Of a stretch of DNA of 64,000 nt, positions 1 to 64,000 are shown piece by piece. The stretch comes from a virus: IMG/VR virus record IMGVR_UViG_3300045988_109200, positions 25,243-89,242 of that record; one strand, given 5' to 3'. Below the pieces are notes generated by a model. It did not search any database and had not been told where the DNA came from. It saw nothing but the letters and a program-made list of their open reading frames with translations. Numbering within the stretch: position 1 is the first letter of the stretch; each line of letters starts with the position of its first letter. The position numbers and the translations under genes are program-made.

Positions 1-57
1 ATCGATTGTTATAAATCGAATTGTAAGAAGGCATTTTACGAAGATTGAGGTGATAAC

Positions 58-291
58 ATGACTGAAAAAGACAAGCGTGTTTTAAAATATGCGATCGATA
101 ACTTGATTGCAAGAGAAAATAATTTGTGCGAAGGATTTTGTAAAAACAATCCCACACACAGAGCGGAACGTGAGCGTGATAGGGATTTTATTATCATTGG
201 TATTCGTAATGTTTTGTGTGAAGTTGAACGCCTTGAAGAACAAGAGAAAAAGATGCTGGAGAAAGCCAAACATGAAGTGGTTCGGTTTTGA
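58..291 (+). CDS. hypothetical protein (77 aa)
   Basis: ORF track; SD-like tgaggtgata upstream of ATG. Confidence 0.5.
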   Translation: MTEKDKRVLKYAIDNLIARENNLCEGFCKNNPTHRAERERDRDFIIIGIRNVLCEVERLEEQEKKMLEKAKHEVVRF

Positions 292-305
292 TTGAGGTGA
301 TAGAA

Positions 306-452
306 ATGGATACTAACATAAACCATCTTAACAGTAGAAAAGAATACATGGAGCTTGTTTATCACAATTCTAGTCCGTTTGATTTTTGGGAAGAAGTGCG
401 AAAATTTCACAAGGAACGTGAGCAGGAGGAAAAAGAACATGACCAACATTGA
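306..452 (+). CDS. hypothetical small protein (48 aa)
   Basis: ATG with same ttgaggtgata SD context as the 58..291 gene; below ORF-track size cutoff. Confidence 0.3.
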   Translation: MDTNINHLNSRKEYMELVYHNSSPFDFWEEVRKFHKEREQEEKEHDQH

Positions 453-624
453 AAAGAATATTATTCTCGCAGCTCTTTCTTCTTATCGGCGCAAGCTGAT
501 GGATCAGAGTGTTTCATTCCTTAGAGCTGGCAATCACGAAGATGCAAAGCAGTCAACGATGGAAGCGGCTAACGTGAATGCGTTGGTGATTAAATTTACA
601 AAAGAAAAGGAGCTTGCAATATGA
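439..624 (+). CDS. hypothetical protein (61 aa)
   Basis: ORF track; internal ATG 439 with gaggaaaaagaac upstream. Confidence 0.4.
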   Translation: MTNIEKNIILAALSSYRRKLMDQSVSFLRAGNHEDAKQSTMEAANVNALVIKFTKEKELAI

Positions 625-908
625 GAAACCTGTCTAAGCAGAACCGTAAGAAAATTTTTGATTTGATCAAACGCGATTGCACATTTGTTGGCTCTTACGA
701 TTTGGAACATTCTGAAGAAAGTGTTTTGACTTATCTCCCGAAGCCCGGCACACAGATTCACAAAGATGTTGAAGAGGTTCGTGTCATAAAGAACCGCAAG
801 ACTGGAAACTGGGTTGAATCCGTTGTTGATGTGCGTTGGTATTACGGTATGACTTGCGCTGATGCAGAGATGATTGAACGCAAATATCAGTGCAAATCTA
901 ACAAGTGA
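621..908 (+). CDS. hypothetical protein (95 aa)
   Basis: ORF track; stop-start overlap with neighbours. Confidence 0.5.
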   Translation: MRNLSKQNRKKIFDLIKRDCTFVGSYDLEHSEESVLTYLPKPGTQIHKDVEEVRVIKNRKTGNWVESVVDVRWYYGMTCADAEMIERKYQCKSNK

Positions 909-1240
909 GGGTGTGGAATATGAATAGCGAAAATAAGATTGTTGTGATCAGTTGGAATGGGAAGTCTTGGGAAATGACACCTGAACAGATTGAGGCGGCA
1001 TACCGCTACAAGGAACGTCAGTATCGCATTGATGATGCTTATAATCAGCTCGAACTTAATGCAGACTGGATTGAAGAAAAATATGGCTATTCATACAATG
1101 AAATTATTGAGTTTTCGGAAGAGTTAGCTGAACGATTTCAGGATGATTTTGATTGCAATGAATCAGAAAATGACGCATGGATTGACCGTATCACAGAAAT
1201 GTTTAACGCATATGGCAGAAAGGAAAATAACAATGACTGA
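905..1240 (+). CDS. hypothetical acidic protein (111 aa)
   Basis: ORF track; co-directional tight packing. Confidence 0.5.
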   Translation: MRVWNMNSENKIVVISWNGKSWEMTPEQIEAAYRYKERQYRIDDAYNQLELNADWIEEKYGYSYNEIIEFSEELAERFQDDFDCNESENDAWIDRITEMFNAYGRKENNND

Positions 1241-1469
1241 TCCTTGCCGTTATTGCGTGGCACCGGAGCGTTATCCTGGTTGCCACGACCATTGTGAGAA
1301 ACTGAAAGCCCATCGTGAAAGTGACGAGTATAAGAAGCTGTGCGAATATAAGAATACATACCTAAAAAGCCATTCGACAGCAAGCTCTTCTCAGATTAAC
1401 AAAGCGATGCGGTATTTCAAATATAAAGGTTATAGCCTTTATGGATTTAAGAATGTTGGGAGTGTTTGA
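1233..1469 (+). CDS. small Cys/His-rich protein (78 aa)
   Basis: internal ATG 1233 after ggaaaataac; CRYC...GCHDHC cluster. Confidence 0.45.
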   Translation: MTDPCRYCVAPERYPGCHDHCEKLKAHRESDEYKKLCEYKNTYLKSHSTASSSQINKAMRYFKYKGYSLYGFKNVGSV

Positions 1470-1470
1470 T

Positions 1471-1638
1471 ATGAGAGAAAGATACGATGAAATATTAGAG
1501 GGCTATACCATACTTGAAGATGAATTAAAAGAAGAATCGGAATTTGATCGGTTGATGGAGAGTTCGTATCAAAAGTGGCTTGATACACTTGATGAAAGAG
1601 TAAGCGATTCATTAAGAATAATGGATATGGAGGTTTAA
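1471..1638 (+). CDS. hypothetical protein (55 aa)
   Basis: ORF track; start trimmed to ATG 1471. Confidence 0.35.
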   Translation: MRERYDEILEGYTILEDELKEESEFDRLMESSYQKWLDTLDERVSDSLRIMDMEV

Positions 1639-1643
1639 TAAAA

Positions 1644-2156
1644 ATGAGAGAATTTGAAGGTTTTATTTTTCCTAACGGAAGAATTGTAGCGATTCCTGAA
1701 GAGGAATATATGGCAGCTATCGAAGCAGGTAAAGAAATTCTTGTGTTCTGTGGTGGATGGGCTGGTGGATACGCTAGAGCGTTTGGAGCAGATAAGGAAC
1801 AGGATATTTATGAGCCTGATAAAACGTGTTACATGGTCTATTCGTATGATGTCATGGATAAGACCTTTACGCCAGAAGATATGAAGCGGTTCGCTAAAGT
1901 GATTGTCACAGATGGTATCCGTGTGTACATGAAAACAGGTGAGTCGGCCAGTGATTATTATTCTGGAACCTTCTGTGACTGTGGTACGAAAGACCGGCTC
2001 GAAGAACATTACCCTGACACTTGTAGTAACGATATTGAACAATACGATTTCAGTGATTGTCAGACAGTTGATTTTGATATGACGGTTCGTATGCTAGGTG
2101 CCGATGATAAAGATTACGAAGGTATGGTAAAGATGCTCAAGGGGATTTTGAGGTGA
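1644..2156 (+). CDS. hypothetical protein (170 aa)
   Basis: ORF track. Confidence 0.5.
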   Translation: MREFEGFIFPNGRIVAIPEEEYMAAIEAGKEILVFCGGWAGGYARAFGADKEQDIYEPDKTCYMVYSYDVMDKTFTPEDMKRFAKVIVTDGIRVYMKTGESASDYYSGTFCDCGTKDRLEEHYPDTCSNDIEQYDFSDCQTVDFDMTVRMLGADDKDYEGMVKMLKGILR

Positions 2157-2160
2157 TAAA

Positions 2161-2394
2161 ATGTGGGTTTTAGCTAAATGCCAATATTCAGATGATAACA
2201 AGATTGGATATGCTGTGTTTTACGATATTGATAAGCTTGGGTGTGTAACACTTATGTTCAAAATATATGAAGATACAAATTCTATTGAGTTCTTTTATTG
2301 TCTATTAGAAGTGAGCACTCGGCTAGAAAAGAAAACGTGTGAGAATATCTTAAAAGCCTATTTGAAAGAGAAAGGGATTTTTGTAGAGGATTAA
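2161..2394 (+). CDS. hypothetical protein (77 aa)
   Basis: ORF track. Confidence 0.45.
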   Translation: MWVLAKCQYSDDNKIGYAVFYDIDKLGCVTLMFKIYEDTNSIEFFYCLLEVSTRLEKKTCENILKAYLKEKGIFVED

Positions 2395-2396
2395 CC

Positions 2397-2618
2397 ATGT
2401 GGGATTTAGTTGAAAATGAATATTCTAAAAAATATGGAATTGGGTGCGCAACCTTTTTTCGTGACAAACAATTAAAAACAGCAATGGTTATGTATAAATA
2501 TAATGGCCGTAGCGTTATGTTTTGCTATTCCGAGTACGATAATAAGATTCTATCTGACGGTGATAAAGACGAAATTGAGACGACAATCAAAAAGAAACTC
2601 AACTTTTGGAAGGATTAA
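2397..2618 (+). CDS. MWDL-start paralog 1 (73 aa)
   Basis: ORF track; conserved GGAGGATTAACyATGTGGGAT start context shared with two downstream genes. Confidence 0.45.
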   Translation: MWDLVENEYSKKYGIGCATFFRDKQLKTAMVMYKYNGRSVMFCYSEYDNKILSDGDKDEIETTIKKKLNFWKD

Positions 2619-2620
2619 CT

Positions 2621-2803
2621 ATGTGGGATTTAATTAAAGATGAATACTCTGAAGAATATAAAATCGGAAGAGCAAAATTCAAGAACAAACAGGTCATTAC
2701 TTCACAATCATGTATATGGTATTTAGTTTTTATATTTCTTTTTATTATCCAGAGTATTCTTTCTTTTTTGTTCTTCCTACCGCAAAAGATAAAGAAGAAA
2801 TGA
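2621..2803 (+). CDS. MWDL-start paralog 2, probably degenerate (60 aa)
   Basis: first about 25 aa resemble paralog 1, then AT-rich low-complexity tail. Confidence 0.3.
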   Translation: MWDLIKDEYSEEYKIGRAKFKNKQVITSQSCIWYLVFIFLFIIQSILSFLFFLPQKIKKK

Positions 2804-2849
2804 AAGAAATTATTATTTTAAGACATTCTAAAACTTTGGAGGATTAACT

Positions 2850-3098
2850 ATGTGGGATCTGAGGGAAGTCCACGCTTGTTTTGATGGTGAAAGTTGGGTT
2901 TGGAACGGATCTTTCCATCACAAGGATGTATTTGTAGATGAGAACGAAAACCCGAGAGAAATCTTCTGGAAAGAATGTCAGATGTTCTTTCTTCAAGATT
3001 ATCTTAACAAGTGCGAAATTGTGGATGACGGCGATATTCTAGAGCTTCAGTTGAAGGATTCTGGCGAGCCGGTTCTTGCTATGATTATGGAAGAGTAA
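2850..3098 (+). CDS. MWDL-start paralog 3 (82 aa)
   Basis: same conserved SD/start context. Confidence 0.45.
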   Translation: MWDLREVHACFDGESWVWNGSFHHKDVFVDENENPREIFWKECQMFFLQDYLNKCEIVDDGDILELQLKDSGEPVLAMIMEE

Positions 3099-3111
3099 AG
3101 GAGAATGAATT

Positions 3112-3429
3112 ATGAAAATCGAATCTAAGTATGAAGATATTCTGGAATCTCTTGAATGGGGGATTGTTGGAGAAGATTTAAAAACGATTGATATTGAAAG
3201 TTGGTCTCCGGCTGGTGAGAATATTATTCTCACATTAAACACAAATGACATTCCCGGCAGCGCGATGAGCGAATATGAGAATTTCGATGTCGATGATCAC
3301 GCAGCTGAACTAATTGCAAATCGTGGTGAGAATGGTATCCCAGATTCTGTTTGGGTAATTGCTGAAGACGCATATAAGATTCGAGATATGCTTAAAGAAT
3401 TGGCATACGCACTTTTATCTGCTGAGTAA
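3112..3429 (+). CDS. hypothetical acidic protein (105 aa)
   Basis: ORF track; ggagaatgaattATG. Confidence 0.5.
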   Translation: MKIESKYEDILESLEWGIVGEDLKTIDIESWSPAGENIILTLNTNDIPGSAMSEYENFDVDDHAAELIANRGENGIPDSVWVIAEDAYKIRDMLKELAYALLSAE

Positions 3430-3442
3430 AGGAAAATGAGTT

Positions 3443-3715
3443 ATGACGCGGTTTTATCTTAATGCGGGTGCTCTTGACCGTTGGATGCACCAGAATAAAG
3501 CACAATACACTGGTGCTTATGTTGAAGGTGTTTTAGTCGATAGCTTTGTTGTTGAAACAAAGCGTGGTGTTGCAGCCATCTATGAACACGCTCTGAATGA
3601 GTGGACAAGCAACTATTATGTTGAGTTCACCGATTATAAGAACGGTTTTAAGAATGGCGAAGTCGATAAGATTTGGTCTGATTGGTACGCTTTTGAAGAA
3701 AAGGCTAGTGCATAA
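3443..3715 (+). CDS. hypothetical protein (90 aa)
   Basis: ORF track. Confidence 0.5.
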   Translation: MTRFYLNAGALDRWMHQNKAQYTGAYVEGVLVDSFVVETKRGVAAIYEHALNEWTSNYYVEFTDYKNGFKNGEVDKIWSDWYAFEEKASA

Positions 3716-3722
3716 GAGGTAA

Positions 3723-3917
3723 ATGGATATGAATTTACTTACGTTTCTTTCTTTGATCACTGATGGTACAAGCGTAGCTCTTTGGGATGACTACAATGAG
3801 CAAAAAATCAAGGATTATTGTAAGCGAGACCAGATTTCAATTTCAGAAGCCAGTCGATACGAAGTATCGTTTTTTACGGCAGATGAAGAAAGTATGATTA
3901 CGATTTTTGTGCATTAA
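3723..3917 (+). CDS. hypothetical protein (64 aa)
   Basis: ORF track. Confidence 0.4.
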   Translation: MDMNLLTFLSLITDGTSVALWDDYNEQKIKDYCKRDQISISEASRYEVSFFTADEESMITIFVH

Positions 3918-3945
3918 AAAGATTGATAAAAGGGAGATTTTAGAT

Positions 3946-4791
3946 ATGGAAAAACTGTATTGCTACGATAATGAAATCATAAAATGGACTTACGGCGATA
4001 ACCTGTATTGCTTGCATATTCAGCACGACGACGTTGCAGACAATAACCCTCGTTGGTGGGACGACCACGATTCCGTGATGGCTTGTTTCCATCCTCGTTA
4101 CCGTCTTGGTGATAAGGTCGATGCAAGCACACCGGAAGAGTTTTGGAACAATCTTGTTTACGAGATGTGCGAGCCAGAAGAAATTATCAATGCACTTATT
4201 AACAAGAAAACCATTGATGTAATTGCAGAAAAGAGTATTCGTGATGATACATACTATCTTTCTGTTCTTACTGATGATGGAGAATATACTCATTTTTGTC
4301 AGGGTTTGAAGGAGAATGAAATCCCAGTATATGCTGAGGGAGAATTATCCATTAAGGATTGTCAAATTCTTCTTGATACGTATATCGTATGGCTTCCACT
4401 CTGGTTACATGACCACTCTAGCCTATCTATGGATTGTGATACACGATTCAGAGGTTCGTGGGACGATAGCAATGTTGGTTGGATTGTTACAAAAGTTCCT
4501 AGCGGTTCTGATGTTTACAAAACAGAAGCGGAACGAATCATGCGTGATGAGGTTAAGACCTATAGTGATTATCTTTCCGGTGAGAATTACGGCTATACGC
4601 TTTACAAAGAGGAACACGGAGAGTGGAAAGAAATTGATAGAGCATTCGGATTTATCGGTTCCGATGTGCTTGAAAATGGTATCACATACAGCGCTGGTTG
4701 TGGCCTTGAAAAGGCATTAAAGGAAGATCGGTGCCGTATCGGTGATGCAGAGAAGGTTGTAACCATTACTTACAATTTTGATAAATGTTGA
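3946..4791 (+). CDS. hypothetical protein (281 aa)
   Basis: ORF track; start moved to ATG 3946 after aaagggag. Confidence 0.55.
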   Translation: MEKLYCYDNEIIKWTYGDNLYCLHIQHDDVADNNPRWWDDHDSVMACFHPRYRLGDKVDASTPEEFWNNLVYEMCEPEEIINALINKKTIDVIAEKSIRDDTYYLSVLTDDGEYTHFCQGLKENEIPVYAEGELSIKDCQILLDTYIVWLPLWLHDHSSLSMDCDTRFRGSWDDSNVGWIVTKVPSGSDVYKTEAERIMRDEVKTYSDYLSGENYGYTLYKEEHGEWKEIDRAFGFIGSDVLENGITYSAGCGLEKALKEDRCRIGDAEKVVTITYNFDKC

Positions 4792-4809
4792 ATTTTAGGA
4801 GGAAATACA

Positions 4810-5304
4810 ATGGATGATAATACGATGGAACGTCAGATTGCTGATTATATGGTGAAACATGGTACTGAAAATACGGATTATGGCACATGGGTGTTTGAGG
4901 TCGATGAACTGGCGAAAAAGTTCAATATTACAGAGAAATGGATTCAGGAACATGAAGACGGTATTATGTCTGAGCTGTATCTCAGAGAAGAAGTAGCTGA
5001 CGTTGAACGTGAATTAAGCGGCAATGATATGACTATCACGCTTTTTGATGTGGATTTCTACACCGACTATTGCCCTAACTACATTGAAGACGAACAGGAA
5101 AAAGATGATGGTGTAGATCAATATTGGTTTGCACCAACGTGTTGGTGTACTGATGATGTTATCGATGCAGCAAAACGGAACGGGATTGTGTTGACTCCGC
5201 AACAGGCTGAACAGTGGTGGCAGAAGAACGAAAAGTGGTTCAAGGATACTCTTACTGAATGCGGTAATGAGATTCTTTTCAATGCGAATTTTAGTGAGGT
5301 GTAA
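4810..5304 (+). CDS. hypothetical protein (164 aa)
   Basis: ORF track; aggaggaaatacaATG. Confidence 0.5.
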   Translation: MDDNTMERQIADYMVKHGTENTDYGTWVFEVDELAKKFNITEKWIQEHEDGIMSELYLREEVADVERELSGNDMTITLFDVDFYTDYCPNYIEDEQEKDDGVDQYWFAPTCWCTDDVIDAAKRNGIVLTPQQAEQWWQKNEKWFKDTLTECGNEILFNANFSEV

Positions 5305-5319
5305 AAGGAGAGTTTTATT

Positions 5320-5505
5320 ATGAAATATGACACTCAAGCGATGGCCGAGGTCCTTTGTAAAACAGCAGGCGTTGAATATAGCTCTGATTTGGAAAAATTG
5401 CTGTACCATTTAGATGTTCAAGCACAAAATCCTTACAATGCAGATTTTCGGCGTACAGGTTTGGCTATCATTGCAAAAGTGTGTGAGGAGTTGGAAAAAC
5501 GATAA
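5320..5505 (+). CDS. hypothetical protein (61 aa)
   Basis: ORF track. Confidence 0.4.
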   Translation: MKYDTQAMAEVLCKTAGVEYSSDLEKLLYHLDVQAQNPYNADFRRTGLAIIAKVCEELEKR

Positions 5506-5699
5506 TGTATTACCATCTTGAATACTCTGTCAGACACTTTATGTGCGGCGATACATATAGAGGGCATGAAATCTATCCTACAAAAGAGCTGCGTGATGCA
5601 GAGCTTGACTGGATGAAAACGTGTTACAGCAAGCCGACAGAGCTTGTCTATACAACGTATGAAACAGAAACACTTAATGAAGATAAGATAATAATATAA
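5505..5699 (+). CDS. hypothetical protein (64 aa)
   Basis: ORF track. Confidence 0.4.
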   Translation: MYYHLEYSVRHFMCGDTYRGHEIYPTKELRDAELDWMKTCYSKPTELVYTTYETETLNEDKIII

Positions 5700-5723
5700 T
5701 GAGGAATTAAGGGAGTGAGAGTT

Positions 5724-5918
5724 ATGATTATCCAGAATTGCGGATGGGATCATTCAGTGGGCGAAGTTAAGGAAGCTCTTGATACACTTTCATATTGGTT
5801 AAGAGAAGGTGTGACAGTTGGGATTTTTAATGAAGAAACCAACAAATGTGAGTTACTAAAACCTTTTGATTCAGAAAAAGCTTTTATTTTGGGGGTATTA
5901 ACTTATGACGGCACGTGA
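5724..5918 (+). CDS. hypothetical protein (64 aa)
   Basis: ORF track; ATG 5724 after gggagtgagagtt. Confidence 0.4.
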   Translation: MIIQNCGWDHSVGEVKEALDTLSYWLREGVTVGIFNEETNKCELLKPFDSEKAFILGVLTYDGT

Positions 5919-6198
5919 GATTGCAGAAGATTTTATTTCTAAGATGAATCCATCTAGATGGGCTGGTGTTGGTCAAAAGCCTGATAATTTTGACACTAGA
6001 ATTAAAACATACACCATTGATGGTTTTTATGAATATGAGCTTGATGTTTCATATGATGAAGATGAGCTTGGTTACGTTGTTATGCTTGAAATAAGATGGG
6101 CAGACGATGGAGAGTTAATTTACGTTCTTGACACTCAAAGGGTTAATTCTGAAGATGCAATCGAATACTCAATAAATTCTCTTATTGATAATCTTTAA
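5905..6198 (+). CDS. hypothetical protein (97 aa)
   Basis: ORF track. Confidence 0.45.
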   Translation: MTAREIAEDFISKMNPSRWAGVGQKPDNFDTRIKTYTIDGFYEYELDVSYDEDELGYVVMLEIRWADDGELIYVLDTQRVNSEDAIEYSINSLIDNL

Positions 6199-6223
6199 TA
6201 GAATAATATAAAGGAGAATGAAT

Positions 6224-6397
6224 ATGACAAAATTTGAGAAACAGACGGTTATTAACGCATTGCATTTTTATAGCGAATATTGTTGCAACCACAGTGAAAA
6301 ATCTGCGAATATGATAGCACAGAAATGTACGGCTGAAGGATTGCTTTATATGTTTCAATCTATTCTGGATGAAAAGGCAGGAAGTGTAAAAATCTAA
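6224..6397 (+). CDS. hypothetical small protein (57 aa)
   Basis: ATG after aaggagaatgaat; below ORF-track cutoff. Confidence 0.35.
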   Translation: MTKFEKQTVINALHFYSEYCCNHSEKSANMIAQKCTAEGLLYMFQSILDEKAGSVKI

Positions 6398-6417
6398 ATA
6401 GAATCGAGGTTTTAAAA

Positions 6418-6663
6418 ATGTGGACTTTTAATAGGATTTATCTTCGGGAAAGTTGTATTTTGCTTGTTGAGGAGGACGGAGAAAAGAGTGCAATCACAAC
6501 AAGTGCATATGACTTAATAAGAATGTACAATAACGGCGAGAGTGAATGTCCTAGTGATAACGCAAAGGTTATTTATTGCTCGATTTTTAATGTAAAAATG
6601 AAATGTAAAACGTTCAAAGAACTTATGGATATGCTTGAGAAAATTGTAGCTGATTGTTGTTGA
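6418..6663 (+). CDS. hypothetical protein (81 aa)
   Basis: ORF track. Confidence 0.45.
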   Translation: MWTFNRIYLRESCILLVEEDGEKSAITTSAYDLIRMYNNGESECPSDNAKVIYCSIFNVKMKCKTFKELMDMLEKIVADCC

Positions 6664-6673
6664 GGTTTTAGAT

Positions 6674-6907
6674 ATGAAAAATAAAGCAGTGGTTGTTGTT
6701 TATGACGATACGATGTGTAATGGTCCTTACCGTGTAGAGCACAAAACAATGGAAGATGCAGTAGAGTCTGTTAATAATGATTTTGAAAGTCTGATGAAAG
6801 AACTGCGAGATGAAGGCTATGAACCTGAATGGATTCGTGACGGTCATCATATGCTTGAGGTTTATGTTCCGAATACGTCTATTAACGCATGGTGGGATTT
6901 TGAGTAA
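6674..6907 (+). CDS. hypothetical protein (77 aa)
   Basis: ORF track. Confidence 0.45.
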   Translation: MKNKAVVVVYDDTMCNGPYRVEHKTMEDAVESVNNDFESLMKELRDEGYEPEWIRDGHHMLEVYVPNTSINAWWDFE

Positions 6908-6919
6908 GGAGATTTAAAA

Positions 6920-7126
6920 ATGGATATCAACGAAATCAAAATGTTTGAGCAGAAGATGATTGATAGTGCATTTATTGATGCTGTTGATTATGATCCAAAG
7001 GTGGCTGCACAAGCTGTGGGAGCACGTAAGATGAAAATGAAGGGCGTGTGTTCTTTTAACGAATACATTAGTTATTTGCAGACAATTACAGGCAATGCAA
7101 AGTTGTTCTGGAAGTATCAGTTTTGA
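6920..7126 (+). CDS. hypothetical protein (68 aa)
   Basis: ORF track. Confidence 0.4.
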   Translation: MDINEIKMFEQKMIDSAFIDAVDYDPKVAAQAVGARKMKMKGVCSFNEYISYLQTITGNAKLFWKYQF

Positions 7127-7136
7127 GGTGACGATT

Positions 7137-7400
7137 ATGAGTGAATTTGAAAATCATGTTTTTGATGTTTGGAATCGCTTTGTAAGAAATATGCCTTGCT
7201 GTCCAGAAGATGGTTGTGATCGTTGGTGTGATGGTGAGAATATTCTATGCAAAACATATGAAGATGCACAGAAGGTCGCTGATTATATTGATGAAAAGGC
7301 TGGAGCGTCAGTATCTGCTACTGGTTTTTATGACCCAGAAGAAGATAAACGAATGGGGTGTGTAGACAAGTACACCGGTTGGTATTACGTCACGATTTGA
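7137..7400 (+). CDS. hypothetical Cys-rich protein (87 aa)
   Basis: ATG 7137 after gaggtgacgatt. Confidence 0.45.
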   Translation: MSEFENHVFDVWNRFVRNMPCCPEDGCDRWCDGENILCKTYEDAQKVADYIDEKAGASVSATGFYDPEEDKRMGCVDKYTGWYYVTI

Positions 7401-7430
7401 TAAAACAGTTCTTCTAGGAGGGAAGATAAA

Positions 7431-7676
7431 ATGAATGAAAAGCAATTTGCAATTGATACACCTATCGGAAAGATTATCGCAGAAGGCATTACAGAGCCAT
7501 ATCCTGAGATTGTGATTTACCTTAAAAGAAATGATGGCGAAACAATTAACTTGTCTAGTATCAATTACGAAAGTGGTGGTGATATTGAAAATTATCTTTG
7601 GATGGATGTGTTCAGTGATGAGTACACGAATCATAAGAGCTGGCCGTTTGAAGATTTGACCGCAGATTTTTCTTAA
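7431..7676 (+). CDS. hypothetical protein (81 aa)
   Basis: ORF track; ggagggaagataaaATG. Confidence 0.45.
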   Translation: MNEKQFAIDTPIGKIIAEGITEPYPEIVIYLKRNDGETINLSSINYESGGDIENYLWMDVFSDEYTNHKSWPFEDLTADFS

Positions 7677-7699
7677 TAAATATAAAGGAGTAAAACAAA

Positions 7700-9016
7700 A
7701 TGACTACCAACAATCCTATGACCGTAATAACCTCAAAGTCCTTTGGCGCACTGAATGTGGATGTGTACCAGAATGACAAGCACCAGTATTACATGACTCG
7801 TGAACAGATTGGTGCGGCGCTAGAGTACAATAATCCTAATAAGGCAATTCAAAACATCCATGTTAAGAATACGGATCGTCTTGACCCTCTTTCAACATTC
7901 CTCAAACTGAGGAAAGTTGAGGGCGGAATCACGAAGGAACGTGAATATATTGTTTACAGTTTGCGTGGTGTTATGGAAATCTGCCGTCTGTCACGTCAGC
8001 CGAAAGCAGATGCGTTCATGGATTTCTGCTGGGACATTATGGAATCTCTGATGCGTGGTGATTCTGTTTTGGCTACTCCTAAGATGGATGCTGCACTGAG
8101 CAAAGAATTCATTGATGTAAGACTTCACGCTCTGTTTGATAGTATGAAGGACCTTCAGAACGAACTTAATTCCACCCGTAAGGATCTCAGTGAACAGATT
8201 GAGGAGGCTCGCGCCACCAGCAATGAAGCGCTGAATGTGATTAGCAGCGTATCTCAGTGTGTCCATCAGATTAAGGACAAACAGATGGATGATGCGATTC
8301 GTTCTACTAGAAACTTCACTCCTCGTAAGGATGTGATGAGTGACTGGCGTAAGAAGATGTATGAACGTATCAATGTGATTGCCGCAATCAATGAAATGAA
8401 GGTTCAGGATGTGTTCCGTGATATTTACGAATATATGAATCGTGTCTATACCTTCGTTATTGAGGAAGAGCGCAGAAAGTATTGTGCAAGAACCGGTCGC
8501 ACTGGTCACATTCCTACGATTGATGTGGTTGAAGCAAGTACGATGTATAAGTCCATCTTTGGTGCCTTGGTTGAAGATTCGTATACTGAAGCAATCAATA
8601 AGAAGAAGGAAGAGACCGCTGATCAGAAAGCTCTGCCTGAAGCTAAGGCTGTTGAAGCAGCTCCTGAAGTGGATGTTTGTGTTGCTCCTGTGATTGATGT
8701 AGAAGCCAAGGAAGTTGAACCTGAGCCGGTTGTAGAGGAGAAGCCTAAGAAGCAGACTGAGACGGCAAAGATTCTTTTCCCTATTATGCTTCCTCTGGCA
8801 GAAAAGCTTGGTGATAAGCCGCAGTACAAGCACACTTACACTCTGATTTATGAGCGTATTGGCTATAAGAAAATGAATAATTTGTTTGTGGCTTACGAAA
8901 AGGCACACGGTAAGGCACCTCATCCGAAAACTAAGGTGTTTATCGAAAATGAAAAGAGCCTCGCGCTGTTTAAGAAGACTGTAAAGCAGCTGATGAAGGA
9001 ACAGGAGAATAAGTAA
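7700..9016 (+). CDS. Bro-N domain antirepressor-like protein (438 aa)
   Basis: N-terminus (FGALNVDVYQNDKHQYYMTREQIGAALEY...) resembles the Bro-N/antirepressor family; P/E/V-rich linker and C-terminal domain. Confidence 0.5.
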   Translation: MTTNNPMTVITSKSFGALNVDVYQNDKHQYYMTREQIGAALEYNNPNKAIQNIHVKNTDRLDPLSTFLKLRKVEGGITKEREYIVYSLRGVMEICRLSRQPKADAFMDFCWDIMESLMRGDSVLATPKMDAALSKEFIDVRLHALFDSMKDLQNELNSTRKDLSEQIEEARATSNEALNVISSVSQCVHQIKDKQMDDAIRSTRNFTPRKDVMSDWRKKMYERINVIAAINEMKVQDVFRDIYEYMNRVYTFVIEEERRKYCARTGRTGHIPTIDVVEASTMYKSIFGALVEDSYTEAINKKKEETADQKALPEAKAVEAAPEVDVCVAPVIDVEAKEVEPEPVVEEKPKKQTETAKILFPIMLPLAEKLGDKPQYKHTYTLIYERIGYKKMNNLFVAYEKAHGKAPHPKTKVFIENEKSLALFKKTVKQLMKEQENK

Positions 9017-9637
9017 ATGTATGTAATATCGAATGGTCACAACTACATTATGAAACGGAAGGGAGGTCGAATCTGCGCCACCTGTGATATCAATCTGGCA
9101 TTACAGTTTGAATCCAAGGGACTGGCGATTTGTGAAATCAACAAACTTCCCGCCGGGTATAAGAACGGGCGCTACGCACCGAAGTCTATGGATGAAGCTA
9201 CCATCGCAGGCAAGAGTCCAAATATAACGGCTCCGGCTGTAAAGCCAAATACATACGCATTTCACATGGAAGATTCTGAATGGCTGGCGGAACTTAAAAA
9301 GAATTTGGTTATCACAGATAAAACTATGTGTAATCTGAAAGAGATGTATTCAAAAGTGTACGGTGATTTGACTGCTGCAAGTGATGAGATTGATGATCTT
9401 GAGCACGCTATTGAGTTCAAAACTGTGAATGCAGCACAAGGTTATCAGCTTATGGCAGAACTCAAAAGAGCTCGCCGGAAGCGTAGAGAAGCTAAGGACG
9501 CAAAGCTTTTGCTTGAGATCGTTATGAATACAGAAACCAGAGAATGGGGAGATGGCAAGCTAGAGACTGCTATTGAGCAGCTTGGTACTCGTCAATTTAC
9601 TCCGAAGGTTCGTAATGATCTATTTGAAAAGAATTGA
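9017..9637 (+). CDS. hypothetical protein (206 aa)
   Basis: ORF track. Confidence 0.5.
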   Translation: MYVISNGHNYIMKRKGGRICATCDINLALQFESKGLAICEINKLPAGYKNGRYAPKSMDEATIAGKSPNITAPAVKPNTYAFHMEDSEWLAELKKNLVITDKTMCNLKEMYSKVYGDLTAASDEIDDLEHAIEFKTVNAAQGYQLMAELKRARRKRREAKDAKLLLEIVMNTETREWGDGKLETAIEQLGTRQFTPKVRNDLFEKN

Positions 9638-9649
9638 GGTACATAAAAA

Positions 9650-9898
9650 ATGAAGGTCTATGTTTTACACGAATGCATTGATTCCAGTGACTTTTACGCA
9701 GAAGATAATGTGATTATGGTCACAAAGGATAGAGTCAAAGCAATTGATAAAATGGTATTCCTGTTTAATGAAAGCAAGAATGACCTACAGCCTGTAAGTA
9801 ATGACGAGACATGGTGCGAAGCTGCGGAAGCATCTGTTGTTTGTAGTGGTGAAAGTTATTATCGTCACCACTGGAAGATTGATGAATTCGAGGTGTAA
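9650..9898 (+). CDS. hypothetical protein (82 aa)
   Basis: ORF track. Confidence 0.45.
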   Translation: MKVYVLHECIDSSDFYAEDNVIMVTKDRVKAIDKMVFLFNESKNDLQPVSNDETWCEAAEASVVCSGESYYRHHWKIDEFEV

Positions 9899-9901
9899 GG
9901 T

Positions 9902-10141
9902 ATGCCTACTATCAGAGGAAACGGACACTGTAAGGTTTGTGGTGCGCCGGCTGCTATAAATCATGAGTATTGTGATCATTGCCGCAGGATAGTAAGAATC
10001 GAAGCGCGACAGGCTTATGAAAGAAAGAGACGAGAACAGGAACGAAGCAAAAAGCCAATCTTGACATTCAGCGATGTTATTAAACTTGCGGATGCCGAGG
10101 GATTGTCTTACGGAAAATACTGTTTAAAGTATGGGATTTGA
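9902..10141 (+). CDS. zinc-ribbon protein (79 aa)
   Basis: CKVCG...CDHC motif. Confidence 0.45.
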   Translation: MPTIRGNGHCKVCGAPAAINHEYCDHCRRIVRIEARQAYERKRREQERSKKPILTFSDVIKLADAEGLSYGKYCLKYGI

Positions 10142-10151
10142 GGTGAATGTG

Positions 10152-10970
10152 ATGAGTGCAGTTGTTGAAAGAAAAGAAGAACAGATATCTAAATTGGTCT
10201 ATTTTAATCCTAAACCTTCCGTTCCGGCGAAAAAGCGTGGTGTTACAAAAAGTAAGCAGAAGCGTAAGCGTAATATTTCTCCAATTAGAAGCTTGGATGA
10301 TGTTCAAATGATTTCGGAATACTTCTGGGATAAAAAGCAATATCGCAATTGGTGTCTATTTAATGTCGGCATTGCAACTGGGTTGCGTGCTAGTGACTTG
10401 CTTAAATTGAAAGTTTCTGATATGTCTTACTGTCTTTATAATGGAAAAATTGAGGTGGTTGAGGACGCAGGAACTTGCATCGTCGAAGAAAAGACTTCCA
10501 AATATCGTGAAATCATTCTTACTCCAGAAGCGAGAGACATCGTTGAAACGTACATTAAGATTGCAAATCTTGGATATGACGATTGGATGTTTCCGTCTCG
10601 GCAGGGGAGTTGGAAAAAGTCGTTGAGGACAAATGGTGGAGATGGGAAAACTGGTATTCCTCATATTGCAGAACCCAAAAAAGCCGGTGATCCTATTGAT
10701 GTTGATTCTTTTGCTCGTATCCTTCGTAATGCTGGTAGAGATTTGAATCTTAATTATAAGATTGCGTCTCATTCTTGCCGTAAGACATTTGGTTATCGTG
10801 AGATGTGTCTTAATAAGGATGATAACCAGGCATTGTCTTGGATTCAGGGTCAGTTGAATCATAGTAGTCAGGATATTACATTACGGTACGTTGGTTTTGA
10901 TGAGGATAAGGCAAAAGAATATTATAAGAAGACTTTTTATGGTGTGAATACACACAGCTTGGAAGACTGA
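10152..10970 (+). CDS. tyrosine site-specific recombinase (integrase/Xer-like, 273 aa)
   Basis: GLRASDL (Arg I), HSCRKTF (HxxR), LNHSS, LRYVG (catalytic Tyr) motifs; basic N-terminal tail. Confidence 0.65.
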   Translation: MSAVVERKEEQISKLVYFNPKPSVPAKKRGVTKSKQKRKRNISPIRSLDDVQMISEYFWDKKQYRNWCLFNVGIATGLRASDLLKLKVSDMSYCLYNGKIEVVEDAGTCIVEEKTSKYREIILTPEARDIVETYIKIANLGYDDWMFPSRQGSWKKSLRTNGGDGKTGIPHIAEPKKAGDPIDVDSFARILRNAGRDLNLNYKIASHSCRKTFGYREMCLNKDDNQALSWIQGQLNHSSQDITLRYVGFDEDKAKEYYKKTFYGVNTHSLED

Positions 10971-10975
10971 GGTGT

Positions 10976-11656
10976 ATGATGGCTGATACTTATATTAAGA
11001 TCTGGGATACCTACGAGAGCTACTTTGAACCCCTTAGTGCTGCTGAGGTGGGGCGTCTGGTACTGGCGATGATGAAATACAAATCGTCTGGAACAGAGCC
11101 TGAACTCAACGGAAATGAGCGGTATGTGTGGCCCGCCGTGAAGAGAGATTTAGATAAAGATGCCGAATACATCGAAGGCAAGAGAATTTCTGGCAAAGCT
11201 GGTGGCTCATCAAGCAAGCGTAAGCAAAATGAAGCAAACGCAAGCAAAACCAAGCTAGAAAAAGAGAAAGAAAAAGATAAGATATCGTCTTCGTCTTGTG
11301 ATGAGACGACAACGACGAAACCTATCGAGGATGTTTTTCGAGAGAATATCGGGAAGCTTGGTGCTACTGGTCGAAAGGCTTTAGCAGAATATGTTGAGCG
11401 CATGGGTGATGAACTTGTACTTGCTGTGATTGGTAAGTGTTCTGATCTCGGCGGTAGCACATGGGCTTATGTGCGAAAAGCTCTGGATGAAGCAGAATCT
11501 CTTGGTTGCAAGACTGCTGATGACTATCGCCGGGCTTGTCCGATAGGGAGTGGTCGTAATCTTAGAGTTGACAGAAAAGAATTCAGTGGCAACGATATCC
11601 TGAAAAACGCAACGAAACGTCGTCCACTAGTAAAAAGAGAGCTGGAAACAGCATAA
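10976..11656 (+). CDS. DnaD-domain replication initiation/primosome protein (226 aa)
   Basis: C-terminal ENIGKLG...ALAEYVERMGDELVLAVIGKC...WAYVRKALDEAESLG matches the DnaD/DnaB-C domain pattern. Confidence 0.5.
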   Translation: MMADTYIKIWDTYESYFEPLSAAEVGRLVLAMMKYKSSGTEPELNGNERYVWPAVKRDLDKDAEYIEGKRISGKAGGSSSKRKQNEANASKTKLEKEKEKDKISSSSCDETTTTKPIEDVFRENIGKLGATGRKALAEYVERMGDELVLAVIGKCSDLGGSTWAYVRKALDEAESLGCKTADDYRRACPIGSGRNLRVDRKEFSGNDILKNATKRRPLVKRELETA

Positions 11657-11671
11657 ATGGAGGCTTGAATT

Positions 11672-12073
11672 ATGGGACTGTTACTTGGTTTGGGTTTACT
11701 TGGCGCAGCATTTGCGATTGATGGAGCAAAGCAAGCACCGTTTGATAAGGCGTATCGCCGTCTGGAAAACGAATGGGGGACTTGTACATCGGAAGAGAGT
11801 AAGCGGTGTGATGCTCTGAAGTATGCCGTGCAGAACGGTTTATGTTTCGAGGATGAAAAGAAGCCTGTGATTGAGTGGCAGAAGCTGAGAGACCTTCAGT
11901 GGAAGTATCAGCTGGCTGGTATTTCTTGGCCGAGAGAATCTGCGATTCGAGATGTATGCCGGTTGGCAGCTCGTGACCGTGGATTTGAGTATAAAGGGTA
12001 TCTGCGAAATACATTGACATTTGGTTACATCACTGATCCGAAAAATATTTGCAAGCTTGGCATCGTGGATTGA
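11672..12073 (+). CDS. hypothetical protein with N-terminal signal/TM segment (133 aa)
   Basis: ORF track; MGLLLGLGLLGAAFA start. Confidence 0.45.
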   Translation: MGLLLGLGLLGAAFAIDGAKQAPFDKAYRRLENEWGTCTSEESKRCDALKYAVQNGLCFEDEKKPVIEWQKLRDLQWKYQLAGISWPRESAIRDVCRLAARDRGFEYKGYLRNTLTFGYITDPKNICKLGIVD

Positions 12074-12087
12074 GAGGAGATTTGAAA

Positions 12088-12393
12088 ATGAACAACACTC
12101 GTAGAAAAGCTATTAAGCAGACTATTGATCGTTTCCGTTCCATCCGTAAGAAGCTGGAAGAACTTGTATCTGAGGTCGAAAGTGTAAAATCCGATGTTGA
12201 GGATATCCAGTGGGAAGAAGAAGAGTATCGTGACAATATGCCGGAAAACCTGCAGGGAAGTGAACGATACGATAAGGCAGATAATGCTTGCACGAATCTG
12301 TCTGATGCTGTGGATGCTCTGGATGATATGATTGGTGCTCTGGATTTTGACTTTGGTGATGTGACCACATCTCTGGAGGAAGCGATGGAATGA
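12088..12393 (+). CDS. hypothetical acidic protein (101 aa)
   Basis: ATG 12088 after gaggagatttgaaa. Confidence 0.45.
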   Translation: MNNTRRKAIKQTIDRFRSIRKKLEELVSEVESVKSDVEDIQWEEEEYRDNMPENLQGSERYDKADNACTNLSDAVDALDDMIGALDFDFGDVTTSLEEAME

Positions 12394-12578
12394 TTAAGGC
12401 CACAAATCCATTAAAGAGAAGTGCATGGGCTGTGTTCTTGTATAGAGGCAGGCAAGTTTGCTCATATCTTTTGCGTAATAGTAATCTTGGGGACAAGGAA
12501 CGAATGGTAGAACTGCTGGCACGAAGGTACATGACAGAGCCTGAGAATATTGTTGTAGATATTGAATTTAGAGATTGA
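12390..12578 (+). CDS. hypothetical protein (62 aa)
   Basis: ORF track. Confidence 0.35.
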   Translation: MIKATNPLKRSAWAVFLYRGRQVCSYLLRNSNLGDKERMVELLARRYMTEPENIVVDIEFRD

Positions 12579-12679
12579 GGTGATAGAGAATGACCGCATT
12601 TGTAATGTTTGCTTTTAATGTAGCGCTGATAATAACAGTGAATAATAGTCCGTTTGCATTTTGATTGAGAGGTGTGAAT

Positions 12680-12895
12680 ATGGGTCAGCTAACAGAAATT
12701 TATAATCGTCTCGGAGAAGAGTTTGATAAAGCATCACGGGAACACTTTGATGCTGCGCTTAATGGTAAAAAGAATGGAAATAGGATTTATTATCATGGTA
12801 AGATGCACGGTATTTATATTGCAATAAAAATTGTAGAAGAAATACTTAATAACGCAAGAGAAGAATGTCTCAAAGAGGATTTTGATAAAACCTAA
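12680..12895 (+). CDS. hypothetical protein (71 aa)
   Basis: ATG 12680 after gagaggtgtgaat. Confidence 0.4.
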   Translation: MGQLTEIYNRLGEEFDKASREHFDAALNGKKNGNRIYYHGKMHGIYIAIKIVEEILNNAREECLKEDFDKT

Positions 12896-12916
12896 ATTCT
12901 TTGGAGGAAAAACTAA

Positions 12917-13435
12917 ATGATTATTACTATGTATCGAAGAAAATGGAAATTCTCGGTAATGAACGCAGAAGATGCAGAAAACTTTATCCGACAGCCACAT
13001 TTTGAACGAATTCGGTTCATCTCAATCACTGAAGCTAATGGTTATCATATTGATTTTCATAAGTGTAAGGGCAATATTACTTTTCTACCGCTGAAGTTTG
13101 ATGATTGCACTACTGATTTAGAAGGCACCTGTATCACTGATGTTCAAGCTAAGAATATCGTGAATTTTGTTCTGGACAACCATGAGGAAGATAAGACAGA
13201 TTGGTTCTGTGTGAATTGTGGTGCTGGTAAATCAAGATCTGCAGCTGTGTGCGCTGCTGTTATGAAAATTCTGTGTAATGATGATATGCCGGTATTTACA
13301 AACAGCTACTTCGATCCGAATATGACGGTGTACAGAGAGGTGCTAAATGCTTGGGTTAACCGTCTGTCTGATGAAAATGAAAGTGTTTCGACTGAGATAC
13401 GGAATACTGTAAATAAAGATATAGTAGAGGAGTAA
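12917..13435 (+). CDS. protein tyrosine/dual-specificity phosphatase-like (172 aa)
   Basis: CX5R P-loop signature CGAGKSRS (VNCGAGKSRSAAV). Confidence 0.6.
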   Translation: MIITMYRRKWKFSVMNAEDAENFIRQPHFERIRFISITEANGYHIDFHKCKGNITFLPLKFDDCTTDLEGTCITDVQAKNIVNFVLDNHEEDKTDWFCVNCGAGKSRSAAVCAAVMKILCNDDMPVFTNSYFDPNMTVYREVLNAWVNRLSDENESVSTEIRNTVNKDIVEE

Positions 13436-13438
13436 AAC

Positions 13439-13702
13439 ATGAAATACACAAAGCGTGAAATCATTAGCGCATATCGAATTCTCACGAAGAATATTCAACA
13501 GAATGATCTCGGCTGGCGTGGAAAAATGATTTTAAGTGATGTGCTTGATGACTATTTCAGCCGTGTTGATGGTGAAATAGTTGTTGTCGATCCAAAGTAT
13601 GGAAATTTTCGTTGTCCAAAATGCAATACGGTAATTACGAGTAGGTATGATCACTATTGCAGAGATTGTGGTCAGAAGTTTGATTGGAGAGAAACAAGAT
13701 GA
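13439..13702 (+). CDS. zinc-ribbon protein (87 aa)
   Basis: CPKCN...CRDCG. Confidence 0.45.
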   Translation: MKYTKREIISAYRILTKNIQQNDLGWRGKMILSDVLDDYFSRVDGEIVVVDPKYGNFRCPKCNTVITSRYDHYCRDCGQKFDWRETR

Positions 13703-13914
13703 AGATTGATTTGACTCTTAATGAAGCACGAGTAATCCAAGACGCACTTGATGCGACGAGCCTGTGCCGTTCTGGATGCTACATGGGTTACAAGAGTGGT
13801 GATGAGGATTTGTGTTTCAAACTTGATAAGGATGGAAATTATCGCTGCAAGCTAATGCGAGAAATTGATTCTATCAATGGCAAGCTTGAGGATGTAATAA
13901 ATAAAGGCCGATAA
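13699..13914 (+). CDS. hypothetical Cys-containing protein (71 aa)
   Basis: ORF track; ATG 13699. Confidence 0.4.
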   Translation: MKIDLTLNEARVIQDALDATSLCRSGCYMGYKSGDEDLCFKLDKDGNYRCKLMREIDSINGKLEDVINKGR

Positions 13915-14101
13915 AATCCGGGTTCTTGTGGATACTTAACAAAAGGATGTGCAGACCGATGATATAACTATTGATGACGTAGGATTATTAGTAAAATTTT
14001 GGTAATTTTGATAATTGTGTTGAATAATCTCTTTGTGCGGTGTATGCTTGAGACAACCTCAATACAAGATGGTCAAGCCAAAAGAATGTGAGGTTAATAT
14101 A

Positions 14102-14236
14102 ATGTGGATTATGATAATTTTACTTATGGTATTGGATGCCGTGTACGCACTTAGTCTGTTAGGAGCGCTTTCCGATGCCGATGATCAGAGTGGGCGGCTG
14201 GAAATGAAACAGGGAAGGAATGGTCGAAATGAATGA
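14102..14236 (+). CDS. small hydrophobic peptide (44 aa)
   Basis: ATG after gtgaggttaatata; predicted TM helix. Confidence 0.3.
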   Translation: MWIMIILLMVLDAVYALSLLGALSDADDQSGRLEMKQGRNGRNE

Positions 14237-14459
14237 TTTAAAACCGTGTCCGTTCTGTGGTGGGGAAGTTACCATTGCAGAGGGCGGTTATCACCAAACA
14301 AGATGGATGTATGTTACGAGAGGAAACGAAGAAAATAGGTGCAACTGTTATGTTATCATGGAAAGTAAAACTTACGACTTTGATTCCTCTGAAAGTGAAA
14401 AAGCAAAAATTAAAGCCAACCTTATCGAAGCGTGGAATAAACGAGTTTATAAAAGTTAA
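14229..14459 (+). CDS. Lar-family restriction alleviation protein-like (76 aa)
   Basis: MNDLKPCPFCGG N-terminus typical of the Lar family; second Cys pair CNC. Confidence 0.55.
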   Translation: MNDLKPCPFCGGEVTIAEGGYHQTRWMYVTRGNEENRCNCYVIMESKTYDFDSSESEKAKIKANLIEAWNKRVYKS

Positions 14460-14527
14460 GTTCTATAAGATTTTCAAATGGAATTTATAACCGTATTACG
14501 TCAATAATTGAAAAAAGGGAAACTGAT

Positions 14528-14935
14528 ATGAGTGACTATTATGTTGAGCGACTGAATAAAGTAAGGAATATGTCGTGTAAGCCAGTAGGGATGTCTCTTG
14601 TAAAAGAGGGATATGTGTTTGACGAAGATAAATCCGTAAAATGGAATCGTGAACAGGTTTCTAAGAACAATCAGAAATATCAGGACGAAGTGAAAAGGCT
14701 TAATCAAGCTAAAATGAAAGCTCGTGAAGAGACTTATGCTGCTTTCTATAAAGATATTGCCGATGCGTTAAACAGAGCGATTGGTGGAAAAGAAAAAGTT
14801 ACTACAGAGCAAGCAAAGATTGTTTGGAAATATCTTGAAGGACATTTGACTGACTCGTATGATATTGAAGGCCCCCTGTATGATTTAATTAACATGATTG
14901 CAGATTTCGTTGCCGGTGGGCCAGACAATCACTAA
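14528..14935 (+). CDS. hypothetical protein (135 aa)
   Basis: ORF track; aaagggaaactgatATG. Confidence 0.5.
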   Translation: MSDYYVERLNKVRNMSCKPVGMSLVKEGYVFDEDKSVKWNREQVSKNNQKYQDEVKRLNQAKMKAREETYAAFYKDIADALNRAIGGKEKVTTEQAKIVWKYLEGHLTDSYDIEGPLYDLINMIADFVAGGPDNH

Positions 14936-14970
14936 GTCGATAAAAGCTGAGATTTAATGGGAGGAACATT

Positions 14971-15168
14971 ATGAAAAAGTTCGTTGCTCTTTTTGAAGGT
15001 TGGAATGATAAGCACGACCATGAGTGTATGTGCTATGTTGTTGATGTAGATGATGATTTTGAAAGTATTTTGAGTGTTGAAGAACGGGCAAAAAAGATGG
15101 CTCGAAACGAGTATCCTTATTTAACAAAATTTGAAACGCTGTATATCAAGGAATTGGTTGAAAGATAA
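14971..15168 (+). CDS. hypothetical protein (65 aa)
   Basis: ORF track. Confidence 0.45.
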   Translation: MKKFVALFEGWNDKHDHECMCYVVDVDDDFESILSVEERAKKMARNEYPYLTKFETLYIKELVER

Positions 15169-15192
15169 GAACTAAGATTTAGGAGAACGATT

Positions 15193-15507
15193 ATGCTGAC
15201 TGTTATCGATAAAGAAAAAACTAAGCGAGCACGAAAATATGTCAACGAAATGAGTAGCTCTGAATTTCTTGAACTTTGCTATGATTTTTATAATTATAGT
15301 CACGGTGGGAATAACAAAGAGAATGGGGCTTACAACAAGGCTCTTGAATACTTGAACTTATGGAGTGAACCAGTTGCCCTTAAATTTGCCATCTATGAGA
15401 AGGCGCATAAAACATTTGATAAGATTGTACTGATGCTTCTCGAGGATGATGTCAAACGTTATTTAAACTATGAGGTACAAGATGATTTATACAGTAACGA
15501 TGATTGA
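15193..15507 (+). CDS. hypothetical protein (104 aa)
   Basis: ORF track; aggagaacgattATG. Confidence 0.45.
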   Translation: MLTVIDKEKTKRARKYVNEMSSSEFLELCYDFYNYSHGGNNKENGAYNKALEYLNLWSEPVALKFAIYEKAHKTFDKIVLMLLEDDVKRYLNYEVQDDLYSNDD

Positions 15508-15817
15508 CTCGTTTAAGAACGAGCAGAATGCGAAATTCAGTTCGCCAGTGTCAAACACAAAAGGCATCTATTGGATGCCGGATGATAGTTGGATTGCTGG
15601 ATTCTTTACAGATTTAGCAGAGGCTATTCGAGTTGTTAAAGAAAACGTGACTGATATCTTTGAACATTGTTACAACTACGCAGTCGTTGAAGGATACGAG
15701 GAAGGTCTGTACCCAAGACCAGAATTGACGATGTGGTTTAAATATGATGCCGAGAGTGACACAGCATTCGAGATTGAACCGCCGCTGCATAATAAGGTGG
15801 CCGGATATGCTTTTTGA
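15482..15817 (+). CDS. hypothetical protein (111 aa)
   Basis: ORF track; start trimmed to 15482. Confidence 0.45.
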   Translation: MIYTVTMIDSFKNEQNAKFSSPVSNTKGIYWMPDDSWIAGFFTDLAEAIRVVKENVTDIFEHCYNYAVVEGYEEGLYPRPELTMWFKYDAESDTAFEIEPPLHNKVAGYAF

Positions 15818-15834
15818 AGAAGGAGAATAAGACT

Positions 15835-15990
15835 ATGAGTAGTGTACTTATTGATCGGAACGCAGCTAAGAAGGTAGAATCCATCTTCGAGCATCCTGAT
15901 AAGGTCTATTCGGTGTATTTGAAGGCCGGCGGAGATGTCGTTTGGCTGCAAGGTGAAATTGAACTGTATGAGTTTTTGCGCAGCTTATAA
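15835..15990 (+). CDS. hypothetical small protein (51 aa)
   Basis: ATG after gaaggagaataagact. Confidence 0.3.
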   Translation: MSSVLIDRNAAKKVESIFEHPDKVYSVYLKAGGDVVWLQGEIELYEFLRSL

Positions 15991-16011
15991 AACCAATATT
16001 TTTGAAAGGAA

Positions 16012-16638
16012 GTGATTCTTATTAACTCTAATTTGTTAATAAATCGTGAGCAAAGTATTGCTATTGTGTGTATAATGTGCCTGCTGGCGGGGAATCTTGT
16101 ATCGAAGATCAGTCCGGTAATTCAGAATCATGGTGATTCATACCTTTATAATAATAGCCCTCCGGCAGTGAGTGTAGTGCAGCAAGAGGAAAAGGAGCCA
16201 GAAGTCATTGTAGAAACCGTTACTGAGATGCGGATTGTAAACTTTGGTCAGGGCAAACATAAACTCACTGATGACGAACGTGCTCTTGCGGAGCAGATCG
16301 TTGCTTGTGAAGCAGGTGCTGACAGTTTGGAAGGCCAGATGGCTGTGGCCCAATGCCTTTATGATTCCGCTGTACTTGATAGTCTAACCATCCAGCAGGT
16401 CTTTAAGAAGTATGGTTATAGTTCCTTATATAATAGGAAGGTGACGGCAGAGAACGAACTGGCTGTGTCTATGGTGTTTGATTACGGCGCTAAGATTTCA
16501 GACAAACCTATTCAATGGTTTGTAACCCCGGCGGCTGCTCCAGGCAGTTGGCACGAGCGCGGAGCAACCTTTGCTGGACAATTTGGCGCACACAGGTTTT
16601 ATTATGACGCGAAGCTGGTTGTGGATGATGCTGAGTAA
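16012..16638 (+). CDS. SleB/CwlJ-family cell wall hydrolase with N-terminal TM anchor (208 aa)
   Basis: GTG start after aaaggaag; C-terminal LAEQIVACEAG...EGQMAVAQCLYDSA...NRK... resembles the Hydrolase_2 domain; hydrophobic N-terminus. Confidence 0.6.
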   Translation: MILINSNLLINREQSIAIVCIMCLLAGNLVSKISPVIQNHGDSYLYNNSPPAVSVVQQEEKEPEVIVETVTEMRIVNFGQGKHKLTDDERALAEQIVACEAGADSLEGQMAVAQCLYDSAVLDSLTIQQVFKKYGYSSLYNRKVTAENELAVSMVFDYGAKISDKPIQWFVTPAAAPGSWHERGATFAGQFGAHRFYYDAKLVVDDAE

Positions 16639-16692
16639 ATGGCATCATCTAAAATTTTGATAAAGTAGCACAACAAAATGGTGTGGTACATA

Positions 16693-16720
16693 TTGACGAA
16701 AACAAAAAGATGTGTATAAT
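16693..16720 (+). promoter_or_regulatory. sigma70-type promoter TTGACG-16-TATAAT
   Basis: near-consensus -35/-10 hexamers upstream of the 16763 gene. Confidence 0.5.
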
Positions 16721-16762
16721 ATATCTTGGAAGTTGTTTATGTGATCGGAAGGCGGTATTTCG

Positions 16763-17089
16763 ATGAGTGAGAAAAAGGTTTTGGGAGTTATACAGGTTGA
16801 GAACTTTTTGAAGTACATAAGAAAAAAGCGAGTGTGGGTCTGTTTTATTTGCAATGGTGTGGATGTTCACATGATCTGCAAAAAGATGGACGACATTGGC
16901 GTAGAGACGCATGGGATTGTCAAAGGCATTGGATTTTTTGGAAACGAAAGTCATATTGAGTTGCGGCAAGAATGTCACGAAGTAAGGAGGGTTGAGTTTA
17001 GGCCGGGCGATAAAGAGAAAGCGTATGAGATGATATTCGATAACACCAGCGTGTTCGTATCAGAGAATCCAGAGTTGTACGGGCACTAA
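16763..17089 (+). CDS. hypothetical protein (108 aa)
   Basis: ORF track; own promoter; precedes MazF-like gene. Confidence 0.4.
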   Translation: MSEKKVLGVIQVENFLKYIRKKRVWVCFICNGVDVHMICKKMDDIGVETHGIVKGIGFFGNESHIELRQECHEVRRVEFRPGDKEKAYEMIFDNTSVFVSENPELYGH

Positions 17090-17108
17090 AAATATTTTTG
17101 AAAACCTA

Positions 17109-17137
17109 TTGACTTCTGTAAAGGTATCCTGTATAAT
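17109..17137 (+). promoter_or_regulatory. consensus sigma70 promoter TTGACT-17-TATAAT, overlapping a 21-bp conserved motif copy in minus orientation
   Basis: perfect spacing and hexamers; spacer/-10 is GTATCCTGTATAATATAG. Confidence 0.6.
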
Positions 17138-17180
17138 ATAGCTATGGAACGGAGCTACACTATTATAGAGGAGAAAGACT

Positions 17181-17600
17181 ATGGACAACAATATTGACCC
17201 AAAGGTCGGAGAGGTTTGGTTGGTTGATCTATCCAATGCGACAGGTCATCAGCAGCGCGGTATTCGACCGTTCGTTGTGACGAGCAACAATAAGCGCAAC
17301 TTCTTTAGTCCAACAATTAAAGGGAATCCGTTGTCTTCCAGAATATACAAGCGCTCTCCGGTTCATGTTCTACTCTCAAAGGAAGATTGTGATTTCCTAG
17401 AGGTTGATAGTATCGTTCTATGTGAAGAGACTGATACACTTAACAAAGGACAGTTCATTAAAAAACTTGGTGTCTTGTCGGAGCGTCAGATGAATATGAT
17501 CGCAATGGCAAGATGCAAGGATGAACCGTTTTTGCTTGCAGCATTCCTGAGCGGCGTACAACATACCATGGAATTTCAGAATTTTGCCGCATTTGCTTGA
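17181..17600 (+). CDS. MazF/PemK-family toxin-like endoribonuclease (139 aa)
   Basis: VGEVWLVDLSNATGHQQRGIRPFVVTS N-terminus matches the PemK/MazF signature. Confidence 0.7.
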   Translation: MDNNIDPKVGEVWLVDLSNATGHQQRGIRPFVVTSNNKRNFFSPTIKGNPLSSRIYKRSPVHVLLSKEDCDFLEVDSIVLCEETDTLNKGQFIKKLGVLSERQMNMIAMARCKDEPFLLAAFLSGVQHTMEFQNFAAFA

Positions 17601-17653
17601 TTTTTTATAAGGTTTAATGGTACACTACATATAATAAGAAGGAGTGTGCCACT

Positions 17654-18580
17654 ATGCTTACTGAAGAAAAAATCAAAGCTTTTGCCGAAAAGTATTCTGA
17701 TAGAAGCGGTGAGTTTGTTGCATCGACGATGCGTCACGTCATGGATTACGAGGCCGAGCGTGGGTATGAGTTGTTTGACTTCACAAAAGATGATTTCGTA
17801 AAGATGTTTGCCAAATATAATTGGGTGAATTCGAGTCGTTCGTTTAAAAATGTGAAGTCAATAATCACAGGCTACATCAAAAGTGAAAACGAAACAAGCA
17901 TGTATGATCTGGCTGACTTTTCAGAGAGCGATGTAAGCGCAGATGATATGTACAATGACAGTTATTTTGCGTCGGTTGACGAATTTGTTGACTTCTTAAA
18001 TAAGTACGAAGAGCCATATCAGATTCGTATGAACGTAATTGCTGTTTTGTACTGGATTGGTCTTACTTCCGATGAGATTTCTAATCTAACAATTAACGAT
18101 GTGGATTTTGAATCTAATACCGTTCTTGATAAGACTGATGTTGACGCAAGGTTAATGGATATTATCAAGCAATGTTACGAGATGAAACAGTATGAAGCCC
18201 CCAATAAGAGCGGTTATAGAACATTTTATGTCATGAATGGCGATTATATCCTACGCAAAACGAAGGATAAACCCGGTGTAAACAGTGATCCAAAGACGTC
18301 TATAATTTCAATTCATGTCTATTTTTCGAGGTTGAACGATATCCTCGAAAAAAGGCATCATTCAAAAACCTTAGATCAAAGATATTTAGCCAGAAATTGT
18401 GAGTATATCAAGGTTTATAACTACTGTAAAACTCATCCAAAATTTAATCTTGCAGAACTTAGTTTCGGAAATGGTAAAGGTCCTCTTGCGGACATTATCG
18501 GAAGAAAGTGCAGTAAAGTTGCCTATCTTAGTTTCCGGCAAGGATATAAAGGTTGGGTTGAATATTTCCATGAAAATTAA
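17654..18580 (+). CDS. hypothetical protein, possibly degenerate tyrosine-recombinase-like fold (308 aa)
   Basis: ORF track; LYWIGLTSDEISNLTINDVDF segment resembles recombinase box I, but no clear HxxR/Y. Confidence 0.45.
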   Translation: MLTEEKIKAFAEKYSDRSGEFVASTMRHVMDYEAERGYELFDFTKDDFVKMFAKYNWVNSSRSFKNVKSIITGYIKSENETSMYDLADFSESDVSADDMYNDSYFASVDEFVDFLNKYEEPYQIRMNVIAVLYWIGLTSDEISNLTINDVDFESNTVLDKTDVDARLMDIIKQCYEMKQYEAPNKSGYRTFYVMNGDYILRKTKDKPGVNSDPKTSIISIHVYFSRLNDILEKRHHSKTLDQRYLARNCEYIKVYNYCKTHPKFNLAELSFGNGKGPLADIIGRKCSKVAYLSFRQGYKGWVEYFHEN

Positions 18581-18584
18581 AAAC

Positions 18585-18608
18585 AGGGGGCTTCGGCCCC
18601 TTCATTTT
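18585..18608 (+). terminator. rho-independent terminator (GGGGGC-UUCG-GCCCCU stem-loop plus T tract)
   Basis: perfect GC stem with UUCG tetraloop followed by tcatttt. Confidence 0.6.
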
Positions 18609-18615
18609 AACATGC

Positions 18616-18636
18616 TAACTATATAACACAGGATAC
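18616..18636 (+). promoter_or_regulatory. conserved 21-bp motif copy TAACTATATAACACAGGATAC
   Basis: one of at least 7 near-identical copies; about 15 nt upstream of the Pnkp-like gene start. Confidence 0.5.
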
Positions 18637-18651
18637 CTATTAGAAAGGGAG

Positions 18652-20871
18652 ATGCAGATGAGAACACTTTTACTGTTCCGTGGAGCACCCGGTTGCGGGA
18701 AGTCCACCTATATTAAAGAGCATAATCTTGAGCAGTACGTATTGAGTGCTGATACACTTCGCCTTATGTGCCAGAGCGCACAGGAAACACCTGATGGGCA
18801 GATGGAGATTTCTCAGCAGAATGATGATGTTGTATGGGAGATGCTTTTCAAACTGCTTGAGGTGCGGATGAGCCATGGCGAGTTTACTGTGATTGATGCA
18901 ACGAATTCCAAGACGGTCGAAATGAATTATTATAAGAATCTTGCAAAACAGTATCGTTATCGGATGTATGTTATTGATATGACGGACCTTCCGATCGAGG
19001 AATGCAAACGAAGAAACGCTCAGAGAGAATGGCTAAAGCGAGTTCCTGAAGCGGCTATTGATAAGATGTACGCTCGGTTTGCTACTCAAAAAGTTCCTTC
19101 TGGCGTGACAGTTCTTCCTTCTACTACGGATGTGATGTCCGATTTGAACTACTGCCCGAATGACTTTAACCAGTGGAAAAAGATACATATCATCGGTGAT
19201 ATTCATGGCTGCTATACCTGCTTGAGTGAATACCTTGGTGAGATGAAGGACGACGAGCTTTATATCTTCGTTGGTGATTATCTCGATCGTGGCATCGAAA
19301 ACGTTGAGGTATTCAAGTTCTTGTGTGATGTTGTAAATAACAACCGCAAGAATGTGATCCTTTTGGAAGGGAACCACGAGCATTGGCTGAACAAGTGGGG
19401 GCATGATAAACCGGTTCAAAGTGAAGAGTTTGCAAACTACACTCGTCCGCAGCTCTTTAAAGCCGGTATTGACAAGAACACTGCTCGTAAGATCTATTCC
19501 AGAGTCGGCCAGTGTGTCTACTTTGAGTATGATGGTAAGCGGTATTTCGTAAGTCACGGTGGTCTGAGCTATCTTCCTTATTTTCTTCCGTTCGTGTCTG
19601 CGGATCAGATGATTAAAGGCGTAGGCCGCTATCCTGATATACTGACCGTGGCTGAGTCTTGGGAAAAGTCGATGCCGGATAGCTATATTCAGATCTTCGG
19701 CCATCGAAATGTACAGGATGTTCCTATTGATATGGGTCATCGGTGCTACAATCTTGAAGGCAAAATCGAGTTTGGTGGATATCTTCGTTGTGTGGAGCTT
19801 GAACACGGTCAGCCTATCAAATGCGTAGAAACCAAGAATGATGTATTCCGAAAAGAGGAGCCAAAGACTGAAACTGCCGTTGAAATGAAAACTGAGTTCG
19901 ATAACGCAGAACTTGTTAGTAAGATGCGTCAAAGCAAATATGTGTTTGAGAAGCGATTCGGAGATATTTCTTCTTTCAACTTCTCTCGTGAAGCATTTTA
20001 TAAGAAGCACTGGGATGAGGTTTCTACCAAAGCAAGAGGGTTGTTCATTAACACAAAGACGAATAAGATTGTAGCTCGAAGCTATGATAAGTTCTTTGCG
20101 GTTGATGAGCGGAATGAAACGAGAATTGGAAACCTACAGAACACTTTGAAGTTCCCGGTGACTGCATATCTAAAAGAGAACGGATTTCTTGGTATCATTT
20201 CGTATGATGCAGAACAGGATGGTCTGTTCATTGCAAGTAAATCCACTCCTGATGGGCCTTTTGCAGATATGTTCCGAAAGATTCTCATGGATACGACTTC
20301 TGATGAAGATCGTAAGAATCTGAAAGAAGTTGCAAAAGAGAATGGCTCCATCATCTTCGAGGTGATTGATCCTGTGAATGATGCACATATCATCGAATAT
20401 AAGAAACCGCACATTGTTTTGCTGGATATTATTGCAAATGATATGAATTTCAGTGTAATGGATTATGATGATTTGAAGCGTGTAGCCGAGAAGTGTCATC
20501 TGCAGATTAAGGAGAAGGTTAAAACCTTTGAGAACTGGAGTGAATTCTATCCTTGGTACGAAGAAGTCATGAACGAGAACTATCTGCATCATGGTTTTGA
20601 ACACGTTGAAGGCTTTGTTTTGCGAGACAGCAATAATTTCATGTTTAAGCTGAAGCTTCCGTATTATAAGCACTGGAAGTTCTTGCGTGGTGTCATGCAG
20701 AGCGTTCAAAAACGTGGCTATTATGAAAATACCGCAAAGTTGTTTACTGCCGAGGATAACCTGTTCTATGGTTGGATGCGTGAACAACGAGAGAAAGATC
20801 AAGAGTCTTTCTGCAAGAAGGGTATTATTCAGCTGCGGAATGAGTTCTACGCAAGTCAGCAGAAGAGCTAA
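18652..20871 (+). CDS. Pnkp-like trifunctional RNA end-healing/sealing enzyme (739 aa)
   Basis: N-terminal GAPGCGKST Walker A; central GDIHG/GDYLDRG/GNHE calcineurin-type phosphoesterase motifs; C-terminal region with a KxxG lysine motif, proposed ligase-like (assumption). Confidence 0.65.
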   Translation: MQMRTLLLFRGAPGCGKSTYIKEHNLEQYVLSADTLRLMCQSAQETPDGQMEISQQNDDVVWEMLFKLLEVRMSHGEFTVIDATNSKTVEMNYYKNLAKQYRYRMYVIDMTDLPIEECKRRNAQREWLKRVPEAAIDKMYARFATQKVPSGVTVLPSTTDVMSDLNYCPNDFNQWKKIHIIGDIHGCYTCLSEYLGEMKDDELYIFVGDYLDRGIENVEVFKFLCDVVNNNRKNVILLEGNHEHWLNKWGHDKPVQSEEFANYTRPQLFKAGIDKNTARKIYSRVGQCVYFEYDGKRYFVSHGGLSYLPYFLPFVSADQMIKGVGRYPDILTVAESWEKSMPDSYIQIFGHRNVQDVPIDMGHRCYNLEGKIEFGGYLRCVELEHGQPIKCVETKNDVFRKEEPKTETAVEMKTEFDNAELVSKMRQSKYVFEKRFGDISSFNFSREAFYKKHWDEVSTKARGLFINTKTNKIVARSYDKFFAVDERNETRIGNLQNTLKFPVTAYLKENGFLGIISYDAEQDGLFIASKSTPDGPFADMFRKILMDTTSDEDRKNLKEVAKENGSIIFEVIDPVNDAHIIEYKKPHIVLLDIIANDMNFSVMDYDDLKRVAEKCHLQIKEKVKTFENWSEFYPWYEEVMNENYLHHGFEHVEGFVLRDSNNFMFKLKLPYYKHWKFLRGVMQSVQKRGYYENTAKLFTAEDNLFYGWMREQREKDQESFCKKGIIQLRNEFYASQQKS

Positions 20872-20900
20872 ATTAAAAAATAGACATTTTATCGTGATTT

Positions 20901-20919
20901 TCGTTAAAATAATTAACGA
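20901..20919. repeat. perfect palindrome TCGTTAA-N5-TTAACGA flanked by direct ATCGTGAT repeats
   Basis: seen directly; TTCGTTAAA recurs at 21091 immediately before the HNH start. Confidence 0.5.
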
Positions 20920-20990
20920 AGTATCGTGATATTTCTTCCTCCGAAAATGCCCTGCGCGGGGCTGACAGCCGGGAAAGACCGGCAATATAT

Positions 20991-21075
20991 GCCAAGGTGC
21001 TGCAAATGGGAGACAGGGCGAGCCCAAACCTCGCTGTGGAAACACATGCGGTTTCGAATACCGTCCTTGGCACCA
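20991..21075 (+). tRNA. tRNA-Leu(CAA)-like, type II, CCA encoded, C33 unusual
   Basis: acceptor GCCAAGG/CCTTGGC; T arm GCGGT-TTCGAAT-ACCGT; anticodon stem GCGAG/CTCGC with loop CCCAAAC; 13-nt variable hairpin. Confidence 0.5.
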
Positions 21076-21100
21076 AAATTTAAAAACAATTTCGTTAAAT

Positions 21101-22024
21101 ATGGGAGGTAAGGTTACGAAAAAGATTGATAAGTTTACAAAAGAAGAAATTGAACAAGCTTTTAAAGAAAGCAACAACTGGGCAATGGTTGCAGAGAAAC
21201 TCGGTTATAGTAAGTTTGGAGGAAGTTCTAGGGATGTAATTCAATCTTATGCGAATGAAAATAATATTGATACTTCTCATTTTACAGGACAGGGCTGGAG
21301 CAAGGGGAAGGTTGATCTGACTCGATTTCGTAAAGGCGTTCCATTCAGTAATCTTCGTGAGTCTCTTTTGAATATACGGCAACATCAATGTGAGAGATGT
21401 AAAAATACCGAATGGTTCGGGAAGGAGATCCCGTTAGAAGTTCATCATATTGATGGAAATCGATTAAACAACGAACTTAATAACCTTCAACTCTTGTGTC
21501 CCAATTGCCACGCACAAACAGAGAACTGGAAAGGTAAAAATGTTAATCATAAGAAGGAAATAACCGACGAACAGCTTATAGAAGCTTTAAAAAATTCATT
21601 GTCAATTAGCGAAGCACTTAGAAAAGTTGGCGTAAATTACATGGCGAAAAGTTGGTTTGAAAAAGCAAGGCAACTTATGCTTGAGAACAATATTGATTTT
21701 CCTAAAAGAGAAGTAGTACAAAAAGAAAAGAAAGAACGTAAAAAACGTACAATAAAATATTGCTCCAAATGTGGGAAGGAACTTTACAAAAGAACAAAAG
21801 GAAATTTGTGTAGGGAGTGCCTTTCTAATCTCCCATACAGAAGATATCACGAGTTACCAGAAAAAGAACAGCTTGAGAAAGAAATCTATAAAATGTCCTT
21901 CTCAAAAATTGGTGATAAGTATGGGGTAACTGGAAATTCTATCCGTAAATGGTGCAAACATTATGGACTTCCTTATAGAAGAGCTGATATAGATAAAATA
22001 TTAACTTCTTGTAGCAATACATAA
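21101..22024 (+). CDS. HNH endonuclease (307 aa)
   Basis: EVHHIDGNRLNN...LLCPNCH HNH motif; C-terminal repeats with CxxC pairs; sits inside the tRNA array. Confidence 0.7.
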   Translation: MGGKVTKKIDKFTKEEIEQAFKESNNWAMVAEKLGYSKFGGSSRDVIQSYANENNIDTSHFTGQGWSKGKVDLTRFRKGVPFSNLRESLLNIRQHQCERCKNTEWFGKEIPLEVHHIDGNRLNNELNNLQLLCPNCHAQTENWKGKNVNHKKEITDEQLIEALKNSLSISEALRKVGVNYMAKSWFEKARQLMLENNIDFPKREVVQKEKKERKKRTIKYCSKCGKELYKRTKGNLCRECLSNLPYRRYHELPEKEQLEKEIYKMSFSKIGDKYGVTGNSIRKWCKHYGLPYRRADIDKILTSCSNT

Positions 22025-22062
22025 TTTTAATAGATTGAGATGCTAAATCCTCAATCTTATAT

Positions 22063-22145
22063 GCTACCATGGCGAAATAGGCAGTACGCTTCGGTCTTAA
22101 AAACCGATGTCGAAAGACGTGCGGGTTCGACCCCCGCTGGTAGCA
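22063..22145 (+). tRNA. tRNA-Leu(UAA), type II
   Basis: acceptor GCTACCA/TGGTAGC; anticodon arm TCGGT-CTTAAAA-ACCGA; long variable arm; T arm GCGGG-TTCGACC-CCCGC. Confidence 0.6.
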
Positions 22146-22152
22146 CTAATAT

Positions 22153-22228
22153 CCGGGTGTAGCTCAGTTGGTATCGCACCTGTTTTGGGAACAGGGGACC
22201 GCAAGTTCAAATCTTGTCGCTCAGGCCA
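22153..22228 (+). tRNA. tRNA-Pro(UGG)-like with weak D stem and an acceptor mismatch
   Basis: anticodon arm CCTGT-TTTGGGA-ACAGG; T arm GCAAG-TTCAAAT-CTTGT; CCA encoded; acceptor 6/7 pairs including wobbles. Confidence 0.4.
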
Positions 22229-22255
22229 GTCCGAAAGGGTATGTAGAATTTTCAT

Positions 22256-22312
22256 TCACATTATTCCCAGCTCTCTGGAAACGGAGCAGTGTGACGTAGT
22301 AAGCTGGGTATA
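22256..22312 (+). repeat. tRNA-array spacer element copy A (structured hairpin CCCAGCT...AGCTGGG)
   Basis: about 55 nt conserved with copies at 22525 and 22748. Confidence 0.5.
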
Positions 22313-22315
22313 TGA

Positions 22316-22386
22316 TGCGCCATCGCCAAGCGGTAAGGCAGAGGACTTTGACTCCTCCATCACAGGTTCGACCCCTGTTGGCGCAA
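22316..22386 (+). tRNA. tRNA-Gln(UUG) with U1:A72
   Basis: acceptor TGCGCCA/TGGCGCA; anticodon arm GAGGA-CTTTGAC-TCCTC; T arm ACAGG-TTCGACC-CCTGT. Confidence 0.6.
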
Positions 22387-22391
22387 TTTAT

Positions 22392-22473
22392 GCGGATATG
22401 GTGGAGTGGCAGACACGCCAGATTTAGGATCTGGTGCTTCGGCGTGTGGGTTCGATGCCCACTATCCGCACCA
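22392..22473 (+). tRNA. tRNA-Leu(UAG), type II, CCA encoded
   Basis: acceptor GCGGATA/TATCCGC; anticodon arm CCAGA-TTTAGGA-TCTGG; variable hairpin; T arm GTGGG-TTCGATG-CCCAC. Confidence 0.65.
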
Positions 22474-22524
22474 CGGTCATAGAATGGTTGCGTACCGTTT
22501 TGTTGATCTCCTTTGACTGCCACT

Positions 22525-22580
22525 ATTATTCCCGGCTCGCCAGTGATGGTGCAGTAGTGCTTTGTAAGCTGGGTGATTGT
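22525..22580 (+). repeat. tRNA-array spacer element copy B
   Basis: TATTCCCGGCTCGCC...GTGCAGTAGTGCTTTGTAAGCTGGG. Confidence 0.5.
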
Positions 22581-22656
22581 GCAGCTATGGTGTTAGTGGT
22601 TAGCACATCTGCCTTCCAAGCAGAGAGGGCGGGTTCGAGTCCCGTTGGTTGCTCCA
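22581..22656 (+). tRNA. tRNA-Gly(UCC), CCA encoded
   Basis: acceptor GCAGCTA/TGGTTGC (two GU pairs); anticodon arm TCTGC-CTTCCAA-GCAGA; T arm GCGGG-TTCGAGT-CCCGT. Confidence 0.6.
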
Positions 22657-22747
22657 ATCTCGTATGGGTAGGATTTTTAGCGGTCAAATCCGGCTGCGCC
22701 TGTGCGAGATACCACCCCGAAATGGGCTAACGAAATTTTTCATGTGC

Positions 22748-22803
22748 GTTATTCTCGGCTCGCCCGAAAGAGTGCAGCGTGCCTTTGTAAGCCGAGTATC
22801 CCA
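22748..22803 (+). repeat. tRNA-array spacer element copy C (compensatory stem CTCGGCT/AGCCGAG)
   Basis: TTATTCTCGGCTCGCC...GTGCAGCGTGCCTTTGTAAGCCGAG. Confidence 0.5.
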
Positions 22804-22837
22804 GCCTAGTGATGCCAGTTGCTAGGTTGGTTCTTAT

Positions 22838-22913
22838 GCGACTGTAGTTCAATTGGTAGAGCGTCAGATTTCCAATCTGAATGTTGCGAGATCGTCCCCC
22901 GTCAGTCGCTCCA
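22838..22913 (+). tRNA. tRNA-Gly(UCC)-like second copy, noncanonical T loop, CCA encoded
   Basis: acceptor GCGACTG/CAGTCGC; D arm GTTC-AATTGGTA-GAGC; anticodon arm TCAGA-TTTCCAA-TCTGA. Confidence 0.5.
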
Positions 22914-23044
22914 CACGCAGCCCCTGACGCTGCACCGGTTGCTCAGAGCCGAAAGGAACCTATATGTTACGACATGGTTGCCAAGAGTGATCATATTGGA
23001 ACGCGACGTAGCTTTGATAGTAGGAATTAAATTCTGAGGTATAC

Positions 23045-23113
23045 GGCTGGATAGCTTAATGGTAAAAGCGCTCGGAAACACCGAGAGATGAGGTTCGATC
23101 CCTCCACTGGCAT
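23045..23113 (+). ncRNA. tRNA-like element (pseudo-tRNA?)
   Basis: canonical D arm TAGCTTAATGGTAAAAGC and T arm GGTTCGATCC, but a 5-bp stem with 5-nt loop replaces the anticodon arm and no complementary acceptor 3' strand. Confidence 0.3.
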
Positions 23114-23140
23114 CGCGCCGACGAAAGTTGGCGTTTATAT

Positions 23141-23216
23141 GGAATAGTAGCTCAGCTGGTTAGAGCCGACAACTTATAATTGTCAGACACGAGTTCAAAT
23201 CTCGACTATTCCACCA
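23141..23216 (+). tRNA. tRNA-Ile(UAU), CCA encoded
   Basis: acceptor GGAATAG/CTATTCC; D arm GCTC-AGCTGGTTA-GAGC; anticodon arm GACAA-CTTATAA-TTGTC. Confidence 0.6.
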
Positions 23217-23242
23217 GCCCGATAGGGCATACATAAAATCTG

Positions 23243-24116
23243 CTAGAACTTTTGTTTTAAATTATGTAAGGATGGATTTTCTGCCAAGCAAATTAGTGTC
23301 TGGTCTTGCAACGTAGAAATCGTTGCGCTCAATTCAGTTTGAACTAGAGCGCCTTTACCGCCACCTTCACATCCAGAGCGGATTTTTAGAGTGTAGGCTG
23401 CAGGTTCTGCGAATCGAGCCGAAGTCTCTCGATGGTCTGACTCCAATACTCGTCCAATTCCTTCTCTTCCAGACCTTCTTGTTCCTTCACTTTCTGCACC
23501 ACCTGTGACAGAGTTCCTGGATTCCACCATTCGATCATATCCAGCAACGCTTGCTTCAGGAGTTCGGGCAAAGGTTTTCCACGCCGGGATGCTCTCACAA
23601 GAATCCCCTGACATGCTCGTGCGCTCAAATAGAATTTCTGAGGCACGTTGTCCTCCAAAATCCATGACAAGCGCGATTCTCTGGCGACGCTGGGCGACTC
23701 CCCAGTATTTAGCGTCGAACAATCTCCATGCAATAGACCATCCATTACCGGAAATCGCTCCAGATTTTGCCCACTTCCCGTTCTTCCCTGAAGGTCGAGG
23801 AATTGAAACGTCTGGCTCGACAATGCGTGCAAATCTTTCCAACACACATCTGAAGTCTTCACCTTTGCTTGAGCTGAAAGCTCCTCTGACATTTTCCCAG
23901 ATTGCGAATTTTGGATATTCTCCATTAGTGGCCTCCCTCATTTCTGTAATCACACGAATCATTTCAAGGAACAATCCAGAGCGTTCACCAGCCAAACCTT
24001 CACGTTTACCGGCCTGACTCAAATCTTGGCATGGACTGCCTCCTGTGATACAGGAAACCGGTTCAATCTGCCACCCATGAAGTTGTGTAATATCTCCGTA
24101 ATGCTTCAGTTTTCAT
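23243..24116 (-). pseudogene. C5 cytosine DNA methyltransferase C-terminal half (motifs IV PCQ, VI ENV, VIII QRRQR, part of TRD)
   Basis: translation contains GGSPCQDLSQAG, ENVRG, QRRQR; SD AAAAGGAGGA plus ATG at 24116 lies in the +1 frame relative to the MTase frame at an A4 run (24110-24113); no motif I-III upstream. Confidence 0.6.
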
Positions 24117-24127
24117 TCCTCCTTTTC

Positions 24128-24148
24128 GTATCCTGTATTATATAGCTA
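24128..24148 (-). promoter_or_regulatory. conserved 21-bp motif copy (minus orientation), about 10 nt upstream of the SD of the minus-strand MTase fragment
   Basis: GTATCCTGTATTATATAGCTA on the + strand. Confidence 0.5.
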
Positions 24149-24229
24149 AAACTCAGAAAATGAGCGAAAAAATAATAGACGTATCAACGTCATGTTATTT
24201 CGTCGCCTATAAAACAAAAGATTTCGCCG

Positions 24230-24829
24230 GTGGTATTTGAGAGTCACAGTCAGGACGCTCGATACACTCAGCAGGGTGATACAAGTCCGACTTGTACTGC
24301 TCAGTGGGGAACGGGCGGTAATAATATGCCGCTGGTCGTTGAAAAGAAAGCCTTTGCAATGCAACGCATTGGTGAGTACAAGGAAAGTGAACACGCCAGC
24401 ACGATGAAATCTCGTGATTATAAGGACGCTACTGACCTGATTGCAGAGAAGGAAACGAAGAATCTACGATGGATTGTTCGCCGCTTGACTCCTTTGGAGG
24501 ATGAACGGTTACAGGGTTTCCCTGACGGATGGACTGATATCGGTGACTGGATTGATGAGAACGAAAAGAAGCATAAAACTTCTGACGCAGTTCGTTATAA
24601 GGCACTCGGCAATTCAATCGCATTACCGCAATGGTATTGGATTTTTCAGAAGATGAAACCGTATATCGGTGAGAATCCTACTCTTGGTAGCCTCTTCGAT
24701 GGGATCGGCGGCTTTCCGTTAGTATTTCAAAGCACATATGGTGAAGGTACTGCCATTTGGGGGTCAGAAATTGATAGCTTTTGCGTTGCAGTAACTAAGA
24801 AGCATTTTCCAGAAAAGCAAAGAGGATAA
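24230..24829 (+). CDS. C5 cytosine DNA methyltransferase fragment with permuted order (TRD tail, motifs IX and X, then motifs I and II), 199 aa
   Basis: RRLTPLEDERLQGFPDGWT (IX), YKALGNSIALP (X), then LGSLFDGIGGF (I) and SEIDSFCVAV..HFP (II); GTG start, no clean ATG. Confidence 0.55.
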   Translation: MVFESHSQDARYTQQGDTSPTCTAQWGTGGNNMPLVVEKKAFAMQRIGEYKESEHASTMKSRDYKDATDLIAEKETKNLRWIVRRLTPLEDERLQGFPDGWTDIGDWIDENEKKHKTSDAVRYKALGNSIALPQWYWIFQKMKPYIGENPTLGSLFDGIGGFPLVFQSTYGEGTAIWGSEIDSFCVAVTKKHFPEKQRG

Positions 24830-24831
24830 AA

Positions 24832-25107
24832 ATGGGAGCTTTTATTGCAAGACAGCCTAACGGTTTGCTGTGTCGGTTTTCTTCGGTGGTCGATTGTGTC
24901 ACCGATTACAACATGACCGAAGAAGAATATATCGAGATGTGTGCTGAAAAGGCACGAAAAGAAGCACGAGATGTTCTTGACCATTATATTAAGCCGTTTG
25001 AAATGGTTGACAGGTGTTTCTTCCCGAACAACATGACAATCGAAGAACACAAGCGGATTATGAAGGAAATGGAAAAGCCCGTTGACAAAGCAACTCATAT
25101 TCCGTAA
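24832..25107 (+). CDS. hypothetical protein (91 aa)
   Basis: ORF track; agaggataaaaATG. Confidence 0.45.
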   Translation: MGAFIARQPNGLLCRFSSVVDCVTDYNMTEEEYIEMCAEKARKEARDVLDHYIKPFEMVDRCFFPNNMTIEEHKRIMKEMEKPVDKATHIP

Positions 25108-25151
25108 TAAGAAAATCTCATAAAAGGCTAATTCAAACAAGAGGTGGTACG

Positions 25152-25382
25152 ATGAACAGCAAAATTCCTATCAATGCAACCATTGATTCCGGTTCCTTGA
25201 GTCTTCCGGCAAGTCCTATCTTCCAGAAGGAAAAGAGCACATATCTCTGTCCGTTCTGTGTAACGAAGCTAGAGAAGCTTGAACCGAAATGTCCAGAGTG
25301 TCATCACAAGATGGATTGGAGTGTGTGGATGGATAAGAACGCAAAGCACAATTATGCATTTGCTGAAAGTGGTGTGTTATGA
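25152..25382 (+). CDS. zinc-ribbon protein (76 aa)
   Basis: CPFC...CPEC. Confidence 0.45.
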   Translation: MNSKIPINATIDSGSLSLPASPIFQKEKSTYLCPFCVTKLEKLEPKCPECHHKMDWSVWMDKNAKHNYAFAESGVL

Positions 25383-25753
25383 AAGATTGGATGCACGCAA
25401 AAAAAAAAGAGATTGAGAACATGACTTTTGACCAAGCGAAGGAAATTGTAGAGAAACAAATTCGTCTTGGTAAAGAAGGAGACCAGTGGTGCCCTCGTGA
25501 GCATTTAGTAAAGGCTCTCGAAATCATTCTTTCAAAAGCTGAACTTTATGAGTTTAGAACAGATTACAAAGAGCCTCTTCTCGATGACGTTTATAAACAT
25601 TATGAGTGCCCGGTTTGTTATTACACACTATCAAATCTTGATAACTTCTGTCCACGTTGCGGACAATTACTTGATTGGCGATTTGTAAGGCATTGGGAGA
25701 GAACGATTCGTCCCACGCTTGAAAGACTGCAGAATGGGGAGGTGCAGGGTTGA
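25379..25753 (+). CDS. zinc-ribbon protein (124 aa)
   Basis: CPVC...CPRCG. Confidence 0.45.
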   Translation: MKDWMHAKKKEIENMTFDQAKEIVEKQIRLGKEGDQWCPREHLVKALEIILSKAELYEFRTDYKEPLLDDVYKHYECPVCYYTLSNLDNFCPRCGQLLDWRFVRHWERTIRPTLERLQNGEVQG

Positions 25754-26028
25754 ATATAGATTTCTTCCAACGACGTAAAACCCAGCTTGAGGATGCACTT
25801 CTTTTGAAAAATCAGGCAGTCGATATGCTTGATTATCTAAAGACGCATTGTATCAATAGCGACCAGTATTGTGCCATTCGAGATTACATTGAAGAAGCTG
25901 CGAAGATTCTGGAGAGTGACCTCGAATATGCAAACAACAAGCTACAGTCCGCATTCAGACCTAAGTATGGTCGGAACAACAGATTGACTCGTGCTCAATC
26001 TAAGATGTTCCGTGATAGAGAATATTAA
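25750..26028 (+). CDS. hypothetical protein (92 aa)
   Basis: ORF track. Confidence 0.45.
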   Translation: MNIDFFQRRKTQLEDALLLKNQAVDMLDYLKTHCINSDQYCAIRDYIEEAAKILESDLEYANNKLQSAFRPKYGRNNRLTRAQSKMFRDREY

Positions 26029-26045
26029 AAATGGGGTGATGCCGT

Positions 26046-26258
26046 ATGAACACATGTAAGAAAATATGTAACTGGTGTGGTCGTGAAATCAAGCCGATAG
26101 GTAGCGAGCAGGGAATCAGTTTTGAGCATCAATACTCTTATGGTAGCCAACTTGATGGCTCGCTTTTGAGTTTTGATTTGTGTCCTGAGTGTTCAGAACG
26201 GCTCCCAATAGTGCTCGGCGCAATGTTTGTACATAATCCATTAAAGGACAATTTCTAA
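26046..26258 (+). CDS. zinc-ribbon protein (70 aa)
   Basis: CNWCG...CPECS. Confidence 0.4.
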   Translation: MNTCKKICNWCGREIKPIGSEQGISFEHQYSYGSQLDGSLLSFDLCPECSERLPIVLGAMFVHNPLKDNF

Positions 26259-26403
26259 CGGTGAGTGCCGTATGAAATATAAGCCATCAATAAGCCAGAC
26301 GGAGGATAATACATAAAATGAATAGTGCATGAATTGATTCGAGACAATAAAAAGAAACATAAGTGATTATCAATGAAACAAAATTACATAAAGGAGACTT
26401 GAT

Positions 26404-27504
26404 ATGGCAGATAGAATTTTTAACCTTCCTCAGACCCGTGGTTCTTTTGAAATGGCTGGTAAGGTCACCGGCACCCAGCGTAGCAACTTCTATAACGAGA
26501 AGGAGACTAAGAGTGGTGTTATGCGCCGTGTCCTGAGCTTTGGTATTCAGACTTCCAATGAAAACACTTTCTATGTTGATCTGGCTGGTATGCCTCGTGA
26601 TAAGGTTTACTTCTTCCGCCGTGCCGATAAGGACAAGGGCATCGAGAAGGATAAGAAGGAAGTCGCTTGGAAGGATCGTCTGACTTATGTTGCACCGGAA
26701 GGCTACGACATGATTGGCGTTAAGGTTGGTGTTACCAAGAAGACGAATGAGTCTGGTAAGGTCGTCAACGACAACAAGACTCTGACCGACTTCGATGCAG
26801 CTAAGGAGATTTCCGAGAACCTGCATGACGGTGACAACGTGTATGTCCGTGGCAACATCGAGTACAGCACTTACAACGGCAAGCACCAGATTCGCTTTGT
26901 TCCTACTCAGGTTTCTCTGAGCTCTAAGGAAATTGACTTCGATGCAGAGGGTTTCGAGGAGCTGGCTCTGTTTACTCAGACCATTGTTTACACTGGTTGC
27001 CGCAAGAGCGATGAGTGCGATGAGGTAGTTGTCGATGCAAAGATCGTGAACTACAACACCATCGAGGATGCAGAGTTCTTCATTGACTATAAGGCAAACA
27101 CTCAGAATAAGGTTCTGGCTGATTCTATTCGTAAGCGTCTGAAGTCTTATACTAGTTTCGAGTGTTTTGGTCCCATCGTTAATCAGCAGAAGGTTGAGGA
27201 AGTTGAGACTGAGAATATCTGGGGTGGTCCTAACAAGATGAAGCGTCAGAGCACTCCGGCAGTTCGTAAGCTGTATATCGAGGGTGTTAATCCTGATTCC
27301 TTTGATCCGAATCCCGGCGATAAGGATGCAGAGTCTACCTATACTGAGGACAATATCTCCGAGGCACGGGCAAAGATTGCTGCCAACGCTCAGGCTAAGA
27401 AGGACTTCGATGGCAAGGCAGCTGAGAACGATACTTCTTGGTGGGGTGGTTCTAACAAGTCCACTGTGACTTCTGCTGATGAGGAAGATATCAACTGGGG
27501 CTAA
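26404..27504 (+). CDS. putative ssDNA-binding protein (366 aa)
   Basis: position ahead of recombination/replication genes; acidic C-terminal tail ending DEEDINWG; strongly biased codon usage; no diagnostic motif, so tentative. Confidence 0.35.
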   Translation: MADRIFNLPQTRGSFEMAGKVTGTQRSNFYNEKETKSGVMRRVLSFGIQTSNENTFYVDLAGMPRDKVYFFRRADKDKGIEKDKKEVAWKDRLTYVAPEGYDMIGVKVGVTKKTNESGKVVNDNKTLTDFDAAKEISENLHDGDNVYVRGNIEYSTYNGKHQIRFVPTQVSLSSKEIDFDAEGFEELALFTQTIVYTGCRKSDECDEVVVDAKIVNYNTIEDAEFFIDYKANTQNKVLADSIRKRLKSYTSFECFGPIVNQQKVEEVETENIWGGPNKMKRQSTPAVRKLYIEGVNPDSFDPNPGDKDAESTYTEDNISEARAKIAANAQAKKDFDGKAAENDTSWWGGSNKSTVTSADEEDINWG

Positions 27505-27518
27505 AATTTTTTAACCAT

Positions 27519-27539
27519 TAGCTATATTAAACAGGATAC
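27519..27539 (+). promoter_or_regulatory. conserved 21-bp motif copy TAGCTATATTAAACAGGATAC
   Basis: about 15 nt upstream of the 27555 gene. Confidence 0.45.
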
Positions 27540-27554
27540 ATAAGGAGTTTTGTT

Positions 27555-27848
27555 ATGCAAAATACTCTTGAATATACCGCATATAATGGCATGAAATTTT
27601 ACATTGTTTATATCGATGCACTTGAAAAAGAGCCAGAAGAAGATTCTCCCATGATGTCTATTGTGTTCACTACGCATCCTGAAATTATCGCAGAAGCTAA
27701 AGCTGACGCGGAATGCAATGATGGTGCTGTTCCGGTGGGGTGCAAGGATCTTCTAGTTGACAGTGTAGATAATATCACTCGTCAGTTGGATTATGTTGCT
27801 CATGCTGTTGAAACGGGTGATCCGTGGTATGAGTGCTTGAAAGTTTAA
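27555..27848 (+). CDS. hypothetical protein (97 aa)
   Basis: ORF track. Confidence 0.45.
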   Translation: MQNTLEYTAYNGMKFYIVYIDALEKEPEEDSPMMSIVFTTHPEIIAEAKADAECNDGAVPVGCKDLLVDSVDNITRQLDYVAHAVETGDPWYECLKV

Positions 27849-27881
27849 TAAAAGAAAAGATTTAGAGAGGAATTTACATAT

Positions 27882-29042
27882 ATGGCTATTGTTTGTGATG
27901 CATCTGCTATTCGTAAGAAGCTTCGTATGCTTGTGTATGGTGAGCAGGGGACTGGCAAGTCTCGTTTTGCTATGCAGTTCTGCTACATGAAGACTCCTGA
28001 AGGTCGTCCGTTCCGTGTTCTGTATCTGGATACTGAGTCTGGTTCTATCGACGATTATCGTGAGGAACTGATGGAGAATGGGCTCGACCCGATGAATCTC
28101 CGTATCGTTTATACTCAGTCTCTCGCAGAGGTACAGGATTTCATCCATACTGTTGCAGATAATGAGGACTTCGAGGATGAAGATGGTAACGTTTGGCTGG
28201 ATGCAGATGGCAAGCCTTTCCGTGCTGACGCTATTGTTGTTGACTCCGCAACCATTCTTAATCTAACCACAAAACAGGGTTTGACCAATTTCTCGCAGAA
28301 GCGTGCAAAGGTTAAGGCTGCAGCACAGGGTCTGACCGGCGATGAGAAGTCGGTGAAGATTGAGGGTGCTGGTATGGAACTGAAGGATTATCAGCAGCTG
28401 AACTTTAAGGGTCAGTCCCTGATTCTGGATCTGAATGCAACTGGTGTGAGTTACATCGTCATTTGCCGTGAGAAGGATGAGACTGAAACCAAGCTGGTGA
28501 ATGGTTCTTCTGTGAGCGTTTCTACTGGCCGCAAGATTCCTGATGGCTTCAAGGGTCAGGAGTACAATGTCGGCACCGAGTTCCGTATGTATCATCCCGG
28601 CGATGATAAGTCTATCAACTTTGCTTATTTTGATAAGGATCGTACCGGTGTTCATAATGGCGGTGAGGTTGTCGAAGACCTGACTCTGCTTGAGTATCAG
28701 GAGTATCTTGACCGCTCTGCAAAGAACCGTGAGGTCATTATCAAAAATGGTCTGAATGATGCAGTTAAGACCGAGATGAAGCTTCGTGCTCGTGAGCTTG
28801 GTCTTGACGACAATGATATCAGTGATGATGCTCCTGCAGAGAATACTTCCGAATCCAAGGAGCCTTCTCTGGACGACATCAAGGCAAAGCTGAACGATCT
28901 GATTGCTTCCGCTTCTCCTGTGAAGAAGAGTGCAGCACAGAAGGCAGTTAAGGCGGCTGGCCTGTCTACCGCATTCCGTTCCATGACTGACATCGAGGAA
29001 CTGAAGAAGGTTGCCGCAATCATGGAGAAGGAACTGGCTTAA
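27882..29042 (+). CDS. RecA-fold AAA_24/Sak4-like ATPase (386 aa)
   Basis: Walker A YGEQGTGKS; Walker B-like IVVDSATIL. Confidence 0.55.
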   Translation: MAIVCDASAIRKKLRMLVYGEQGTGKSRFAMQFCYMKTPEGRPFRVLYLDTESGSIDDYREELMENGLDPMNLRIVYTQSLAEVQDFIHTVADNEDFEDEDGNVWLDADGKPFRADAIVVDSATILNLTTKQGLTNFSQKRAKVKAAAQGLTGDEKSVKIEGAGMELKDYQQLNFKGQSLILDLNATGVSYIVICREKDETETKLVNGSSVSVSTGRKIPDGFKGQEYNVGTEFRMYHPGDDKSINFAYFDKDRTGVHNGGEVVEDLTLLEYQEYLDRSAKNREVIIKNGLNDAVKTEMKLRARELGLDDNDISDDAPAENTSESKEPSLDDIKAKLNDLIASASPVKKSAAQKAVKAAGLSTAFRSMTDIEELKKVAAIMEKELA

Positions 29043-29734
29043 TGGAACTAACCCGTAAATGCAAGATTTGCGGGAAGAACATTTTCATCGAGCGAGACCG
29101 TAGCACGTTTTTCTACGACAAGACTGGTTTTTACCATAAGGATTGTTTTGTAGAAAAAAAGAAAAATCAAAAACGCCCTTGGACAGATGACCTGCTAAGG
29201 GCATTTTTTGACAAAGTGAAAGACACTACGGACAAAAAGGTCGATGACCTTCTTTCCAAAAAGAGAGAACAAGACCACAATCGTGAGCTTGCACGTATTA
29301 AACAGGAAGAGAAAAAGATTCTTTTCGACCATATTCGAGATACATACGCCCCGGCGGTTGTTCCGGGTAGCTTCTACTCGAAACTTACGCAGTTGATTTC
29401 CGGTAATTATTACAAGTATAGAGGTTCTATTCCTCCGCTAGAACTTTACGATATGTGGGTTCTAGCGAAACCCCGACTAGATAAAATAATTGCCGAGAAA
29501 GAAGCAAAGGGTTGTGATATGAGCCAGAGATGGAATTACGACTTGGCTGTTTTGTTATCTCAATATCCTAGTTATCTCGAACGAAAAGAAAGACTAGCTT
29601 CGATTCGCAGTGAAAGCGAAGGCAAAACGAAGGAAAATCTGACTGAAACGGTACTGAAACGGATGAAAACAGCACCGAAACAGAGTAAAAACGAGAATGA
29701 AATTGATATAAGTGCAATTCTCGATGAGATATAA
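29042..29734 (+). CDS. hypothetical Zn-binding protein, possible helicase loader by position (230 aa)
   Basis: CKICG...HKDC; directly upstream of the DnaB-like gene. Confidence 0.4.
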   Translation: MELTRKCKICGKNIFIERDRSTFFYDKTGFYHKDCFVEKKKNQKRPWTDDLLRAFFDKVKDTTDKKVDDLLSKKREQDHNRELARIKQEEKKILFDHIRDTYAPAVVPGSFYSKLTQLISGNYYKYRGSIPPLELYDMWVLAKPRLDKIIAEKEAKGCDMSQRWNYDLAVLLSQYPSYLERKERLASIRSESEGKTKENLTETVLKRMKTAPKQSKNENEIDISAILDEI

Positions 29735-29751
29735 AAGAGGGAGGTGGATGA

Positions 29752-31275
29752 GTGGAACTCATTTCAAATATCCCGAACGAAATTCTATTTGTTGGCGCAA
29801 TTTACAAGCATCCTGACTATCTGGTCGAGTATGGGCATTATGTCAAGAGCAAGTACGATTTTGCTGATGAAGCAACAAAATTTTTCTACGATGCAGCGTT
29901 AATTATTTACGAAACTCGAACTCAAGAATTTAATAAAACGTCTGTTTTAACGTTTATGGCTGAAGACGAGTCCAGATTGTCCCAATATAAGCGGCTGAAG
30001 GGCTGGTCAACCATTGAATACTACATGAATCTTGCGAATGACGATGATATCAAGGGATATTTCAATATCCTGAAGAAATATTCGCTACTTCGTGAGTATC
30101 AGAGAAACGGATTCAACATTGAAGGAATCTTGAAGCACCGGCAGTTTGAAATGTTTGGTGCTCAGGACATTTATAAACTGATTCGTGGCAAGGCCGACAA
30201 GATCAATACGGTTATCATTACAAACGATGATGCTGAGATTTTGAATAACGGTCTGCTGCCGATGGTTAATGAACGTTTGAGTGTTCCTGATATGGGCTTG
30301 CCGTTCCAGTATCCTATCATGAACGATTTGTTCCGAGGATTGAAGCTGGGCACCGTGATGTTCAATGGTATGCCATCTAATGCTGGTAAGACTAGATACA
30401 TGATGGCGATTGTTGCATACGTCACATTGGTTCAAAAGCAAAAAGCACTCCTGCTGCTGAACGAGATGGATCTTGAGTCAGTCCGATATTGCTTACTGGT
30501 CACCGCCATCAATAATCCTGAGTTTCAAGAGTTGCATGGTCATCGTTTCCATAAGGACGAGCGAGAAATTACCCTTGGAATGTACCGGGATGCAAACGGA
30601 AATTTCATCTTCCGAAAGCAAAATGAAGATGGAGAATACATAGAAAGCATTGATGAGTTTACCGCTCGTGTCTACGAAGAAAGCGAAGAATACCGCAATG
30701 TGCTTGATGTTTGCCAGTGGATTGAGAACGAATCACAAGGCTTGATTATCGCAAAAGATGTTTCTGCCGATTATAGTGATAAGTCCCTGCGATTTGAAAT
30801 TCAGAAGGCAGCTCTCACGCAGGGAGTTAAGTATGTGTTCTATGATACTTTAAAGAACGATATTGCATCTATTGGTGAATGGGCAGCGTTTAAAGTCACA
30901 GCCACAGAGCTTGAAGAGACTGCGAAAAACCTGAAGATCTTTATCTATGGTAGTATTCAGTTGGCCGAAAACGCTCATGAGTATCTTCCTGATGAGCTGA
31001 ATTCAAACAACATTGCTGAGTCAAAAATGATTAAGCATGTTGCTTGGACGATGGTTCTGTTCAAGGAGATTCCAAAAGATAAGTTCGCGAAGTATCAATA
31101 CATCTCTCATGACCCTGAGTGGGGCGGTGACTGTGCCCATCGGCTAAATCCAGATAAGCGGTATTACGTTGGAAACATCGATAAGAACCGCTTTGGTGAG
31201 AAAAAGAAAATCATGTTTGAAGTGAATTTGAATCAGAATATTTGGAGAGAGGTCGGTGTCTGCACCAGAAAGTAA
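29752..31275 (+). CDS. DnaB-family replicative DNA helicase (507 aa)
   Basis: GTG start after agagggagg; Walker A GMPSNAGKT; DnaB-like N-terminal domain. Confidence 0.6.
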   Translation: MELISNIPNEILFVGAIYKHPDYLVEYGHYVKSKYDFADEATKFFYDAALIIYETRTQEFNKTSVLTFMAEDESRLSQYKRLKGWSTIEYYMNLANDDDIKGYFNILKKYSLLREYQRNGFNIEGILKHRQFEMFGAQDIYKLIRGKADKINTVIITNDDAEILNNGLLPMVNERLSVPDMGLPFQYPIMNDLFRGLKLGTVMFNGMPSNAGKTRYMMAIVAYVTLVQKQKALLLLNEMDLESVRYCLLVTAINNPEFQELHGHRFHKDEREITLGMYRDANGNFIFRKQNEDGEYIESIDEFTARVYEESEEYRNVLDVCQWIENESQGLIIAKDVSADYSDKSLRFEIQKAALTQGVKYVFYDTLKNDIASIGEWAAFKVTATELEETAKNLKIFIYGSIQLAENAHEYLPDELNSNNIAESKMIKHVAWTMVLFKEIPKDKFAKYQYISHDPEWGGDCAHRLNPDKRYYVGNIDKNRFGEKKKIMFEVNLNQNIWREVGVCTRK

Positions 31276-31284
31276 GGAACTACA

Positions 31285-32307
31285 ATGGTAAATATCGCAG
31301 ATCTGAAAAATTACATTCTTGAAGAACAGCAGATTGAACCGATTCTGGAGGAACTTGGTTGTCATCATATCAGTCACAAGACTGGTTATTACCAGTGTGC
31401 AAATCCAGATGGTGACAATAGAACGGCACTCTGTATCTACGAGAATGAAAATCTTACTGCGGTAGATTACACACGAGATATTGCCAATGGAAAGACCAGT
31501 TATGATTTGATTTCTGTCGTCCAGTTCTTTCTGGAACTGTCTTTCCCAAAAGCTATTAAGCAAATCTGCGAATGGGTTGGACTTGACTACTATCACAACT
31601 TCGAGGAAGACCTTCCTAAAAGTATGTTGATTCTAAAAGAACTCATCGCCATGCAAAGTGAAGGTGAAGAACACGAGGATGACCGTCCGATAGTCCCAAT
31701 CTCCGAAGCCATCCTCGGTTATTACAAACCTTATGTGAACCAGATTTTTGCTGACGATGGGATATCTTATGAGACGCAGCAGGAGTTTGAGATTGGCTTT
31801 GATGAACTGACAAATAGAATCACGATTCCAATCAGAGATGAAATTGGTACTCTGGTTGGTGTAAAGGGAAGATATTTTGGCAAGCCGCCTGAAGGTGAAT
31901 TAAAGTATCTATATCTTGAGCCGTGTGCCAGAAACCGTATTCTGTATGGCCTGTATAAGACAGAGCCGTACATTAAGAATGAAGGTCTGGTATATGTTGG
32001 TGAAGCTGAAAAGTCTGTCATGCAGATGTGGAACATGGATGTCTACAACTGTGTGGCGACTGGCGGTAAGAAGGTTTCACAGAATCAAATTGAAATTTTA
32101 ACACGTCTTTGCGTTGATATTTGTTTTGTATTTGATAAAGACGTTCAGCTTAGTGAGCTTATGGTTCTCGCTAATCGATTTGTCGATGGCGTAAGTGTGT
32201 ATGCTGTAGTAGATGATAAAGGGATTCTGGATGAAAAGGAAGCCCCGACTGATAATCCTGAAAAATTTAAGGCATTGATTGAAAACTGTGTTAGGAGAAT
32301 TAAATGA
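31285..32307 (+). CDS. DNA primase (zinc-binding N-terminus plus TOPRIM), 340 aa
   Basis: CHH...C zinc motif; LVYVGEAEKSVMQMW TOPRIM-like; DKD motif. Confidence 0.6.
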   Translation: MVNIADLKNYILEEQQIEPILEELGCHHISHKTGYYQCANPDGDNRTALCIYENENLTAVDYTRDIANGKTSYDLISVVQFFLELSFPKAIKQICEWVGLDYYHNFEEDLPKSMLILKELIAMQSEGEEHEDDRPIVPISEAILGYYKPYVNQIFADDGISYETQQEFEIGFDELTNRITIPIRDEIGTLVGVKGRYFGKPPEGELKYLYLEPCARNRILYGLYKTEPYIKNEGLVYVGEAEKSVMQMWNMDVYNCVATGGKKVSQNQIEILTRLCVDICFVFDKDVQLSELMVLANRFVDGVSVYAVVDDKGILDEKEAPTDNPEKFKALIENCVRRIK

Positions 32308-34046
32308 ATGTAAAACTCTGGAAGGGGAGTAGGAACGACCTATCAGACCCGATTGGAACGATTATGGAGAACAGAGGGGTTGAGGATTATAAGACCTACA
32401 TGAACCTAGATGATTCTTGTCTGAATTCTCCGTGGGAACTGGACAACATGGAAGATGCTGTCCGGCTGTTGAACAAACATATCTGGAATAAGTCTATTAT
32501 CTCTATCCTTGTAGACTGTGATGTGGATGGATTCACAAGTGCTTCAATGATGTTTCAGTATTTGAAGACGATTGGTTATTTTGGAAAAATCAATGTTCTG
32601 CATCATAGTGGCAAAGAACACGGACTCTCTAAAGAAATTGAAGTTCCACCTGAAACTACCTTGCTGATTATTCCTGATGCTGGCAGCAATGATGTTGAGC
32701 AGTGTAAGGAACTTCGTGATAATGGCATCGATATTCTGATTCTTGACCATCACATCTGCGACAGAGAGAATCCTTACGCAGTAATCGTCAATAACCAGAA
32801 TGGTACATATCCTAATAAGGAATTGTCTGGCGCTGGCGTGGTGTATAAGTTCCTTCAGGCTGTTGATGAATATAATTGGACTGATGTTGCAGACAGGTAT
32901 CTTGATCTAGTGGCCGTCGGAAATATCGGTGACGTCATGGATATGCACTCACACGAGACAAAGCGCCTTTGCACGAAAGGTCTTGCGAGAATTGTGAATC
33001 CAATGATTTGCGCTCTGGTTGAAGCGAATAGCTTCAATATTAAGGGTGACCCGACTATCAATGATGTTCAGTTCTACATCGTTCCGATGATGAATGCACT
33101 GATTCGTGTTGGTTCATCCGAGCAGAAGAAGCGGATGTTCCGTGCAATGGTCGGTGAGGAACAGACATTCCAGTACACTCCGACTCGTGGCAAGAATGCC
33201 GGTGTCACGATTGACGAGACTCTGGCACAGCATGTAGCTCGTGAGTGTTCGTCTTGCAAGTATCAGCAAAACAAGACCAAAGACAAGGCTGTCGCAGAGC
33301 TTCAAAACTGGATTTCTAAGTATGGAGCGGACAGAAGTAAAGTTTTGTTTTGTAATTCCACTGGCATTCTGGACAGTAATTTGACTGGCGTTGTAGCAAT
33401 CAAGTTGGCTGAAATGTATGGTAAACCTTGCGTACTACTTCGAGAGATGGCCTGCCCTGAAGAGCCAGACGAGAATCAAGAGTATTTTGGTGGTTCAATG
33501 AGAAATCCTGACGGTTCTCCGATTGAAAGTTTAAAAGAGTTTTTGATGAGCACCGGAGATTTTGAGTCGGTTCTTGGTCACGATAATGCCGCTGGCGTAA
33601 AAATCAAGAAAAAAAACGTACCAAAGGCGATTGCGGATTGCAATGAACTGCTTAAAGATGTCACGATGAGTAAGGCGATCGTGGTCGATTTTGATTTTGA
33701 CTATAGTAAGTTGACTGTTGCATTGCCGAAGACCATGTATGAAATGCATAAAATCTGGGCACAGGGAATCTCCGAACCGTATTTCTACATTAAAAACATT
33801 CCGCTGATTCATAGTGGATGTGCTCCGATGGGCAAGAATGGTAATATGTGGAAATATTCTGATGAAGAAAAAGGCATTGATTTTGTGTGCTTTGCTGATA
33901 ATGGCCGGATGATTGGCTGGATCAACAATGACTTTTATGGTGATCAGGAAGAAAAATACATCAATGCTGTATGCCGGTTATCTTTAAATCAGTACGGGAA
34001 CAAAGTAACTCCGCAGGCGCAGATTGTTGATTTTGAGGTGATTTGA
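32304..34046 (+). CDS. DHH-family phosphoesterase (RecJ-like), 580 aa
   Basis: IPDAGSNDV...ILILDHHI DHH motif; GGS motif. Confidence 0.6.
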   Translation: MNVKLWKGSRNDLSDPIGTIMENRGVEDYKTYMNLDDSCLNSPWELDNMEDAVRLLNKHIWNKSIISILVDCDVDGFTSASMMFQYLKTIGYFGKINVLHHSGKEHGLSKEIEVPPETTLLIIPDAGSNDVEQCKELRDNGIDILILDHHICDRENPYAVIVNNQNGTYPNKELSGAGVVYKFLQAVDEYNWTDVADRYLDLVAVGNIGDVMDMHSHETKRLCTKGLARIVNPMICALVEANSFNIKGDPTINDVQFYIVPMMNALIRVGSSEQKKRMFRAMVGEEQTFQYTPTRGKNAGVTIDETLAQHVARECSSCKYQQNKTKDKAVAELQNWISKYGADRSKVLFCNSTGILDSNLTGVVAIKLAEMYGKPCVLLREMACPEEPDENQEYFGGSMRNPDGSPIESLKEFLMSTGDFESVLGHDNAAGVKIKKKNVPKAIADCNELLKDVTMSKAIVVDFDFDYSKLTVALPKTMYEMHKIWAQGISEPYFYIKNIPLIHSGCAPMGKNGNMWKYSDEEKGIDFVCFADNGRMIGWINNDFYGDQEEKYINAVCRLSLNQYGNKVTPQAQIVDFEVI

Positions 34047-34047
34047 T

Positions 34048-34395
34048 ATGGGAAATTGGAAACGTGCTATCGCCATCGACTTTGATGGCACTCTCTGTGA
34101 AAATAATTACCCTGATATCGGTGAGCCAAATTGGAATGTCATTTATCAAGCAATTCAGGAACAGAAACACGGTGCTGGTCTGATTCTCTGGACTTGCCGT
34201 GAAGGAAAGCTTTTGTATGATGCAATGGAGGCTTGCTTTGATTGGGGCATTCAGTTTGATGCAATCAATGAGAGTCTTCCTGAGTGGAAAGAGCATTTTG
34301 GCACTGCTCCTAGAAAGGTTGTAGCTGATGAATATTGGGATGATAAGGCTAAGGTTGTAAAAAATGGAGAGTTGATTGACAATGCTGATGCCTGA
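34048..34395 (+). CDS. HAD-superfamily hydrolase-like (115 aa)
   Basis: AIDFDGTL motif I. Confidence 0.5.
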   Translation: MGNWKRAIAIDFDGTLCENNYPDIGEPNWNVIYQAIQEQKHGAGLILWTCREGKLLYDAMEACFDWGIQFDAINESLPEWKEHFGTAPRKVVADEYWDDKAKVVKNGELIDNADA

Positions 34396-34567
34396 ACAGT
34401 TTGAAGCAGACGTTAAAGAATTTATCGCAGAATGCCAAAGCCATCCAGTGATAGATTTATCAAAAGATGATCCATGCGAAGGATGTCGCTTTGAGGACTT
34501 TTGCGATAGGTTTTATCCGGGCGATGGTAGCACATGGCATTGGCGAGTTTATGAGAGGGGTGAATGA
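34376..34567 (+). CDS. hypothetical protein (63 aa)
   Basis: ORF track. Confidence 0.35.
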   Translation: MTMLMPEQFEADVKEFIAECQSHPVIDLSKDDPCEGCRFEDFCDRFYPGDGSTWHWRVYERGE

Positions 34568-35329
34568 ATGGTTTACATTACAGGCGATATTCATGGCGAT
34601 TTTAATCGTCTCTTAGAGTTAAATAAATTTTGCATTAAACACAATCTTGGAAAGAATGATTGGATTATCTGTCTTGGTGATGTTGGTCTAAACTATTATG
34701 GTAAGGATAACATCAACGAATGGAGAGTTAAGACCATTGCTGCGGACATCCCTGCGAATTTATTCTGTATTCATGGAAATCACGAACGCCGCCCGTCTCG
34801 TAAGGATGGTTATAGGACAAAGGAAATCAGTGGAGATATTTGTGGTAAGGTGTGGCATGATTCACATTATCCCAATCAGTATTTTGCTATTGATGGCGAA
34901 GTTTACCAGATTCTTGCTGATAGGGAAATTCTGAACTGTCTTGTTTGCGGCGGAGCATATTCTGTAGATAAATATTATCGGTTGGAACGTGGATGGAACT
35001 GGTGGCCGGACGAACAGCCTAATGAGAAGACTAAGAAAAAGATCTGGAATATTACACATGACCCTCAAATCGATGATATTGATGTTATGCTCACGCATAC
35101 CTGTCCATTTCGGTTCATTCCAACTGAATTGTTTATCGGTGGTATTGATCAAAGCACAGTAGACCAGTCAACTGAAATATTCTTTGATAATATATACGAA
35201 TGTTATCCTAACGATTGTAAACCATTCTGGTACTTCGGCCATTTCCATGGCAACAAGTACACCGATGACTATGTGATGCTTTTCGACGATATTATTAAGT
35301 TTGGAGATAAGGTGAATACGAATGAGTGA
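34568..35329 (+). CDS. calcineurin-like metallophosphoesterase (lambda-PPase-like), 253 aa
   Basis: GDIHGDF, LGDVG, HGNHE motifs. Confidence 0.6.
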   Translation: MVYITGDIHGDFNRLLELNKFCIKHNLGKNDWIICLGDVGLNYYGKDNINEWRVKTIAADIPANLFCIHGNHERRPSRKDGYRTKEISGDICGKVWHDSHYPNQYFAIDGEVYQILADREILNCLVCGGAYSVDKYYRLERGWNWWPDEQPNEKTKKKIWNITHDPQIDDIDVMLTHTCPFRFIPTELFIGGIDQSTVDQSTEIFFDNIYECYPNDCKPFWYFGHFHGNKYTDDYVMLFDDIIKFGDKVNTNE

Positions 35330-35564
35330 ATATCATGTGAGCTGTGGTATGTTTGGTATTTACGCAGGAACTGTTAAAAAGAATGGAACCGAATGGAAGG
35401 ATAAAACTCGTGTCACGGATGAAGCTATCGAGGCAGTTCGTGATTGGCTTCTTTCTGAAGCTCAGTTCAACAATAGAACTTTTGGTGGATACACATGGAC
35501 AACAAAGGACGGTAAGACTGTAACTTTGAGAGTGTCTATCGAAGATAAGGAGCAGACAGAATGA
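35322..35564 (+). CDS. hypothetical protein (80 aa)
   Basis: ORF track. Confidence 0.4.
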   Translation: MSEYHVSCGMFGIYAGTVKKNGTEWKDKTRVTDEAIEAVRDWLLSEAQFNNRTFGGYTWTTKDGKTVTLRVSIEDKEQTE

Positions 35565-35595
35565 ATTTAAATAGTATGAAAGGTGGTGTTGCCTG

Positions 35596-38500
35596 ATGAG
35601 TAGCAGTTTACATACGCACTCATACTTTTAGCTTGCTCGATGGGTTCTCTTCTCCTGAAGAAAATCTAAAAAGAGCATCGGAACTTGGCTTGAAAGCTAT
35701 TGCCATTACGGAACATGGTGAGGTGACAAGCTGGCCGTATTACTCAGAACTAAAAGACAAGTATCCTGACGTAAAGCTTCTTTATGGTATCGAGGCATAT
35801 GAGTGCGAGGATAGGGAAGTAAAGGACAAGAACAGTAAATACTGGCATCTGATCATCATCGCAAAGAATGAGGCTGGTCGTCAGACGGTTAATCGCTTAT
35901 CTACACTCGGTCATCTTCATGGCTTTTATAGCCGTCCTCGTATCACAAAAGAGGATATCGCTAAGGAAGATACGAATAATTTGATTATCCTGTCTGCTTG
36001 TTTGGCGAGTAGACTGTCCAAAACGGATGATTATGACACTTGTGTCAAGCTAGTTCAAGAGTATAAGAGTTTATTCCCTCACTATTATCTTGAGGTTCAG
36101 GCTCATGCAAATAGTGAACAAGCAAAATACAATCAGAAAATCATGCGGTTGGCAAACGACACTCATACAAAAGTAGTCGTCACAAACGATGTTCATGCTG
36201 CCACAAAAGAAGCTCTGTATTATCAAGACTACTTTCTGAGAATTGCTCATGATACAGAAACTGCCGCAGAAATCTACGAAGGATGCTACTTTATGTCTCG
36301 CAGGGAGCAACATGAAGTCCTTGACGGTCAGATTGGATATGATGCGGCAGAATGGTGTATCAACAATACCGATGAGATTGCTGACCTATGTGATTATGTG
36401 GATATGCCTTGGCACGAACCTGAACTTCCCAAAATCGAGATTCCTCCACAGTATTCCAACTCAGCAGCTTACTTAAAAGACCTTGTGAAAGAGGGATGGA
36501 AGAAACGCGGCATTGACAAGTTTGATGTAGAAAAGCAGAAGATCTATCGTAAGCGTGTTGATGACGAGCTGTTTGTCATTGAGAAGAAAGACTTCTGTGA
36601 TTATTTTTTGATTCTGGTTGATTACATCAACTGGTGTAAGAAAAATGATGTCATTGTTGGCCCTGGTCGTGGTTCTGCCGCTGGTTCACTTGTATGTTAC
36701 CTGATTGGCATTACGCAACTTGATTCCATCAAATACGAGCTTGATTTCGGACGATTCCTTACCATTGAACGAAAAGACCTTCCCGACGTTGATGTAGATG
36801 TCAGTGATCGTGCCAAGGTTGTCGAGTATCTGACACGGAAGTACGGTGAAGATCGAGTAGTTCAGGTTATGAATATCGTGTACACCACTCCGGTCACTTC
36901 GATTCAGGATGTTGGCAAGGTGCTCGGTTTCCCGTATGCTGAGATTAGAAAAATCAGCGAGAAATTCGTTCAAAAGACATGGAAGGATTGTCTTGAAGCA
37001 AATCCAGAAGTGGCTGAGAATCCGAGATACAAAGAACTGCTTGATATTGCAGAGCACATCAATGGTCGCCCACGAGGGTATGGTATCCATGCTGGCGGTG
37101 TTATTGTCTGCCGACATCCTTATTATGAGTATATCGGTATCCGACACGGTGCCGATGGAGAGCACGTTATCTCTGTTGATAAGGTGATGGACGAGAAAAT
37201 TGGACTTGTTAAGTTTGATATTCTTGGCGTTGCATCGCTTGTGGCTATTGATGAGGCAAAGCGTGAGGACAATATTCCAGACTGGGAAATTGACATTAAC
37301 AATCCTGAGTTTGAAAATGACAAGGCATCCTATGATTTGATTTGTTCTGGCCGGACAGACAATCTATTCCAGATTGAGTCGTCTGGTATGAAGGATCTGG
37401 TTGCACAGCTTCAGCCGAGGTCGATTGAGGAGCTGTCAGCATTGATTGCTCTTTATCGTCCTGACGCAATGCCGTCTATTCCTACATACGTTGATTGCAA
37501 GTATCATCCAGAACACATTCATTATTTCCATCCTGATATGGAACCAATTTTCCGCAGCACCTATGGCGTGAACATCTATCAGGAACAGAGTATGAAGCTC
37601 ACAAAGGTCTTTGGTGGCCGAAGCGATGCTGGTGCTGATAGAATGCGTAAGTGCTTAGCAAAGAAGAAACCTGAGAAGGTCAAGGAAGAGGTAGAACTTC
37701 TTCACGATGAAATTCTTGCAAATGGATACGATAAAGCAACCGCCGAGTATATTTGTAACGAGTTGTCAACGAAGGGCGGCTACGGCTTCAACGCTAGTCA
37801 TTCTCAAGCATACGCCGTCATCTGTCTTCAGACCGCATACTTGAAAGCCCATCATCCGCTTGCGTTCTTTAAGGCTATGCTGAACCTGAATAAAGCAAAG
37901 GTCGGTAAGGTCAATAAGATTATGGTGGACGCACGCAGCTTTGATATTCAGATTCTTCCTCCGAGTATCAATCGTTCCGGCATGGATTTTACTGTGTCAA
38001 ATGGTAAAATCCTATTTGGCTTGTCTGCTATCGGTGGTATTGGCAATACACTTGCTGAGACTATCATTGCAGAACGAGATAGGAATGGAAAATTTAAGGG
38101 ACTTGATGATTTCACGAGTCGTGTTCGTGCAACGAAAGCGCAGATCATTGCGTTGGTCAAATCCGGTGCGATTCCTACAAAAAACAAACGAATATTCTTG
38201 GAAAAGTACATTGCCAGCGGTTTGGAACAATCTGAGTTTAAACCAGTCAGTACACTTCCTACCAAGGCAGTTTTGCTGAGTAAGTGGGATATTGATACAG
38301 AGCATTATAAGGTTGGTAAGAAGGTTGATAAAGAAACCGTCCTACGAATCTATAATGAAAAGCGCCGTGTCGTACATGAAACTGAAAAACTCAAGAAAAA
38401 GGAAGCGTACATGGCCGAGCAGTCAGAGAAGTATTTGAAGGACGAGCAATTCTGGGAGTTCCAGACGTTGCAGACGTTTATTATCGATAAGAATCCGTTT

Positions 38501-38812
38501 GAAAAGGCATACGAATACATTAAGGATTTCTCTGAGCTTGAAACTGGTGACTCCTGTGTACTGGTTGGTATTATCGCAAAGATTCAAAAGAAGAAAACAA
38601 AGACTGGTATGCAGTTTGCGTTTGTGAATCTGTATTCTGGCGATGGTATCATTGAGTTGACAGTATGGCCGAGAATCTTGTCAGATTATCAGGATTTGAT
38701 TGTAAAGGGAAGTCAGGTAGCTGTGCTTGGAAAGAAGGAAGATGAATCACACGTTATTGCAAACGACTTCAAACCTTACAAGCAGTGGCTACATGATAGA
38801 GAGATAGCGTAA
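35596..38812 (+). CDS. dnaE: DNA polymerase III alpha subunit (DnaE-type) with apparent +1 frameshift near codon 11
   Basis: PHP N-terminus (LHTHSYF/SLLDGFSS) is split between two frames at TTTT 35626-35629; downstream 1059-aa frame has PHP and polymerase-core similarity. Confidence 0.8.
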
Positions 38813-38824
38813 GAGGGTTATAAA

Positions 38825-41155
38825 GTGGCAGATAAGAAATTTAATGAAAATATGATTCGTTGCTACATCAGGATAAAACGAGTCTTTTATCCGAAAGATG
38901 GGAGGGATGTGGAGCCCGGCGGCTTCGCCACCTTCTCTGCCGAGGTGGTAAAAGTCAAGCAGGGGAATCCTGTTATGAGTCGATACAGTGACCTCCGGCT
39001 AAAAGGCAACGTTCCTAGCCTCGATATGAATAAGACTTATTCGTTCTGTGGTGAGTATGTTCATCATGAAAAGTTTGGTGATCAGTACAAAATCATCTAC
39101 ATGAATGAGTTTCAAGAGATCACTGACCCGGAAGAACAAAAAAGCTTTCTCCGTTTTATTTTGACCGATCATCAGTTTGAGATGCTTTATGAAGCATTCG
39201 ATAATCCGTATGAAATTATCAAGAATGGTGACATCAAGGCTCTTTGTACTATTAGCGGTATTACGGAAGGTCGAGCACAAAAGATCATTGACTCTTTTGA
39301 ACGCAACATTGATAACAGTGAAGCGTACACGAAATTGATTGAATACGGTTTGACTCCCAGTGCTATTGAAAAGCTTGTTCATCAGTATCACGGCGCGGAC
39401 ACTCTGGTAAGAAAGATTGAGGAAAATCCTTACGTCCTGATCGATGATGTGTATGGCATCGGCTGGAAGAAAGCTGACACTCTTGCTTTGAATATGGGCT
39501 TAAAGCACAATTCGCAATTCAGAATCGAATCTTACGTCATGCATTTCCTTGCCGCCCGTGCCGAAGAAGGTAACTCTATTATCCCGGCAAACCAGACAAT
39601 CAATAGCTGCATCAATGAACTTGACTTGGACGAGGGTGACCAAGAAGTCATCAAAAGGGCACTTTTCCATCTGCACGATGTCCGTGAAACGCTTTGGTGG
39701 AGTGATGACCGTCAGGAATTTGCTTTAACTAGAGTGTGGAATCTTGAAAATGAAATCGCAAAGGAAATCAAGCGACTGGCGGATGCACCTGTTGAACCGA
39801 TTGGTCGAAACATGGATGCAGCAATCAATGAGGCTGAGGATGACCTTGGTATCGAGTACACTGAAGAGCAGAGAGATGCTATTAAAAAGGTATGCTCTAA
39901 CAATATTGCTATCGTCACAGGTCTTGGTGGATGCGGTAAAAGTACCGTTGTCGCTGGTGTTCTAAAGGTTCTTCGTGATAAGTCTTTTGCTCAGACTGCA
40001 CTCTCTGGTCGTGCCGCAGCTCGTATGCAAGAAATTACTGGTCAGGACGGTAAGACCATTCATCGTCTTCTTGGTTATGATATTGAGAATGGTGGGTTTG
40101 CTCATGATAAGAACAATCCTCTTGAAGAAGATATTATCATTTTGGATGAGACTTCTATGGTTGGAGCTCAATTGTTCTATGACTTGATTCAGGCAATCGA
40201 AACCGGAAAGCGATTCATCATGATTGGTGATGACGGTCAGCTTGAGAGTATCGGTATGTGCAACATCTTTAAGGATATGCTTGCATCTAAGGTTGTTCCT
40301 GTAGCTCGCTTGACTAAAATTCATCGTCAGGCAGCCAAGTCTGCAATTATTACCGAGAGCATTAAGGTTCGTAACGCTACGCAATTGGTGCCTTATGGCT
40401 GGGCTGGTAATGAGATTCGTGGCGAACTTCGTGATTTGGAGCTTGATATCTATAAGGATGCAAGTGAATCGTTCAACCATATTATCAATCAATACCGTAC
40501 CTTATATAATAAGGTAGGAAATGATAGTGCGAAGATTCAGATTGTACTTCCACAGAAGCTACGTGGTAGTATCTGTACTTATGAAGTCAATAATGCTATT
40601 CAGGAAATTGTGAATCCGAGTCGTGGTCAGGCAGAAGCAAAGGTCACAATCTATGGTGATGGCAAGGATAGAGTATATACTCTGCGTGAGGGCGATCAGG
40701 TCATCATCAACAAGAACAACTATGAGCTTCACACATACAATCTCAAGACAAAGAAAAAAGAAGAGAAGTGTCCGGTGTTCAACGGAAACCGTGGCATTAT
40801 CCGAAAGATTGAGAGTAGTTTTATCCTGGTTGATTTTGACCAGTGGGGAACGATTTTCATTCCTCATTACTTTGGTGGGAATAACATCTGGGCAACGCTT
40901 GAACTTGCTTATGCTTTAAGTTGTCATAAACTGCAGGGCAGTGAGGCTCCGTATGTGATTGTCGGAATGGATAACTCTGCGTACCTGATGCTGACGAGAG
41001 AATGGCTCTATACGGCCATCACTCGTGCCAAGAAGTATTGTGTGATTTGTGCCGAAACTCATGCTCTTGATCGGGCTGTAAAGACTTCGAGAATTCCATA
41101 TAAGCGGACGTTCTTGAAGGAATTTTTACGGAAAGAATTTGCAGAAAAGCATTGA
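38825..41155 (+). CDS. RecD-like ATP-dependent DNA helicase (776 aa)
   Basis: GTG start; Walker A GLGGCGKST; DEtSM Walker B; C-terminal UvrD_C-like region. Confidence 0.75.
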   Translation: MADKKFNENMIRCYIRIKRVFYPKDGRDVEPGGFATFSAEVVKVKQGNPVMSRYSDLRLKGNVPSLDMNKTYSFCGEYVHHEKFGDQYKIIYMNEFQEITDPEEQKSFLRFILTDHQFEMLYEAFDNPYEIIKNGDIKALCTISGITEGRAQKIIDSFERNIDNSEAYTKLIEYGLTPSAIEKLVHQYHGADTLVRKIEENPYVLIDDVYGIGWKKADTLALNMGLKHNSQFRIESYVMHFLAARAEEGNSIIPANQTINSCINELDLDEGDQEVIKRALFHLHDVRETLWWSDDRQEFALTRVWNLENEIAKEIKRLADAPVEPIGRNMDAAINEAEDDLGIEYTEEQRDAIKKVCSNNIAIVTGLGGCGKSTVVAGVLKVLRDKSFAQTALSGRAAARMQEITGQDGKTIHRLLGYDIENGGFAHDKNNPLEEDIIILDETSMVGAQLFYDLIQAIETGKRFIMIGDDGQLESIGMCNIFKDMLASKVVPVARLTKIHRQAAKSAIITESIKVRNATQLVPYGWAGNEIRGELRDLELDIYKDASESFNHIINQYRTLYNKVGNDSAKIQIVLPQKLRGSICTYEVNNAIQEIVNPSRGQAEAKVTIYGDGKDRVYTLREGDQVIINKNNYELHTYNLKTKKKEEKCPVFNGNRGIIRKIESSFILVDFDQWGTIFIPHYFGGNNIWATLELAYALSCHKLQGSEAPYVIVGMDNSAYLMLTREWLYTAITRAKKYCVICAETHALDRAVKTSRIPYKRTFLKEFLRKEFAEKH

Positions 41156-41180
41156 CAATTATGTAAGTATCCTGTATAAT
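41152..41180 (+). promoter_or_regulatory. perfect sigma70 promoter TTGACA-17-TATAAT overlapping a minus-orientation copy of the 21-bp motif
   Basis: -35 overlaps the helicase stop codon. Confidence 0.6.
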
Positions 41181-41187
41181 ATAGTTA
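41167..41187 (-). promoter_or_regulatory. conserved 21-bp motif copy (minus orientation)
   Basis: GTATCCTGTATAATATAGTTA; forms a 21-bp inverted repeat with the copy at 41226. Confidence 0.5.
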
Positions 41188-41225
41188 TAAAAAGTCTCCA
41201 TCCCGGAGGCTTAAAATTCTCTCTT

Positions 41226-41246
41226 TAACTATATAATACAGGATAC
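41226..41246 (+). promoter_or_regulatory. conserved 21-bp motif copy TAACTATATAATACAGGATAC
   Basis: seen directly. Confidence 0.5.
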
Positions 41247-41257
41247 GGGAAAGAAAT

Positions 41258-41289
41258 GGCTTGCTCGTAACGACAAGCCTTTCTTTATT
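41258..41289 (+). terminator. intrinsic terminator-like hairpin GGCTTG-N10-CAAGCC plus TTTCTTTATT
   Basis: seen directly. Confidence 0.5.
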
Positions 41290-41294
41290 AGCTA

Positions 41295-41315
41295 TAACTA
41301 TATAACACAGGATAC
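41295..41315 (+). promoter_or_regulatory. conserved 21-bp motif copy TAACTATATAACACAGGATAC
   Basis: about 13 nt upstream of the ligase gene start. Confidence 0.5.
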
Positions 41316-41328
41316 GCAAGGAGGCTTT

Positions 41329-42660
41329 ATGACAGATAAAGAGCTCATAGGTAAGCTTGATGCGATGGTTAAGGCATTGCAGAAAGCAAAGAAAAAGACG
41401 GACAAGACCCGCATTTTGCTGGATGCACGTAAGGATTTTGGAGATGAAGCTGATGAGTTGATGGCATTCTTTCGATTCCTGCTTGATCCGGCAATTATTA
41501 CTGGTCTGTCTGATGCAAAAATCAATAAGAAGGTAACTGCAAAGCCGGATATCGAAATTCAATATCTCAGCTGTGGATACCTTTATATTATGAGTGCTGG
41601 GCACAATACCGGTTCTGATGCGTCCATCGCAACAATCCAGAATTATTTACATAAAAATCCTGAGTACGAAGAGTTTCTAAAGCGATTGTTCACTAAGAAC
41701 CTGCCGATTGGAGTCGAGGCAGCTACCATCAATAAGGTATATGGCGAAGAGATTATTCCTGTTTGGGAGGTTCAGCAAGGATATCCGATTGATAAGGTTA
41801 AGCTGAAGATGGGCACTTGGTTCAGCCTTAGCCAGAAGATGAACGGAAATAGGGGGACTCTATATCGTGGAGATTTAATTTCTCGTCAGGCACAGAAATT
41901 TGAAGGTCTTGACCATATTAAGAATGACCTGCTCTCTCTATATGACGGCGATGCAACGAGGCGAGATTCTTGGGTGTTTGACGGAGAACTTATCTACAAG
42001 AATCCCGAAGGAATGTCAGACGGGGAGGCGTTTCGTTTCGGAACTGGCCTATTGAACTCAGATAGTAAGGACAAGACGGGTATCAAGTTCGTTATTTTTG
42101 ATGTCATCCCTGCTGTTGAATTTGACCGCAGTAAATGCATGGTTCCGTATCGGACGCGCCGTGAATGGCTGAATTGTCTTCGTGCAGAGATTGCTCACAA
42201 GCACCTTGAGAACGTTGAGATTGTGCCGATGGTTTATGAAGGAATAGATCAAGGCGTGATTTCAAAGTGGCTTGATTATGCGGTTGAGCACGATTGGGAA
42301 GGGCTCATGTTGAATACGGACGTCCCTTATCGTCGGGCTCGTCACAACGGATGTCTCAAAATTAAGCGTTTTTATACTGTTGATCTGCGAATCACTGCGA
42401 TTGAGGAAGGTCAGAACCGTCTGGCTGGTACGATGGGCGCTCTTGTTGTTGACTACAAGGGCAACGAGCTTCGTGTCGGCTCTGGTTTTGATGATGCTAC
42501 GAGAGCTGCTGTGTGGGCGAATCCTGATAATTACATCGGTAAGATTGTGGAATGTAAATACAAGGAAAAGAGCTGTGATAAGAAAACCGGTCTTGAGTCT
42601 TTGCAGTTCCCGACTTTTGTGCGATTCCGAAATGACAAGAATGAAGTGAGCTACGGCTAA
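41329..42660 (+). CDS. ATP-dependent DNA ligase (443 aa)
   Basis: nucleotidyltransferase motifs: I KMNGNRG, III FDGELIY, IV EGLMLN, V LKIKRF. Confidence 0.7.
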   Translation: MTDKELIGKLDAMVKALQKAKKKTDKTRILLDARKDFGDEADELMAFFRFLLDPAIITGLSDAKINKKVTAKPDIEIQYLSCGYLYIMSAGHNTGSDASIATIQNYLHKNPEYEEFLKRLFTKNLPIGVEAATINKVYGEEIIPVWEVQQGYPIDKVKLKMGTWFSLSQKMNGNRGTLYRGDLISRQAQKFEGLDHIKNDLLSLYDGDATRRDSWVFDGELIYKNPEGMSDGEAFRFGTGLLNSDSKDKTGIKFVIFDVIPAVEFDRSKCMVPYRTRREWLNCLRAEIAHKHLENVEIVPMVYEGIDQGVISKWLDYAVEHDWEGLMLNTDVPYRRARHNGCLKIKRFYTVDLRITAIEEGQNRLAGTMGALVVDYKGNELRVGSGFDDATRAAVWANPDNYIGKIVECKYKEKSCDKKTGLESLQFPTFVRFRNDKNEVSYG

Positions 42661-42670
42661 GGAGAAAGCT

Positions 42671-42943
42671 ATGAATCTTTCTAAGAAGTCCATTAAGCAC
42701 ATTCTTCGGATTCTTGATAATAAATGTATCGAGGTTCCTACAAAGACATCCGCTTATAGCAACGGTGGACGTAGAATTTTGACTCGTGATTTTGAGCCAA
42801 AGGAGTCACACGGAATGAATGGCTGGCAACGGATAGTCTATGTACCGTCCGAAGGATATTTCTACGGAATTTATAACGGAAAATCAGAAGAAGATTGGGA
42901 TATTCCAGATATCTGGTCTCCTGCCCAGCTTTCTGATTTGTGA
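42671..42943 (+). CDS. hypothetical protein (90 aa)
   Basis: ORF track; ggagaaagctATG. Confidence 0.45.
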   Translation: MNLSKKSIKHILRILDNKCIEVPTKTSAYSNGGRRILTRDFEPKESHGMNGWQRIVYVPSEGYFYGIYNGKSEEDWDIPDIWSPAQLSDL

Positions 42944-42951
42944 GGTTTACA

Positions 42952-43176
42952 ATGTTTGTTTTAACACAGAATCAAAACGGAGTTGCTGACACCAGTAAAT
43001 GTTTTGGAATCCATATTGTAGATGAATCAACAGTAATCAGAGCGTATACCTTTGATGGAGATGGATGGATGAAACTTGGTAAATATAAAACAGTAGAACG
43101 AGCAAAAGAAGTAATTCAAGAAATTAACACTGCTCTTTGTGAGAACCGTGTTAGTTTCGATATGCCGGAGGACTAA
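42952..43176 (+). CDS. hypothetical protein, paralog pair member (74 aa)
   Basis: N-terminus MFVLTQNQNG similar to next gene's MLLLTQDKR. Confidence 0.4.
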   Translation: MFVLTQNQNGVADTSKCFGIHIVDESTVIRAYTFDGDGWMKLGKYKTVERAKEVIQEINTALCENRVSFDMPED

Positions 43177-43177
43177 A

Positions 43178-43399
43178 ATGCTACTTTTAACGCAAGACAA
43201 AAGAATTGTGAATCTCGATTGTATGGCGATTATTGATACTGCTAGTCTTCAGGTTTTTGCAAGGCAGGATGCGCATGGACGTGGAATTACTCTTGGTGAG
43301 TACGATTCAGAAGAAAGGTGTAAATACATTCTTGGTGATATTTTCGCCAGTTATTGCTGTGATGGCAGTGAGAATGTTTATGTAATGCCGGATAAATGA
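43178..43399 (+). CDS. hypothetical protein, paralog pair member (73 aa)
   Basis: see 42952. Confidence 0.4.
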   Translation: MLLLTQDKRIVNLDCMAIIDTASLQVFARQDAHGRGITLGEYDSEERCKYILGDIFASYCCDGSENVYVMPDK

Positions 43400-43638
43400 T
43401 GAATGATTTCCGAAAATTAGCCATCCCAAAGAAAGAACGACTTGAAGTTCAACTTACGGATGGCACAGATGAACACAATATATTGTACATAATTACATCT
43501 CTAGCCACTATTAAAGGTGCTGAGATTTTTAAAAATTTTCGTTTGTATTCTGTAGGCTCCGCCGGGGAGCTCAACTTATTAGAGAAGCGAGACGGCGATC
43601 CCTACTTTGATAAGCTGAAAGGAACAGAATATGAGTAA
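43396..43638 (+). CDS. hypothetical protein (80 aa)
   Basis: ORF track. Confidence 0.4.
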   Translation: MMNDFRKLAIPKKERLEVQLTDGTDEHNILYIITSLATIKGAEIFKNFRLYSVGSAGELNLLEKRDGDPYFDKLKGTEYE

Positions 43639-43978
43639 TTCAATGAACCGAGAAGACCGGCGCAGAGAGCAGCGTAAGGCACGAATCCTTGCCCGGCGAA
43701 TCAAGAAAGCTGGTGGTCCCGACTTTCTGGCTGGAATGCCCGCAGAGGAATGGGAACCAAAGATTGGTGACGAGGTCACTATTAAGGTAAAGAGAATTCA
43801 GGGTAAGAAAGATTTCTTTAAGATGAGTCCTCAGTATCAGGACTTTATCAATAGCCTTGAGGACGGAAAACCTTACAAAATCACCAGTACAGGTATGAAG
43901 GGTCAGGTTTACGGCATTGACGCACATCCTTATTTCCAGATTTGGAAGGGTGATATGGAACCCTACAAGGAGTCCTAA
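43631..43978 (+). CDS. hypothetical basic protein (115 aa)
   Basis: ORF track. Confidence 0.45.
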   Translation: MSNSMNREDRRREQRKARILARRIKKAGGPDFLAGMPAEEWEPKIGDEVTIKVKRIQGKKDFFKMSPQYQDFINSLEDGKPYKITSTGMKGQVYGIDAHPYFQIWKGDMEPYKES

Positions 43979-44238
43979 TGAAGCAGATGTACTTCAGGAC
44001 GAACTATCATGCTTGTTATTGTGTGGAGTGCATGAATCAATTCATTTTAATGCGAAAAGGGTATTTTTATGATGTGATATGGGAAACGGATACTTATTAT
44101 CTTGTATGTACAGATAAAGGTGACCCATTCCAACAACCATTTAATATCGTAAAAATTCTCAAAGAAGATCTCGAAGATGATGTATATGTCGTGACCGGTA
44201 AGAGTGAAGAATTTAAGGAAGGAGGTGGGGTGATATGA
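43978..44238 (+). CDS. hypothetical protein (86 aa)
   Basis: ORF track. Confidence 0.4.
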   Translation: MKQMYFRTNYHACYCVECMNQFILMRKGYFYDVIWETDTYYLVCTDKGDPFQQPFNIVKILKEDLEDDVYVVTGKSEEFKEGGGVI

Positions 44239-44438
44239 TTGGTATTGACCATCGTGAGCAGGGGCGTAAAGAACGAGCCCTTGCAGAATATTACAGAACC
44301 TTGGCTCGATATCCTACCGAGTGTGGAGAGCCGATTACATATCAGCTGTCAGAAGAGCAACTTAGACATGTTCTCTGCGGAGATGTTACTGTTGATGAAC
44401 TGATTGAAAGAGGTGAGGTAAGTGAAAGATACGATTAA
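44235..44438 (+). CDS. hypothetical protein (67 aa)
   Basis: ORF track. Confidence 0.4.
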   Translation: MIGIDHREQGRKERALAEYYRTLARYPTECGEPITYQLSEEQLRHVLCGDVTVDELIERGEVSERYD

Positions 44439-44440
44439 AA

Positions 44441-44587
44441 TGTGGATCGCTTTCATTAAGATTTTTAAGGATTATCTTATTGCGGTCGGAATCATGATTG
44501 CGTTGTGGATGTTGTCTTGCCTTATCAAGTATGGGATTTCAGTATCCAATTTTCCAGATTGGTTTAAGTTTGCACTTCTAAAGTAAA
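44441..44587 (+). CDS. small membrane peptide (48 aa)
   Basis: ATG 44441; hydrophobic helix. Confidence 0.3.
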
Positions 44588-44597
44588 GGAGGATTAA

Positions 44598-44822
44598 ATG
44601 GTAACCGATATTCTTAATAGAGAGATTCATGTTGGCGATACAGTGCTTAGAGCTAGAACTCGAAATGGTCGCGGAGTTCTTTGGAGTATTCGTAAAGTTG
44701 TCGCCATTATGAACGTAATGATTAAAGTTCAAGACGGAAAGTACACAACGAATGTTGCACCTAAAAATTGCATCGTAATTGGTGAGAACGACATTCCTGA
44801 AAACTGGCAGGACGAATATTAA
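44598..44822 (+). CDS. hypothetical protein (74 aa)
   Basis: ORF track; aaggaggattaaATG. Confidence 0.45.
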   Translation: MVTDILNREIHVGDTVLRARTRNGRGVLWSIRKVVAIMNVMIKVQDGKYTTNVAPKNCIVIGENDIPENWQDEY

Positions 44823-44832
44823 GGAGAGTTGA

Positions 44833-45624
44833 ATGGTAGTTAAACTGATTACACATACTCCTGATCCTGAAAAGGTAGTAGCTGCAGCCGCAAAACTGTG
44901 TTACTCCAATTCGAGTATTCAGGATCTGATGGATGGACTGACCGATGAGAAGGTCGATGAGTTTCTGAATCGGCTTTCTAGCCTTGGTCACGCTAGCCCT
45001 ACGGAGCATGTGACTTTTACTTTTGGAATTGAAGGTGTGAGCCGGTCTTTGCTTGCCCAGATTACTAGGCATCGCATTGCATCGTTCAGTGTGCAGAGTC
45101 AGCGCTATGTGCGAATGAATAATGCTGAAATCATCATTCCTGATGTTATTGACGATGATAGCGAAGCAAGAGAGGTATTTGAACAGGCAATTCAGACTGC
45201 TGAATATTCCTATAAGCACCTGTGCCAGATTCTTGAGGACAAGATTACTGAGGAACTGATGGTTGCTGATTCTCGTTTGACTGAGAAAAAGGCACGTGCA
45301 AAGGCATCTAAGATTGCAAATGAGAATGCACGTTCTGTTCTTCCAAATGCTTGTTCTACAAAGATGATTGTTACAATGAACGCTCGTTCGTTGAATAATT
45401 TCTTTAATCTGCGTTGCTGTGAACGTGCACAGTCTGAAATCAGGGAACTTGCAACTGAGATGCTAAAGCTTGTCTATCCGATTGCTCCTCATCTGTTTAA
45501 GTGTGCTGGCCCCAACTGCTGTGGTAACGGTTGTACTGAAGGTATGATGTCTTGTGGTAAGCTCCACGAGATTCGTGATAAATACGACAAACTGAAACAG
45601 GAGGCATTAAATGCAAACACTTGA
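44833..45624 (+). CDS. thyX: flavin-dependent thymidylate synthase ThyX (263 aa)
   Basis: ThyX signature RHRIASFSVQSQRYV. Confidence 0.85.
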   Translation: MVVKLITHTPDPEKVVAAAAKLCYSNSSIQDLMDGLTDEKVDEFLNRLSSLGHASPTEHVTFTFGIEGVSRSLLAQITRHRIASFSVQSQRYVRMNNAEIIIPDVIDDDSEAREVFEQAIQTAEYSYKHLCQILEDKITEELMVADSRLTEKKARAKASKIANENARSVLPNACSTKMIVTMNARSLNNFFNLRCCERAQSEIRELATEMLKLVYPIAPHLFKCAGPNCCGNGCTEGMMSCGKLHEIRDKYDKLKQEALNANT

Positions 45625-46051
45625 CGAAATTAAGAAGAATGTCGAGCACCCGGCTCATTACGGCGGTGCAGACAATCCCTATGAAGCAATTAAAGTGCTG
45701 CGAGAGTGGCAATTAGACGAGGATGCTTATCTCTGGAATGTTGGTAAGTATCTGAGCCGGGCAGGACACAAAGATGGTAATTCCCCGCTTCAAGATTTAA
45801 TGAAGGCACGTTATTATTTGGACTATAAAATCCGGCTTTTAGAGGAACAGCAGAAGGTTGCTGAAAGTGTCGTAGATACGCTCAAGAAAGTCCCTAACGA
45901 GGTAACTGATAAGCTGACTACGATGTCGGATTACATTCCTCGTCATGCAAAGCCCGACTATACGGATGATTTGGTTTTCTGTCCAGAAATCCATGCTCCA
46001 AACATCGAAACTGCCGTGGTCCCTGATTGTGCCGATGAGGTCAAGTTTTAA
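45611..46051 (+). CDS. DUF3310-like phage protein (146 aa)
   Basis: HPAHYGG...PYEAI motif common next to phage thyX. Confidence 0.4.
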   Translation: MQTLDEIKKNVEHPAHYGGADNPYEAIKVLREWQLDEDAYLWNVGKYLSRAGHKDGNSPLQDLMKARYYLDYKIRLLEEQQKVAESVVDTLKKVPNEVTDKLTTMSDYIPRHAKPDYTDDLVFCPEIHAPNIETAVVPDCADEVKF

Positions 46052-46064
46052 GAGGTTTACATAA

Positions 46065-46154
46065 ATGAGAATGAGATACAACTGGGAAGAACCATTTGCG
46101 GCATTTGCCCTGTTTGTTACAATGTTGATTTTTGGCTTTGCCAAATTTTTTTAA
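46065..46154 (+). CDS. tiny TM peptide (29 aa) upstream of the flotillin gene
   Basis: ATG after agaggtttacataa; hydrophobic. Confidence 0.3.
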   Translation: MRMRYNWEEPFAAFALFVTMLIFGFAKFF

Positions 46155-46175
46155 GATAATCAAGGAGAAAAACAT

Positions 46176-47699
46176 ATGAATATGATGTTTATTGCAATTC
46201 CTGTCGTTGTTGTCCTTCTGATCGCCTTTGCATTTACTTGTTATAAGAAGGCTCCTCCGACTCAGGCAATCGTTGTGACTGGCTTTGGACTGTCTAAACC
46301 GAAGGTTATCTGTGGTCGTGGTGTGTTCGTCCTGCCTGTTATTCAGCGAGCTGACCGTCTGAATATGCGACTGCTCAAGATTGATGTCAAGACTCCTGAG
46401 ACCGGTGTTAAGACTAAAGAAGGCGTTTCTTTGTGGTTGGACTCTGTTGTTACTGTTCAGGTTTACTCTGAAAACTCTACTGTAACTGATGAGGAAATCA
46501 AGAGTGCGGGCTGTGCAGATGCCAAGACCTATATCAGTGCCCGTCAGCAGGCTGCTATTTCTAACTTCCTTGGCATGAGCGAAGATGGTATCAACGAGAA
46601 GATTAACGATGTCCTGCAGGGTAATCTGCGTGAGATTGTTTCTGAAATGACTGTCAACGACATTCTGACTAACCGTAAGCAGATGGCTATCTCTGTTGTT
46701 GAGAATGCTCGTCCTGATCTTGCAAAGATGGGTCTGGAGGTTGTTACCTTTAATGTTCAGGACATCAAGGATGCTATTGATGCTCAGGGTCATAATCACG
46801 GTGTCATCGAGGCAATTGGTGTTCAGCAGGAAGAATTGGTGAAGAAGCAGGCTGAAATTGCTAAGGCAGAAGCTGCTCGTGACATTGCTCGCGCAAAGGC
46901 TGATACTGCCCGTGAAGCAAACGAGAAGGAAATCGAGTCCAAGACTGCTATTGCCCAGCGCAACAATGAGTATCTGCTGGCTCAGGCTGCTCTAAAGACT
47001 AAGGCAGATAGGGCAAATGCTGATGCTGAGGCGGCTGGTCAGATTCAGATGAACCTCCGTGACAAGGAAATTAAGGAAGCTGAAGCAGATGCAGCTATTG
47101 CACAGCAGAAAAAGATGGTTGAATTGGCTGCTAAGGAAGCAGAAGTTCGCCAGCAGAAGCTGGATGCGGAAGTTCGTAAGCAGGCAGATGCCGACCTGTA
47201 TAAGCGTCAGAAGGAAGCTGAAGCAAAGAAGTACGAGGCGGAGCGTTCTGCAGAATCCGCAAAGTTCGCTAAGGAACAGGAAGCAGAAGGTATCCGCATG
47301 GTCGGTATGGCAGAAGCTGAGGCCATCAAGCAGAAGGGTCTTGCTGAAGCAGAAGCTATGCTGAAGAAGGCTGAAGCTTACAAGCAGTATAATGGTGCGG
47401 CCATGGGCGAAATGATCATTAAGATTCTCCCTAGCATTGCAGCTGAGGTTGCAAAGCCGCTGGCGTCCATTGATAAGGTTTCCATCATTGGCAGTAACGC
47501 AAATGGTGTTTCTGAGATTTCCGGCAATGTCCCGGCAGTCATGGCTCAGACTTTTGAGGCCGTTCGTGAAGCAACTGGCATTGATATGAAGGAAATTGTC
47601 CGTGCCAACAGTTACGATGCAAAGGTCACTAAGAATGTGAACCTTGTAAGCGATTCGACGATTGTTTCTGAAAAGAACGATGTGCAGGATGCTGAGTAA
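46176..47699 (+). CDS. flotillin-like SPFH/band-7 membrane protein (507 aa)
   Basis: N-terminal TM; SPFH domain; long EA-rich coiled coil. Confidence 0.7.
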   Translation: MNMMFIAIPVVVVLLIAFAFTCYKKAPPTQAIVVTGFGLSKPKVICGRGVFVLPVIQRADRLNMRLLKIDVKTPETGVKTKEGVSLWLDSVVTVQVYSENSTVTDEEIKSAGCADAKTYISARQQAAISNFLGMSEDGINEKINDVLQGNLREIVSEMTVNDILTNRKQMAISVVENARPDLAKMGLEVVTFNVQDIKDAIDAQGHNHGVIEAIGVQQEELVKKQAEIAKAEAARDIARAKADTAREANEKEIESKTAIAQRNNEYLLAQAALKTKADRANADAEAAGQIQMNLRDKEIKEAEADAAIAQQKKMVELAAKEAEVRQQKLDAEVRKQADADLYKRQKEAEAKKYEAERSAESAKFAKEQEAEGIRMVGMAEAEAIKQKGLAEAEAMLKKAEAYKQYNGAAMGEMIIKILPSIAAEVAKPLASIDKVSIIGSNANGVSEISGNVPAVMAQTFEAVREATGIDMKEIVRANSYDAKVTKNVNLVSDSTIVSEKNDVQDAE

Positions 47700-47710
47700 G
47701 AGGTGATTAC

Positions 47711-49906
47711 ATGGAATATGTGATTAAACGCGATGGAACGAAAGTTCCTTTTGATAAAAGTAAGATTGTAAATGCGATTGAGAAGGCGATGACGAATACG
47801 ACTGGAGGAGTTGATTCTCGCGTGTCTAATGCTATTGCAGACTACATCGCAGACGTCCCTGATACGATGTCTGTGGAGCAGATTCAGGATGTAGTTATTG
47901 ACCAGTTGAAAAATAGCCCTCTTTCGGATGTGGCTGACGCTTATAGTCACTGGCGTATTCTTCGGCAGGAGATTCGTGAGAAACAGCGAGCATATGGCGA
48001 AATTCTTTCCATCTGTGATGTAGACAATGAGAAGGTCAAGCAGGAAAACAGCAACAAAAATCCTGTTGTGAATAGCGTGCAGCGTGACTATATGGCTGGC
48101 GAGGTCTCCAAAGATCTGAGCTTCAATCTGCTTCTCCCGAAAGATATTGTGGACGCTCACTATGATGGCCGAATTCATTTTCACGATTCCGACTATTTTG
48201 CCCAGCACATGTTTAACTGCTCGCTAGTCAATCTGGAAGACATGCTTCAAAACGGCACTGTGATTTCTGGCACTGGAATCGACAAACCACATAGTTTCTC
48301 TACAGCGTGCAATATTGCAACCCAGATTATTGCACAGGTTGCTTCCAACCAATATGGTGGTCAGAGTATTACTCTGTCTCATTTGGCTCCTTTCGTGGAC
48401 GTCTCTCGAAAGAAGATTACGGGTGAAGTCCATGAGGAGTTTTACGACATGATTCAAAACAATGAGATTGACAAGATGCCAAATCAGGAGACTATCAATC
48501 GAATTGTAGAGAAGCGTTTACATAAAGAAATCGTTGCAGGCGTTCAGACTATTCAGTATCAGGTTATTACTTTGATGACCACTAACGGGCAAGCTCCTTT
48601 TATTACTGTTTTTATGTATCTGGATGAAGTTCCTGAAGGCCAGACCCGTGATGACCTTGCAATTATCATTGAAGAAGTCCTTCGTCAGCGTATTAAAGGC
48701 GTGAAGAATGAGACTGGTGCATGGATTACTCCGGCTTTCCCAAAGCTGATTTATGTGCTGGAAGAAGATAACATTCGAGATAATTCTAAGTATTACTATC
48801 TGACTGAACTGGCAGCTAAATGTACTGCCAAGAGGTTTGTGCCCGACTACATTTCTGAGAAGAAGATGTTGGAATACAAGGGTGCTTGCTATCCTTGCAT
48901 GGGCTGCCGGAGCTTCCTGACCCCTGATCGAACCACCGAGAATATTTCTGGTGCCATGAATTGGGAAAAGGGTCACAAGTACTATGGTCGCTTTAATGCC
49001 GGTGTTGTCACCATCAATCTGGTAGATGTTGCTTGTAGCTCTAAGAAGGATGTTTCTGAGTTTTGGAGAATTTTTGATGAGCGTCTTGAACTGTGCCATC
49101 GAGCACTTCAGATTCGGTATAAGCGATTGATGGGTACGCCTTCTGATGTGAGTCCAATTCATTTTCAGCAGGGTGCAATCGCACGTTTGAAGAAGGGCGA
49201 GAAGATTGATAAATTGCTGTTTGACGGATATGCAACCATCAGTTTAGGTTACGCAGGTCTGTATGAATGCGTAAAGTACATGACCGGTAAGAGCCATACT
49301 GATGATGAAGCAAAACCTTTTGCTCTTGAGATTATGCAACACATGAACGACAAGTGCAGTGAGTGGAAGGCAGCAGAAAATATTGATTACAGTCTCTACG
49401 GCACCCCGCTGGAATCTACCACCTACAAGTTCGCCAAGTGCCTGCAAAAGCGGTTCGGCATCATTCCAGATGTAACCGACCATGATTACATCACCAATAG
49501 CTATCATGTCGTGGTTCGTGAGCATATTGATGCATTCAAGAAGCTGAAGTTTGAGTCTGAGTTCCAGCAGCTGTCTCCCGGAGGAGCGATTTCTTATATT
49601 GAATGCCCGAACATGACCAACAACATCCCAGCTGTGATGAGTGTCATCAAATACATCTACGACACTATTATCTACGCAGAGCTGAACATCAAGTCTGATT
49701 ATTGCCAGATTTGTGGCTATGACGGCGAGATTAAGATTGTTGAAGATAACGGCAAGCTCGTTTGGGAATGCCCGAACTGTGGTAATCGTGACCAGAATAA
49801 ACTGAATGTTGCACGACGTACCTGCGGTTTTATTGGGACTCAGTTTTGGAATCAGGGGCGGACGCAAGAGATTCGTGATCGTGTGGTTCATTTGAGCGAT
49901 AACTAA
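47711..49906 (+). CDS. nrdD: anaerobic ribonucleoside-triphosphate reductase NrdD (731 aa)
   Basis: ATP-cone N-terminus; C-terminal CPNCG zinc site; glycyl-radical motif RTCGFIG. Confidence 0.9.
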   Translation: MEYVIKRDGTKVPFDKSKIVNAIEKAMTNTTGGVDSRVSNAIADYIADVPDTMSVEQIQDVVIDQLKNSPLSDVADAYSHWRILRQEIREKQRAYGEILSICDVDNEKVKQENSNKNPVVNSVQRDYMAGEVSKDLSFNLLLPKDIVDAHYDGRIHFHDSDYFAQHMFNCSLVNLEDMLQNGTVISGTGIDKPHSFSTACNIATQIIAQVASNQYGGQSITLSHLAPFVDVSRKKITGEVHEEFYDMIQNNEIDKMPNQETINRIVEKRLHKEIVAGVQTIQYQVITLMTTNGQAPFITVFMYLDEVPEGQTRDDLAIIIEEVLRQRIKGVKNETGAWITPAFPKLIYVLEEDNIRDNSKYYYLTELAAKCTAKRFVPDYISEKKMLEYKGACYPCMGCRSFLTPDRTTENISGAMNWEKGHKYYGRFNAGVVTINLVDVACSSKKDVSEFWRIFDERLELCHRALQIRYKRLMGTPSDVSPIHFQQGAIARLKKGEKIDKLLFDGYATISLGYAGLYECVKYMTGKSHTDDEAKPFALEIMQHMNDKCSEWKAAENIDYSLYGTPLESTTYKFAKCLQKRFGIIPDVTDHDYITNSYHVVVREHIDAFKKLKFESEFQQLSPGGAISYIECPNMTNNIPAVMSVIKYIYDTIIYAELNIKSDYCQICGYDGEIKIVEDNGKLVWECPNCGNRDQNKLNVARRTCGFIGTQFWNQGRTQEIRDRVVHLSDN

Positions 49907-49920
49907 ACAAAGGATAAAAT

Positions 49921-50253
49921 ATGGATACTACACAACAGATTTTAGAGCGAGATTGGGATAATGGTTTTGTTAAAAAGATGCAGAATCGTATTTTAGTATC
50001 TCATTATAAATATGGTTGGATGAATCAAACATATCCAGATTTAGCTCAAGCTGTAAAGGAAATTTATCCAAGAGTCAAAAAGTATTTAGAGACAGGAAAT
50101 ACAGAATGGCTCATTGATGTTGCTAATTTTGCAATGATTGAGTATTTACATCCGAGTGTTGTTGGAGCGTATTTCAAAGGAACGGATAGCGAAGAGTCTC
50201 CGGGACTGACAAGTGGAATCAGCTACAAAGAACTCGAAGAGAGCATGAAGTAA
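49921..50253 (+). CDS. hypothetical protein (110 aa)
   Basis: ORF track. Confidence 0.45.
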   Translation: MDTTQQILERDWDNGFVKKMQNRILVSHYKYGWMNQTYPDLAQAVKEIYPRVKKYLETGNTEWLIDVANFAMIEYLHPSVVGAYFKGTDSEESPGLTSGISYKELEESMK

Positions 50254-50289
50254 AATTTGAATATAAGTGGTGGGTTGGTGGGATTACTT

Positions 50290-50367
50290 ATGAAAGAAAT
50301 CATTGTTTTCTTTGTGATCGTGTGGGTTATCGCCTATTACATTCTAAAAGATGACTACAAAGATTAA
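50290..50367 (+). CDS. tiny TM peptide (25 aa) upstream of the SPFH gene
   Basis: ATG 50290; hydrophobic. Confidence 0.25.
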   Translation: MKEIIVFFVIVWVIAYYILKDDYKD

Positions 50368-50377
50368 GGAGATACTT

Positions 50378-51229
50378 ATGAAGAAATTTATGGCAATTTT
50401 TGTTGCATTCCTCGTTGCGATTGGCGCGGTGCTTTGTACTGAGCGGGTACATACTGGTTATGTTGGTGTTGTTTACTCCGCAAAGGGAGTTGAGCAGCAG
50501 ACCATTTCTCAGGGCTGGCACTTTATGAGTCCTCTGAAGCATGTATCTGAGTTCCCGATTACTCAGCAGCGAGTGGTATTCTCTAACGCTCCGTCTGATT
50601 ATGGTGCAAAGGAACACGCAGATTGGCACATTGACGCTCCTGCAAATGGCGGTACAATTGCAATCAACCTGACTGTCAATTATAACTTCCTGCCGGAGCA
50701 TGTTATTGAACTGTATACCAAGTTTGGTGGCATGGATGGCGAGAGCCTGATGGAGAGCAAGATCCAGAACGATATTATTGCTTACGTCAAGGAAGTTACT
50801 CCTCAGTTCAGTGTCATGCAGATTTATTCTGATGATCGCGCAGGTGTTAATACTGCAATCACCAACTATTTGAATGAGAAGCTGACCGCAGAGTATGGAA
50901 TCAATGTCTCTTCCGCACTGATTGTTGACGCACAGCCTGATGATACCCTGATGCAGAAGATTCGTGCCAAGGAGCAGGCGAAGCAGGATGCAGAGATTGC
51001 AGAACTGAATAAGCAGACTGCTCTGGCTCAGGCAGAGACTGATAAGGTTAAGGCACAGACGGAAGCTGACGTTAAGATGATTGAAGCACAGGCCGAGGCT
51101 GACGCAAACAAGGTGCTTTCTGAATCCATCACGCCTGAGCTGATTCAGATGAAGGAAGCAGAAGCTCGTCTGAAGCATGGCTGGGTTACCGTACAGGGTG
51201 CTGATACTGTCGTTACCAAGGGTGAATAA
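50378..51229 (+). CDS. SPFH/prohibitin-like membrane protein (283 aa)
   Basis: ttaaggagatactt SD; N-terminal TM; band-7 domain; coiled coil. Confidence 0.6.
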   Translation: MKKFMAIFVAFLVAIGAVLCTERVHTGYVGVVYSAKGVEQQTISQGWHFMSPLKHVSEFPITQQRVVFSNAPSDYGAKEHADWHIDAPANGGTIAINLTVNYNFLPEHVIELYTKFGGMDGESLMESKIQNDIIAYVKEVTPQFSVMQIYSDDRAGVNTAITNYLNEKLTAEYGINVSSALIVDAQPDDTLMQKIRAKEQAKQDAEIAELNKQTALAQAETDKVKAQTEADVKMIEAQAEADANKVLSESITPELIQMKEAEARLKHGWVTVQGADTVVTKGE

Positions 51230-51275
51230 ATAACATCTATTGGATTACATTCGTATTCCAAAAGGAGGCTTAATT

Positions 51276-51545
51276 ATGATTATTACAGGTATGGTACATT
51301 ACGAGAGCGTTTGTAAGAACGCACTGGTTAAGTGGTACAACGAGCATATGTCCAATAAAATTACGCTGGAGAACGTCTTTGTGGTTTGGAGTTGCAAGAC
51401 GCTCCAGAACTACAAGGCGCTGCTTTCTACCACCGTCAGCGGTGACGGTATCTATGCTGAGTACACCTACAACGGTGATAAACAGGAACTGTATGAGGAT
51501 GTGTACAAGAAACTGACCAACCAGTGCATTAAAAAGGAACTATAA
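51276..51545 (+). CDS. hypothetical protein (89 aa)
   Basis: aaaaggaggcttaattATG. Confidence 0.4.
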   Translation: MIITGMVHYESVCKNALVKWYNEHMSNKITLENVFVVWSCKTLQNYKALLSTTVSGDGIYAEYTYNGDKQELYEDVYKKLTNQCIKKEL

Positions 51546-51546
51546 A

Positions 51547-51780
51547 ATGAAAATTCTTGGAAACAAGACATTATTCTTTCGGCTTAAAGCTGGAGATCCG
51601 TTTTATCTAAATGGTGTACTTTGCATGAAGGTTAATAATCCAGACTCTACTGGAGCAAATAATCTTTGCAATTCCGTTCAAGTAGGAGACGGACAGATGA
51701 GATTCGTTGATCATAATGTCATTGTAGAGATTGCGCCTGTTCACGTGGCTAATGGTAAATATTTCGAAGAAGGTGATTAA
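51547..51780 (+). CDS. hypothetical protein (77 aa)
   Basis: ORF track. Confidence 0.4.
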   Translation: MKILGNKTLFFRLKAGDPFYLNGVLCMKVNNPDSTGANNLCNSVQVGDGQMRFVDHNVIVEIAPVHVANGKYFEEGD

Positions 51781-52012
51781 CATAGAAGCATGGAAAAATT
51801 TCTTTAAGGCACTTTTTAAATTTTTACTTATCCTTATCTATACAACATTACGGTATTTTGTGTCATGGGCTGGTACGTCTAGTGTCGTTTGGCTGATTTT
51901 TTGGTTGTTTAGAATAAAGTTCTCTTTTGCGGCTGCAACTGGCATTTGGTTGGCTTTAACTTTAATTGGAATATTTATCAATTACTACTCAAGCCTCTAT
52001 AAAAACAAGTAA
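51731..52012 (+). CDS. putative membrane protein (93 aa), start uncertain
   Basis: ORF track; two hydrophobic helices. Confidence 0.3.
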   Translation: MRLFTWLMVNISKKVINIEAWKNFFKALFKFLLILIYTTLRYFVSWAGTSSVVWLIFWLFRIKFSFAAATGIWLALTLIGIFINYYSSLYKNK

Positions 52013-52029
52013 ACTAACTAGCAGGGTGG

Positions 52030-52230
52030 GTGTGGTGGCATGAAAGGAGCCTTATGGATTATTGGTCTGTTGAAGTAATGTATTATGATGATGGACATCA
52101 AGCATTCAATACATATATGATCAAAGCACAGGATCAAAATGATGCTATGAATAAAGCACATTATCGTTTTGAAAAGTCTCATGACGGTATGAATTGTATG
52201 GTCCACAGTGTAGAAAGAGCAGGTAACTAA
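52030..52230 (+). CDS. hypothetical protein (66 aa)
   Basis: ORF track. Confidence 0.35.
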   Translation: MWWHERSLMDYWSVEVMYYDDGHQAFNTYMIKAQDQNDAMNKAHYRFEKSHDGMNCMVHSVERAGN

Positions 52231-52231
52231 A

Positions 52232-52435
52232 ATGGATGAAGTTTACGAAAACATCAATCCTGAAAACGATGACAAGAAGTTTGGTCTAGCTCCTTGGGGT
52301 TGCCTTCATTGCGCATTTAGGGATTTTGGTTTGGAACTTCCTAAAATTTCCGGGAAGATGGCAGACGCTCTTATGGATGATTTCTTTGAGACTATGGAAA
52401 TGGCTGGCATTTTAGAGAGGAAAAACAAATCTTAA
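52232..52435 (+). CDS. hypothetical protein (67 aa)
   Basis: ORF track. Confidence 0.4.
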   Translation: MDEVYENINPENDDKKFGLAPWGCLHCAFRDFGLELPKISGKMADALMDDFFETMEMAGILERKNKS

Positions 52436-52505
52436 TAAAAGTGCCGTTTTATCGTAAAATTCTATCAAATTTATAACGTAGATACGTTAAATAACAGGAG
52501 ACAAA

Positions 52506-52940
52506 ATGAAGAAGTGGACAGAAAAGCTGCTTGAAGCTGAAGGATACGAGATCCGAAATGCACAAATCAAGAATGTTAGCCTTAACATGGCCGATCATGG
52601 AGTTTTGACTTCTGATTTGACGTTGGATGGTCATGGATGGGGCGGTTGCTATGGAGGATATGTTCTTGGTAAAGGATATGTAGGAGCAAAAACTTTCAAA
52701 GGATATGCTTCTGGTATGGAAGCCATCATGCGAATCATGGACACTGTTGGCTGCGATAAGTACGAGAACATGAAAGACAAGTATATCCGTGTGGCAACTA
52801 AAGGCGGGGGTAGTACAGTAAAAATTATCGGCAATATTCTTGAGGATAAGTGGTTTGATTATGAATCTTTCTTTGATGATATGAAAAACGACACTGCCGA
52901 TGATAAGGGTACTGAGGTAATATGGAGAAGAAATACGTAA
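52506..52940 (+). CDS. hypothetical Gly-rich protein (144 aa)
   Basis: ORF track; acaggagacaaaATG. Confidence 0.45.
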   Translation: MKKWTEKLLEAEGYEIRNAQIKNVSLNMADHGVLTSDLTLDGHGWGGCYGGYVLGKGYVGAKTFKGYASGMEAIMRIMDTVGCDKYENMKDKYIRVATKGGGSTVKIIGNILEDKWFDYESFFDDMKNDTADDKGTEVIWRRNT

Positions 52941-53176
52941 AAATCTTTAAATGCCGTGGATGCAATCGCGATATCATTAAAAATGATGTTGATTTATCTA
53001 TTGCTGAGAAATGGACTCTTTCAGGAATGTTTCAAGATGGGTGTAAACCCGTTGAAGTGTCTGGCGGGTCTAGGCTTTCTGGACAGAACAAATTCCTGCT
53101 TCATCGGTGTGATCCAGAGAAGCTTTGTATTTGTGATTTCATTGGATGGAAAGAAATCGAGGCTAAAAATGATTAA
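52922..53176 (+). CDS. hypothetical Cys-containing protein (84 aa)
   Basis: ORF track. Confidence 0.35.
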   Translation: MEKKYVKIFKCRGCNRDIIKNDVDLSIAEKWTLSGMFQDGCKPVEVSGGSRLSGQNKFLLHRCDPEKLCICDFIGWKEIEAKND

Positions 53177-53501
53177 CAATCCTTTTGCAGAAAAAGGTAT
53201 TATTGCCTGCCAGTGCTGTGGCAGCGGTGAATATCTCTTTAATGAAGATGGTAACCGTAATGGTTACTGTGGTAACTGCGGAGCTAGAATCGACTGGCCG
53301 GAAGTAGAGTTAGATGACTGGAATATCCCAGCGGTGAATCTCCCAAAACTTTGTAGCACCGTTATGGCAAAATACGGCGAGAGAGAAGTTAAAGTGTGGT
53401 ACTCAAAATGTGGCAATTGGATGCCTGACGGCGTGATGACGTACTTGAAGTCACCTGATTATTGGCGTTATTTAACGGAGGAAGAGAAGAATGGGACTTA
53501 A
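53169..53501 (+). CDS. zinc-ribbon protein (110 aa)
   Basis: ATG 53169; CQCCGSG...CGNCG. Confidence 0.4.
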   Translation: MINNPFAEKGIIACQCCGSGEYLFNEDGNRNGYCGNCGARIDWPEVELDDWNIPAVNLPKLCSTVMAKYGEREVKVWYSKCGNWMPDGVMTYLKSPDYWRYLTEEEKNGT

Positions 53502-53525
53502 AGAGCATGAAAAATCCTATTCATT

Positions 53526-53765
53526 ATGTGTTTGACGTTCCGAAAGGTTATGTGGCCTCGCCAAGTCTATGCTTGCCTTCGTAAAATTATCCCATACAAG
53601 CAATTCGTTTACTATCTTAAAAAGTGGGAAGAACTTGGTTTCTATGATTATGGAGTAAATCAAGAGCTCGGCTGGTTTTATCCAGAAAACTTTCCAGATA
53701 GATACAAGGAAATAATTGAAGGTGTAGAAGATTTTAAAGAATACAAAACCGGATGTGTTTTCTAA
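53526..53765 (+). CDS. hypothetical protein (79 aa)
   Basis: ORF track. Confidence 0.35.
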   Translation: MCLTFRKVMWPRQVYACLRKIIPYKQFVYYLKKWEELGFYDYGVNQELGWFYPENFPDRYKEIIEGVEDFKEYKTGCVF

Positions 53766-53793
53766 AATTCCGCTTTTAACAGAAAGGAAAGGC

Positions 53794-54102
53794 ATGTTTA
53801 AGACTTTTAAAAATACTGCTGTATGCGTCCTTCTGGCAGCGATTATGCTGACTGGATGCAGTACAAGTGTGAAAGACTCAGTAGGGAATGTAGCCAAAGA
53901 GAATGACTGGTTCTATCGTATTGGTGACACTCCTGTGGTGTACGACAAGGATACACACGTTATGTATTACTTGTTCAGTAAAAGTGGAGGCAACCATACT
54001 TACGGCTACATGTCTCCTTATTATAATGAGCACGGTCAGATGTGCTACTACGTTGATGGTCAGGTTATTCCAATCGAGGAGGTGCTAATCGATGCTGGCT
54101 GA
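53794..54102 (+). CDS. lipoprotein (102 aa)
   Basis: signal peptide with lipobox LTGC. Confidence 0.5.
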   Translation: MFKTFKNTAVCVLLAAIMLTGCSTSVKDSVGNVAKENDWFYRIGDTPVVYDKDTHVMYYLFSKSGGNHTYGYMSPYYNEHGQMCYYVDGQVIPIEEVLIDAG

Positions 54103-54298
54103 GCTTATTTGGCTGCTTGTTAAATCGTATATCGTTTTGATTCTTACAGCCGCAATTATACGCTCTGAAGAAATTCTATACGATTTCTTACGTAATACTG
54201 TAATGTATGACATCAAACTTAAATATGTAAAGTGGACTGTCGTTGCACTGAATATTCTTATTATCGTATGTGTGAGTCTATGGACAAAGGTGATTTAA
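54092..54298 (+). CDS. small membrane protein (68 aa)
   Basis: ORF track; hydrophobic. Confidence 0.35.
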   Translation: MLAELIWLLVKSYIVLILTAAIIRSEEILYDFLRNTVMYDIKLKYVKWTVVALNILIIVCVSLWTKVI

Positions 54299-54299
54299 A

Positions 54300-54737
54300 A
54301 TGGATACTAGCTTTAATTTAAAGCACGTTCCCGGAAGCTTTGCATGGATTATTGAGCGAGAGAATGCCGACAAAAACTGTAATAAATGTGATACCAACGG
54401 AAATGTGAATATAACATTCTTTGACGGTACTCAGAAAAAGTGGCGTTGCCCAATTTGCCTTGGATACAAAAAGGTTGTAAAAGACGTATATCGAATCAAA
54501 AAATGTAAAATCAAGAGAGTAAACATCGGAGCAAGGATTAACGAAGATGGCAATTTAACGGTAGAAGAAGAATCTATTCAACTAGAAGGAACCAACACAA
54601 GGGACAATATCGATCCTGATTTTGAGTATTACATTCGTAATATTTATGACACAGAAAGTGATGCGAAAATTGCGGCAAACGAAATCAATAAAGCACGAGG
54701 GAACACTGATGAATTATATGAAGATTGTCCCATGTGA
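54300..54737 (+). CDS. hypothetical Cys-rich protein (145 aa)
   Basis: ORF track. Confidence 0.45.
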   Translation: MDTSFNLKHVPGSFAWIIERENADKNCNKCDTNGNVNITFFDGTQKKWRCPICLGYKKVVKDVYRIKKCKIKRVNIGARINEDGNLTVEEESIQLEGTNTRDNIDPDFEYYIRNIYDTESDAKIAANEINKARGNTDELYEDCPM

Positions 54738-55263
54738 TATAGCGAATGGTCCGGGCGTAAGAGTCACGTTATTCTGTGCTGGTTGCAATCACCATTGCCC
54801 CGGTTGCCAGAATCCTACTACATGGGACCCGAATGGTGGTCAGCCATTCACAGAAGAAACGCTTGATAAAATTGTAGATTTACTTCGACCTGATTATATT
54901 CAGGGGCTTACGCTTACTGGTGGAGACCCACTGTATCCAGAGAACAGGGAGATGATTTGCAAAATTCTAATAAGAGTCAGACACGAGTTTGAAGGAAGCA
55001 AAGACATTTGGATGTGGACTGGATATACATGGGAAGAATTGATTCAACAGGCGGCAGAAGAATTGGAATATCAAACTATTCCGACAACGGTAACAATTAT
55101 TCGAAACATAAACGTGCTAGTCGATGGCCCATATATTGAATCTAAACGAGATATCTCTTTGCCGTACATGGGGAGTTCCAATCAACGTGTAATCGGCTGT
55201 AATAAGAGTTTTGCTTTGCGAAGACCAGTCCTTTGGTGGACTCCAGAAGAGAAAGGAAAATAA
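54709..55263 (+). CDS. nrdG: anaerobic RNR activating protein NrdG (184 aa)
   Basis: radical-SAM cluster CNHHCPGC; NGPGVRVTLF typical of NrdG. Confidence 0.8.
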   Translation: MNYMKIVPCDIANGPGVRVTLFCAGCNHHCPGCQNPTTWDPNGGQPFTEETLDKIVDLLRPDYIQGLTLTGGDPLYPENREMICKILIRVRHEFEGSKDIWMWTGYTWEELIQQAAEELEYQTIPTTVTIIRNINVLVDGPYIESKRDISLPYMGSSNQRVIGCNKSFALRRPVLWWTPEEKGK

Positions 55264-55264
55264 C

Positions 55265-55798
55265 ATGGATTTAGGAAACACAACTATTAATCTTGGCTAT
55301 GGCATGAGTCAGATGCCGTATCGCCCCAACATTAAAATCAACAAATTGCACGATGACGCTCATCTGCCGACTTATGGTTCTGCAAATGCTGCTTGTGCAG
55401 ACCTGTATGCCTATATTGGTTTTGATGATGCAACGATGGTAAACAAGAATGGCGATCGTTGTATTATGATTCAGCCGCATGAGACCGTTAAGGTACATAC
55501 TGGTTTGCGAATGGCTCCGCCGGAAGGTTGGTACATTCAGGGCTTCGCCCGCAGCGGTCTTTCCACAAAGCAGGGACTTGCACCTGTAAACGCTGTGCCA
55601 ATCATCGACCAGGATTATCGTGGAGAGATCATTATTCCTCTCCACAACTATTCCAACATCCCGCAGATGATTACTCATGGCGACCGCATTGCTCAGATGG
55701 CAGTTGTTCCGTTTTGGCAGGCTGATTTTGAAGAAGTTTCCAAATTGGACGAAACTGAGCGTGGAGCCGGTGGGTTTGGTTCTACTGGAAAACAGTAA
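55265..55798 (+). CDS. dut: dUTP diphosphatase (177 aa)
   Basis: dUTPase motifs ARSGLS, IIDQDYRGEI, GDRIAQ. Confidence 0.8.
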   Translation: MDLGNTTINLGYGMSQMPYRPNIKINKLHDDAHLPTYGSANAACADLYAYIGFDDATMVNKNGDRCIMIQPHETVKVHTGLRMAPPEGWYIQGFARSGLSTKQGLAPVNAVPIIDQDYRGEIIIPLHNYSNIPQMITHGDRIAQMAVVPFWQADFEEVSKLDETERGAGGFGSTGKQ

Positions 55799-55809
55799 TC
55801 GAGGTGTTT

Positions 55810-56271
55810 ATGGGAAAGACAATCGATACGTCCGAGCTTCTGTATCGGATGGGCAAGTACGCAGAAATCGATGCTGAGCAGGATAAGCATGATGCGTTTA
55901 TGCATTTCATGCTTCTTTTGACACGCACAATTGAAAAGATGCCGAATGCTGCATTGACTCATAAAAATCCGATTGATGATGAGATTATGGAAAATCAGTA
56001 CGAGCTGACGAACGCAATCTCACTGGTAACTGGCCGCACTCGAAACGACGGCTGGTATCTAACTTGGATTGGCATGACAATGAAAATCGTGCATCTGAAG
56101 ATCGGAGAATCAGCTGGTTTCCGATACATCAAAGATAATGATGGACATGATTATCCGGGCGCAATGCACACATCTTGTGTTGTTGATTATTACATCTCAA
56201 GTGACAAGAAAAATGTTATTGTCCAGACTGAGAATACAGTTTATAAGTTTGAAAAGATCGAGGAGAATTAA
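55810..56271 (+). CDS. hypothetical protein (153 aa)
   Basis: ORF track. Confidence 0.45.
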   Translation: MGKTIDTSELLYRMGKYAEIDAEQDKHDAFMHFMLLLTRTIEKMPNAALTHKNPIDDEIMENQYELTNAISLVTGRTRNDGWYLTWIGMTMKIVHLKIGESAGFRYIKDNDGHDYPGAMHTSCVVDYYISSDKKNVIVQTENTVYKFEKIEEN

Positions 56272-56274
56272 ATT

Positions 56275-56580
56275 ATGGCTAAATATTTTTACGTTTACAA
56301 TATCGCTGGTGTCGAAGATTCTGTTGTGAAGATGTTTAACACTGATACTGGTGCAATGGGCGAGAAGAGTGTCAAGAAGGATCGCATGGATGGTTTTATT
56401 GATGGTATCAAGACGAGCGGCTTTGTTTTGAACAAGGAGCTGGCAGAGGCTGACGTTGCAGAGGCCGAAGCAAAGCGTGTCCTTGCAGAGAAGATGACTT
56501 CTTATCAGGCAGCTCGCGATGACTATCACAACAAGAGTGAGACTTTGAAGAAGGTCAAAGCTAAGTACGGCATTAAGTAA
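56275..56580 (+). CDS. hypothetical protein (101 aa)
   Basis: ORF track. Confidence 0.45.
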   Translation: MAKYFYVYNIAGVEDSVVKMFNTDTGAMGEKSVKKDRMDGFIDGIKTSGFVLNKELAEADVAEAEAKRVLAEKMTSYQAARDDYHNKSETLKKVKAKYGIK

Positions 56581-56592
56581 GGAGAATACATA

Positions 56593-56808
56593 ATGTACGA
56601 TAGATACACTGGGCGCAAAGGCGTTGCTTTGGAAAATCTCATGGACGAAGATTGGAAAACTGCACTTGCCTTACACAAGGAAGATATCCCAAAAGGTGCT
56701 GAGGTGTATATTCAAAAGATGATTCAAAATCTTTATGGATGTTATCTTGTAGTTAAGTATAATAATTCTGTTTATTATGTTAAACCAGAAGGTATTAAGC
56801 TGATTTGA
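56593..56808 (+). CDS. hypothetical protein (71 aa)
   Basis: ORF track; aaggagaatacataATG. Confidence 0.4.
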   Translation: MYDRYTGRKGVALENLMDEDWKTALALHKEDIPKGAEVYIQKMIQNLYGCYLVVKYNNSVYYVKPEGIKLI

Positions 56809-56815
56809 GGTATGT

Positions 56816-57139
56816 ATGAAGTATTACACTGTCGAATCTCATTACGAGAAAGAAGCTCCATTTGGAATTGCATGGCAAGTAAAGCTGTTTGACGGGCATA
56901 CGCTTTTGGAAGAGTACAACCACATCTTCTATAACGAGATTGCTGGCTACTGCAAATGCCTTGAGGATATGGGGTTTATCGAGAATGTCGAAGTGAAACT
57001 GGACATCGAAAGCGAATTGAAGAAGCTACAGGATTTCCAAAAGAGTATCGATGAAATCACGGCGAAGGCCGCGATGCTGGAAAATCCTGCAAAAAGTGTA
57101 GAAACACCTTCAATTAGAACGAAATATTCATTCTGGTAA
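56816..57139 (+). CDS. hypothetical protein (107 aa)
   Basis: ORF track. Confidence 0.45.
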   Translation: MKYYTVESHYEKEAPFGIAWQVKLFDGHTLLEEYNHIFYNEIAGYCKCLEDMGFIENVEVKLDIESELKKLQDFQKSIDEITAKAAMLENPAKSVETPSIRTKYSFW

Positions 57140-57163
57140 AAGGTAAATTTTACGGAGGATAGT

Positions 57164-57634
57164 ATGATTATTGTTGGATATCCGTGTATCGGGAAAAGTA
57201 CATACGCTGTTAGTCACAAATACAAGGCAATCGACCTCGAAAGTAGCAATTTTATCAAAGACGGCAGTTGGGTCGAGTCATATTGTAATGTGGCTATCGG
57301 TTTATCAGAACAGGGTTATGATGTGTTCGTGTCTTCTCATGACGATGTTCGCAAGCAGCTTTTAAAAAGTGGTTATAAGGATATCTTCGCAATTTATCCA
57401 TCACCTGAAATCAAAAACAAATGGCTTGAGAAGCTTAGTTATAGATTTTGGATCACAGACCTTGACAAGGACTATCGTGCATGGCAGAGGGCTTTGCATC
57501 ACTACGATGAGGATGTTGCTTCCTTTAAGGAAGATGCGAAACACTTCTATGGATTTTACGAAATCGGTCACGAATCAGAAGGTGAGTCGTATGATATTGA
57601 ATCTATTCTTGATGAGTTTGAATACGGCTGTTAA
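57164..57634 (+). CDS. P-loop NTPase/nucleotide kinase-like (156 aa)
   Basis: Walker A GYPCIGKST. Confidence 0.45.
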   Translation: MIIVGYPCIGKSTYAVSHKYKAIDLESSNFIKDGSWVESYCNVAIGLSEQGYDVFVSSHDDVRKQLLKSGYKDIFAIYPSPEIKNKWLEKLSYRFWITDLDKDYRAWQRALHHYDEDVASFKEDAKHFYGFYEIGHESEGESYDIESILDEFEYGC

Positions 57635-57672
57635 TTAAGATTTATGGGTGGGTGGGAGGAATAAAAATCATT

Positions 57673-57903
57673 ATGCACAAGACTGATAGTTTGAAAAATC
57701 CGGTAATCGTGTTTCCTTGTAAGAACTGCGGTTGCACAACTAAGATTCGAGTAGCTTCTTTTGAAAGTCCTGATTTGGATATTCCTGAGAATAATGTGAT
57801 TGCGTGCTATAGATGTAGAGCGGAAGTTGCTGGGACTGAGTTTATTTCTTGGAAAGAAGCAACCAAAAATATCTTTACCGTGGAGGTGCCCGATGGCAAT
57901 TAA
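57673..57903 (+). CDS. zinc-ribbon protein (76 aa)
   Basis: CKNCG...CYRCR. Confidence 0.4.
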   Translation: MHKTDSLKNPVIVFPCKNCGCTTKIRVASFESPDLDIPENNVIACYRCRAEVAGTEFISWKEATKNIFTVEVPDGN

Positions 57904-58123
57904 AATTATCAAACATAAAAAAGAACCAGAAAAACTGGCTTATAAATTTTTATGTGATTGCGGTTGTGAGTTTTGGTCTGACGCAGATGGCGTGATTGAA
58001 GTTAGCTCATGCGGGTGTGTTTTTCTTTATCAAACTAAATGCCCTGAATGTGGTTGTACTGTTAGTATGGTGCCGAATCTTGGGCTTAATATAATGCCTA
58101 GAAATAAGATTTTTGATGAATAA
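57893..58123 (+). CDS. zinc-ribbon protein (76 aa)
   Basis: CDCGC...CPECGC. Confidence 0.4.
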   Translation: MAIKIIKHKKEPEKLAYKFLCDCGCEFWSDADGVIEVSSCGCVFLYQTKCPECGCTVSMVPNLGLNIMPRNKIFDE

Positions 58124-58154
58124 AATGTATGTTTTAGAAAGAGGTGAGAAAAAA

Positions 58155-58499
58155 ATGGCTATTTGCAGTAAATGTCTACATAAAGAAGTATGCGCTTATA
58201 GAAAGCAAACAAGAGATAGTTGCGCCGAATCTTGCGAAGACTTTCTCGGTTGGGTTAAGGTCATGGATGAGCGTCCGATTCTTTTAAAAGACAACGTTGT
58301 AATAAGCGATTATGGTCTGTCGTTTATTGGATATTACGATTACAACAAAAGAGATCGAGAGCACTTTTGCGATGCAAACACCCTCGAAAAAATTTATGAA
58401 TGTCCATCTTACTGGCTGAAAGGACTTGATTTACATGAGCAGGAAAAAATCGCTAACAAAGAATACAAGTGTAGGAAATCCAATATGGGACAAGTATGA
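58155..58499 (+). CDS. Cys-rich protein (114 aa)
   Basis: CSKC...C..SC. Confidence 0.4.
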   Translation: MAICSKCLHKEVCAYRKQTRDSCAESCEDFLGWVKVMDERPILLKDNVVISDYGLSFIGYYDYNKRDREHFCDANTLEKIYECPSYWLKGLDLHEQEKIANKEYKCRKSNMGQV

Positions 58500-58794
58500 G
58501 ATTGTGGGAGTCTCTTTTGACACATCAAATAATCCAAACAAGAAGTTCTTCAAGCCGGTTTACATAATGCCGGATGGAGATGTCGTAGCTTGCGATGGGA
58601 CTCACGATTTCAATTATGATCCTAACAAAGAAATTCAAATTGTCCCAAAGGAATCTATCCCATTTTATGGCAAGCCAACAGAGCCTGCTGTTTATTGTGA
58701 TGATGATGGCAACTGTGTGGATGTTGACGGTAATCCTCTCGGTATGAAATGGGACGACTTTATGGAGAAACAGTTCCGAACGGTAAATAAATAA
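58426..58794 (+). CDS. hypothetical protein (122 aa), start uncertain
   Basis: ORF track; overlaps previous gene. Confidence 0.3.
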   Translation: MIYMSRKKSLTKNTSVGNPIWDKYEIVGVSFDTSNNPNKKFFKPVYIMPDGDVVACDGTHDFNYDPNKEIQIVPKESIPFYGKPTEPAVYCDDDGNCVDVDGNPLGMKWDDFMEKQFRTVNK

Positions 58795-58856
58795 CGTATC
58801 ACCGCTATAAAAATTAGAAAATAATACGGTAAAACTAGACTTTTATGAGGTGACTT

Positions 58857-59081
58857 ATGGGTGACTTTGCATTTTGTAGTACATTCACAGAAGACTATAA
58901 ACTATTTTTAGAGAAAATTGAGAATGGCACTCTTACGGAAGAAGAACTAATAGAGTTTGATAAAAAATATGGCTGCAAATTAGAATACACTTATTATGCA
59001 GATCAAACGCTTGAATATCTCAGACATCTTTTTAAACAAAAGAAAAGTATCTATAACAATCCAATCATTAAAAGTCGGTAA
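58857..59081 (+). CDS. hypothetical protein (74 aa)
   Basis: ORF track. Confidence 0.4.
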   Translation: MGDFAFCSTFTEDYKLFLEKIENGTLTEEELIEFDKKYGCKLEYTYYADQTLEYLRHLFKQKKSIYNNPIIKSR

Positions 59082-59086
59082 CGTAA

Positions 59087-59551
59087 ATGGTAAATAAAGA
59101 TTTTTCAATCGAAAAGAATCACTGGGAAATACAAAATCCAGAATGGGAAAGCTATTCTCATTTCATCTGTACTAAAGACCATTATTGGACTGGTGTACAC
59201 GGTATCAGCAACTATTTTCTTCAATATAAAAACCCATGGTCTAATAAGCCCGTTGAGCGTTTTGAAGTGAGCTGGCCGAATTTTGTGGAACATATGTGGT
59301 TTATTCATTGGTATGGTCCATGGGATTATATTTTTGCATCATATAAATTATCCGAAATCAAACGATTTTTAGAACTTGATATTGATGCTATTAAAAATAA
59401 CCATTGGCCGGATGGCCGCTGCACTTGCTACAGTATTTATGACTACGTGACGAAAAAATGGTACTATTTTAAAATCGAAAATCTGGGAACATTTTATAGA
59501 TGCAAGTGTCCGTTGGGTGATGATATGGGGGAGGTGATCAGTTGTGACTAA
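59087..59551 (+). CDS. hypothetical Trp-rich protein (154 aa)
   Basis: ORF track. Confidence 0.45.
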   Translation: MVNKDFSIEKNHWEIQNPEWESYSHFICTKDHYWTGVHGISNYFLQYKNPWSNKPVERFEVSWPNFVEHMWFIHWYGPWDYIFASYKLSEIKRFLELDIDAIKNNHWPDGRCTCYSIYDYVTKKWYYFKIENLGTFYRCKCPLGDDMGEVISCD

Positions 59552-60035
59552 ACAAATAGGCTATTATAAATCCGACTGGTATATTATGGGCATCGACGGA
59601 AAATATAACAACGCCTGTATCTCGCATACAGAATCGCAGCTTCGATATACGGTTCCAAGGTCGCCAGAATGGACCATCAATGGATTGAGTTTTGCTTATC
59701 TTAGAGAACATGGATTTGAAGATTATCCTGAACTCTATGGTATTGTATTCTATGATATGGAATGGTGGCGAAGAAAACGCTATCCGGGTGACTTTTATGT
59801 AGAGATACCAATTTGCGATTTGTGTGCAGATGCCTTTCATTTAAAATGGCGTTGTAAGGAATTTCGTGTACATCAGTGGTCTAACTTGAGGAAAGAAACA
59901 AAGTGGGTGAAAGGCAGAAGCAACTACACTATTTGTGAGCTCGCCCATAAATTACCACATGAAGAGTTTATTGAGTATTTGAAAGACAACGGCATCTATA
60001 TTGTAAATGAAAGTGGTGTTGAACTTGGATGGTAA
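59544..60035 (+). CDS. hypothetical protein (163 aa)
   Basis: ORF track; GTG start. Confidence 0.45.
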   Translation: MTKQIGYYKSDWYIMGIDGKYNNACISHTESQLRYTVPRSPEWTINGLSFAYLREHGFEDYPELYGIVFYDMEWWRRKRYPGDFYVEIPICDLCADAFHLKWRCKEFRVHQWSNLRKETKWVKGRSNYTICELAHKLPHEEFIEYLKDNGIYIVNESGVELGW

Positions 60036-60432
60036 TAACGAAAAACTCACTCTTGGAGAAAAGATCTTGTTTTTGACAGTCGGTGTGCTCATTACTCTTA
60101 TTGTTGGATATTTTGTATGGACGATTGGAGAAGGAATCTATCGCCAGTACAACCCGATTGAATGGACTGCTACTGTTGAAGAGCTAGAACCGGGTATCTA
60201 TGGATATACATCCACTACGGTATCCAATATTCCAGCAGAAAATTATGAGATGCTTACAGTTCTTTGTAATGGCACATACATGAATATCAAAGGCCATGTA
60301 CGGATTGTATACGATAGCAATACTCCGTATATCGAATATAAATCGACCAGTATTGTCAATGCAGACTCTGTGATTATCCATGCACAGAAAGGGCAGATTA
60401 AGAATAACGGAGTTAGCACAGTGAGGCAATAA
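60007..60432 (+). CDS. membrane-anchored protein (141 aa)
   Basis: ORF track; N-terminal TM. Confidence 0.4.
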   Translation: MKVVLNLDGNNEKLTLGEKILFLTVGVLITLIVGYFVWTIGEGIYRQYNPIEWTATVEELEPGIYGYTSTTVSNIPAENYEMLTVLCNGTYMNIKGHVRIVYDSNTPYIEYKSTSIVNADSVIIHAQKGQIKNNGVSTVRQ

Positions 60433-60433
60433 A

Positions 60434-60634
60434 ATGACCAAAGAATTAGGGTTTTATAAAGCCCAAACAGAATATTATAAAAGATCAATCGAAGATCTAC
60501 TGCAACATTATACTGATAGCTGTGGCATGTGTACGGTTAATTTAGATTGTAGTGAATGCGTTGTGGATGATTTTATCAATCAGCTACGAAATATTCTGTA
60601 TAGTAGTAGTGAGTATAAAGGGGAAAACATATGA
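60434..60634 (+). CDS. hypothetical Cys-rich protein (66 aa)
   Basis: ORF track. Confidence 0.35.
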   Translation: MTKELGFYKAQTEYYKRSIEDLLQHYTDSCGMCTVNLDCSECVVDDFINQLRNILYSSSEYKGENI

Positions 60635-60731
60635 AGCTGCTTTTACAGTCTAATGGAGGATTTTCTGGATTTTATAGTAGATTTATTTTGATTGATACAG
60701 ACCTACACAAAATGGTAAAACGGATGGCCTC

Positions 60732-61040
60732 ATGAAAGATGGTCTAACTGGGATAAAATATATTTGGGACTATATCGATAATGAGAAGATTCCAGATATT
60801 GATGATTTTGGCAAATCTCTTTGTCAGGATTTCAATTATGATATTTCACTACTTGAATGTTTTTTACCGACCGCCAAAGTTGTCACTAATGAATCCGTCA
60901 TAATGGACGACATCAATTATGATGTTTATCTATCATCTGAAAACGTTCCGTACAGAAAGTTCAGATTGAATTCTTCATCATATCTTGAAAATGACGCTCT
61001 CAGCGTAAAGCTTAGGAAACTATTTCAGACATTTTTATAA
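60732..61040 (+). CDS. hypothetical protein (102 aa)
   Basis: ORF track. Confidence 0.4.
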   Translation: MKDGLTGIKYIWDYIDNEKIPDIDDFGKSLCQDFNYDISLLECFLPTAKVVTNESVIMDDINYDVYLSSENVPYRKFRLNSSSYLENDALSVKLRKLFQTFL

Positions 61041-61051
61041 ACTAGTGTTTT

Positions 61052-61528
61052 ATGAAGCGTGAAAATAATATTTATGTACAAAGAGCAAAAGCTACAGCAA
61101 AAACAAAACCACTTGTAGATGACATCGTTAAAACACTATCTTCAGAGGAACAGCGGATGCTTGGTGTTTATAACGATGAATATCTAACAATCCCAGCAGG
61201 AGAACATGTTATAAAAAGATTCTTAAAAATCAGTGATAATACTCCTGTTTCGTTTTTTGACCTGTTTGAAGAATGGTCATATATAGATGTAGCGGTTGCA
61301 ACAAGAAATGATAAAAACTATCGAGGGCATGGATATGCATTGAATCTTGCACAATCGGCAATTAAATGGTATACAGCTCACAGGTCAGATTTTGATAATA
61401 AACCGCTATTGTGGATAACTCGAAAAGATAATGTGGCATCAAATCAATTGGCTTTGAAAATTGGGATGCGTCCAGATGATACTTACAATAAATCCAACAA
61501 AGTTTGGAATTGCTACAGATACTCGTAA
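61052..61528 (+). CDS. GNAT-family acetyltransferase-like (158 aa)
   Basis: IDVAVATRNDKNYRGHGYALNLAQSAIKW resembles GNAT motif A (R/QxxGxG/A). Confidence 0.4.
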   Translation: MKRENNIYVQRAKATAKTKPLVDDIVKTLSSEEQRMLGVYNDEYLTIPAGEHVIKRFLKISDNTPVSFFDLFEEWSYIDVAVATRNDKNYRGHGYALNLAQSAIKWYTAHRSDFDNKPLLWITRKDNVASNQLALKIGMRPDDTYNKSNKVWNCYRYS

Positions 61529-61564
61529 TTTTATAAAACTTAGATTCTATAAAGGAGGTTCACA

Positions 61565-62392
61565 ATGATTAATGACTGCAAATCTATTGCACAAGATATC
61601 AAAAACAAAATTAAAAATATTATCGCAGAAGATGACTATGCTCCTATTTTACATATTTATCAAGTAGGAGACAACCCTGCATCCAACGCTTATATTCGCG
61701 GCAAGCTGCGTGACTGTGAAGAGGTTGGAATCGAAGCGGAGCTTATCAAGCTGTCAGAAAATATTACTGAAGATGAATTGAACAACAAGATCTTAGAAGA
61801 TTATAATTGGGAATATGTGGACGGTATCATTGTTCAGCTTCCGTTGCCAAAACATATCAATCCTAAAAATATTTGTATTCCAGATGAACTTGATGTTGAT
61901 GGCTTTAATTCAACATCCGAATTTCAGCCTTGCACTCCGCTTGGCGTTATGAAAATTTTCGATGCGATTGATTATGATCTGGACGGCAAGAATGTGCTTG
62001 TGTGTGGTCAATCTGATATCGTAGGTCGTCCGCTAGTCGATATGCTGATCAGGAGACACTGTAATGTGATCTCTGTTAATAGTACTGGCTCCCGCATGAA
62101 GGCTACAGCTTTTGGATTTGGAATGGTCGATGTCGTCGTTTCTGCTGTTGGAAAACGCAACTTTATCACGCCAAGAGAATTAGATCAAGTTGAAGTGTGT
62201 ATCGATGTTGGTATCAATTATGATGATAATGGGAAACAGCACGGTGACTGCGCTGACGCTGTTTATGATATGAAAGATATCAAAGTGACTCCTCGAATCG
62301 GTGGGGTTGGACTAATGACACGCGCCATGCTACTTTATAATGTATGTGTAGCGAAATATGGTGAGTATAAGATGGAGAAGGTGATTGAATGA
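61565..62392 (+). CDS. folD: bifunctional methylenetetrahydrofolate dehydrogenase/cyclohydrolase FolD (275 aa)
   Basis: YIRGKLRDCEEVGI and GxSxxVGRP-type NAD(P) and substrate motifs typical of FolD. Confidence 0.8.
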   Translation: MINDCKSIAQDIKNKIKNIIAEDDYAPILHIYQVGDNPASNAYIRGKLRDCEEVGIEAELIKLSENITEDELNNKILEDYNWEYVDGIIVQLPLPKHINPKNICIPDELDVDGFNSTSEFQPCTPLGVMKIFDAIDYDLDGKNVLVCGQSDIVGRPLVDMLIRRHCNVISVNSTGSRMKATAFGFGMVDVVVSAVGKRNFITPRELDQVEVCIDVGINYDDNGKQHGDCADAVYDMKDIKVTPRIGGVGLMTRAMLLYNVCVAKYGEYKMEKVIE

Positions 62393-62583
62393 AAGAAGTC
62401 CCAATCTGGGAAAAAACGACGCTTACTGTGGAAGAAGCCGCTGCGTACTCTAATATCGGCACACATAAATTAAGAGAAATTACAGACAAGGACGACAAGC
62501 AGCTTGTGCTGTGGGTTGGATCAAAACGCTTGATTAAACGCAAAGCACTTGAAAAATACATAGACCAGTCTTATTCGATTTGA
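62389..62583 (+). CDS. xis: Tn916-family excisionase Xis-like (64 aa)
   Basis: PIWEKTTLTVEEAAAYSNIG..KLRE....LIKRKALEKYID closely parallels Tn916 Xis; overlaps folD stop. Confidence 0.7.
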   Translation: MKEVPIWEKTTLTVEEAAAYSNIGTHKLREITDKDDKQLVLWVGSKRLIKRKALEKYIDQSYSI

Positions 62584-62656
62584 AATCAGAGCTTTGGTGT
62601 GGTATACTTATAGTGTCACATCAAGGCTCTTTATAGTAAATGTAAGGAGTCTGTTT

Positions 62657-63814
62657 ATGGAAAGACGTAAAGATAGTAAAGGTAGAGTCTTAAAAGACGG
62701 CGAAAGCCAAAGAAAGGATGGAATATATCAATATCGATGGACTGATACAACTGGAAAACGTCACACAATTTATGCGAAAGATTTAAAAGTTCTTCGAGAA
62801 AAAGAAAATAATGCTAGTAAAATAATTTCTCAAAGGATAAACTTTGAAGGCGGTAAAATAACAACATATCAGTTTCTTATAAGATATTACGAATTTAAAA
62901 AAACATCAATAAAGAAATCGAGCTTGAAGACATATCATACAACAATAAACAAGTTGAAAGATACGTCTATTGGTAATACAAAAATTATTGACGTAAAGAT
63001 TTCAGACGCAAAACAACTGATTATTGATTTTAGTCAGAATGGGTTAAAATACAGTACAATAAAAACTATAAAAACACTGATAAAAGCTGCGTTTAAAATG
63101 GCTCAAGAAGATGATTTAATTTTAAAGAATCCGTTTGATTTTCAGCTGAATGAAGTTATAAAAAACGACACTAAAAAAAGAGTCGCATTAACTGAACAAC
63201 AGTATTCTGATTTGCTTGAATTCGTTTTATGTGATCAAGTCTTTCGTAAGTATTATGATGACATCGTATTTTTGTATGAAACTGGAATTCGCGTAAGTGA
63301 ATTTTGTGGATTAACACTTTCGGACATTGATTTTGTGAAACATGAAGTTGTAATTGATAAACAACTCATCAAAACCTCAAAAGGAGAACTCTACATCACA
63401 GATCCAAAATCAAAAGCTGGGTTTCGGACGATTCCATTGAGCGCTGAAGCATATCACGCGATTAAAGCCATTATCAATCGTCGGCCACAAACAAACGAGA
63501 TGATGGTCGATGGTTATTGTGGTTTCATCTCAATTCATTCAAATGGAACCCCGAAGACCTCTTGGAACATTGAATATGAGCTAAGAGAAATTGCAAAGGC
63601 GTATAACAGCCTTTACCCAGAGTGCCAATTACCAAATCTTACACCTCACGTTCTTCGACACACTTTTTGTACCAGAAAAGTTAGCAGCGGCATGAACATC
63701 AAGGCAGTTCAATATCTAATGGGGCATAGCTCAGTACAAATTACGCTCGATGTATACACATCAATCGACGCTGATATGATAAAAACTGAGTTTGCAAAAG
63801 TGGCACAGATGTGA
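62657..63814 (+). CDS. int: Tn916-family tyrosine integrase (385 aa)
   Basis: N-terminus MERRKDSKGRVLKDGESQRKDG and C-terminus LRHTFCT...MGHSS...LDVYT (HxxR, Y) match Tn916 Int. Confidence 0.85.
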   Translation: MERRKDSKGRVLKDGESQRKDGIYQYRWTDTTGKRHTIYAKDLKVLREKENNASKIISQRINFEGGKITTYQFLIRYYEFKKTSIKKSSLKTYHTTINKLKDTSIGNTKIIDVKISDAKQLIIDFSQNGLKYSTIKTIKTLIKAAFKMAQEDDLILKNPFDFQLNEVIKNDTKKRVALTEQQYSDLLEFVLCDQVFRKYYDDIVFLYETGIRVSEFCGLTLSDIDFVKHEVVIDKQLIKTSKGELYITDPKSKAGFRTIPLSAEAYHAIKAIINRRPQTNEMMVDGYCGFISIHSNGTPKTSWNIEYELREIAKAYNSLYPECQLPNLTPHVLRHTFCTRKVSSGMNIKAVQYLMGHSSVQITLDVYTSIDADMIKTEFAKVAQM

Positions 63815-63820
63815 GAGTTA

Positions 63821-63878
63821 CTACACCAATCACTACACCAATTTTGGTGAAAATACGCCAAGATATGCGAAGATATGC
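63821..63878. repeat. direct repeats CTACACCAAT x2 and AGATATGC x2 downstream of int (candidate arm-type sites / element end)
   Basis: seen directly. Confidence 0.4.
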
Positions 63879-64000
63879 CATACCATGCGGCACATAATAG
63901 ATTATTGAATACAAATAATTCACGAATTAACGTAATAAAATGCCGATATGTTAAAAAACTGAAAACTTTCTCATAAAAATTGCAAAACCCCTTGATTTTT

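Follow-up and report, generated by a model that had tools for sequence, protein, structure and literature searches.

What does a 21-bp sequence do when it occurs seven times, nearly unchanged and in both orientations, between the genes of one phage? The question is raised by a 64-kb stretch of viral DNA (64,000 nucleotides, here called the window), which covers the early genes and replication genes of an SPbeta-like human-gut phage, uncultivated and about 125–140 kb in size. A first-pass annotation had proposed either a class of promoters specific to the element or an operator to which a regulator encoded by the element binds. We consider it probable, at roughly 0.65, that the motif is the operator box of an integrase-fold master lysogeny repressor encoded at 17654–18580 and the counterpart of the SPBRE and Phi3TRE boxes. 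All master repressors of this fold with multi-copy operator boxes that have been characterised to date come from SPbeta-like phages of Bacillus. Our reading would extend the system, in a remote yet still recognisable form, to ~135-kb human-gut phages of an abundant lineage that is uncultivated, and would supply the box sequence of that lineage, together with a second, heteroimmune-like pair of box and repressor allele. It would provide a concrete protein–DNA pair and make the early regulon of these phages readable from sequence alone.

The motif and its sites

All seven copies lie at the positions and on the strands reported by the first-pass annotation, with 0–3 mismatches each to the consensus given there. 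Chance would yield 0.01 copies per window, and none of 100 shuffles reached seven. A motif scan with position weights over the full 64 kb recovered exactly these copies with scores of 33–38, and nothing else exceeded 10; no degenerate or additional copies occur in the 64 kb. The consensus of the seven is TA[AG]CTATAT[AT]A[YA]ACAGGATAC. The block has sharp edges, no conserved flank or −35 element was found around it, and there is no dyad symmetry across its 21 bp. Related genomes carry up to 9–10 copies each, every one intergenic, and 98 independently found contexts show 87–100% conservation of TA.CTA, A11 and ACAGGAT.C. GGA at positions 16–18 is invariant. The most variable part across these contexts is the central TATAAY; T12 is conserved in only 64–66% of copies and is C in 31–35%, and some copies have CGTGAC, AGTAAT or CACAAC instead of the hexamer. 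Motif conservation is that of a long asymmetric recognition pattern and not that of a −10/−35 pattern. Because TATAAY is the least conserved part and T12 is replaced by C in about one-third of copies, the motif is not a sigma-A −10 in that register. When positions 7–12 were tested as a sigma-A −10, no co-oriented copy reached 10 of 12 matches, and neither a conserved −35 nor a TG extension was found with them. Within-site phylogenetic footprinting had little power, as the intergenic sequences of the relatives have diverged too little. An A20G variant of the box also occurs; it is not concerted within genomes and is therefore uninformative on specificity.

Five of the seven copies in the window face a gene, after a hairpin and T-run, and end 2–10 nt before its SD sequence. 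Copy 2 (18616–18636, plus strand) is preceded by the terminator hairpin of the candidate repressor gene (18585–18601) and stands about 8 nt before the SD of a Pnkp/RNA-ligase fusion gene (18652–20871). The likely start of this gene is its second ATG, at 18658, because relatives carry ATG-TAG at the first. Copy 3 (24128–24148, minus strand) follows a hairpin with T-run (24178–24191) and precedes a minus-strand C5-methyltransferase fragment, whose SD begins 3–4 nt after the motif and not about 10 nt away, as had been supposed. Copy 4 (27519–27539, plus) heads a long, putatively box-controlled replication operon (27555–41155, plus), which is syntenic with yorE–yorL of SPbeta and encodes a Sak4-like ATPase, a DnaB-like helicase, a primase, a RecJ-like exonuclease, Pol III alpha and a RecD2-like helicase. 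Copy 6 (41226–41246, plus) is followed by a strong terminator hairpin with T-run (41258–41279), and copy 7 (41295–41315, plus) ends 2 nt before the SD of an ATP-dependent DNA ligase gene (41329–42660). The earlier calls of the Pnkp/RNA-ligase and DNA ligase genes are correct, and the distance from motif to start codon, given as 13–20 nt, becomes 13–21 nt with the Pnkp start at 18658. A promoter scan recognised no sigma-A promoter upstream of most SD-adjacent copies, which exposes transcription units that start with a box and lack a recognisable promoter.

Two of the seven copies are antisense and overlap a predicted sigma-A-type promoter, a coincidence already seen in the first pass and borne out here. 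Copy 1 (17124–17144, minus) is reversed in the TTGACT-17-TATAAT promoter (17109–17137, plus) of the operon that encodes a PemK-like toxin and the candidate repressor, as a putative autoregulatory operator. Copy 5 (41167–41187, minus) is reversed within a perfect TTGACA-17-TATAAT promoter (41152–41180, plus) at the end of the RecD2-like gene and forms an inverted pair with copy 6, 38 bp apart. Both promoters rank among the top three sigma-70-type matches between 14 and 52 kb, and the reversed motif supplies the spacer and −10 of both.

The same arrangements recur among relatives. Over the window and the fetched loci, 89 of 276 copies are antisense in this way, and about one-third of copies family-wide lie antisense within canonical TTGAC[AT]-17-TATAAT promoters. 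Three unrelated promoters hold reversed copies in identical register, and inverted box pairs are always 37–40 bp apart in three unrelated site families. The layout of copy 1 recurs with a conserved −35 and a varying spacer. No gene was found behind reversed copies; a minus-strand gene behind one such copy in the relative L012 was rejected (TTG start, no SD, no family hit). The box is independent of gene direction, with a fixed geometry. The variable position 10 follows the direction of the served gene: among SD-class copies, 113 of 117 have A there, which gives TATAAY toward the gene, and among reversed copies 65 of 89 have T, which gives TATAAT on the opposite strand.

A candidate repressor between two copies

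The first-pass annotation had pointed to small early regulators as candidate partners of the motif. The candidate that emerges is a larger protein of 308 aa with a predicted integrase fold (CB + CAT; 17654–18580, plus; MrpR/YopR/SroF family), encoded between two motif copies that flank its operon; the first gene of this operon encodes the PemK/MazF-like toxin (17181–17600, plus; Pfam PemK_toxin, E 2e-19). Direct sequence search of the 308-aa ORF against the PDB gave weak integrase matches only, and pairwise BLAST against MrpR was not significant; the link to MrpR and SroF required profile and fold comparisons. The family profile matches SPbeta MrpR with a probability of 96% (E 4e-9, 259 columns), compared with 0.4% and 2.3% for two canonical tyrosine recombinases, and Pfam MrpR_N_CB is matched by 22 of 29 family members. 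An AlphaFold model from an alignment that includes a divergent clade reached pLDDT 85; modelling from a shallow alignment had given a poor result (pLDDT 64). Foldseek with the better model returned SroF–DNA, SroF–Sar, YopR and MrpR as the top seven matches (E 4e-8 to 1e-5), with Cre and other integrases at 1.8e-3 or worse. Judged by profile and predicted fold, the nearest solved relatives are MrpR/YopR of SPbeta and SroF of phi3T. The catalytic Arg I of the G-x-R box, positioned by alignment to GVR of XerA, is replaced by Thr/Ser in all 15 aligned members (GLT, GLS, GFT or GLA). In the divergent clade, Ala also takes the place of the box II Arg. The C-terminal Tyr298 is kept, like Y304 of MrpR. 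The family is present on hundreds of metagenomic contigs; loci of distant homologues were obtained by searching for homologues and then looking up their contigs. No relative turned up among GenBank phages when 13 kb was compared by megablast, and naming a host from a single Faecalibacterium-labelled MAG contig, found in a scan of genome contigs, was rejected as unreliable.

Box and repressor change together once in this material. Within the main clade, repressors are 71 to 100% identical and the box is unchanged, a point against the protein–box link. In the syntenic divergent clade (L206-208), which also keeps the layout of copy 1, the repressor is 36% identical, the adjacent PemK 94% and other neighbours 63–81%. 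There the box reads AGTATAGTAWACAGAATTT at both retained sites, and C4G, T9G, G17A and A20T/C have changed together at positions that are 79–100% conserved in the main clade. This suggests that each repressor allele has a box sequence of its own, on the evidence of a single evolutionary event in which a 108-aa neighbour diverges too. The gene for this neighbour (16763–17089), beside the repressor operon, is hypervariable and its fold is not assigned; it is sharply divergent (22% identity) in the clade with the changed box and may be an alternative specificity partner. Searches with the 108-aa ORF gave no sequence match, whether to Sar, to any PDB chain, to Pfam or to PHROG. The pair of alleles would offer a natural specificity swap for asking by what contacts a repressor of the monomeric clamp type recognises some 20 bp.

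The divergent clade also bears on whether the motif acts in RNA, as an element of 5′ leaders such as a cleavage or binding site of a PemK/MazF-like endoribonuclease. The motif contains UACA/ACA, the PemK-like toxin shares the operon of the repressor, and five of seven copies would enter leaders just upstream of the SD. The reversed copies in promoter spacers, however, would not be transcribed in sense orientation, and the conserved 21 bp far exceed known MazF sites, which are 3–7 nt. PemK was rejected as the partner of the motif, as it is 94–99% identical across clades, including the one in which the motif changes at four near-invariant positions. We regard an RNA-level role as highly improbable.

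Parallels with SPbeta and phi3T

In Bacillus phage SPbeta, MrpR (also YopR or SroF-SPbeta) and SPBRE form the master repressor system (Lazarevic 1999; Kohm et al. 2023, PMC10516654), in which some 10 early promoters are repressed by MrpR bound to their SPBRE (PMC10516654). The corresponding components in phi3T are the Phi3TRE box, the repressor SroF and the antirepressor Sar (bioRxiv 10.1101/2025.11.27.690993; PDB 9rd5, 9rgl), and SroF sits on DNA as a monomer, in contact with 24 bp of a 26-bp box (bioRxiv 10.1101/2025.11.27.690993). MrpR, like SroF, recognises its long asymmetric box as a monomer. The gut phage resembles SPbeta in size (~134 kb), in its syntenic replication module and in carrying about 10 near-identical intergenic boxes per genome at early operons. 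Its candidate repressor likewise has a tyrosine-recombinase fold without the full catalytic set, and the repressor gene closes an operon that carries a box in its own promoter. Boxes in both phages either fill a sigma-A promoter spacer or abut an SD: in the SPbeta genome (NC_001884), SPBRE occupies the spacer where promoters of the form TAGACA-17-TATAAT serve yorE, yorM, yorZ, yosX and yonP, and ends 0–5 nt before the SD at yopM, yopV and yonX. Boxes occupy equivalent positions where the repressor operon has its promoter, where the replication operon begins (copy 4 corresponds to SPBRE at PyorE) and after the polymerase/helicase block. SPbeta also has a box at the operon of its YonO polymerase, and relatives of the gut phage have one before a YonO-like gene.

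The two systems differ in sequence and in detail. The boxes are unrelated (ACAAATACAAAWAATATGTATA in SPbeta and TARCTATATWAYACAGGATAC here), and the repressor proteins are ~12–14% identical. Unlike in SPbeta, promoter-internal boxes here are reversed relative to SD-adjacent ones, inverted pairs 37–40 bp apart recur, and most SD-adjacent boxes follow a hairpin and have no visible sigma-A promoter. The host is an anaerobic gut bacterium and not Bacillus, and the operon has a PemK/MazF-like toxin in place of YopM–Q. Compared with phi3T, the conserved block is 21 bp and not 26, and neither a Sar-like antirepressor nor an SOS box was recognised within the 64-kb window, in which the search near the repressor region was for a GAAC-N4-GTTC (LexA/SOS) box.

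By analogy, a repressor monomer would clamp one asymmetric box and read about two helical turns. At boxes reversed in a sigma-A spacer and −10 (17109 and 41152), the bound protein would exclude RNA polymerase, and at 17109 it would also autoregulate its own operon. At boxes between a hairpin with T-run and a ribosome-binding site (18616, 24128, 27519 and 41295), read-through or local initiation would be blocked, which would silence tRNA-repair, methylase, replication and ligase genes. In relatives, a YonO-like RNA polymerase gene would likewise be blocked, leaving the lytic programme silent in the lysogen. The protein–box link draws on homology, position and one covariation event, from which we infer that the 17654–18580 protein probably binds the box and thereby represses; the boxes appear, from their positions, to lie at early-operon promoters, themselves predicted, including that of the repressor.

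Operator, promoter or both

Between the two alternatives of the first-pass annotation, the existence of an MrpR/SroF-family protein favours the operator, and a promoter class is weakly supported at best. A pure operator nevertheless leaves something unexplained: if the hairpins terminate efficiently, initiation at or near the box is needed, and the minus-strand cassette at 24128 cannot use plus-strand read-through. The motif could instead be a promoter for phage-specific transcription by a YonO-like single-chain polymerase, a phage sigma factor or a redirected host polymerase, with a start at about G16–G17; reversed copies would then occlude host-type early promoters and make antisense RNA. 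An unbroken, sharply bounded block of 21 bp that lacks a −35 resembles promoters of single-subunit polymerases, and the invariant GGA at 16–18, the position of the five gene-facing copies between hairpin/T-run and SD, and the lack of a detectable sigma-A promoter at SD-adjacent copies agree with it. The entire copy 3 cassette is inverted relative to relatives (compared with the orientation in L124), motif together with gene, which implies that it needs its own promoter. Relatives also encode a YonO homologue: in L012, a motif copy and a hairpin with T-run immediately precede a gene for a 930-aa YonO homologue (E 2e-25). It was found by reading that locus, and an IMG/VR search with SPbeta YonO returned Bacillus-type phages only.

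Against this promoter reading, about one-third of copies are antisense to everything, in fixed register within conserved TTGAC[AT]-17-TATAAT and without a gene behind them. One co-oriented copy in L012 is placed just downstream of a canonical promoter with an extended −10, TTGAAT-17-TGgTATAAT, where it spans about +3 to +24, and need not be a promoter itself. A YonO-like gene behind a copy would depend for expression on its own product, and YonO of SPbeta uses just one promoter, a late one (PMC5467207). The ORFs of the window that were scanned include no recognised sigma factor, and experiments have shown the homologous boxes of SPbeta and phi3T to be operators. An Rfam scan returned tRNAs only. 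We therefore consider a phage-specific promoter on its own unlikely. A box with two roles, as repressor operator and as promoter of a non-sigma-A phage system such as a YonO-like polymerase, appears doubtful; we know of no promoter of a YonO-like polymerase in any phage. If it were true, hairpin–box–SD cassettes would be self-contained middle-gene units and reversed boxes a built-in switch, by which the phage polymerase occludes early promoters including that of the repressor/toxin operon.

Host polymerase might alternatively initiate at the box. In such a composite, SD-adjacent copies would be both operator and core of weak −35-less host promoters (a central TATAAY with the upstream T-rich tract or an activator), and each hairpin–box–SD cassette would be a self-contained repressible unit movable with its gene, as in promoter-early stem-loop (PeSL) cassettes. 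The way position 10 tracks the direction of the served gene (113 of 117 against 65 of 89, above) speaks for this, as do the place of the box, where conserved sequence on its upstream side gives way to variable gene cassettes on the other, and the methyltransferase cassette found in both orientations, with the box moving along with the gene. The would-be −7 of the sigma-A −10, T12, is nonetheless C in about one-third of copies, the hexamer is CGTGAC, AGTAAT or CACAAC in some, and there is no −35 or TG extension; we hold this composite, too, to be doubtful and retain the repressor operator as the preferred reading. The PeSL cassettes found in T4-type phages, like the terminator-promoter units found in T7-like ones, combine a hairpin with T-run, a ~20-bp element, an SD and a gene, and resemble the box cassettes in being repeated at boundaries of variable cassettes and in being able to invert with a gene. 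Unlike PeSL, the element here has no sigma-70 −35/−10 signature, one-third of its copies are reversed within promoters, and it covaries with the repressor allele.

A repeated element in an SPbeta-like phage

Seven sites in the 64-kb window, and none further, match the consensus TAACTATATAAYACAGGATAC on either strand when up to three mismatches are allowed, with 0.01 matches per window expected by chance. These are 17124 (-), 18616 (+), 24128 (-), 27519 (+), 41167 (-), 41226 (+) and 41295 (+), exactly where the first-pass annotation had placed them. A position-weight matrix made from the seven copies scores them at 33–38 bits and the rest of the 64 kb at 10 or below, so there is no halo of weaker copies. 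Recurrence of the motif is real and non-random. In an alignment that includes the flanks, conservation breaks off sharply at both ends of the 21 bp, and nothing resembling a -35 stands upstream. Two reversed copies had been said to coincide with promoters, and they do: copy 17124 lies within TTGACT-17-TATAAT (17109–17137) and copy 41167 within TTGACA-17-TATAAT (41152–41180), both among the top three sigma-70-type matches at 14–52 kb. Co-oriented copies stop 2–10 nt ahead of a Shine-Dalgarno sequence (SD); the earlier motif-to-start-codon distances need small corrections, with the remainder of that observation borne out.

Pfam and PHROG scans show that the window comes from a large phage, of which it is the early and replication region. 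Its genes include a Pnkp/RNA-ligase fusion, a YorF-like protein, a Sak4-like ATPase, a DnaB-like helicase, primase, a RecJ-like exonuclease, Pol III alpha, a RecD2-like helicase, an ATP-dependent ligase, ThyX, NrdD and its activase, dUTPase, three tyrosine-recombinase-like genes and eight tRNA genes. The motif itself retrieved more than 115 IMG/VR loci, mostly on 125–140 kb contigs, with up to 9–10 copies in each related genome; no close relative was found among GenBank phages. Gene order from the YorF-like protein to Pol III alpha is that of yorF–yorL in Bacillus phage SPbeta, and the related locus L012 encodes a 930-aa homologue (E 2e-25) of YonO, the SPbeta single-chain RNA polymerase. The phage represents an uncultivated SPbeta-like lineage of human-gut metagenomes. 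Downstream of the motif-bearing segment, 44833–62392 contains no box copies and encodes ThyX, two SPFH/flotillin-like proteins, dUTPase, a FolD-like enzyme and the anaerobic ribonucleotide reductase NrdD with a radical-SAM activase, a gene content that points to an anaerobic host.

A candidate repressor and its probable boxes

We consider it probable, at roughly 65%, that the motif is the operator set of a candidate SroF/MrpR-family repressor. In phage phi3T, a monomer of SroF binds the 26-bp box Phi3TRE, wrapping right around the DNA and reading all but 2 of its 26 bp, and specific repressor alleles differ among SPbeta-like phages (bioRxiv 10.1101/2025.11.27.690993). The signature expected of such a repressor is a long, asymmetric, near-invariant box in about ten repeats. 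This putative operator set comes with a box sequence of its own, a naturally occurring swap of alleles and a partly unexplained architecture.

The candidate is ORF 17654–18580 (308 aa). It shares an operon with a PemK/MazF-like toxin gene, which precedes it; box copy 1 (17124) lies in the operon's promoter and copy 2 (18616) after its terminator. Alone, the ORF matches Pfam MrpR_N_CB below threshold and has no significant pairwise BLAST match to MrpR. A profile built from 29 members of the family, among them distant ones taken from a 1.8-billion-protein library, aligns with SPbeta MrpR/YopR over 259 columns (probability 96%, E 4e-9), compared with 0.4% and 2.3% for two ordinary tyrosine recombinases, and 22 of the 29 members match MrpR_N_CB. 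In a Foldseek search with a second AlphaFold model, which included divergent homologues (pLDDT 85), the top seven PDB matches are DNA-bound phi3T SroF, SroF with its antirepressor Sar, YopR and MrpR (E 4e-8 to 1e-5); none of Cre, Tn1549 Int and lambda Int does better than 1.8e-3. Thr/Ser replaces the first catalytic arginine across the whole family. Profile and predicted fold thus place the putative repressor, as a distant member, in the family of integrase-fold master repressors.

The SPbeta box, SPBRE, which we derived from NC_001884, occupies the spacer of TAGACA-17-TATAAT promoters (yorE, yorM, yorZ, yosX and yonP) or stops 0–5 nt before an SD (yopM, yopV and yonX). The motif occurs in the same two arrangements: its reversed copies fill both spacer and -10 of TTGAC[AT]-17-TATAAT promoters, and its co-oriented copies stop shortly before an SD. 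Both phages have boxes at the repressor operon's own promoter (yopM-R; 17109 here), at the head of the replication operon (PyorE; 27519) and after the polymerase block (PyorM; 41167–41315), and the L012 box directly before the YonO homologue corresponds to PyonP.

Repressor and box also change together. In the syntenic clade L206–L208, the repressor has 36–37% identity to that of the window, compared with 94% for the toxin gene directly upstream and 63–81% for other neighbours. Two boxes are retained, one reversed in the TTGACA-17-TATACT operon promoter and one beyond the repressor's terminator. They share the sequence AGTATAGTAWACAGAATTT, with joint changes C4G, T9G, G17A and A20T/C at positions that are 79–100% conserved in the main clade. 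Judged from sequence, this covariation is what a heteroimmune repressor-operator swap looks like, albeit a single event in which the 108-aa gene upstream (16763–17089) is likewise strongly diverged (22% identity), and it uncouples the motif from the PemK-like nuclease.

Operator or promoter

The motif could instead be purely a phage promoter, which we regard as unlikely. About one-third of copies are antisense, inside host-type promoters and with no gene behind them; one co-oriented L012 copy lies just 3' of a canonical extended -10 promoter; the YonO-like gene itself stands behind a copy; and YonO of SPbeta works from just one late promoter (PMC5467207). The operator reading is rated higher for these reasons. 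Among 98 unique contexts, assembled independently of the search pattern, positions 1–2, 4–6, 11 and 13–21 are 87–100% conserved, and positions 7–10 and 12, the would-be -10 hexamer, are variable: T12 is C in about one-third of copies, and CGTGAC or AGTAAT stands in the hexamer's place in some. Such variability is not that of a sigma-A -10. Position 10 tracks the direction of the served gene: SD-class copies have A there in 113 of 117 cases, reversed copies T in 65 of 89. TATAAT thus reads toward that gene, and reversed boxes therefore share bases with a real -10. Reversed sites keep the -35 hexamer, and the sequence between it and the box varies.

Most SD-adjacent copies come after a hairpin and T-run, and most have no recognisable sigma-A promoter. 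The 24128 cassette is inverted compared with related genomes and therefore cannot rely on plus-strand read-through. At the SD-adjacent copies the hairpins may leak, the box region may have cryptic promoter activity for host polymerase, or a phage-specific transcription system may start there. A composite cassette, with the operator joined to a weak promoter, is rated slightly below the pure promoter. In the divergent clade, another repeat, (T)AACG-N5-(A/T)CGTTAAAT, replaces the box at L206 11038, 15143 and 16689 and L207 5615, before RNA ligase, methyltransferase and one further gene; it is partly palindromic and stops 4–12 nt before the SD. The SD-adjacent element therefore looks like a module that can be exchanged.

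Pairs of inverted boxes are present at three unrelated families of sites (window 41167–41246; L012 7045–7124 and 14142–14222), always 37–40 bp apart, with different intervening DNA (two different hairpins and one promoter); convergent pairs are absent. Constant spacing suggests selection for a preferred arrangement of bound proteins. Cluster 41167–41315 comprises one inverted pair and a direct repeat 48 bp further. From the promoter at 41152, a perfect consensus match, a predicted transcript would begin at about 41188, cross a hairpin and then box copy 6 (41226), and meet a strong terminator (41258–41279 plus TTTCTTTATT) after about 100 nt. This transcript might serve as a short non-coding RNA or as a regulated leader before the ligase gene; 41152–41290 has no Rfam match.

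Genes beside the boxes

Box copy 2 stands ahead of 18652–23216, where a 739-aa Pnkp-type kinase/phosphatase/RNA-ligase fusion precedes the eight tRNA genes (Leu x3, Pro, Gln, Gly x2 and Ile), the first separated from the second by an HNH endonuclease ORF (21101–22024). The region looks like a tRNA-repair and tRNA-supply module. The C5-methyltransferase region (22000–24830), inverted compared with relatives such as L124, looks fragmented: a 17-codon ORF starts at the SD following box copy 3 (24128), a 259-aa ORF with a TTG start lies at 23243–24022 (-), and a 199-aa ORF at 24230–24829 (+) matches methyltransferase families. GC skew is slightly negative there (-0.02), in the sole such 2-kb bin of the window. 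L124 has a Cas12f/TnpB-like gene (429 aa; 12936–14225) in the variable region between RNA ligase and methyltransferase.

The toxin gene (17181–17600) would be co-transcribed with the repressor and is 94–99% conserved, with no obvious antitoxin. Just upstream, the 108-aa ORF is served by a near-consensus promoter of its own (TTGACG-16-TATAAT at 16693) and matches neither a known family nor a PDB entry; its product could act as an antitoxin or as an antirepressor-like partner. No SOS box was found near 16693–17600, and the L206 counterpart of this region is 9116–9947.

What the first reader, a model, noticed from the sequence alone, without database searches (positions are those of the whole stretch)
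18652..23216. Three-domain Pnkp-like RNA repair enzyme encoded next to the element's own tRNA array
The 739-aa protein combines a P-loop polynucleotide-kinase module (GAPGCGKST), a binuclear metallophosphoesterase module (GDIHG, GDYLDRG, GNHE) and a C-terminal KxxG region that I tentatively read as a ligase-like adenylyltransferase; whether bacterial Pnkp enzymes (normally paired with Hen1) have this architecture is from memory and needs checking. Here it stands alone, immediately upstream of a cluster of about nine tRNA genes: Leu x3, Gln, Gly x2, Pro-like, Ile-UAU. A self-contained tRNA end-healing and sealing enzyme plus replacement tRNAs is the classic phage answer to host anticodon-nuclease defence (PrrC- or RloC-type), but as a single polypeptide this would be an atypical, possibly new, anti-defence tRNA repair cassette.
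Basis: partly seen in the sequence, partly recalled or inferred. Interest (0 to 1): 0.7.

Follow-up and report, generated by a model that had tools for sequence, protein, structure and literature searches.

The report
Phage heal-and-seal RNA repair enzyme
A large gut phage encodes one protein that should phosphorylate, dephosphorylate and re-join broken RNA, placed just before the phage's own tRNA genes; the protein family is real and intact but already common in phage genomes, so this is a new member of a known, biochemically untested kind.

Summary
ORF 18652-20871 (739 aa; probable start 18658) has three intact catalytic domains and is followed by eight tRNA genes plus one degenerate tRNA-like element.

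The kinase and binuclear phosphoesterase are closest to the healing modules of bacterial Pnkp. The ligase is not the Hen1-dependent Pnkp type (Rnl4). It is an Rnl1-superfamily ligase whose whole length, C-terminal module included, matches fungal tRNA ligase Trl1-LIG (Rnl6). The bacterial Pnkp equivalog model fails (81.8 bits against a cut-off of 750).

The architecture is not rare. It matches PHROG 8238 end to end, occurs in 113 deposited phage genomes (Twort-like, SPbeta-like, Brochothrix A9), and has thousands of metagenomic and prophage relatives. I found no paper that characterises it biochemically.

The ligase-tRNA adjacency is conserved in 35 of 35 scanned members of this ~135-kb gut phage clade. 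It is absent in most distant relatives, so the "cassette" is lineage-specific.

The most likely function is repair of 2',3'-cyclic-phosphate/5'-OH RNA breaks through a 2'-OH route, probably tRNA breaks made by host ribotoxins.

Side findings: a highly conserved MazF-like endoribonuclease two genes upstream, and a covarying pseudoknot RNA repeated between the tRNAs.

The parts
18652..20871 (+). Gene for the trifunctional RNA repair enzyme (739 aa as listed; probable true start at ATG 18658, 737 aa)
   Evidence: ORF list. RBS spacing. P0001 at 100% identity is 737 aa. PHROG 8238 matched end to end. AF2 model with mean pLDDT 89.3.
18652..19146 (+). Polynucleotide 5'-kinase domain (residues about 1-165): P-loop G11-T19, Asp34, Arg37, lid R121/N122/R125
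19180..19851 (+). Binuclear metallophosphoesterase domain (residues about 177-400): D183, H185, D209, D212-R213, N241-H242, H302, H351
19858..19896 (+). Disordered linker (residues 403-415) between the healing and sealing halves
   Evidence: pLDDT below 50 for residues 403-415 in the AF2 model.
19897..20868 (+). ATP-dependent RNA ligase domain (residues 416-739): motif I K508, motif III E570, motif IV E653-G-F-V, motif V K666/K668. Trl1-type helical C-terminal module with Y672, W675, K676, R679 and GIIQLRNEF.
20881..20910 (+). Promoter-like site (TAGACA-18-TAAAAT) between the ligase stop codon and the first tRNA
   Evidence: Consensus scan. The number of sites in the region is not above the shuffled expectation, so this is weak.
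20991..21075 (+). tRNA-Leu(CAA), class II, with C instead of U at position 33
   Evidence: ARAGORN. Not reported by Rfam. The loop reads CCCAAAC in 15 of 80 clade copies; the others have U33.
21101..22024 (+). HNH homing-endonuclease ORF inserted in the tRNA array (a mobile insertion, not part of the repair function)
   Evidence: Pfam HNH and HNH_3. PHROG 10822. Present in only 8 of 67 clade loci.
22063..22146 (+). tRNA-Leu(UAA)
   Evidence: ARAGORN. Rfam 54.7 bits.
22153..22228 (+). tRNA-Pro(UGG)
   Evidence: ARAGORN. Rfam 43.8 bits.
22256..22308 (+). Pseudoknotted spacer RNA element, copy 1; ends 7 nt before tRNA-Gln
   Evidence: Repeat family D2. nhmmer and covariation analysis.
22316..22386 (+). 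tRNA-Gln(UUG)
   Evidence: ARAGORN. Rfam 60.4 bits.
22392..22473 (+). tRNA-Leu(UAG)
   Evidence: ARAGORN. Rfam 56.6 bits.
22521..22573 (+). Pseudoknotted spacer RNA element, copy 2; ends 7 nt before tRNA-Gly
22581..22656 (+). tRNA-Gly(UCC), copy 1
   Evidence: ARAGORN. Rfam 53.6 bits.
22744..22796 (+). Pseudoknotted spacer RNA element, copy 3; ends 41 nt before the second tRNA-Gly
22838..22913 (+). tRNA-Gly(UCC), copy 2
   Evidence: ARAGORN. Rfam 56.0 bits.
23046..23112 (+). Degenerate tRNA-like element (anticodon loop of 5 nt in the MFE fold)
   Evidence: Rfam tRNA at 28.2 bits, just below the gathering score of 29. Fold. Not called by ARAGORN.
23141..23216 (+). tRNA-Ile(UAU)
   Evidence: ARAGORN. 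Rfam 64.5 bits. The positional equivalent has anticodon CAU in 68 clade copies and UAU in 5.
17181..17600 (+). MazF/PemK-like endoribonuclease gene, a conserved neighbour two genes upstream (context only; a functional link is not shown)
   Evidence: Pfam PemK_toxin at 2e-19. PHROG 1936. Present in 67 of 67 clade loci at a median 98.6% identity. Aligns with S. aureus MazF and B. subtilis EndoA; catalytic Arg retained.
17654..18580 (+). 308-aa protein with a tyrosine-recombinase-like N-terminal core-binding domain; a conserved neighbour between the MazF-like gene and the ligase gene
   Evidence: Pfam MrpR_N_CB at 6e-4. PHROG 5830 at 2e-10. Present in 67 of 67 clade loci. The same trio occurs in L088/L089 and L085.
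18585..18601 (+). Terminator-like hairpin between the upstream operon and the ligase gene
   Evidence: Consensus scan. Sequence.

Best explanation
The gene encodes a stand-alone, trifunctional RNA heal-and-seal enzyme of a large temperate-type phage of anaerobic Firmicutes.

Proposed mechanism. The steps are inferred from homology to characterised enzymes; none was assayed.
1. The N-terminal P-loop kinase transfers the gamma-phosphate of an NTP to a 5'-OH RNA end.
2. The lambda-phosphatase/CthPnkp-type binuclear metallophosphoesterase opens the 2',3'-cyclic phosphate and removes the resulting monoester, leaving a 2'-OH,3'-OH end.
3. The C-terminal ligase is adenylylated on Lys508, transfers AMP to the 5'-phosphate, and seals the break.

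The ligase has the Trl1-type C-terminal module, so no Hen1 partner is expected. Trl1's key 2'-phosphate-binding arginine is not conserved, so sealing is predicted to follow the T4 Rnl1-like 2'-OH route and not the fungal 2'-PO4 route.

The most likely physiological substrates are tRNAs (possibly also other translation RNAs) nicked by host ribotoxins during infection. In this phage clade the gene lies directly upstream of an array of U34-rich tRNAs that could replace or supplement damaged host tRNAs. Repair and replacement would then be two complementary answers to the same attack.
For: Domain architecture and intact active sites:
- Pfam hits for all three domains, and 35-sequence invariance of all catalytic residues.
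- Alignments to CthPnk, lambda phosphatase and Trl1-LIG.
- A confident AF2 model, pLDDT 89.3.

The ligase is autonomous in type:
- The only PDB sequence hits are Trl1-LIG, aligned through the CTD, and T4 Rnl1. No Rnl4 appears.
- No Hen1 among the neighbours.

The 2'-OH route:
- His185, the equivalent of CthPnkp His189, is invariant.
- Wild-type CthPnkp yields 2'-OH ends that T4 Rnl1 seals. The H189D mutant yields 2'-PO4 ends that yeast ligase seals (PMC1920235).
- The Trl1 2'-P pocket is R334/R337 (PMC12440814; PMC6379707). Here the R334 position is Asn in 19 of 35 sequences and Lys/Arg in 14 of 35.

RNA-repair role:
- In relative L087 the gene is immediately followed by RlaP, the RNA-ligase-associated nucleotidyltransferase, with Thg1 nearby. 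Such neighbourhoods are discussed as RNA repair in PMC7824862.
- Precedent: T4 Pnkp plus Rnl1 repair PrrC-cut tRNA-Lys, and phage tRNAs counter tRNA-targeting defences (PMC10264068; PMC11555353 and PMC11464382, listed).

Clade-level linkage to tRNAs:
- 35 of 35 loci carry the same ordered array immediately 3' of the gene.
Against: - No activity has been measured for any member of this family that I could find.
- The tRNA linkage is lineage-specific. It is absent in 4 cultured-phage relatives. It is absent downstream in 69 of 69 diverse loci, although four or five of them have tRNA clusters upstream.
- No anticodon nuclease, trigger or host is identified.
- The prediction about 2'-OH versus 2'-PO4 rests on one alignment column and on analogy with CthPnkp.
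- K676 and R679 are invariant basic residues that could still form a phosphate pocket.
Confidence: 0.6

Rival explanations
1. The enzyme repairs or finishes RNA ends made by the phage's own machinery, not by host defence. [quoted passage not shown] Another is cleavage at the pseudoknotted RNA elements between the tRNA genes, if those are processing sites or small ribozymes.
For: - The MazF-like gene is present in 67 of 67 clade loci at a median 98.6% identity, the best-conserved neighbour.
- Its catalytic Arg is retained.
- The trio of MazF-like gene, ~310-aa protein and ligase recurs in relatives at 51-54% identity: L085 and L088/L089.
- The spacer element is a covarying pseudoknot in 1-3 copies per clade locus, and two of the three window copies end 7 nt before a tRNA 5' end.
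- RNA ligase genes are reported as 140-fold enriched in phages that carry tRNA-associated theta ribozymes (PMC10879173).
Against: - The MazF-like gene is upstream in only 1 of 62 diverse family loci, so the link is not family-wide.
- A terminator-like hairpin separates the MazF operon from the ligase gene.
- The spacer element has no Rfam match and lacks the L3/P1.1 features of HDV-like ribozymes. Nothing shows that it cleaves.
- RNase P and host exonucleases suffice for ordinary tRNA maturation.
Confidence: 0.12
2. The enzyme is a general RNA repair or recycling enzyme (for mRNA, rRNA or any nicked RNA). Its position next to the tRNA array is a historical accident of genome organisation. The array serves ordinary translational supply.
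For: - Most relatives have no adjacent array.
- Three or more tRNAs within about 6 kb occur in only about 5 of 80 diverse loci (L096, L129, L155, L158, L163). That is roughly what chance placement in a ~130-kb phage genome would give (my estimate).
- A separate promoter-like site precedes the array.
- The variably present HNH insertion shows the junction is a plastic region.
Against: - The gene order is fixed in 35 of 35 clade members even though the spacers and the HNH content vary.
- In independent lineages (L155, L158, L163) tRNA clusters abut the gene on the other side.
- Rnl1-family and Trl1 ligases with C-terminal modules are tRNA-directed in the characterised cases (PMC6379707).
- The array's anticodons match codons that are minor in this window's 24 sampled genes: ATA 5%, TTA 7%, CTA 8%. 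That does not fit simple matching of phage codon preference. Late genes and the host were not available for comparison.
Confidence: 0.22
3. The protein's main role is not RNA repair. It might act as a protein phosphatase (NinI/lambda-phosphatase-like) or as a virion assembly factor, as T4 Rnl1 (gp63) moonlights in tail-fibre attachment.
For: PHROG hits to 'NinI-like serine-threonine phosphatase' (phrog_246) and 'RNA ligase and tail fiber protein attachment catalyst' (phrog_562).
Against: - Those hits cover single domains and are far weaker than the end-to-end match to phrog_8238.
- Strict conservation of all three nucleic-acid-end-modifying active sites in one chain is hard to explain by either alternative.
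- The gene lies in the early/replication arm, not among structural genes.
Confidence: 0.04

Closest known systems
Bacterial Pnkp of the Pnkp/Hen1 RNA repair system (Clostridium thermocellum Pnkp; TIGR04075)
   Same: - Same domain order: kinase, binuclear metallophosphoesterase, ligase.
- The same catalytic residues are present, including the His189 equivalent.
   Different: - The ligase module belongs to a different clade. No sequence or fold match to the Rnl4-type Pnkp ligase appears.
- No Hen1 partner gene.
- It fails the equivalog model: 81.8 bits against 750, covering residues 5-305 only.
- It is shorter, 739 aa against a profile of 851 positions.
Fungal/plant tRNA ligase Trl1, LIG domain (Rnl6 clade; PDB 6n0t, 6n67, 8rbj, 9qw7)
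   Same: - Best sequence and structure match for residues about 436-733, including the helical C-terminal module and a shared GII(Q/K)LRN(E/D)F motif.
- Motif I, III, IV and V residues are conserved.
   Different: - The domain order and healing chemistry differ. Trl1 is LIG-KIN-CPD with a 2H cyclic phosphodiesterase that leaves a 2'-PO4. Here the order is KIN-MPE-LIG with a phosphomonoesterase-capable domain.
- The Trl1 RxxR 2'-PO4 site (R334, R337) is K/N-x-W-K here, and the R334 position is not conserved.
- About 24-26% identity only.
Phage T4 Pnkp + Rnl1 tRNA repair pathway
   Same: - Same overall logic: a 5'-kinase, a 3'-phosphatase and an Rnl1-superfamily ligase encoded by a phage.
- The predicted end chemistry (2'-OH,3'-OH plus 5'-PO4) is that of T4 Rnl1.
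   Different: - T4 uses two proteins. Its phosphatase is a HAD/DxDxT acylphosphatase, not a metallophosphoesterase.
PHROG 8238 / 'RNA ligase' of Twort-like Staphylococcus phages, SPbeta-like Bacillus phages and Brochothrix phage A9 (e.g. Twort ORF008, A9 gp147)
   Same: Same full-length three-domain family: profile matched 3-737 to 1-734 of 737 at E 8e-227. 113 phage records cover at least 80% of the protein at 37-44% identity.
   Different: - These homologues are not next to tRNA arrays in the four loci inspected.
- They are annotated only by homology ('RNA ligase', 'tRNA ligase', 'hypothetical protein').
- I found no biochemical study of any of them.

Membership tests
Bacterial Pnkp (Pnkp/Hen1 system) | N-terminal P-loop polynucleotide 5'-kinase of the CthPnk type | tested here: met
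Bacterial Pnkp (Pnkp/Hen1 system) | Central binuclear metallophosphoesterase (lambda-phosphatase-like 2',3'-phosphatase) | tested here: met
Bacterial Pnkp (Pnkp/Hen1 system) | C-terminal Rnl4-type ligase/adenylyltransferase domain | tested here: not met
Bacterial Pnkp (Pnkp/Hen1 system) | Adjacent Hen1 methyltransferase gene that activates the ligase | tested here: not met
   The neighbours are a MazF-like gene, a recombinase-like 308-aa ORF, tRNAs, an HNH gene and C5 DNA methylase fragments. No Hen1 family appears among the annotated neighbours of relatives. About 40 of the window's ORFs were scanned, not all of them.
Bacterial Pnkp (Pnkp/Hen1 system) | Score above the curated cut-off of NCBIfam equivalog TIGR04075 | tested here: not met
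   81.8 bits against a cut-off of 750; match limited to residues 5-305.
Rnl1-superfamily ATP-dependent RNA ligases (Pfam PF09511 RNA_lig_T4_1) | Profile match above gathering score, with nucleotidyltransferase motifs I (KxxG), III, IV and V | tested here: met
   141.7 bits against 28.3, profile positions 1-227 of 227. K508, E570, E653-G-F-V, K666 and K668 are invariant.
T4 Rnl1 clade proper | T4 Rnl1-type C-terminal tRNA-specificity domain | tested here: not met
Trl1-LIG / Rnl6 clade | Trl1-type all-helical C-terminal module appended to the Rnl1-like N-subdomain and NTase core | tested here: met
Trl1-LIG / Rnl6 clade | RxxR 2'-PO4-binding motif after motif V (CtTrl1 R334, R337) | tested here: not met
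   The aligned residues are K673-H-W-K676. Position 673 is N in 19, K in 9, R in 5 and other in 2 of 35 sequences. Position 676 is K in 35 of 35. Motif definition from PMC6379707 and PMC12440814.
Trl1-LIG / Rnl6 clade | Requirement or preference for a 2'-PO4 at the 3'-OH end | not testable with these tools
   Needs ligation assays with defined 2'-PO4 and 2'-OH substrates.
Trifunctional Trl1 tRNA ligase (fungi/plants) | LIG-KIN-CPD architecture with a 2H cyclic phosphodiesterase | tested here: not met
   The order here is KIN-metallophosphoesterase-LIG, with no 2H/CPD domain.
T4 Pnkp family | Kinase fused to a HAD (DxDxT) 3'-phosphatase | tested here: not met
   The phosphatase is a calcineurin-like metallophosphoesterase. 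The kinase similarity to T4 Pnk is weaker than to CthPnk.
PHROG 8238 (phage 'RNA ligase', three-domain) | End-to-end profile match | tested here: met
   E 8.1e-227; residues 3-737 match profile positions 1-734 of 737.
RNA heal-and-seal enzyme (functional class) | 5'-kinase, 2',3'-phosphoesterase and ligase activities on RNA | not testable with these tools
   Only inferred from conserved active sites and folds.

The most novel reading that the evidence does not exclude
In this phage clade the repair enzyme may be one part of a self-contained RNA cut-and-rejoin module that is not purely a shield against host nucleases. The other parts would be the near-invariant MazF-like endoribonuclease two genes upstream and/or the covarying pseudoknot RNAs that sit just 5' of several phage tRNAs. 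These would create 2',3'-cyclic-phosphate/5'-OH ends that the enzyme heals, and perhaps seals. The purpose could be to mature the phage's own tRNA transcripts, or to reverse phage-inflicted cleavage of host RNAs. The pseudoknot element would then be a new small processing motif or ribozyme. The enzyme would also be a prokaryotic-virus representative of the Trl1 (Rnl6) ligase clade.
Probability: 0.1. Interest if true: 0.75.

Novelty: new member of a known kind. Interest (0 to 1): 0.35.

Why it matters
The family combines the healing half of bacterial Pnkp with a ligase whose nearest solved relatives are fungal tRNA ligases. It is abundant in phages and prophages of Firmicutes, including well-known Staphylococcus and Bacillus phages. 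Yet it appears never to have been assayed.

Characterising one member would do three things:
- Test whether a Trl1-type ligase can work without a 2'-phosphate.
- Give a single-protein RNA repair tool.
- Clarify where the eukaryotic tRNA ligase fold came from.

tRNA-cleaving defences (PrrC, retron effectors, PARIS, Schlafens, Cas13a, OLD) are now known to be widespread. A common phage-borne repair enzyme is therefore a plausible and under-studied counter-defence.

For this particular window, though, the finding is an ordinary member of that family. The specific 'cassette' with tRNAs is a lineage-level arrangement.

Tried and rejected
1. Membership in bacterial Pnkp: rejected by the TIGR04075 score and by the ligase type.

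2. Family-wide linkage of the ligase gene to tRNA arrays: tested on 4 cultured phages, 5 metagenomic loci and 80 genome loci, and not found.

3. Family-wide linkage to the MazF-like gene: 1 of 62 loci. It is restricted to this clade and two related lineages.

4. A tRNA-splicing role, suggested by the Trl1-like ligase and by unusually long tRNA-Gln and tRNA-Met calls in relatives: rejected. ARAGORN in intron mode shows long variable arms and no anticodon-loop introns.

5. Spacer elements as HDV-like/theta ribozymes:
   - The strand order is the same as in minimal drz (PMC10879173).
   - But there is no Rfam hit, the hairpin loop is a GNRA-like tetraloop and not a 7-8-nt L3, P1 is only 5 bp, and the element sits before a tRNA 5' end and not at a tRNA 3' end.
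   - So it is not filed as one.
   - My first automatic pairing picked an alternative partner (UGGUG) for some copies, so the 'best complement' statistics are biased upward. The listed compensatory helix types are the reliable part.

6. Simple codon-preference matching as the reason for the array: the cognate codons are minor in the 24 window ORFs sampled. Late genes and host genomes were not available, so this stays open.

7. Burroughs & Aravind 2016 (NAR 44:8525), which probably catalogues this architecture, is not held in the library. My statement that no characterisation exists rests on six full-text searches only.

8. The window DNA has no close relative among deposited phage genomes. The relatives are uncultured IMG/VR contigs.

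Full report
WHAT IS THERE

The ORF at 18652-20871 (+) is real and encodes 739 aa. The GGGAG ribosome-binding site lies 6 nt before the second in-frame ATG at 18658. The 100%-identical database representative is 737 aa, and Met3 is invariant in the family. The true start is therefore probably 18658.

Pfam places three domains above their gathering scores: AAA_33 (residues 6-144, 1e-22), Metallophos (177-355, 2.5e-15) and RNA_lig_T4_1 (460-672, 4e-41, full profile).

Downstream, ARAGORN finds eight tRNAs between 20991 and 23216: Leu-CAA, Leu-UAA, Pro-UGG, Gln-UUG, Leu-UAG, two Gly-UCC and Ile-UAU. Rfam confirms seven and adds a sub-threshold tRNA-like element at 23046-23112. A 307-aa HNH endonuclease ORF (21101-22024) interrupts the array after the first tRNA.

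ARE THE ACTIVE SITES INTACT?

I aligned the protein with 34 relatives at 49-62% identity. Every expected catalytic residue is invariant.

- Kinase: G11, G16, K17, D34, R37, R121, N122 and R125. Asp34 and Arg37 align with Asp38 and Arg41 of C. thermocellum Pnk.
- Phosphoesterase: D183, H185, D209, D212, R213, N241, H242, H302 and H351. These are the GDxHG, GDxxDRG, GNHE, HGG and GH motifs of lambda phosphatase.
- Ligase: K508-x-N-G (motif I), E570 (III), E653-G-F-V (IV), K666 and K668 (V).

An AlphaFold2 model built on this alignment is confident (mean pLDDT 89.3). It has one disordered linker, residues 403-415, between the healing half and the ligase.

WHICH FAMILIES DO THE DOMAINS BELONG TO?

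Fold searches give a consistent answer for each domain.

Searched alone against all PDB sequences at E<=10, the ligase domain hits only Trl1-LIG chains and T4 Rnl1. The Trl1-LIG alignments run through residue 317 of 324, so they include the C-terminal module. The T4 Rnl1 alignment covers the core only, residues 45-258. The alignment to Candida glabrata Trl1-LIG even shares the C-terminal GII(Q/K)LRNEF motif.

RNA ligase clades are defined by their C-terminal modules: Rnl1 is T4, Rnl4 is CthPnkp-C with Hen1-N, and Rnl6 is Trl1-LIG (PMC6379707). By that criterion this ligase is Rnl6-like, not Rnl4. The NCBIfam equivalog for bacterial Pnkp scores only 81.8 bits against a cut-off of 750 and covers residues 5-305 only.

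So the protein works like Pnkp in its healing half but is not a Pnkp. It carries a different, autonomous type of ligase. That fits the absence of a Hen1 gene nearby and among the annotated neighbours of relatives.

EXPECTED CHEMISTRY

This section is inference.

Wild-type CthPnkp converts 2',3'-cyclic phosphate ends to 2'-OH,3'-OH ends that T4 Rnl1 seals. Its H189D mutant stops at 2'-PO4, and yeast ligase seals those ends (PMC1920235). Here the equivalent histidine (H185) is invariant.

In Trl1 the preference for 2'-PO4 depends on R334 and R337 in an RxxR motif just after motif V, R334 above all (PMC12440814; PMC6379707). The aligned residues here are K673-H-W-K676. Across the family, position 673 is Asn in 19 of 35 sequences and basic in 14. 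K676 and R679 are invariant.

I therefore predict the T4-like route: kinase, then full dephosphorylation, then sealing of 3'-OH/5'-PO4. My confidence in this is moderate.

HOW COMMON IS IT?

The protein matches PHROG 8238 ('RNA ligase') end to end at 8e-227.

tblastn finds it in 144 deposited phage genomes, 113 of them at full length. These include Alicyclobacillus phage KKP_3916, SPbeta-like Bacillus phages, Staphylococcus phage Twort and many K-like phages, and Brochothrix A9. Identity is 37-44%, and the annotations read 'RNA ligase', 'tRNA ligase' or 'hypothetical protein'.

The large protein collection returns at least 4,695 clusters at E<=1e-10. Nearly all of the best 120 have the same three Pfam domains.

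A scan of species-representative genomes finds more than 360 relatives. The best 80, at 45-51% identity, are almost all from Lachnospiraceae and other Clostridia. Flintibacter locus L085/L096 sits in a phage-gene context, which points to prophages, but I did not check the other loci.

Six full-text searches found no biochemical or genetic study of this fusion. The comparative-genomics paper most likely to list it is not in the library.

This is a known but uncharacterised kind.

WHAT IS THE ELEMENT?

The window carries the following genes:
- a family-B-type DNA polymerase, helicases, RecJ, DnaB and a primase-like protein;
- ATP-dependent DNA ligase;
- anaerobic ribonucleotide reductase with its activase;
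- ThyX, dUTPase and FolD;
- integrases.

This is the replication and nucleotide-metabolism arm of a large temperate-type phage of an anaerobe.

IMG/VR holds more than 80 contigs of 70-139 kb that carry the same protein at 88-100% identity. No deposited phage genome is close at the DNA level.

IS THE TRNA ARRAY PART OF THE SAME DEVICE?

Within the clade, 35 of 35 scanned loci have the array directly 3' of the gene in the same order. The spacers, the number of Gly genes and the HNH insertion all vary (HNH is present in 8 of 67 loci).

Outside the clade the linkage disappears.
- None of four cultured-phage loci has an adjacent array.
- None of the L086-L089 loci has one.
- None of 69 diverse genome loci has three or more tRNAs within 3 kb downstream.
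- A few independent lineages have tRNA clusters just upstream: L155 and L158 with Leu-UAG, Pro-UGG, Gln-UUG and Leu-CAA; L163; and L129.

Other relatives sit in classical RNA-repair company. In L087 the gene overlaps the start of an RlaP gene, with Thg1 8 kb away (compare PMC7824862).

The array's anticodons pair with codons that are minor in the 24 window ORFs I sampled: ATA 5%, TTA 7%, CTA 8%, CCA 17%, GGA 18% and CAA 24%. Simple matching of the phage's own codon preference is not supported by this part of the genome. Most of the tRNAs have U34 and could cover whole codon boxes, which is compatible with replacing depleted host tRNAs. But neither the late genes nor the host was available.

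I conclude that 'repair plus replacement' is a reasonable reading for this clade. It is backed by known precedents (PMC10264068; PMC11555353 and PMC11464382). The physical linkage is a lineage-level feature and is not proof of a functional unit.

OTHER THINGS NEARBY THAT BEAR ON FUNCTION

The MazF-like gene.
- Two genes upstream lies a MazF/PemK-like gene at 17181-17600 (Pfam 2e-19).
- It is present in 67 of 67 clade loci at a median 98.6% identity, higher than the repair enzyme itself at 95.9%.
- It aligns with S. aureus MazF and B. subtilis EndoA. The catalytic Arg is kept and Ser replaces the catalytic Thr.
[quoted passage not shown] Those are the substrates of this enzyme.
- The trio of MazF-like gene, ~310-aa recombinase-like protein and ligase recurs at 51-54% identity in L085 and L088/L089. 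It is found in only 1 of 62 diverse loci.
- A terminator-like hairpin separates it from the ligase gene.

The spacer RNA element.
- The spacers before tRNA-Gln and both tRNA-Gly genes contain a ~53-nt element. It is present in 1-3 copies in 77 clade loci and nowhere else, and it has no Rfam match.
- It forms an H-type pseudoknot with a nested hairpin: P1(5 nt)-UUAUU-P2(7 nt)-C-hairpin-GCAG-P1'-linker-P2'.
- Compensatory changes are abundant. P1 occurs as UCACA/UGUGA, CACUA/UAGUG, UCCUA/UAGGA, GUCAA/UUGAC and GUACG/CGUGC. P2 occurs as CCCAGCU/AGCUGGG, CUUGGCU/AGCCAAG, CUCGGCU/AGCCGAG and CCCGACU/AGUCGGG.
- The strand order is that of minimal HDV-like 'theta' ribozymes, which flank gut-phage tRNAs (PMC10879173). 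But the element lacks their L3/P1.1 features and sits on the 5' side of tRNAs.
- Its function is unknown.

These two features support a low-probability alternative in which the enzyme handles ends made by the phage itself.

VERDICT

The sequence feature is real, and the enzymatic reading is well supported by homology. The specific family assignment should be corrected: Pnkp-type healing modules fused to a Trl1/Rnl6-like ligase, and not a Pnkp.

The architecture is common, so this is a new member of a known, biochemically untested kind. The tRNA 'cassette' is conserved only within this phage clade.

Noticed in passing
window 22256-22308, 22521-22573, 22744-22796 (+): A repeated ~53-nt RNA element in the tRNA spacers. 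It forms a pseudoknot with a nested hairpin and shows many compensatory base changes across 75 unique copies. It occurs in 1-3 copies in 77 clade loci and in none of 85 other loci, and has no Rfam match. The strand order resembles minimal HDV-like (theta) ribozymes, but the loop features and the position relative to tRNAs differ. Function unknown.
   Followed up: partly
window 17181-17600 (+): A MazF/PemK-like endoribonuclease gene with its own strong promoter-like site (17109-17137). It is present in 67 of 67 clade loci at a median 98.6% identity, the best-conserved gene in the neighbourhood. The catalytic Arg is retained. No recognisable antitoxin was found: the 108-aa ORF upstream at 16763-17089 has no family hit.
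   Followed up: partly
window 17654-18580 (+): A 308-aa protein between the MazF-like gene and the ligase gene. It has only a weak tyrosine-recombinase core-binding-domain match (MrpR_N_CB; PHROG 5830 'integrase') and no catalytic-domain hit. It is conserved in 67 of 67 clade loci and travels with the MazF-like gene in L085 and L088/L089.
   Followed up: partly
window 20991-21075 (+): tRNA-Leu(CAA) has C instead of the near-universal U at position 33 (loop CCCAAAC), and Rfam's tRNA model does not report it. The C33 allele occurs in 15 of 80 clade copies; the others have U33.
   Followed up: partly
window 23141-23216 (+) and clade loci: The last tRNA of the array has anticodon UAU (Ile, AUA) here and in 4 other loci, but CAU in 68 loci. 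The two versions are only 73-75% identical, with compensatory anticodon-stem changes. This looks like allele replacement and not a point mutation. The CAU form may be a lysidine-dependent Ile2 tRNA.
   Followed up: partly
L029 11356-11443, L054 10898-10987, L058 11189-11280: Some clade members carry tRNA-Gln(UUG) of 88-90 nt and tRNA-Met/Ile(CAU) of 92 nt with long, class-II-like variable arms and no introns. That shape is unusual for these isoacceptors in bacteria and phages.
   Followed up: partly
window 23046-23112 (+): A degenerate tRNA-like sequence (Rfam 28.2 bits, 0.8 below gathering) with a shortened anticodon loop, lying between the second tRNA-Gly and tRNA-Ile. It may be a decaying tRNA gene.
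   Followed up: no
window 21101-22024 (+): An HNH homing-endonuclease ORF inserted between the first and second tRNA. It is present in only 8 of 67 clade loci (median 57% identity), so it is a mobile, variable insertion.
   Followed up: partly
window 23233-24829: C5 cytosine DNA methyltransferase in pieces on opposite strands. Motifs VI-VIII lie on the minus strand (23243-24022). Motifs IX-X followed by a motif-I-like FDGIGG lie on the plus strand (24230-24829). A 27-nt imperfect inverted repeat flanks the minus-strand piece (23233-23259 and 24210-24236). This may be an invertible segment or a rearranged gene.
   Followed up: partly
L087 10216-11280 and 18121-18226: In a ~213-kb contig, the homologue P0055 is immediately followed by an RlaP (PF10127) nucleotidyltransferase gene, with Thg1-like and YAcAr genes nearby. 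This is a fuller RNA-repair neighbourhood than the one in the window.
   Followed up: no
L091-L167 (17 of the 80 genome loci): A tRNA-Pro(CGG) gene lies 0.1-9 kb downstream of the homologue in many Lachnospiraceae assemblies. It could be a prophage attachment site or a phage-borne tRNA.
   Followed up: no
window, 24 ORFs between 7700 and 63814: The codons that match the array's anticodons are minor in the window's genes (ATA 5%, TTA 7%, CTA 8%, CCA 17%, GGA 18%, CAA 24% of their families; GC3 0.435). The array does not mirror the codon preference of these early and replication genes.
   Followed up: partly
window 34568-35329 (+): A second, separate calcineurin-like metallophosphoesterase ORF (253 aa, Pfam 9e-13) lies in the replication gene block.
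   Followed up: no
window 18647-18660: The RBS spacing and the database representatives indicate that the repair gene starts at ATG 18658 and not at 18652.
   Followed up: yes

Follow-up and report, generated by a model that had tools for sequence, protein, structure and literature searches.

A putative ON/OFF inverton in a naturally permuted cytosine methyltransferase gene of a gut phage

The 64,000-nucleotide stretch of phage DNA analysed here (the window) holds at 23249-24220 a segment that is probably an inverton, of the 'partial intergenic inverton' kind: a recurrent, recombinase-driven and reversible ON/OFF switch of a C5-cytosine methyltransferase gene, which the window would carry in its OFF state. 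In nature the segment is found in both orientations, with identical junctions; the flip is recurrent, and the flipped copies stay intact and under purifying selection. A preliminary description of this DNA had offered three options for its two divergent methyltransferase halves, namely an invertible ON/OFF switch, a two-subunit split enzyme or a decaying gene; the switch fits the comparative data on orientations, junctions and lineages. On the wider picture we are evenly divided: that a temperate gut phage of ~130 kb makes methylated and unmethylated virions by having a recombinase reversibly invert the promoter, together with the 5' two-thirds, of an orphan C5-methyltransferase gene, and that the enzyme is the first recognised natural Type B permutant, founder of a large overlooked family. 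The locus is laid out as follows.

23141-23216, + strand: tRNA-Ile(tat) (ARAGORN), last gene of the phage tRNA array; fixed left flank outside the switch
23243-24109, - strand: piece 2, codons 1-288 of the methyltransferase, cut short in the window orientation
23249-23259: IR-L, inverted repeat CTTTTGTTTTA at the left boundary of the segment that inverts
24107-24109, - strand: probable CTG start codon, 8 nt downstream of GGAGG (24122-24118)
24114-24116, - strand: out-of-frame ATG, 1 nt after the SD, opening an overlapping 17-codon frame (MKTEALRRYYTTSWVAD, then a stop)
24127-24149, - strand: promoter-like motif TTAGCTATATAATACAGGATACG, containing TATAAT; inside the segment, pointing into piece 2
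24168-24191, - strand: terminator-like hairpin GACGTTGATACGTC, then a T-run; from a consensus scan, with a putative function
24210-24220: IR-R, inverted repeat TAAAACAAAAG at the right boundary of the segment that inverts
24221-24829, + strand: piece 1, fixed DNA, codons 289-489 of the intact gene

The unit that flips is 23249-24220, that is, the minus-strand piece together with the intergenic promoter region. Its load comprises the hairpin, the promoter motif, the SD and the coding sequence from the CTG start to codon 288, which covers motifs III-VIII and the beginning of the TRD. Inverted repeats lie exactly at the breakpoints, and close relatives show both orientations repeatedly. The 11-bp inverted repeat is perfect, and its 11-mer occurs in the 64-kb window only at IR-L and IR-R (0.15 expected). 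The left flank, ..CTGCTAGAA up to the repeat, is conserved in relatives, and the inner side of IR-L reads TAAG/TAGG.. in genomes of the majority orientation (collinear) against AATTATG.. in flipped ones. In the collinear state, IR-R encodes L-K-Q-K between TRD modules.

What would each orientation produce? In ~95% of related phage genomes the segment lies opposite to the window and gives one 489-codon gene. L082/L001 is 99% identical to the window with the segment reversed, and carries one continuous ORF, ..HNLKQK/ISPVVFESH.. (slashes mark junctions), piece 1 being joined in frame to piece 2 in L082. In this majority orientation, fusion of the segment to the fixed 24221-24829 would yield a single 489-aa enzyme (ON). 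In the window orientation, the promoter and 5' part would face the tRNA array and the protein would end ..KQKF, piece 2 running past the repeat into TTC TAG (..NLKQKF, stop); the 3' third, with the AdoMet-binding motifs X, I and II, would be left without promoter or ribosome-binding site (OFF).

Among 75 unique IMG/VR contigs, 71 are collinear and 4 flipped, and an independent metagenome scan returned ~44 against 2. Flipped at the same junctions are the window, three IMG/VR contigs, two metagenome contigs and at least 20 ENA/Logan contigs from many samples; 9 of the 10 ENA/Logan flipped contigs examined have the same repeat pair. All 13 flipped copies in which both junctions are readable share identical junctions with perfect 11-bp repeats, and the perfect pair is also found at both junctions of most collinear genomes examined. 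The flipped copies fall into at least six lineages, and the closest relative of each is a collinear genome. Within the segment, the differences are 0/949 both between the L162 group (flipped) and L001 (collinear) and between L026 (flipped) and L017 (collinear), 1/949 between L013 (flipped) and L103 (collinear), and 2/949 between L013 and L113, whose flanks differ at 2/4000 and 1/1500; L024 and the window stand at 4/949 and 10/950 from their nearest collinear genome. Flipping was suggestively associated with repeat perfection (4/37 against 0/38, Fisher p = 0.054). No sample showed both orientations in exact-protein and junction look-ups, which draw on consensus contigs and have low power.

A decaying rearranged pseudogene, or an assembly artefact, could be suspected, as the gene is interrupted in the window and gene callers fail on it. 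Against this, turning the 13 flipped copies back in silico restores an intact 489-codon ORF in every one, with dN/dS of 0.07-0.08, and flipped contigs come from IMG/VR, ENA and Logan, three collections that differ in origin. Because the 11-bp repeat is shorter than typical assembler k-mers, each junction should, by this reasoning, be read-supported. We find this explanation hardly credible; intact ORFs and a dN/dS of ~0.08 refute the decaying gene of the preliminary description.

A more serious alternative, which we nevertheless consider unlikely, is that the inversion recurs without being programmed. Rare illegitimate or short-homology recombination at the 11-bp repeats, by template switching or phage recombination, would suffice, with no dedicated invertase and no regulated reversibility; flipped variants would be seen since methyltransferase loss is neutral or favoured in some hosts. 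The repeats are indeed just 11 bp, no recombinase gene is adjacent, and the search for an extended recombinase site found little further similarity between the flanks of the two repeats. Flipped lineages can also persist over many samples: that of the window was found in many, at 0-1.3% divergence, so switching may be slow or the flipped state stably inherited. A further point in favour comes from another allele group, with a GTG start, in which a 4-nt TAGC insertion at the catalytic site, after PC, indicates that loss of the methyltransferase gene is tolerated. (TAG recoding in that group was rejected: the local tRNA arrays hold no suppressor tRNA, and the TAG is part of the TAGC insertion.) However, the same junctions recur in at least six lineages, and in the window's allele group (~45 contigs) inversions outnumber all other disrupting changes by four to a single nonsense mutation, an excess hard to square with an uncatalysed event at an 11-bp repeat. 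The flipped copies are intact, with dN/dS of ~0.08, and within the flipped lineage the window and L162 are separated by 7 synonymous and 2 non-synonymous changes. Finally, the repeat is kept at both positions over mosaic backgrounds, including its intergenic arm.

The expression signals inside the segment required some revision. The ATG at 24116 had been taken as the start of the minus-strand half, and both halves had been thought to need a +1 shift at A4 runs. That ATG is out of frame in all relatives and its ATGAAAA run varies; the A-run is not conserved, whereas the in-frame CTG is invariant, being present in every contig of the allele group and aligning with ATG (MKHLGDIT) or GTG starts elsewhere. 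The CTG is probably the start codon of the methyltransferase, and no +1 shift is needed, because a conserved in-frame CTG (24109-24107) stands where homologues have ATG or GTG. The divergent region (~120 bp) with its conserved motif was borne out: the motif spans 23 nt and has five copies in the window against none expected. Two of them, at 27518 and 41294, closely precede the SD and ATG of plus-strand genes, and the one at 41225 lies upstream of 41294 in the same intergenic region. In the collinear state, the terminator-like hairpin would be placed between the tRNA array and the methyltransferase promoter.

The two divergent C5-methyltransferase halves themselves are real, on translation and on the PF00145 match of both (piece 1, E=1.9e-11; piece 2, E=7.7e-23). 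The plus-strand ORF 24230-24829 encodes, as described, a TRD tail, motif IX RRLTPLEDERLQGFPDGWT, X GNSIALP, I LFDGIGGF and II SEIDSF..KKHFPE. In piece 1 as a whole, the rest of the TRD modules are followed by motifs IX and X, a linker, motif I (24692-24715) and motif II; the last residues of piece 1 before the stop are ..KKHFPEKQRG. The minus strand from 24109 to 23243 likewise encodes GDIT (III), GGSPCQ (IV, at 24044-24027), ENV (VI), QRRQR (VIII) and the TRD start. The signature residues are all in place: the F-x-G-x-G of motif I and the acidic residue of motif II (LFDGIGGF and SEID, encoded at 24692-24780); P-C-Q, E-N-V and Q-x-R-x-R of motifs IV, VI and VIII (GGSPCQ, WENVRG, QRRQR); and R-x-L-T-x-x-E-x-x-R-L-Q-G-F-P and G-N-S/A-I/V of motifs IX and X (RRLTPLEDERLQGFPDGW, LGNSIALP), a stretch that covers PF00145 profile positions 233-323. 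Across 74 diverse Type B homologues, P26, Q28, E72, N73, V74, F444, G446, S467 and E468 are invariant, and C27, Q138, R139, R140 and R142 are at least 90% conserved.

An AF2 model of the homologue P0106 has pLDDT >90 over most of residues 1-165 and 370-484 and over the catalytic domain, including the C-terminal motif I/II beta-alpha-beta unit, with no confident model for the TRD. Foldseek ranks M.HhaI, M.HaeIII and M.MpeI highest, with a probability of 1.0. The model was built on the alignment of 74 diverse Type B sequences; an earlier alignment of 16 sequences (>85% identity) had given pLDDT 31. From motif conservation and predicted fold, the methyltransferase looks functional.

The circular permutation recognised in the preliminary description is confirmed by the motif order of the intact gene and by alignment to M.HhaI, in which phmmer matches the N-terminus of the intact enzyme to HhaI 57-136 and its C-terminus to HhaI 16-59. 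The order and type assigned to it had to be corrected. Instead of the canonical I to X, or the permuted IX-X-I-II/IV-VIII-TRD given before, the 489 codons of the intact gene run III-IV-VI-VIII-TRD-IX-X-I-II. By this order, the enzyme is a natural Type B circular permutant, with its new N-terminus between motifs II and III and motif X linked to I. The cut falls exactly at ..HFPE/MKH(L/Y)GDIT.. of canonical relatives, which read ..KRHFPE-MKHLGDIT... An M.BssHII-type (Type H/J) enzyme had been suggested; the intact gene starts (M)KHYGDIT between II and III, and its variable region is continuous. M.BssHII-type enzymes (M.Alw26I, M2.Eco31I, M.Esp3I, M2.BsaI) share a permuted ten-motif fold with X then I, but their termini lie in the variable region, with IX-X before I-VIII.

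The Type B order is common to at least 104 of the top 150 clusters (50% identity), from gut phages and Oscillospiraceae genomes. Two related proteins, P0202 and P0252, start in the TRD, have X fused to I and keep II and III contiguous, an order resembling Type H/J; one family thus holds canonical, Type B and Type H/J-like orders, all with the same X-to-I linker, and is a natural test-bed for the permutation-by-duplication model. Engineered Type B permutants (cp62M.MpeI, cp58M.SssI and M.HaeIII permutants; PMC5944983) likewise have their N-terminus at II/III and a short X-I linker, but they were made in the laboratory, whereas the window's enzyme belongs to a large natural family. Type B was the most active of the engineered permutants, and that 2018 study was surprised at nature's apparent non-use of it, speculating on a SAM-affinity handicap (PMC5944983). 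The locus and its at least 104 related clusters show the Type B topology in natural use.

The inversion first proposed for this locus was a different one: an 8-bp repeat, AATGCTTC (24100-24107) and GAAGCATT (24799-24806), was to invert 24108-24798 and create, by a fusion ..AVTKKH/YGDITQL.. at the II/IV junction, an M.BssHII-like minus-strand enzyme with +1 frameshifts at A4 runs. The repeat is present in the window, and the Type H/J-like relatives P0202 and P0252 occur elsewhere. Its significance did not survive, as 96 inverted pairs of at least 8 nt in 2.4 kb put it at chance level; its two arms come from different K-H-aromatic codon triplets, which in canonical relatives (..KRHFPE-MKHLGD..) stand 5 residues apart. 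The arrangement occurs in none of the ~135 related loci examined, the junction would remove FPEMK, the five residues between the K-H pairs of canonical relatives, and it is the in-frame CTG that is conserved, not the A-run. We regard this model as practically out of the question. Inversion in fact breaks the DNA at the 11-bp repeats (23249-23259 and 24210-24220), and the true junction lies in the TRD, ..HNLKQK/ISPVVFESH...

Could the flipped fragments both be made and assemble into an active two-subunit methyltransferase, so that inversion alters expression or regulation rather than abolishing the enzyme? The interruption falls within the variable/TRD region, where the natural split enzymes cited in PMC5944983 and M.AquI alpha/beta are also divided, and the flipped copies are under purifying selection. 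Reversible switching explains that selection equally well, however, and piece 1 in the window orientation has neither a promoter of its own nor a recognisable SD, offering a GTG (24230, where the listed ORF starts) or another weak start. Analogous M.SssI and other M.MpeI fragment pairs failed to complement. M.AquI consists of two genes with their own expression signals in all family members; here the fused gene is kept in ~95% of genomes, the split is one of two orientations of a single gene, the second fragment is without expression signals, and the fragments are divergent instead of co-directional. A split enzyme seems to us improbable.

Under the favoured inverton reading, a site-specific recombinase would catalyse the flip, and the flip would be reversible. 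The candidates are a tyrosine recombinase and an integrase of the phage itself:

10131-10970, + strand: 279-aa tyrosine recombinase (PF00589 E=1.9e-15; phrog_216), candidate invertase
62594-63814, + strand: 406-aa Tn916-type tyrosine integrase (PF00589 E=1.2e-28, and PF02920), alternative candidate

By alignment, the 279-aa protein has a complete set of catalytic residues (R86, H214-x-x-R217, H244 and Y253). It occurs as two alleles in at least 81 related contigs, including the flipped 109221 and 7000000549_000032, and was not found in the flipped contig 098476 among the matches listed. Its gene lies 13 kb from the segment, which no recombinase gene adjoins. A Pfam scan of 30 window ORFs found no serine invertase. 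The 308-aa integrase-like gene at 17654-18580 was rejected as an invertase: it has only an MrpR-type N-terminal core-binding domain, and the box I arginine is absent (GLTSDE). Judging from these domains, its product is more likely a repressor-like protein.

We would also like to place the segment among known inversion systems. In the fim switch of E. coli, the tyrosine recombinases FimB and FimE act on 9-bp inverted repeats around a 314-bp invertible element that carries a promoter, turning the neighbouring gene ON or OFF. Very short repeats, a promoter-bearing element and small tyrosine recombinases (here a candidate) are common to both; however, the window's segment also includes 59% of the coding sequence, with its RBS and start codon, and a flip would cut the protein. 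Furthermore, fim lies on a bacterial chromosome, whereas the window is phage DNA and its candidate recombinase is not adjacent. Among phages, the Mu G/Gin and P1 C/Cin systems use an adjacent serine invertase and ~26-bp sites to swap tail-fibre C-termini and so change host range. They resemble the present case in an inversion within the phage genome that gives two heritable phage types, and differ in the serine invertase, of which the window scan found none, and in the target, which in the window is DNA modification.

Another comparison is with the gene-altering or partial intergenic invertons of bacterial restriction-modification genes: Type I hsdS shufflons, Type IIG, BREX PglX and DISARM DrmMI (PMC9881135, PMC7672463, PMC10028968, PMC11741434). 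They share one repeat inside methyltransferase-related coding sequence, and putatively epigenetic heterogeneity, but they are cellular and mostly swap specificity cassettes, whereas the window would have a simple ON/OFF cut in a phage orphan C5-cytosine methyltransferase. In particular, no hsdS-like shuffling is apparent: piece 2 comes to a stop at TTC TAG, and the DNA beside tRNA-Ile offers no other ORF as a partner. The word 'cytosine' is absent from PMC9881135. Phase-variable methyltransferases are well known in bacteria, and the literature searched contained none for phages.

If the switch operates as proposed, it would amount to virus-encoded epigenetic phase variation, a form of bet-hedging. 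The population would spread its risk: methylated DNA would be shielded from Type II restriction, and unmethylated DNA would go unseen by methylation-dependent Type IV enzymes; a phage flipping its own DNA modification could thus evade both methylation-sensitive Type II and methylation-dependent Type IV restriction. This would bear on models of gut phage host range and of phage-host arms races, and in a lysogen the methylome of the host might be toggled as well.

A megablast of INPHARED with 22000-26500 gave three short matches, all to 'Bacteriophage sp.' records without annotation. Gene callers shorten the intact gene, placing a TTG start downstream of the catalytic Cys, and miss the flipped gene, in whose place they report a spurious 179-aa ORF in an alternative frame; standard phage annotation therefore overlooks switches of this kind.

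The window comes from a large human-gut phage with a genome of about 130 kb, and nearly all its ORFs lie on the plus strand. Its other genes include ones for replication and nucleotide metabolism, a Tn916-type integrase and an MrpR-like protein. A methyltransferase fragment is the only sizeable minus-strand coding stretch near the finding, a first hint that this piece, and not its plus-strand partner, has been turned round.

Features of the locus (window coordinates)
20991-23216: tRNA array
23243-24109, minus strand: methyltransferase piece 2
24230-24829, plus strand: ORF of methyltransferase piece 1
23249-24220: invertible segment
23249-23259 and 24210-24220: 11-bp inverted repeats bounding the segment

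The split methyltransferase is real, and translation bears out both the two divergent pieces and the motifs assigned to them in the preliminary description. Piece 2 reads ..KHYGDITQL..GGSPCQDLS..WENVRG..QRRQR.. and then enters the variable region; piece 1 supplies the remaining variable region, RRLTPLEDERLQGFPDGW (motif IX), GNSIALP (X), LFDGIGGF (I) and SEIDSF..KKHFPE (II). Both match Pfam PF00145. The 8-bp inverted repeat from which an inversion had been proposed is present, but 2.4 kb contain 96 inverted pairs of 8 nt or longer, which makes this one statistically uninformative. The longest pair in this region has arms at 23233-23259 and 24210-24236 with a perfect 11-bp core (CTTTTGTTTTA / TAAAACAAAAG), an 11-mer absent elsewhere in the 64-kb window (0.15 expected).

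IMG/VR searches with each half returned more than 100 related loci, most of which carry both halves on the same strand, piece 2 followed directly by piece 1. In contigs L082 and L001, 99% identical to the window, the order is tRNA-Ile, CTTTTGTTTTA, a hairpin, the promoter motif, GGAGG and a single 489-codon ORF ending ..KKHFPEKQRG before the stop; the junction between ..HNLKQK and ISPVVFESH.. falls exactly at TAAAACAAAAG. Outside both 11-mers the sequence is identical in the two states; inside, it is reverse-complemented. Among unique contigs holding the whole segment, 71/75 are collinear and 4/75 flipped (the window, L013, L024 and L026), and scanning a further metagenome collection for the junction patterns yielded about 44 collinear versus 2 flipped loci. 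Many ENA and Logan samples contain the exact stand-alone 199-aa piece 1 of the window (at least 20 contigs), with piece 2 on the opposite strand at all 10 sites examined and the same repeat pair at 9 of them. These orientation counts rest on consensus assemblies. Since typical assembler k-mers are longer than 11 bp, read support is expected for each junction; by this reasoning of ours, and because collections with separate origins show the arrangement as well, we exclude an assembly artefact. The earlier suggestion of an ON/OFF switch holds in kind, though its place and topology were wrong; the segment is bounded by the 11-bp repeats.

By segment sequence, the flipped genomes form at least six groups, each of which has a collinear closest relative, so inversion happened, or reverted, many times. 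Flipped L013 is also close to collinear L113, with 2/949 segment differences and, in the flanks, 2/4000 (right) and 1/1500 (left).

Table. Flipped groups, closest collinear locus and segment differences
L162 group; L001; 0/949
L026; L017; 0/949
L013; L103; 1/949
L024; L030; 4/949
Window group; L009; 10/950
L163; L427; 24/949

A decaying gene, also considered at the outset, is not what these copies look like: in-silico reversal restores an uninterrupted 489-codon ORF in 13/13 flipped copies whose locus includes both junctions, and their pairwise dN/dS is 0.07-0.08. Between the window and L162, both flipped, 7 changes are synonymous and 2 non-synonymous. Inversion is the commonest disrupting change in the window's allele group of about 45 contigs, with four inversions versus one nonsense mutation (L116). 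This is our main argument for a catalysed event; an accidental, uncatalysed inversion favoured by selection seems unlikely to us. Switching may be slow, given that the window's own flipped lineage occurs in many samples at 0-1.3% divergence.

Which enzyme could catalyse the inversion? A candidate is the 279-aa tyrosine recombinase at 10131-10970, which has every catalytic residue; its two alleles are spread over at least 81 related contigs, two flipped ones among them. The fim switch likewise combines short repeats with a promoter-bearing invertible element; here, however, the candidate recombinase lies 13 kb away. The Tn916-type integrase is the second recombinase of the window, and no serine recombinase was found in the window ORFs scanned. 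A 308-aa protein (17654-18580) with an integrase-like fold was rejected as invertase: it is MrpR-like, weakly matching the MrpR N-terminal core-binding domain, and lacks the catalytic arginine (GLTSDE). Its gene lies 3-6 kb 5' of the methyltransferase in no fewer than 138 related contigs. Together with a YorF-family match in relative L167 and the 130-kb genome, it suggests an SPbeta-like temperate phage.

The roughly 120-bp 'intergenic' region belongs to the invertible segment, whose copy of a 23-nt motif (TTAGCTATATAATACAGGATACG; five copies in the window, none expected) is directed into piece 2. Two other copies (27518 and 41294) are located shortly before the SD and ATG of plus-strand genes. 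Upstream of piece 1 in the flipped state, promoter motif and SD were not found, so the window state is most simply read as OFF. Alternatively, the flipped fragments might form a split enzyme, for which fragments of a Type B M.MpeI permutant (cut between motifs II and III) provide experimental precedent; we regard this as very improbable. As to the start of the enzyme, a +1 frameshift at an A-run had been invoked to reach the ATG at 24116 (24114-24116, minus strand), 1 nt past GGAGG, which is out of frame in all relatives. The run itself varies (AACT, GAAA, AAGA, AAAC, GGAA), while the CTG at 24109-24107, 8 nt past the SD, is in frame and invariant; its counterpart is ATG (MKHLGDIT) in a 58-kb phage family and GTG in another allele group. 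Starting at the CTG is thus the more economical assumption and makes the frameshift unnecessary. The conserved out-of-frame ATG opens a 17-codon ORF (24064-24116) that overlaps the CTG and may act as a translation attenuator. The stretch scanned, up to 25200, contained no recognised terminator, and the motif does not recur before 27518; the segment promoter therefore probably also drives the small genes at 24832-27504, whose expression may change with inversion.

As judged from its sequence, the locus is probably an inversion-controlled methyltransferase, a kind already known. What sets it apart is that it is phage-encoded, that inversion splits an orphan C5-methyltransferase and that the enzyme belongs to a natural Type B permuted family. 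In the collinear state, the methyltransferase would be made and protect phage DNA against cognate Type II restriction; in the flipped state, unmethylated DNA would escape methylation-dependent restriction, and a mixed-state population would amount to bet-hedging.

Canonical relatives read ..VTKRHFPE-MKHLGDITK.., which puts the start of the permuted protein between motifs II and III, on an internal Met, and its end right after HFPE. In phmmer searches of PDB sequences, residues 3-89 of the intact protein correspond to M.HhaI 57-136 and 444-489 to 16-59, with a weak, non-significant stretch at 373-391 (271-289). Its topology is 'Type B' of Slaska-Kiss et al. (PMC5944983), who found their engineered Type B C5-methyltransferases to be the most active permutants and noted, to their surprise, that the arrangement seemed to be unused in nature. 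Among the best 150 clusters at 50% identity, from 1.84 billion cluster representatives, at least 104 begin M[KI]H[LY]GDIT, with motif IV near residue 23 and motif I about 28 residues past motif X, and a further 22 have canonical order; the locus thus reveals a natural Type B family. Across 74 aligned Type B proteins, P26, Q28, E72, N73, V74, R372, R373, G415, N416, F444, G446, S467 and E468 are invariant, and C27, Q138, R139, R140 and R142 are kept in at least 90%. An AlphaFold2 model from this alignment exceeds pLDDT 90 at 1-165 and at 370-484. These ranges take in the C-terminal beta-alpha-beta formed by motifs I and II; the target-recognition part (TRD) is not modelled. The model's best Foldseek matches are M.HhaI, M.HaeIII, M.MpeI, DNMT1 and DRM. 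Full-length permuted homologues (36-43% identity) in Faecousia and Oscillospiraceae genomes point to the host clade. Two cluster representatives of the family, P0202 and P0252, begin in the TRD, run IX-X-linker-I-II-III-IV..VIII and finish in the TRD (Type H/J-like), with the X-to-I linker of the Type B proteins. Canonical, Type B and Type H-like orders in one family are as expected from a tandem-fusion intermediate; the two proteins could alternatively be fragments of tandem genes.

The relatives also vary within the gene. A second allele group of the segment (L028, L042, L044-L078; L044 ~4050-4140; P0102) has a GTG start, MKHYGSICEIDG.., and a 4-nt TAGC insertion right behind the catalytic Cys codon (CCTTGT-TAGC-CAGGAT). 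It creates a stop and a frameshift, yet the ~450 later codons are still open in about 30 diverse contigs. This allele may be a pseudogene that has spread, or else a site of +1 recoding, as UGU UAG C is similar to the CUU UGA C site of prfB. The local tRNA array lacks a suppressor tRNA. In L083, L084 and L085 (L083 ~6165-6692; P0101, P0112), an in-frame insert of 173-176 codons (HNH_3 endonuclease plus helix-turn-helix) interrupts motif IX after QGFP and before (D)GWT and lengthens the ORFs to 662-665 aa. The insert may represent a homing endonuclease, an intron or an intein-like element. Across L001-L124, mosaic modules meet at both 11-bp repeats: different left flanks, alleles of the segment (CTG or GTG group) and alleles of the TRD tail (..ATTTCGCCGG.. 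or ..ATTTGTGTCTTGAATGATCAGGG..) are combined there, so phages may also recombine with one another at the repeats and thereby shuffle TRD modules.

Several neighbouring genes deserve mention. A PemK/MazF-type toxin gene (17181-17600) lies downstream of a near-consensus sigma-70 promoter (TTGACT-17-TATAAT, ~17101-17129) that overlaps a reverse-strand copy of the 23-nt motif; no antitoxin was identified for it. Adjoining the tRNA array, a 739-aa fusion (18652-20871) of polynucleotide-kinase-like AAA_33, metallophosphatase and T4-type RNA ligase 1 resembles an enzyme for tRNA repair and could act against anticodon nucleases of the host. Inside the array, between tRNA-Leu(caa) and tRNA-Leu(taa), sits an HNH endonuclease gene (21101-22024; 307 aa, HNH/HNH_3 plus zinc finger). 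Finally, genes at 44833-45624, 54622-55263 and 61565-62392 encode ThyX, a radical-SAM/4Fe-4S (Fer4_12) protein and a FolD-like methylene-THF dehydrogenase/cyclohydrolase, a folate/thymidylate module unusually complete for a phage.
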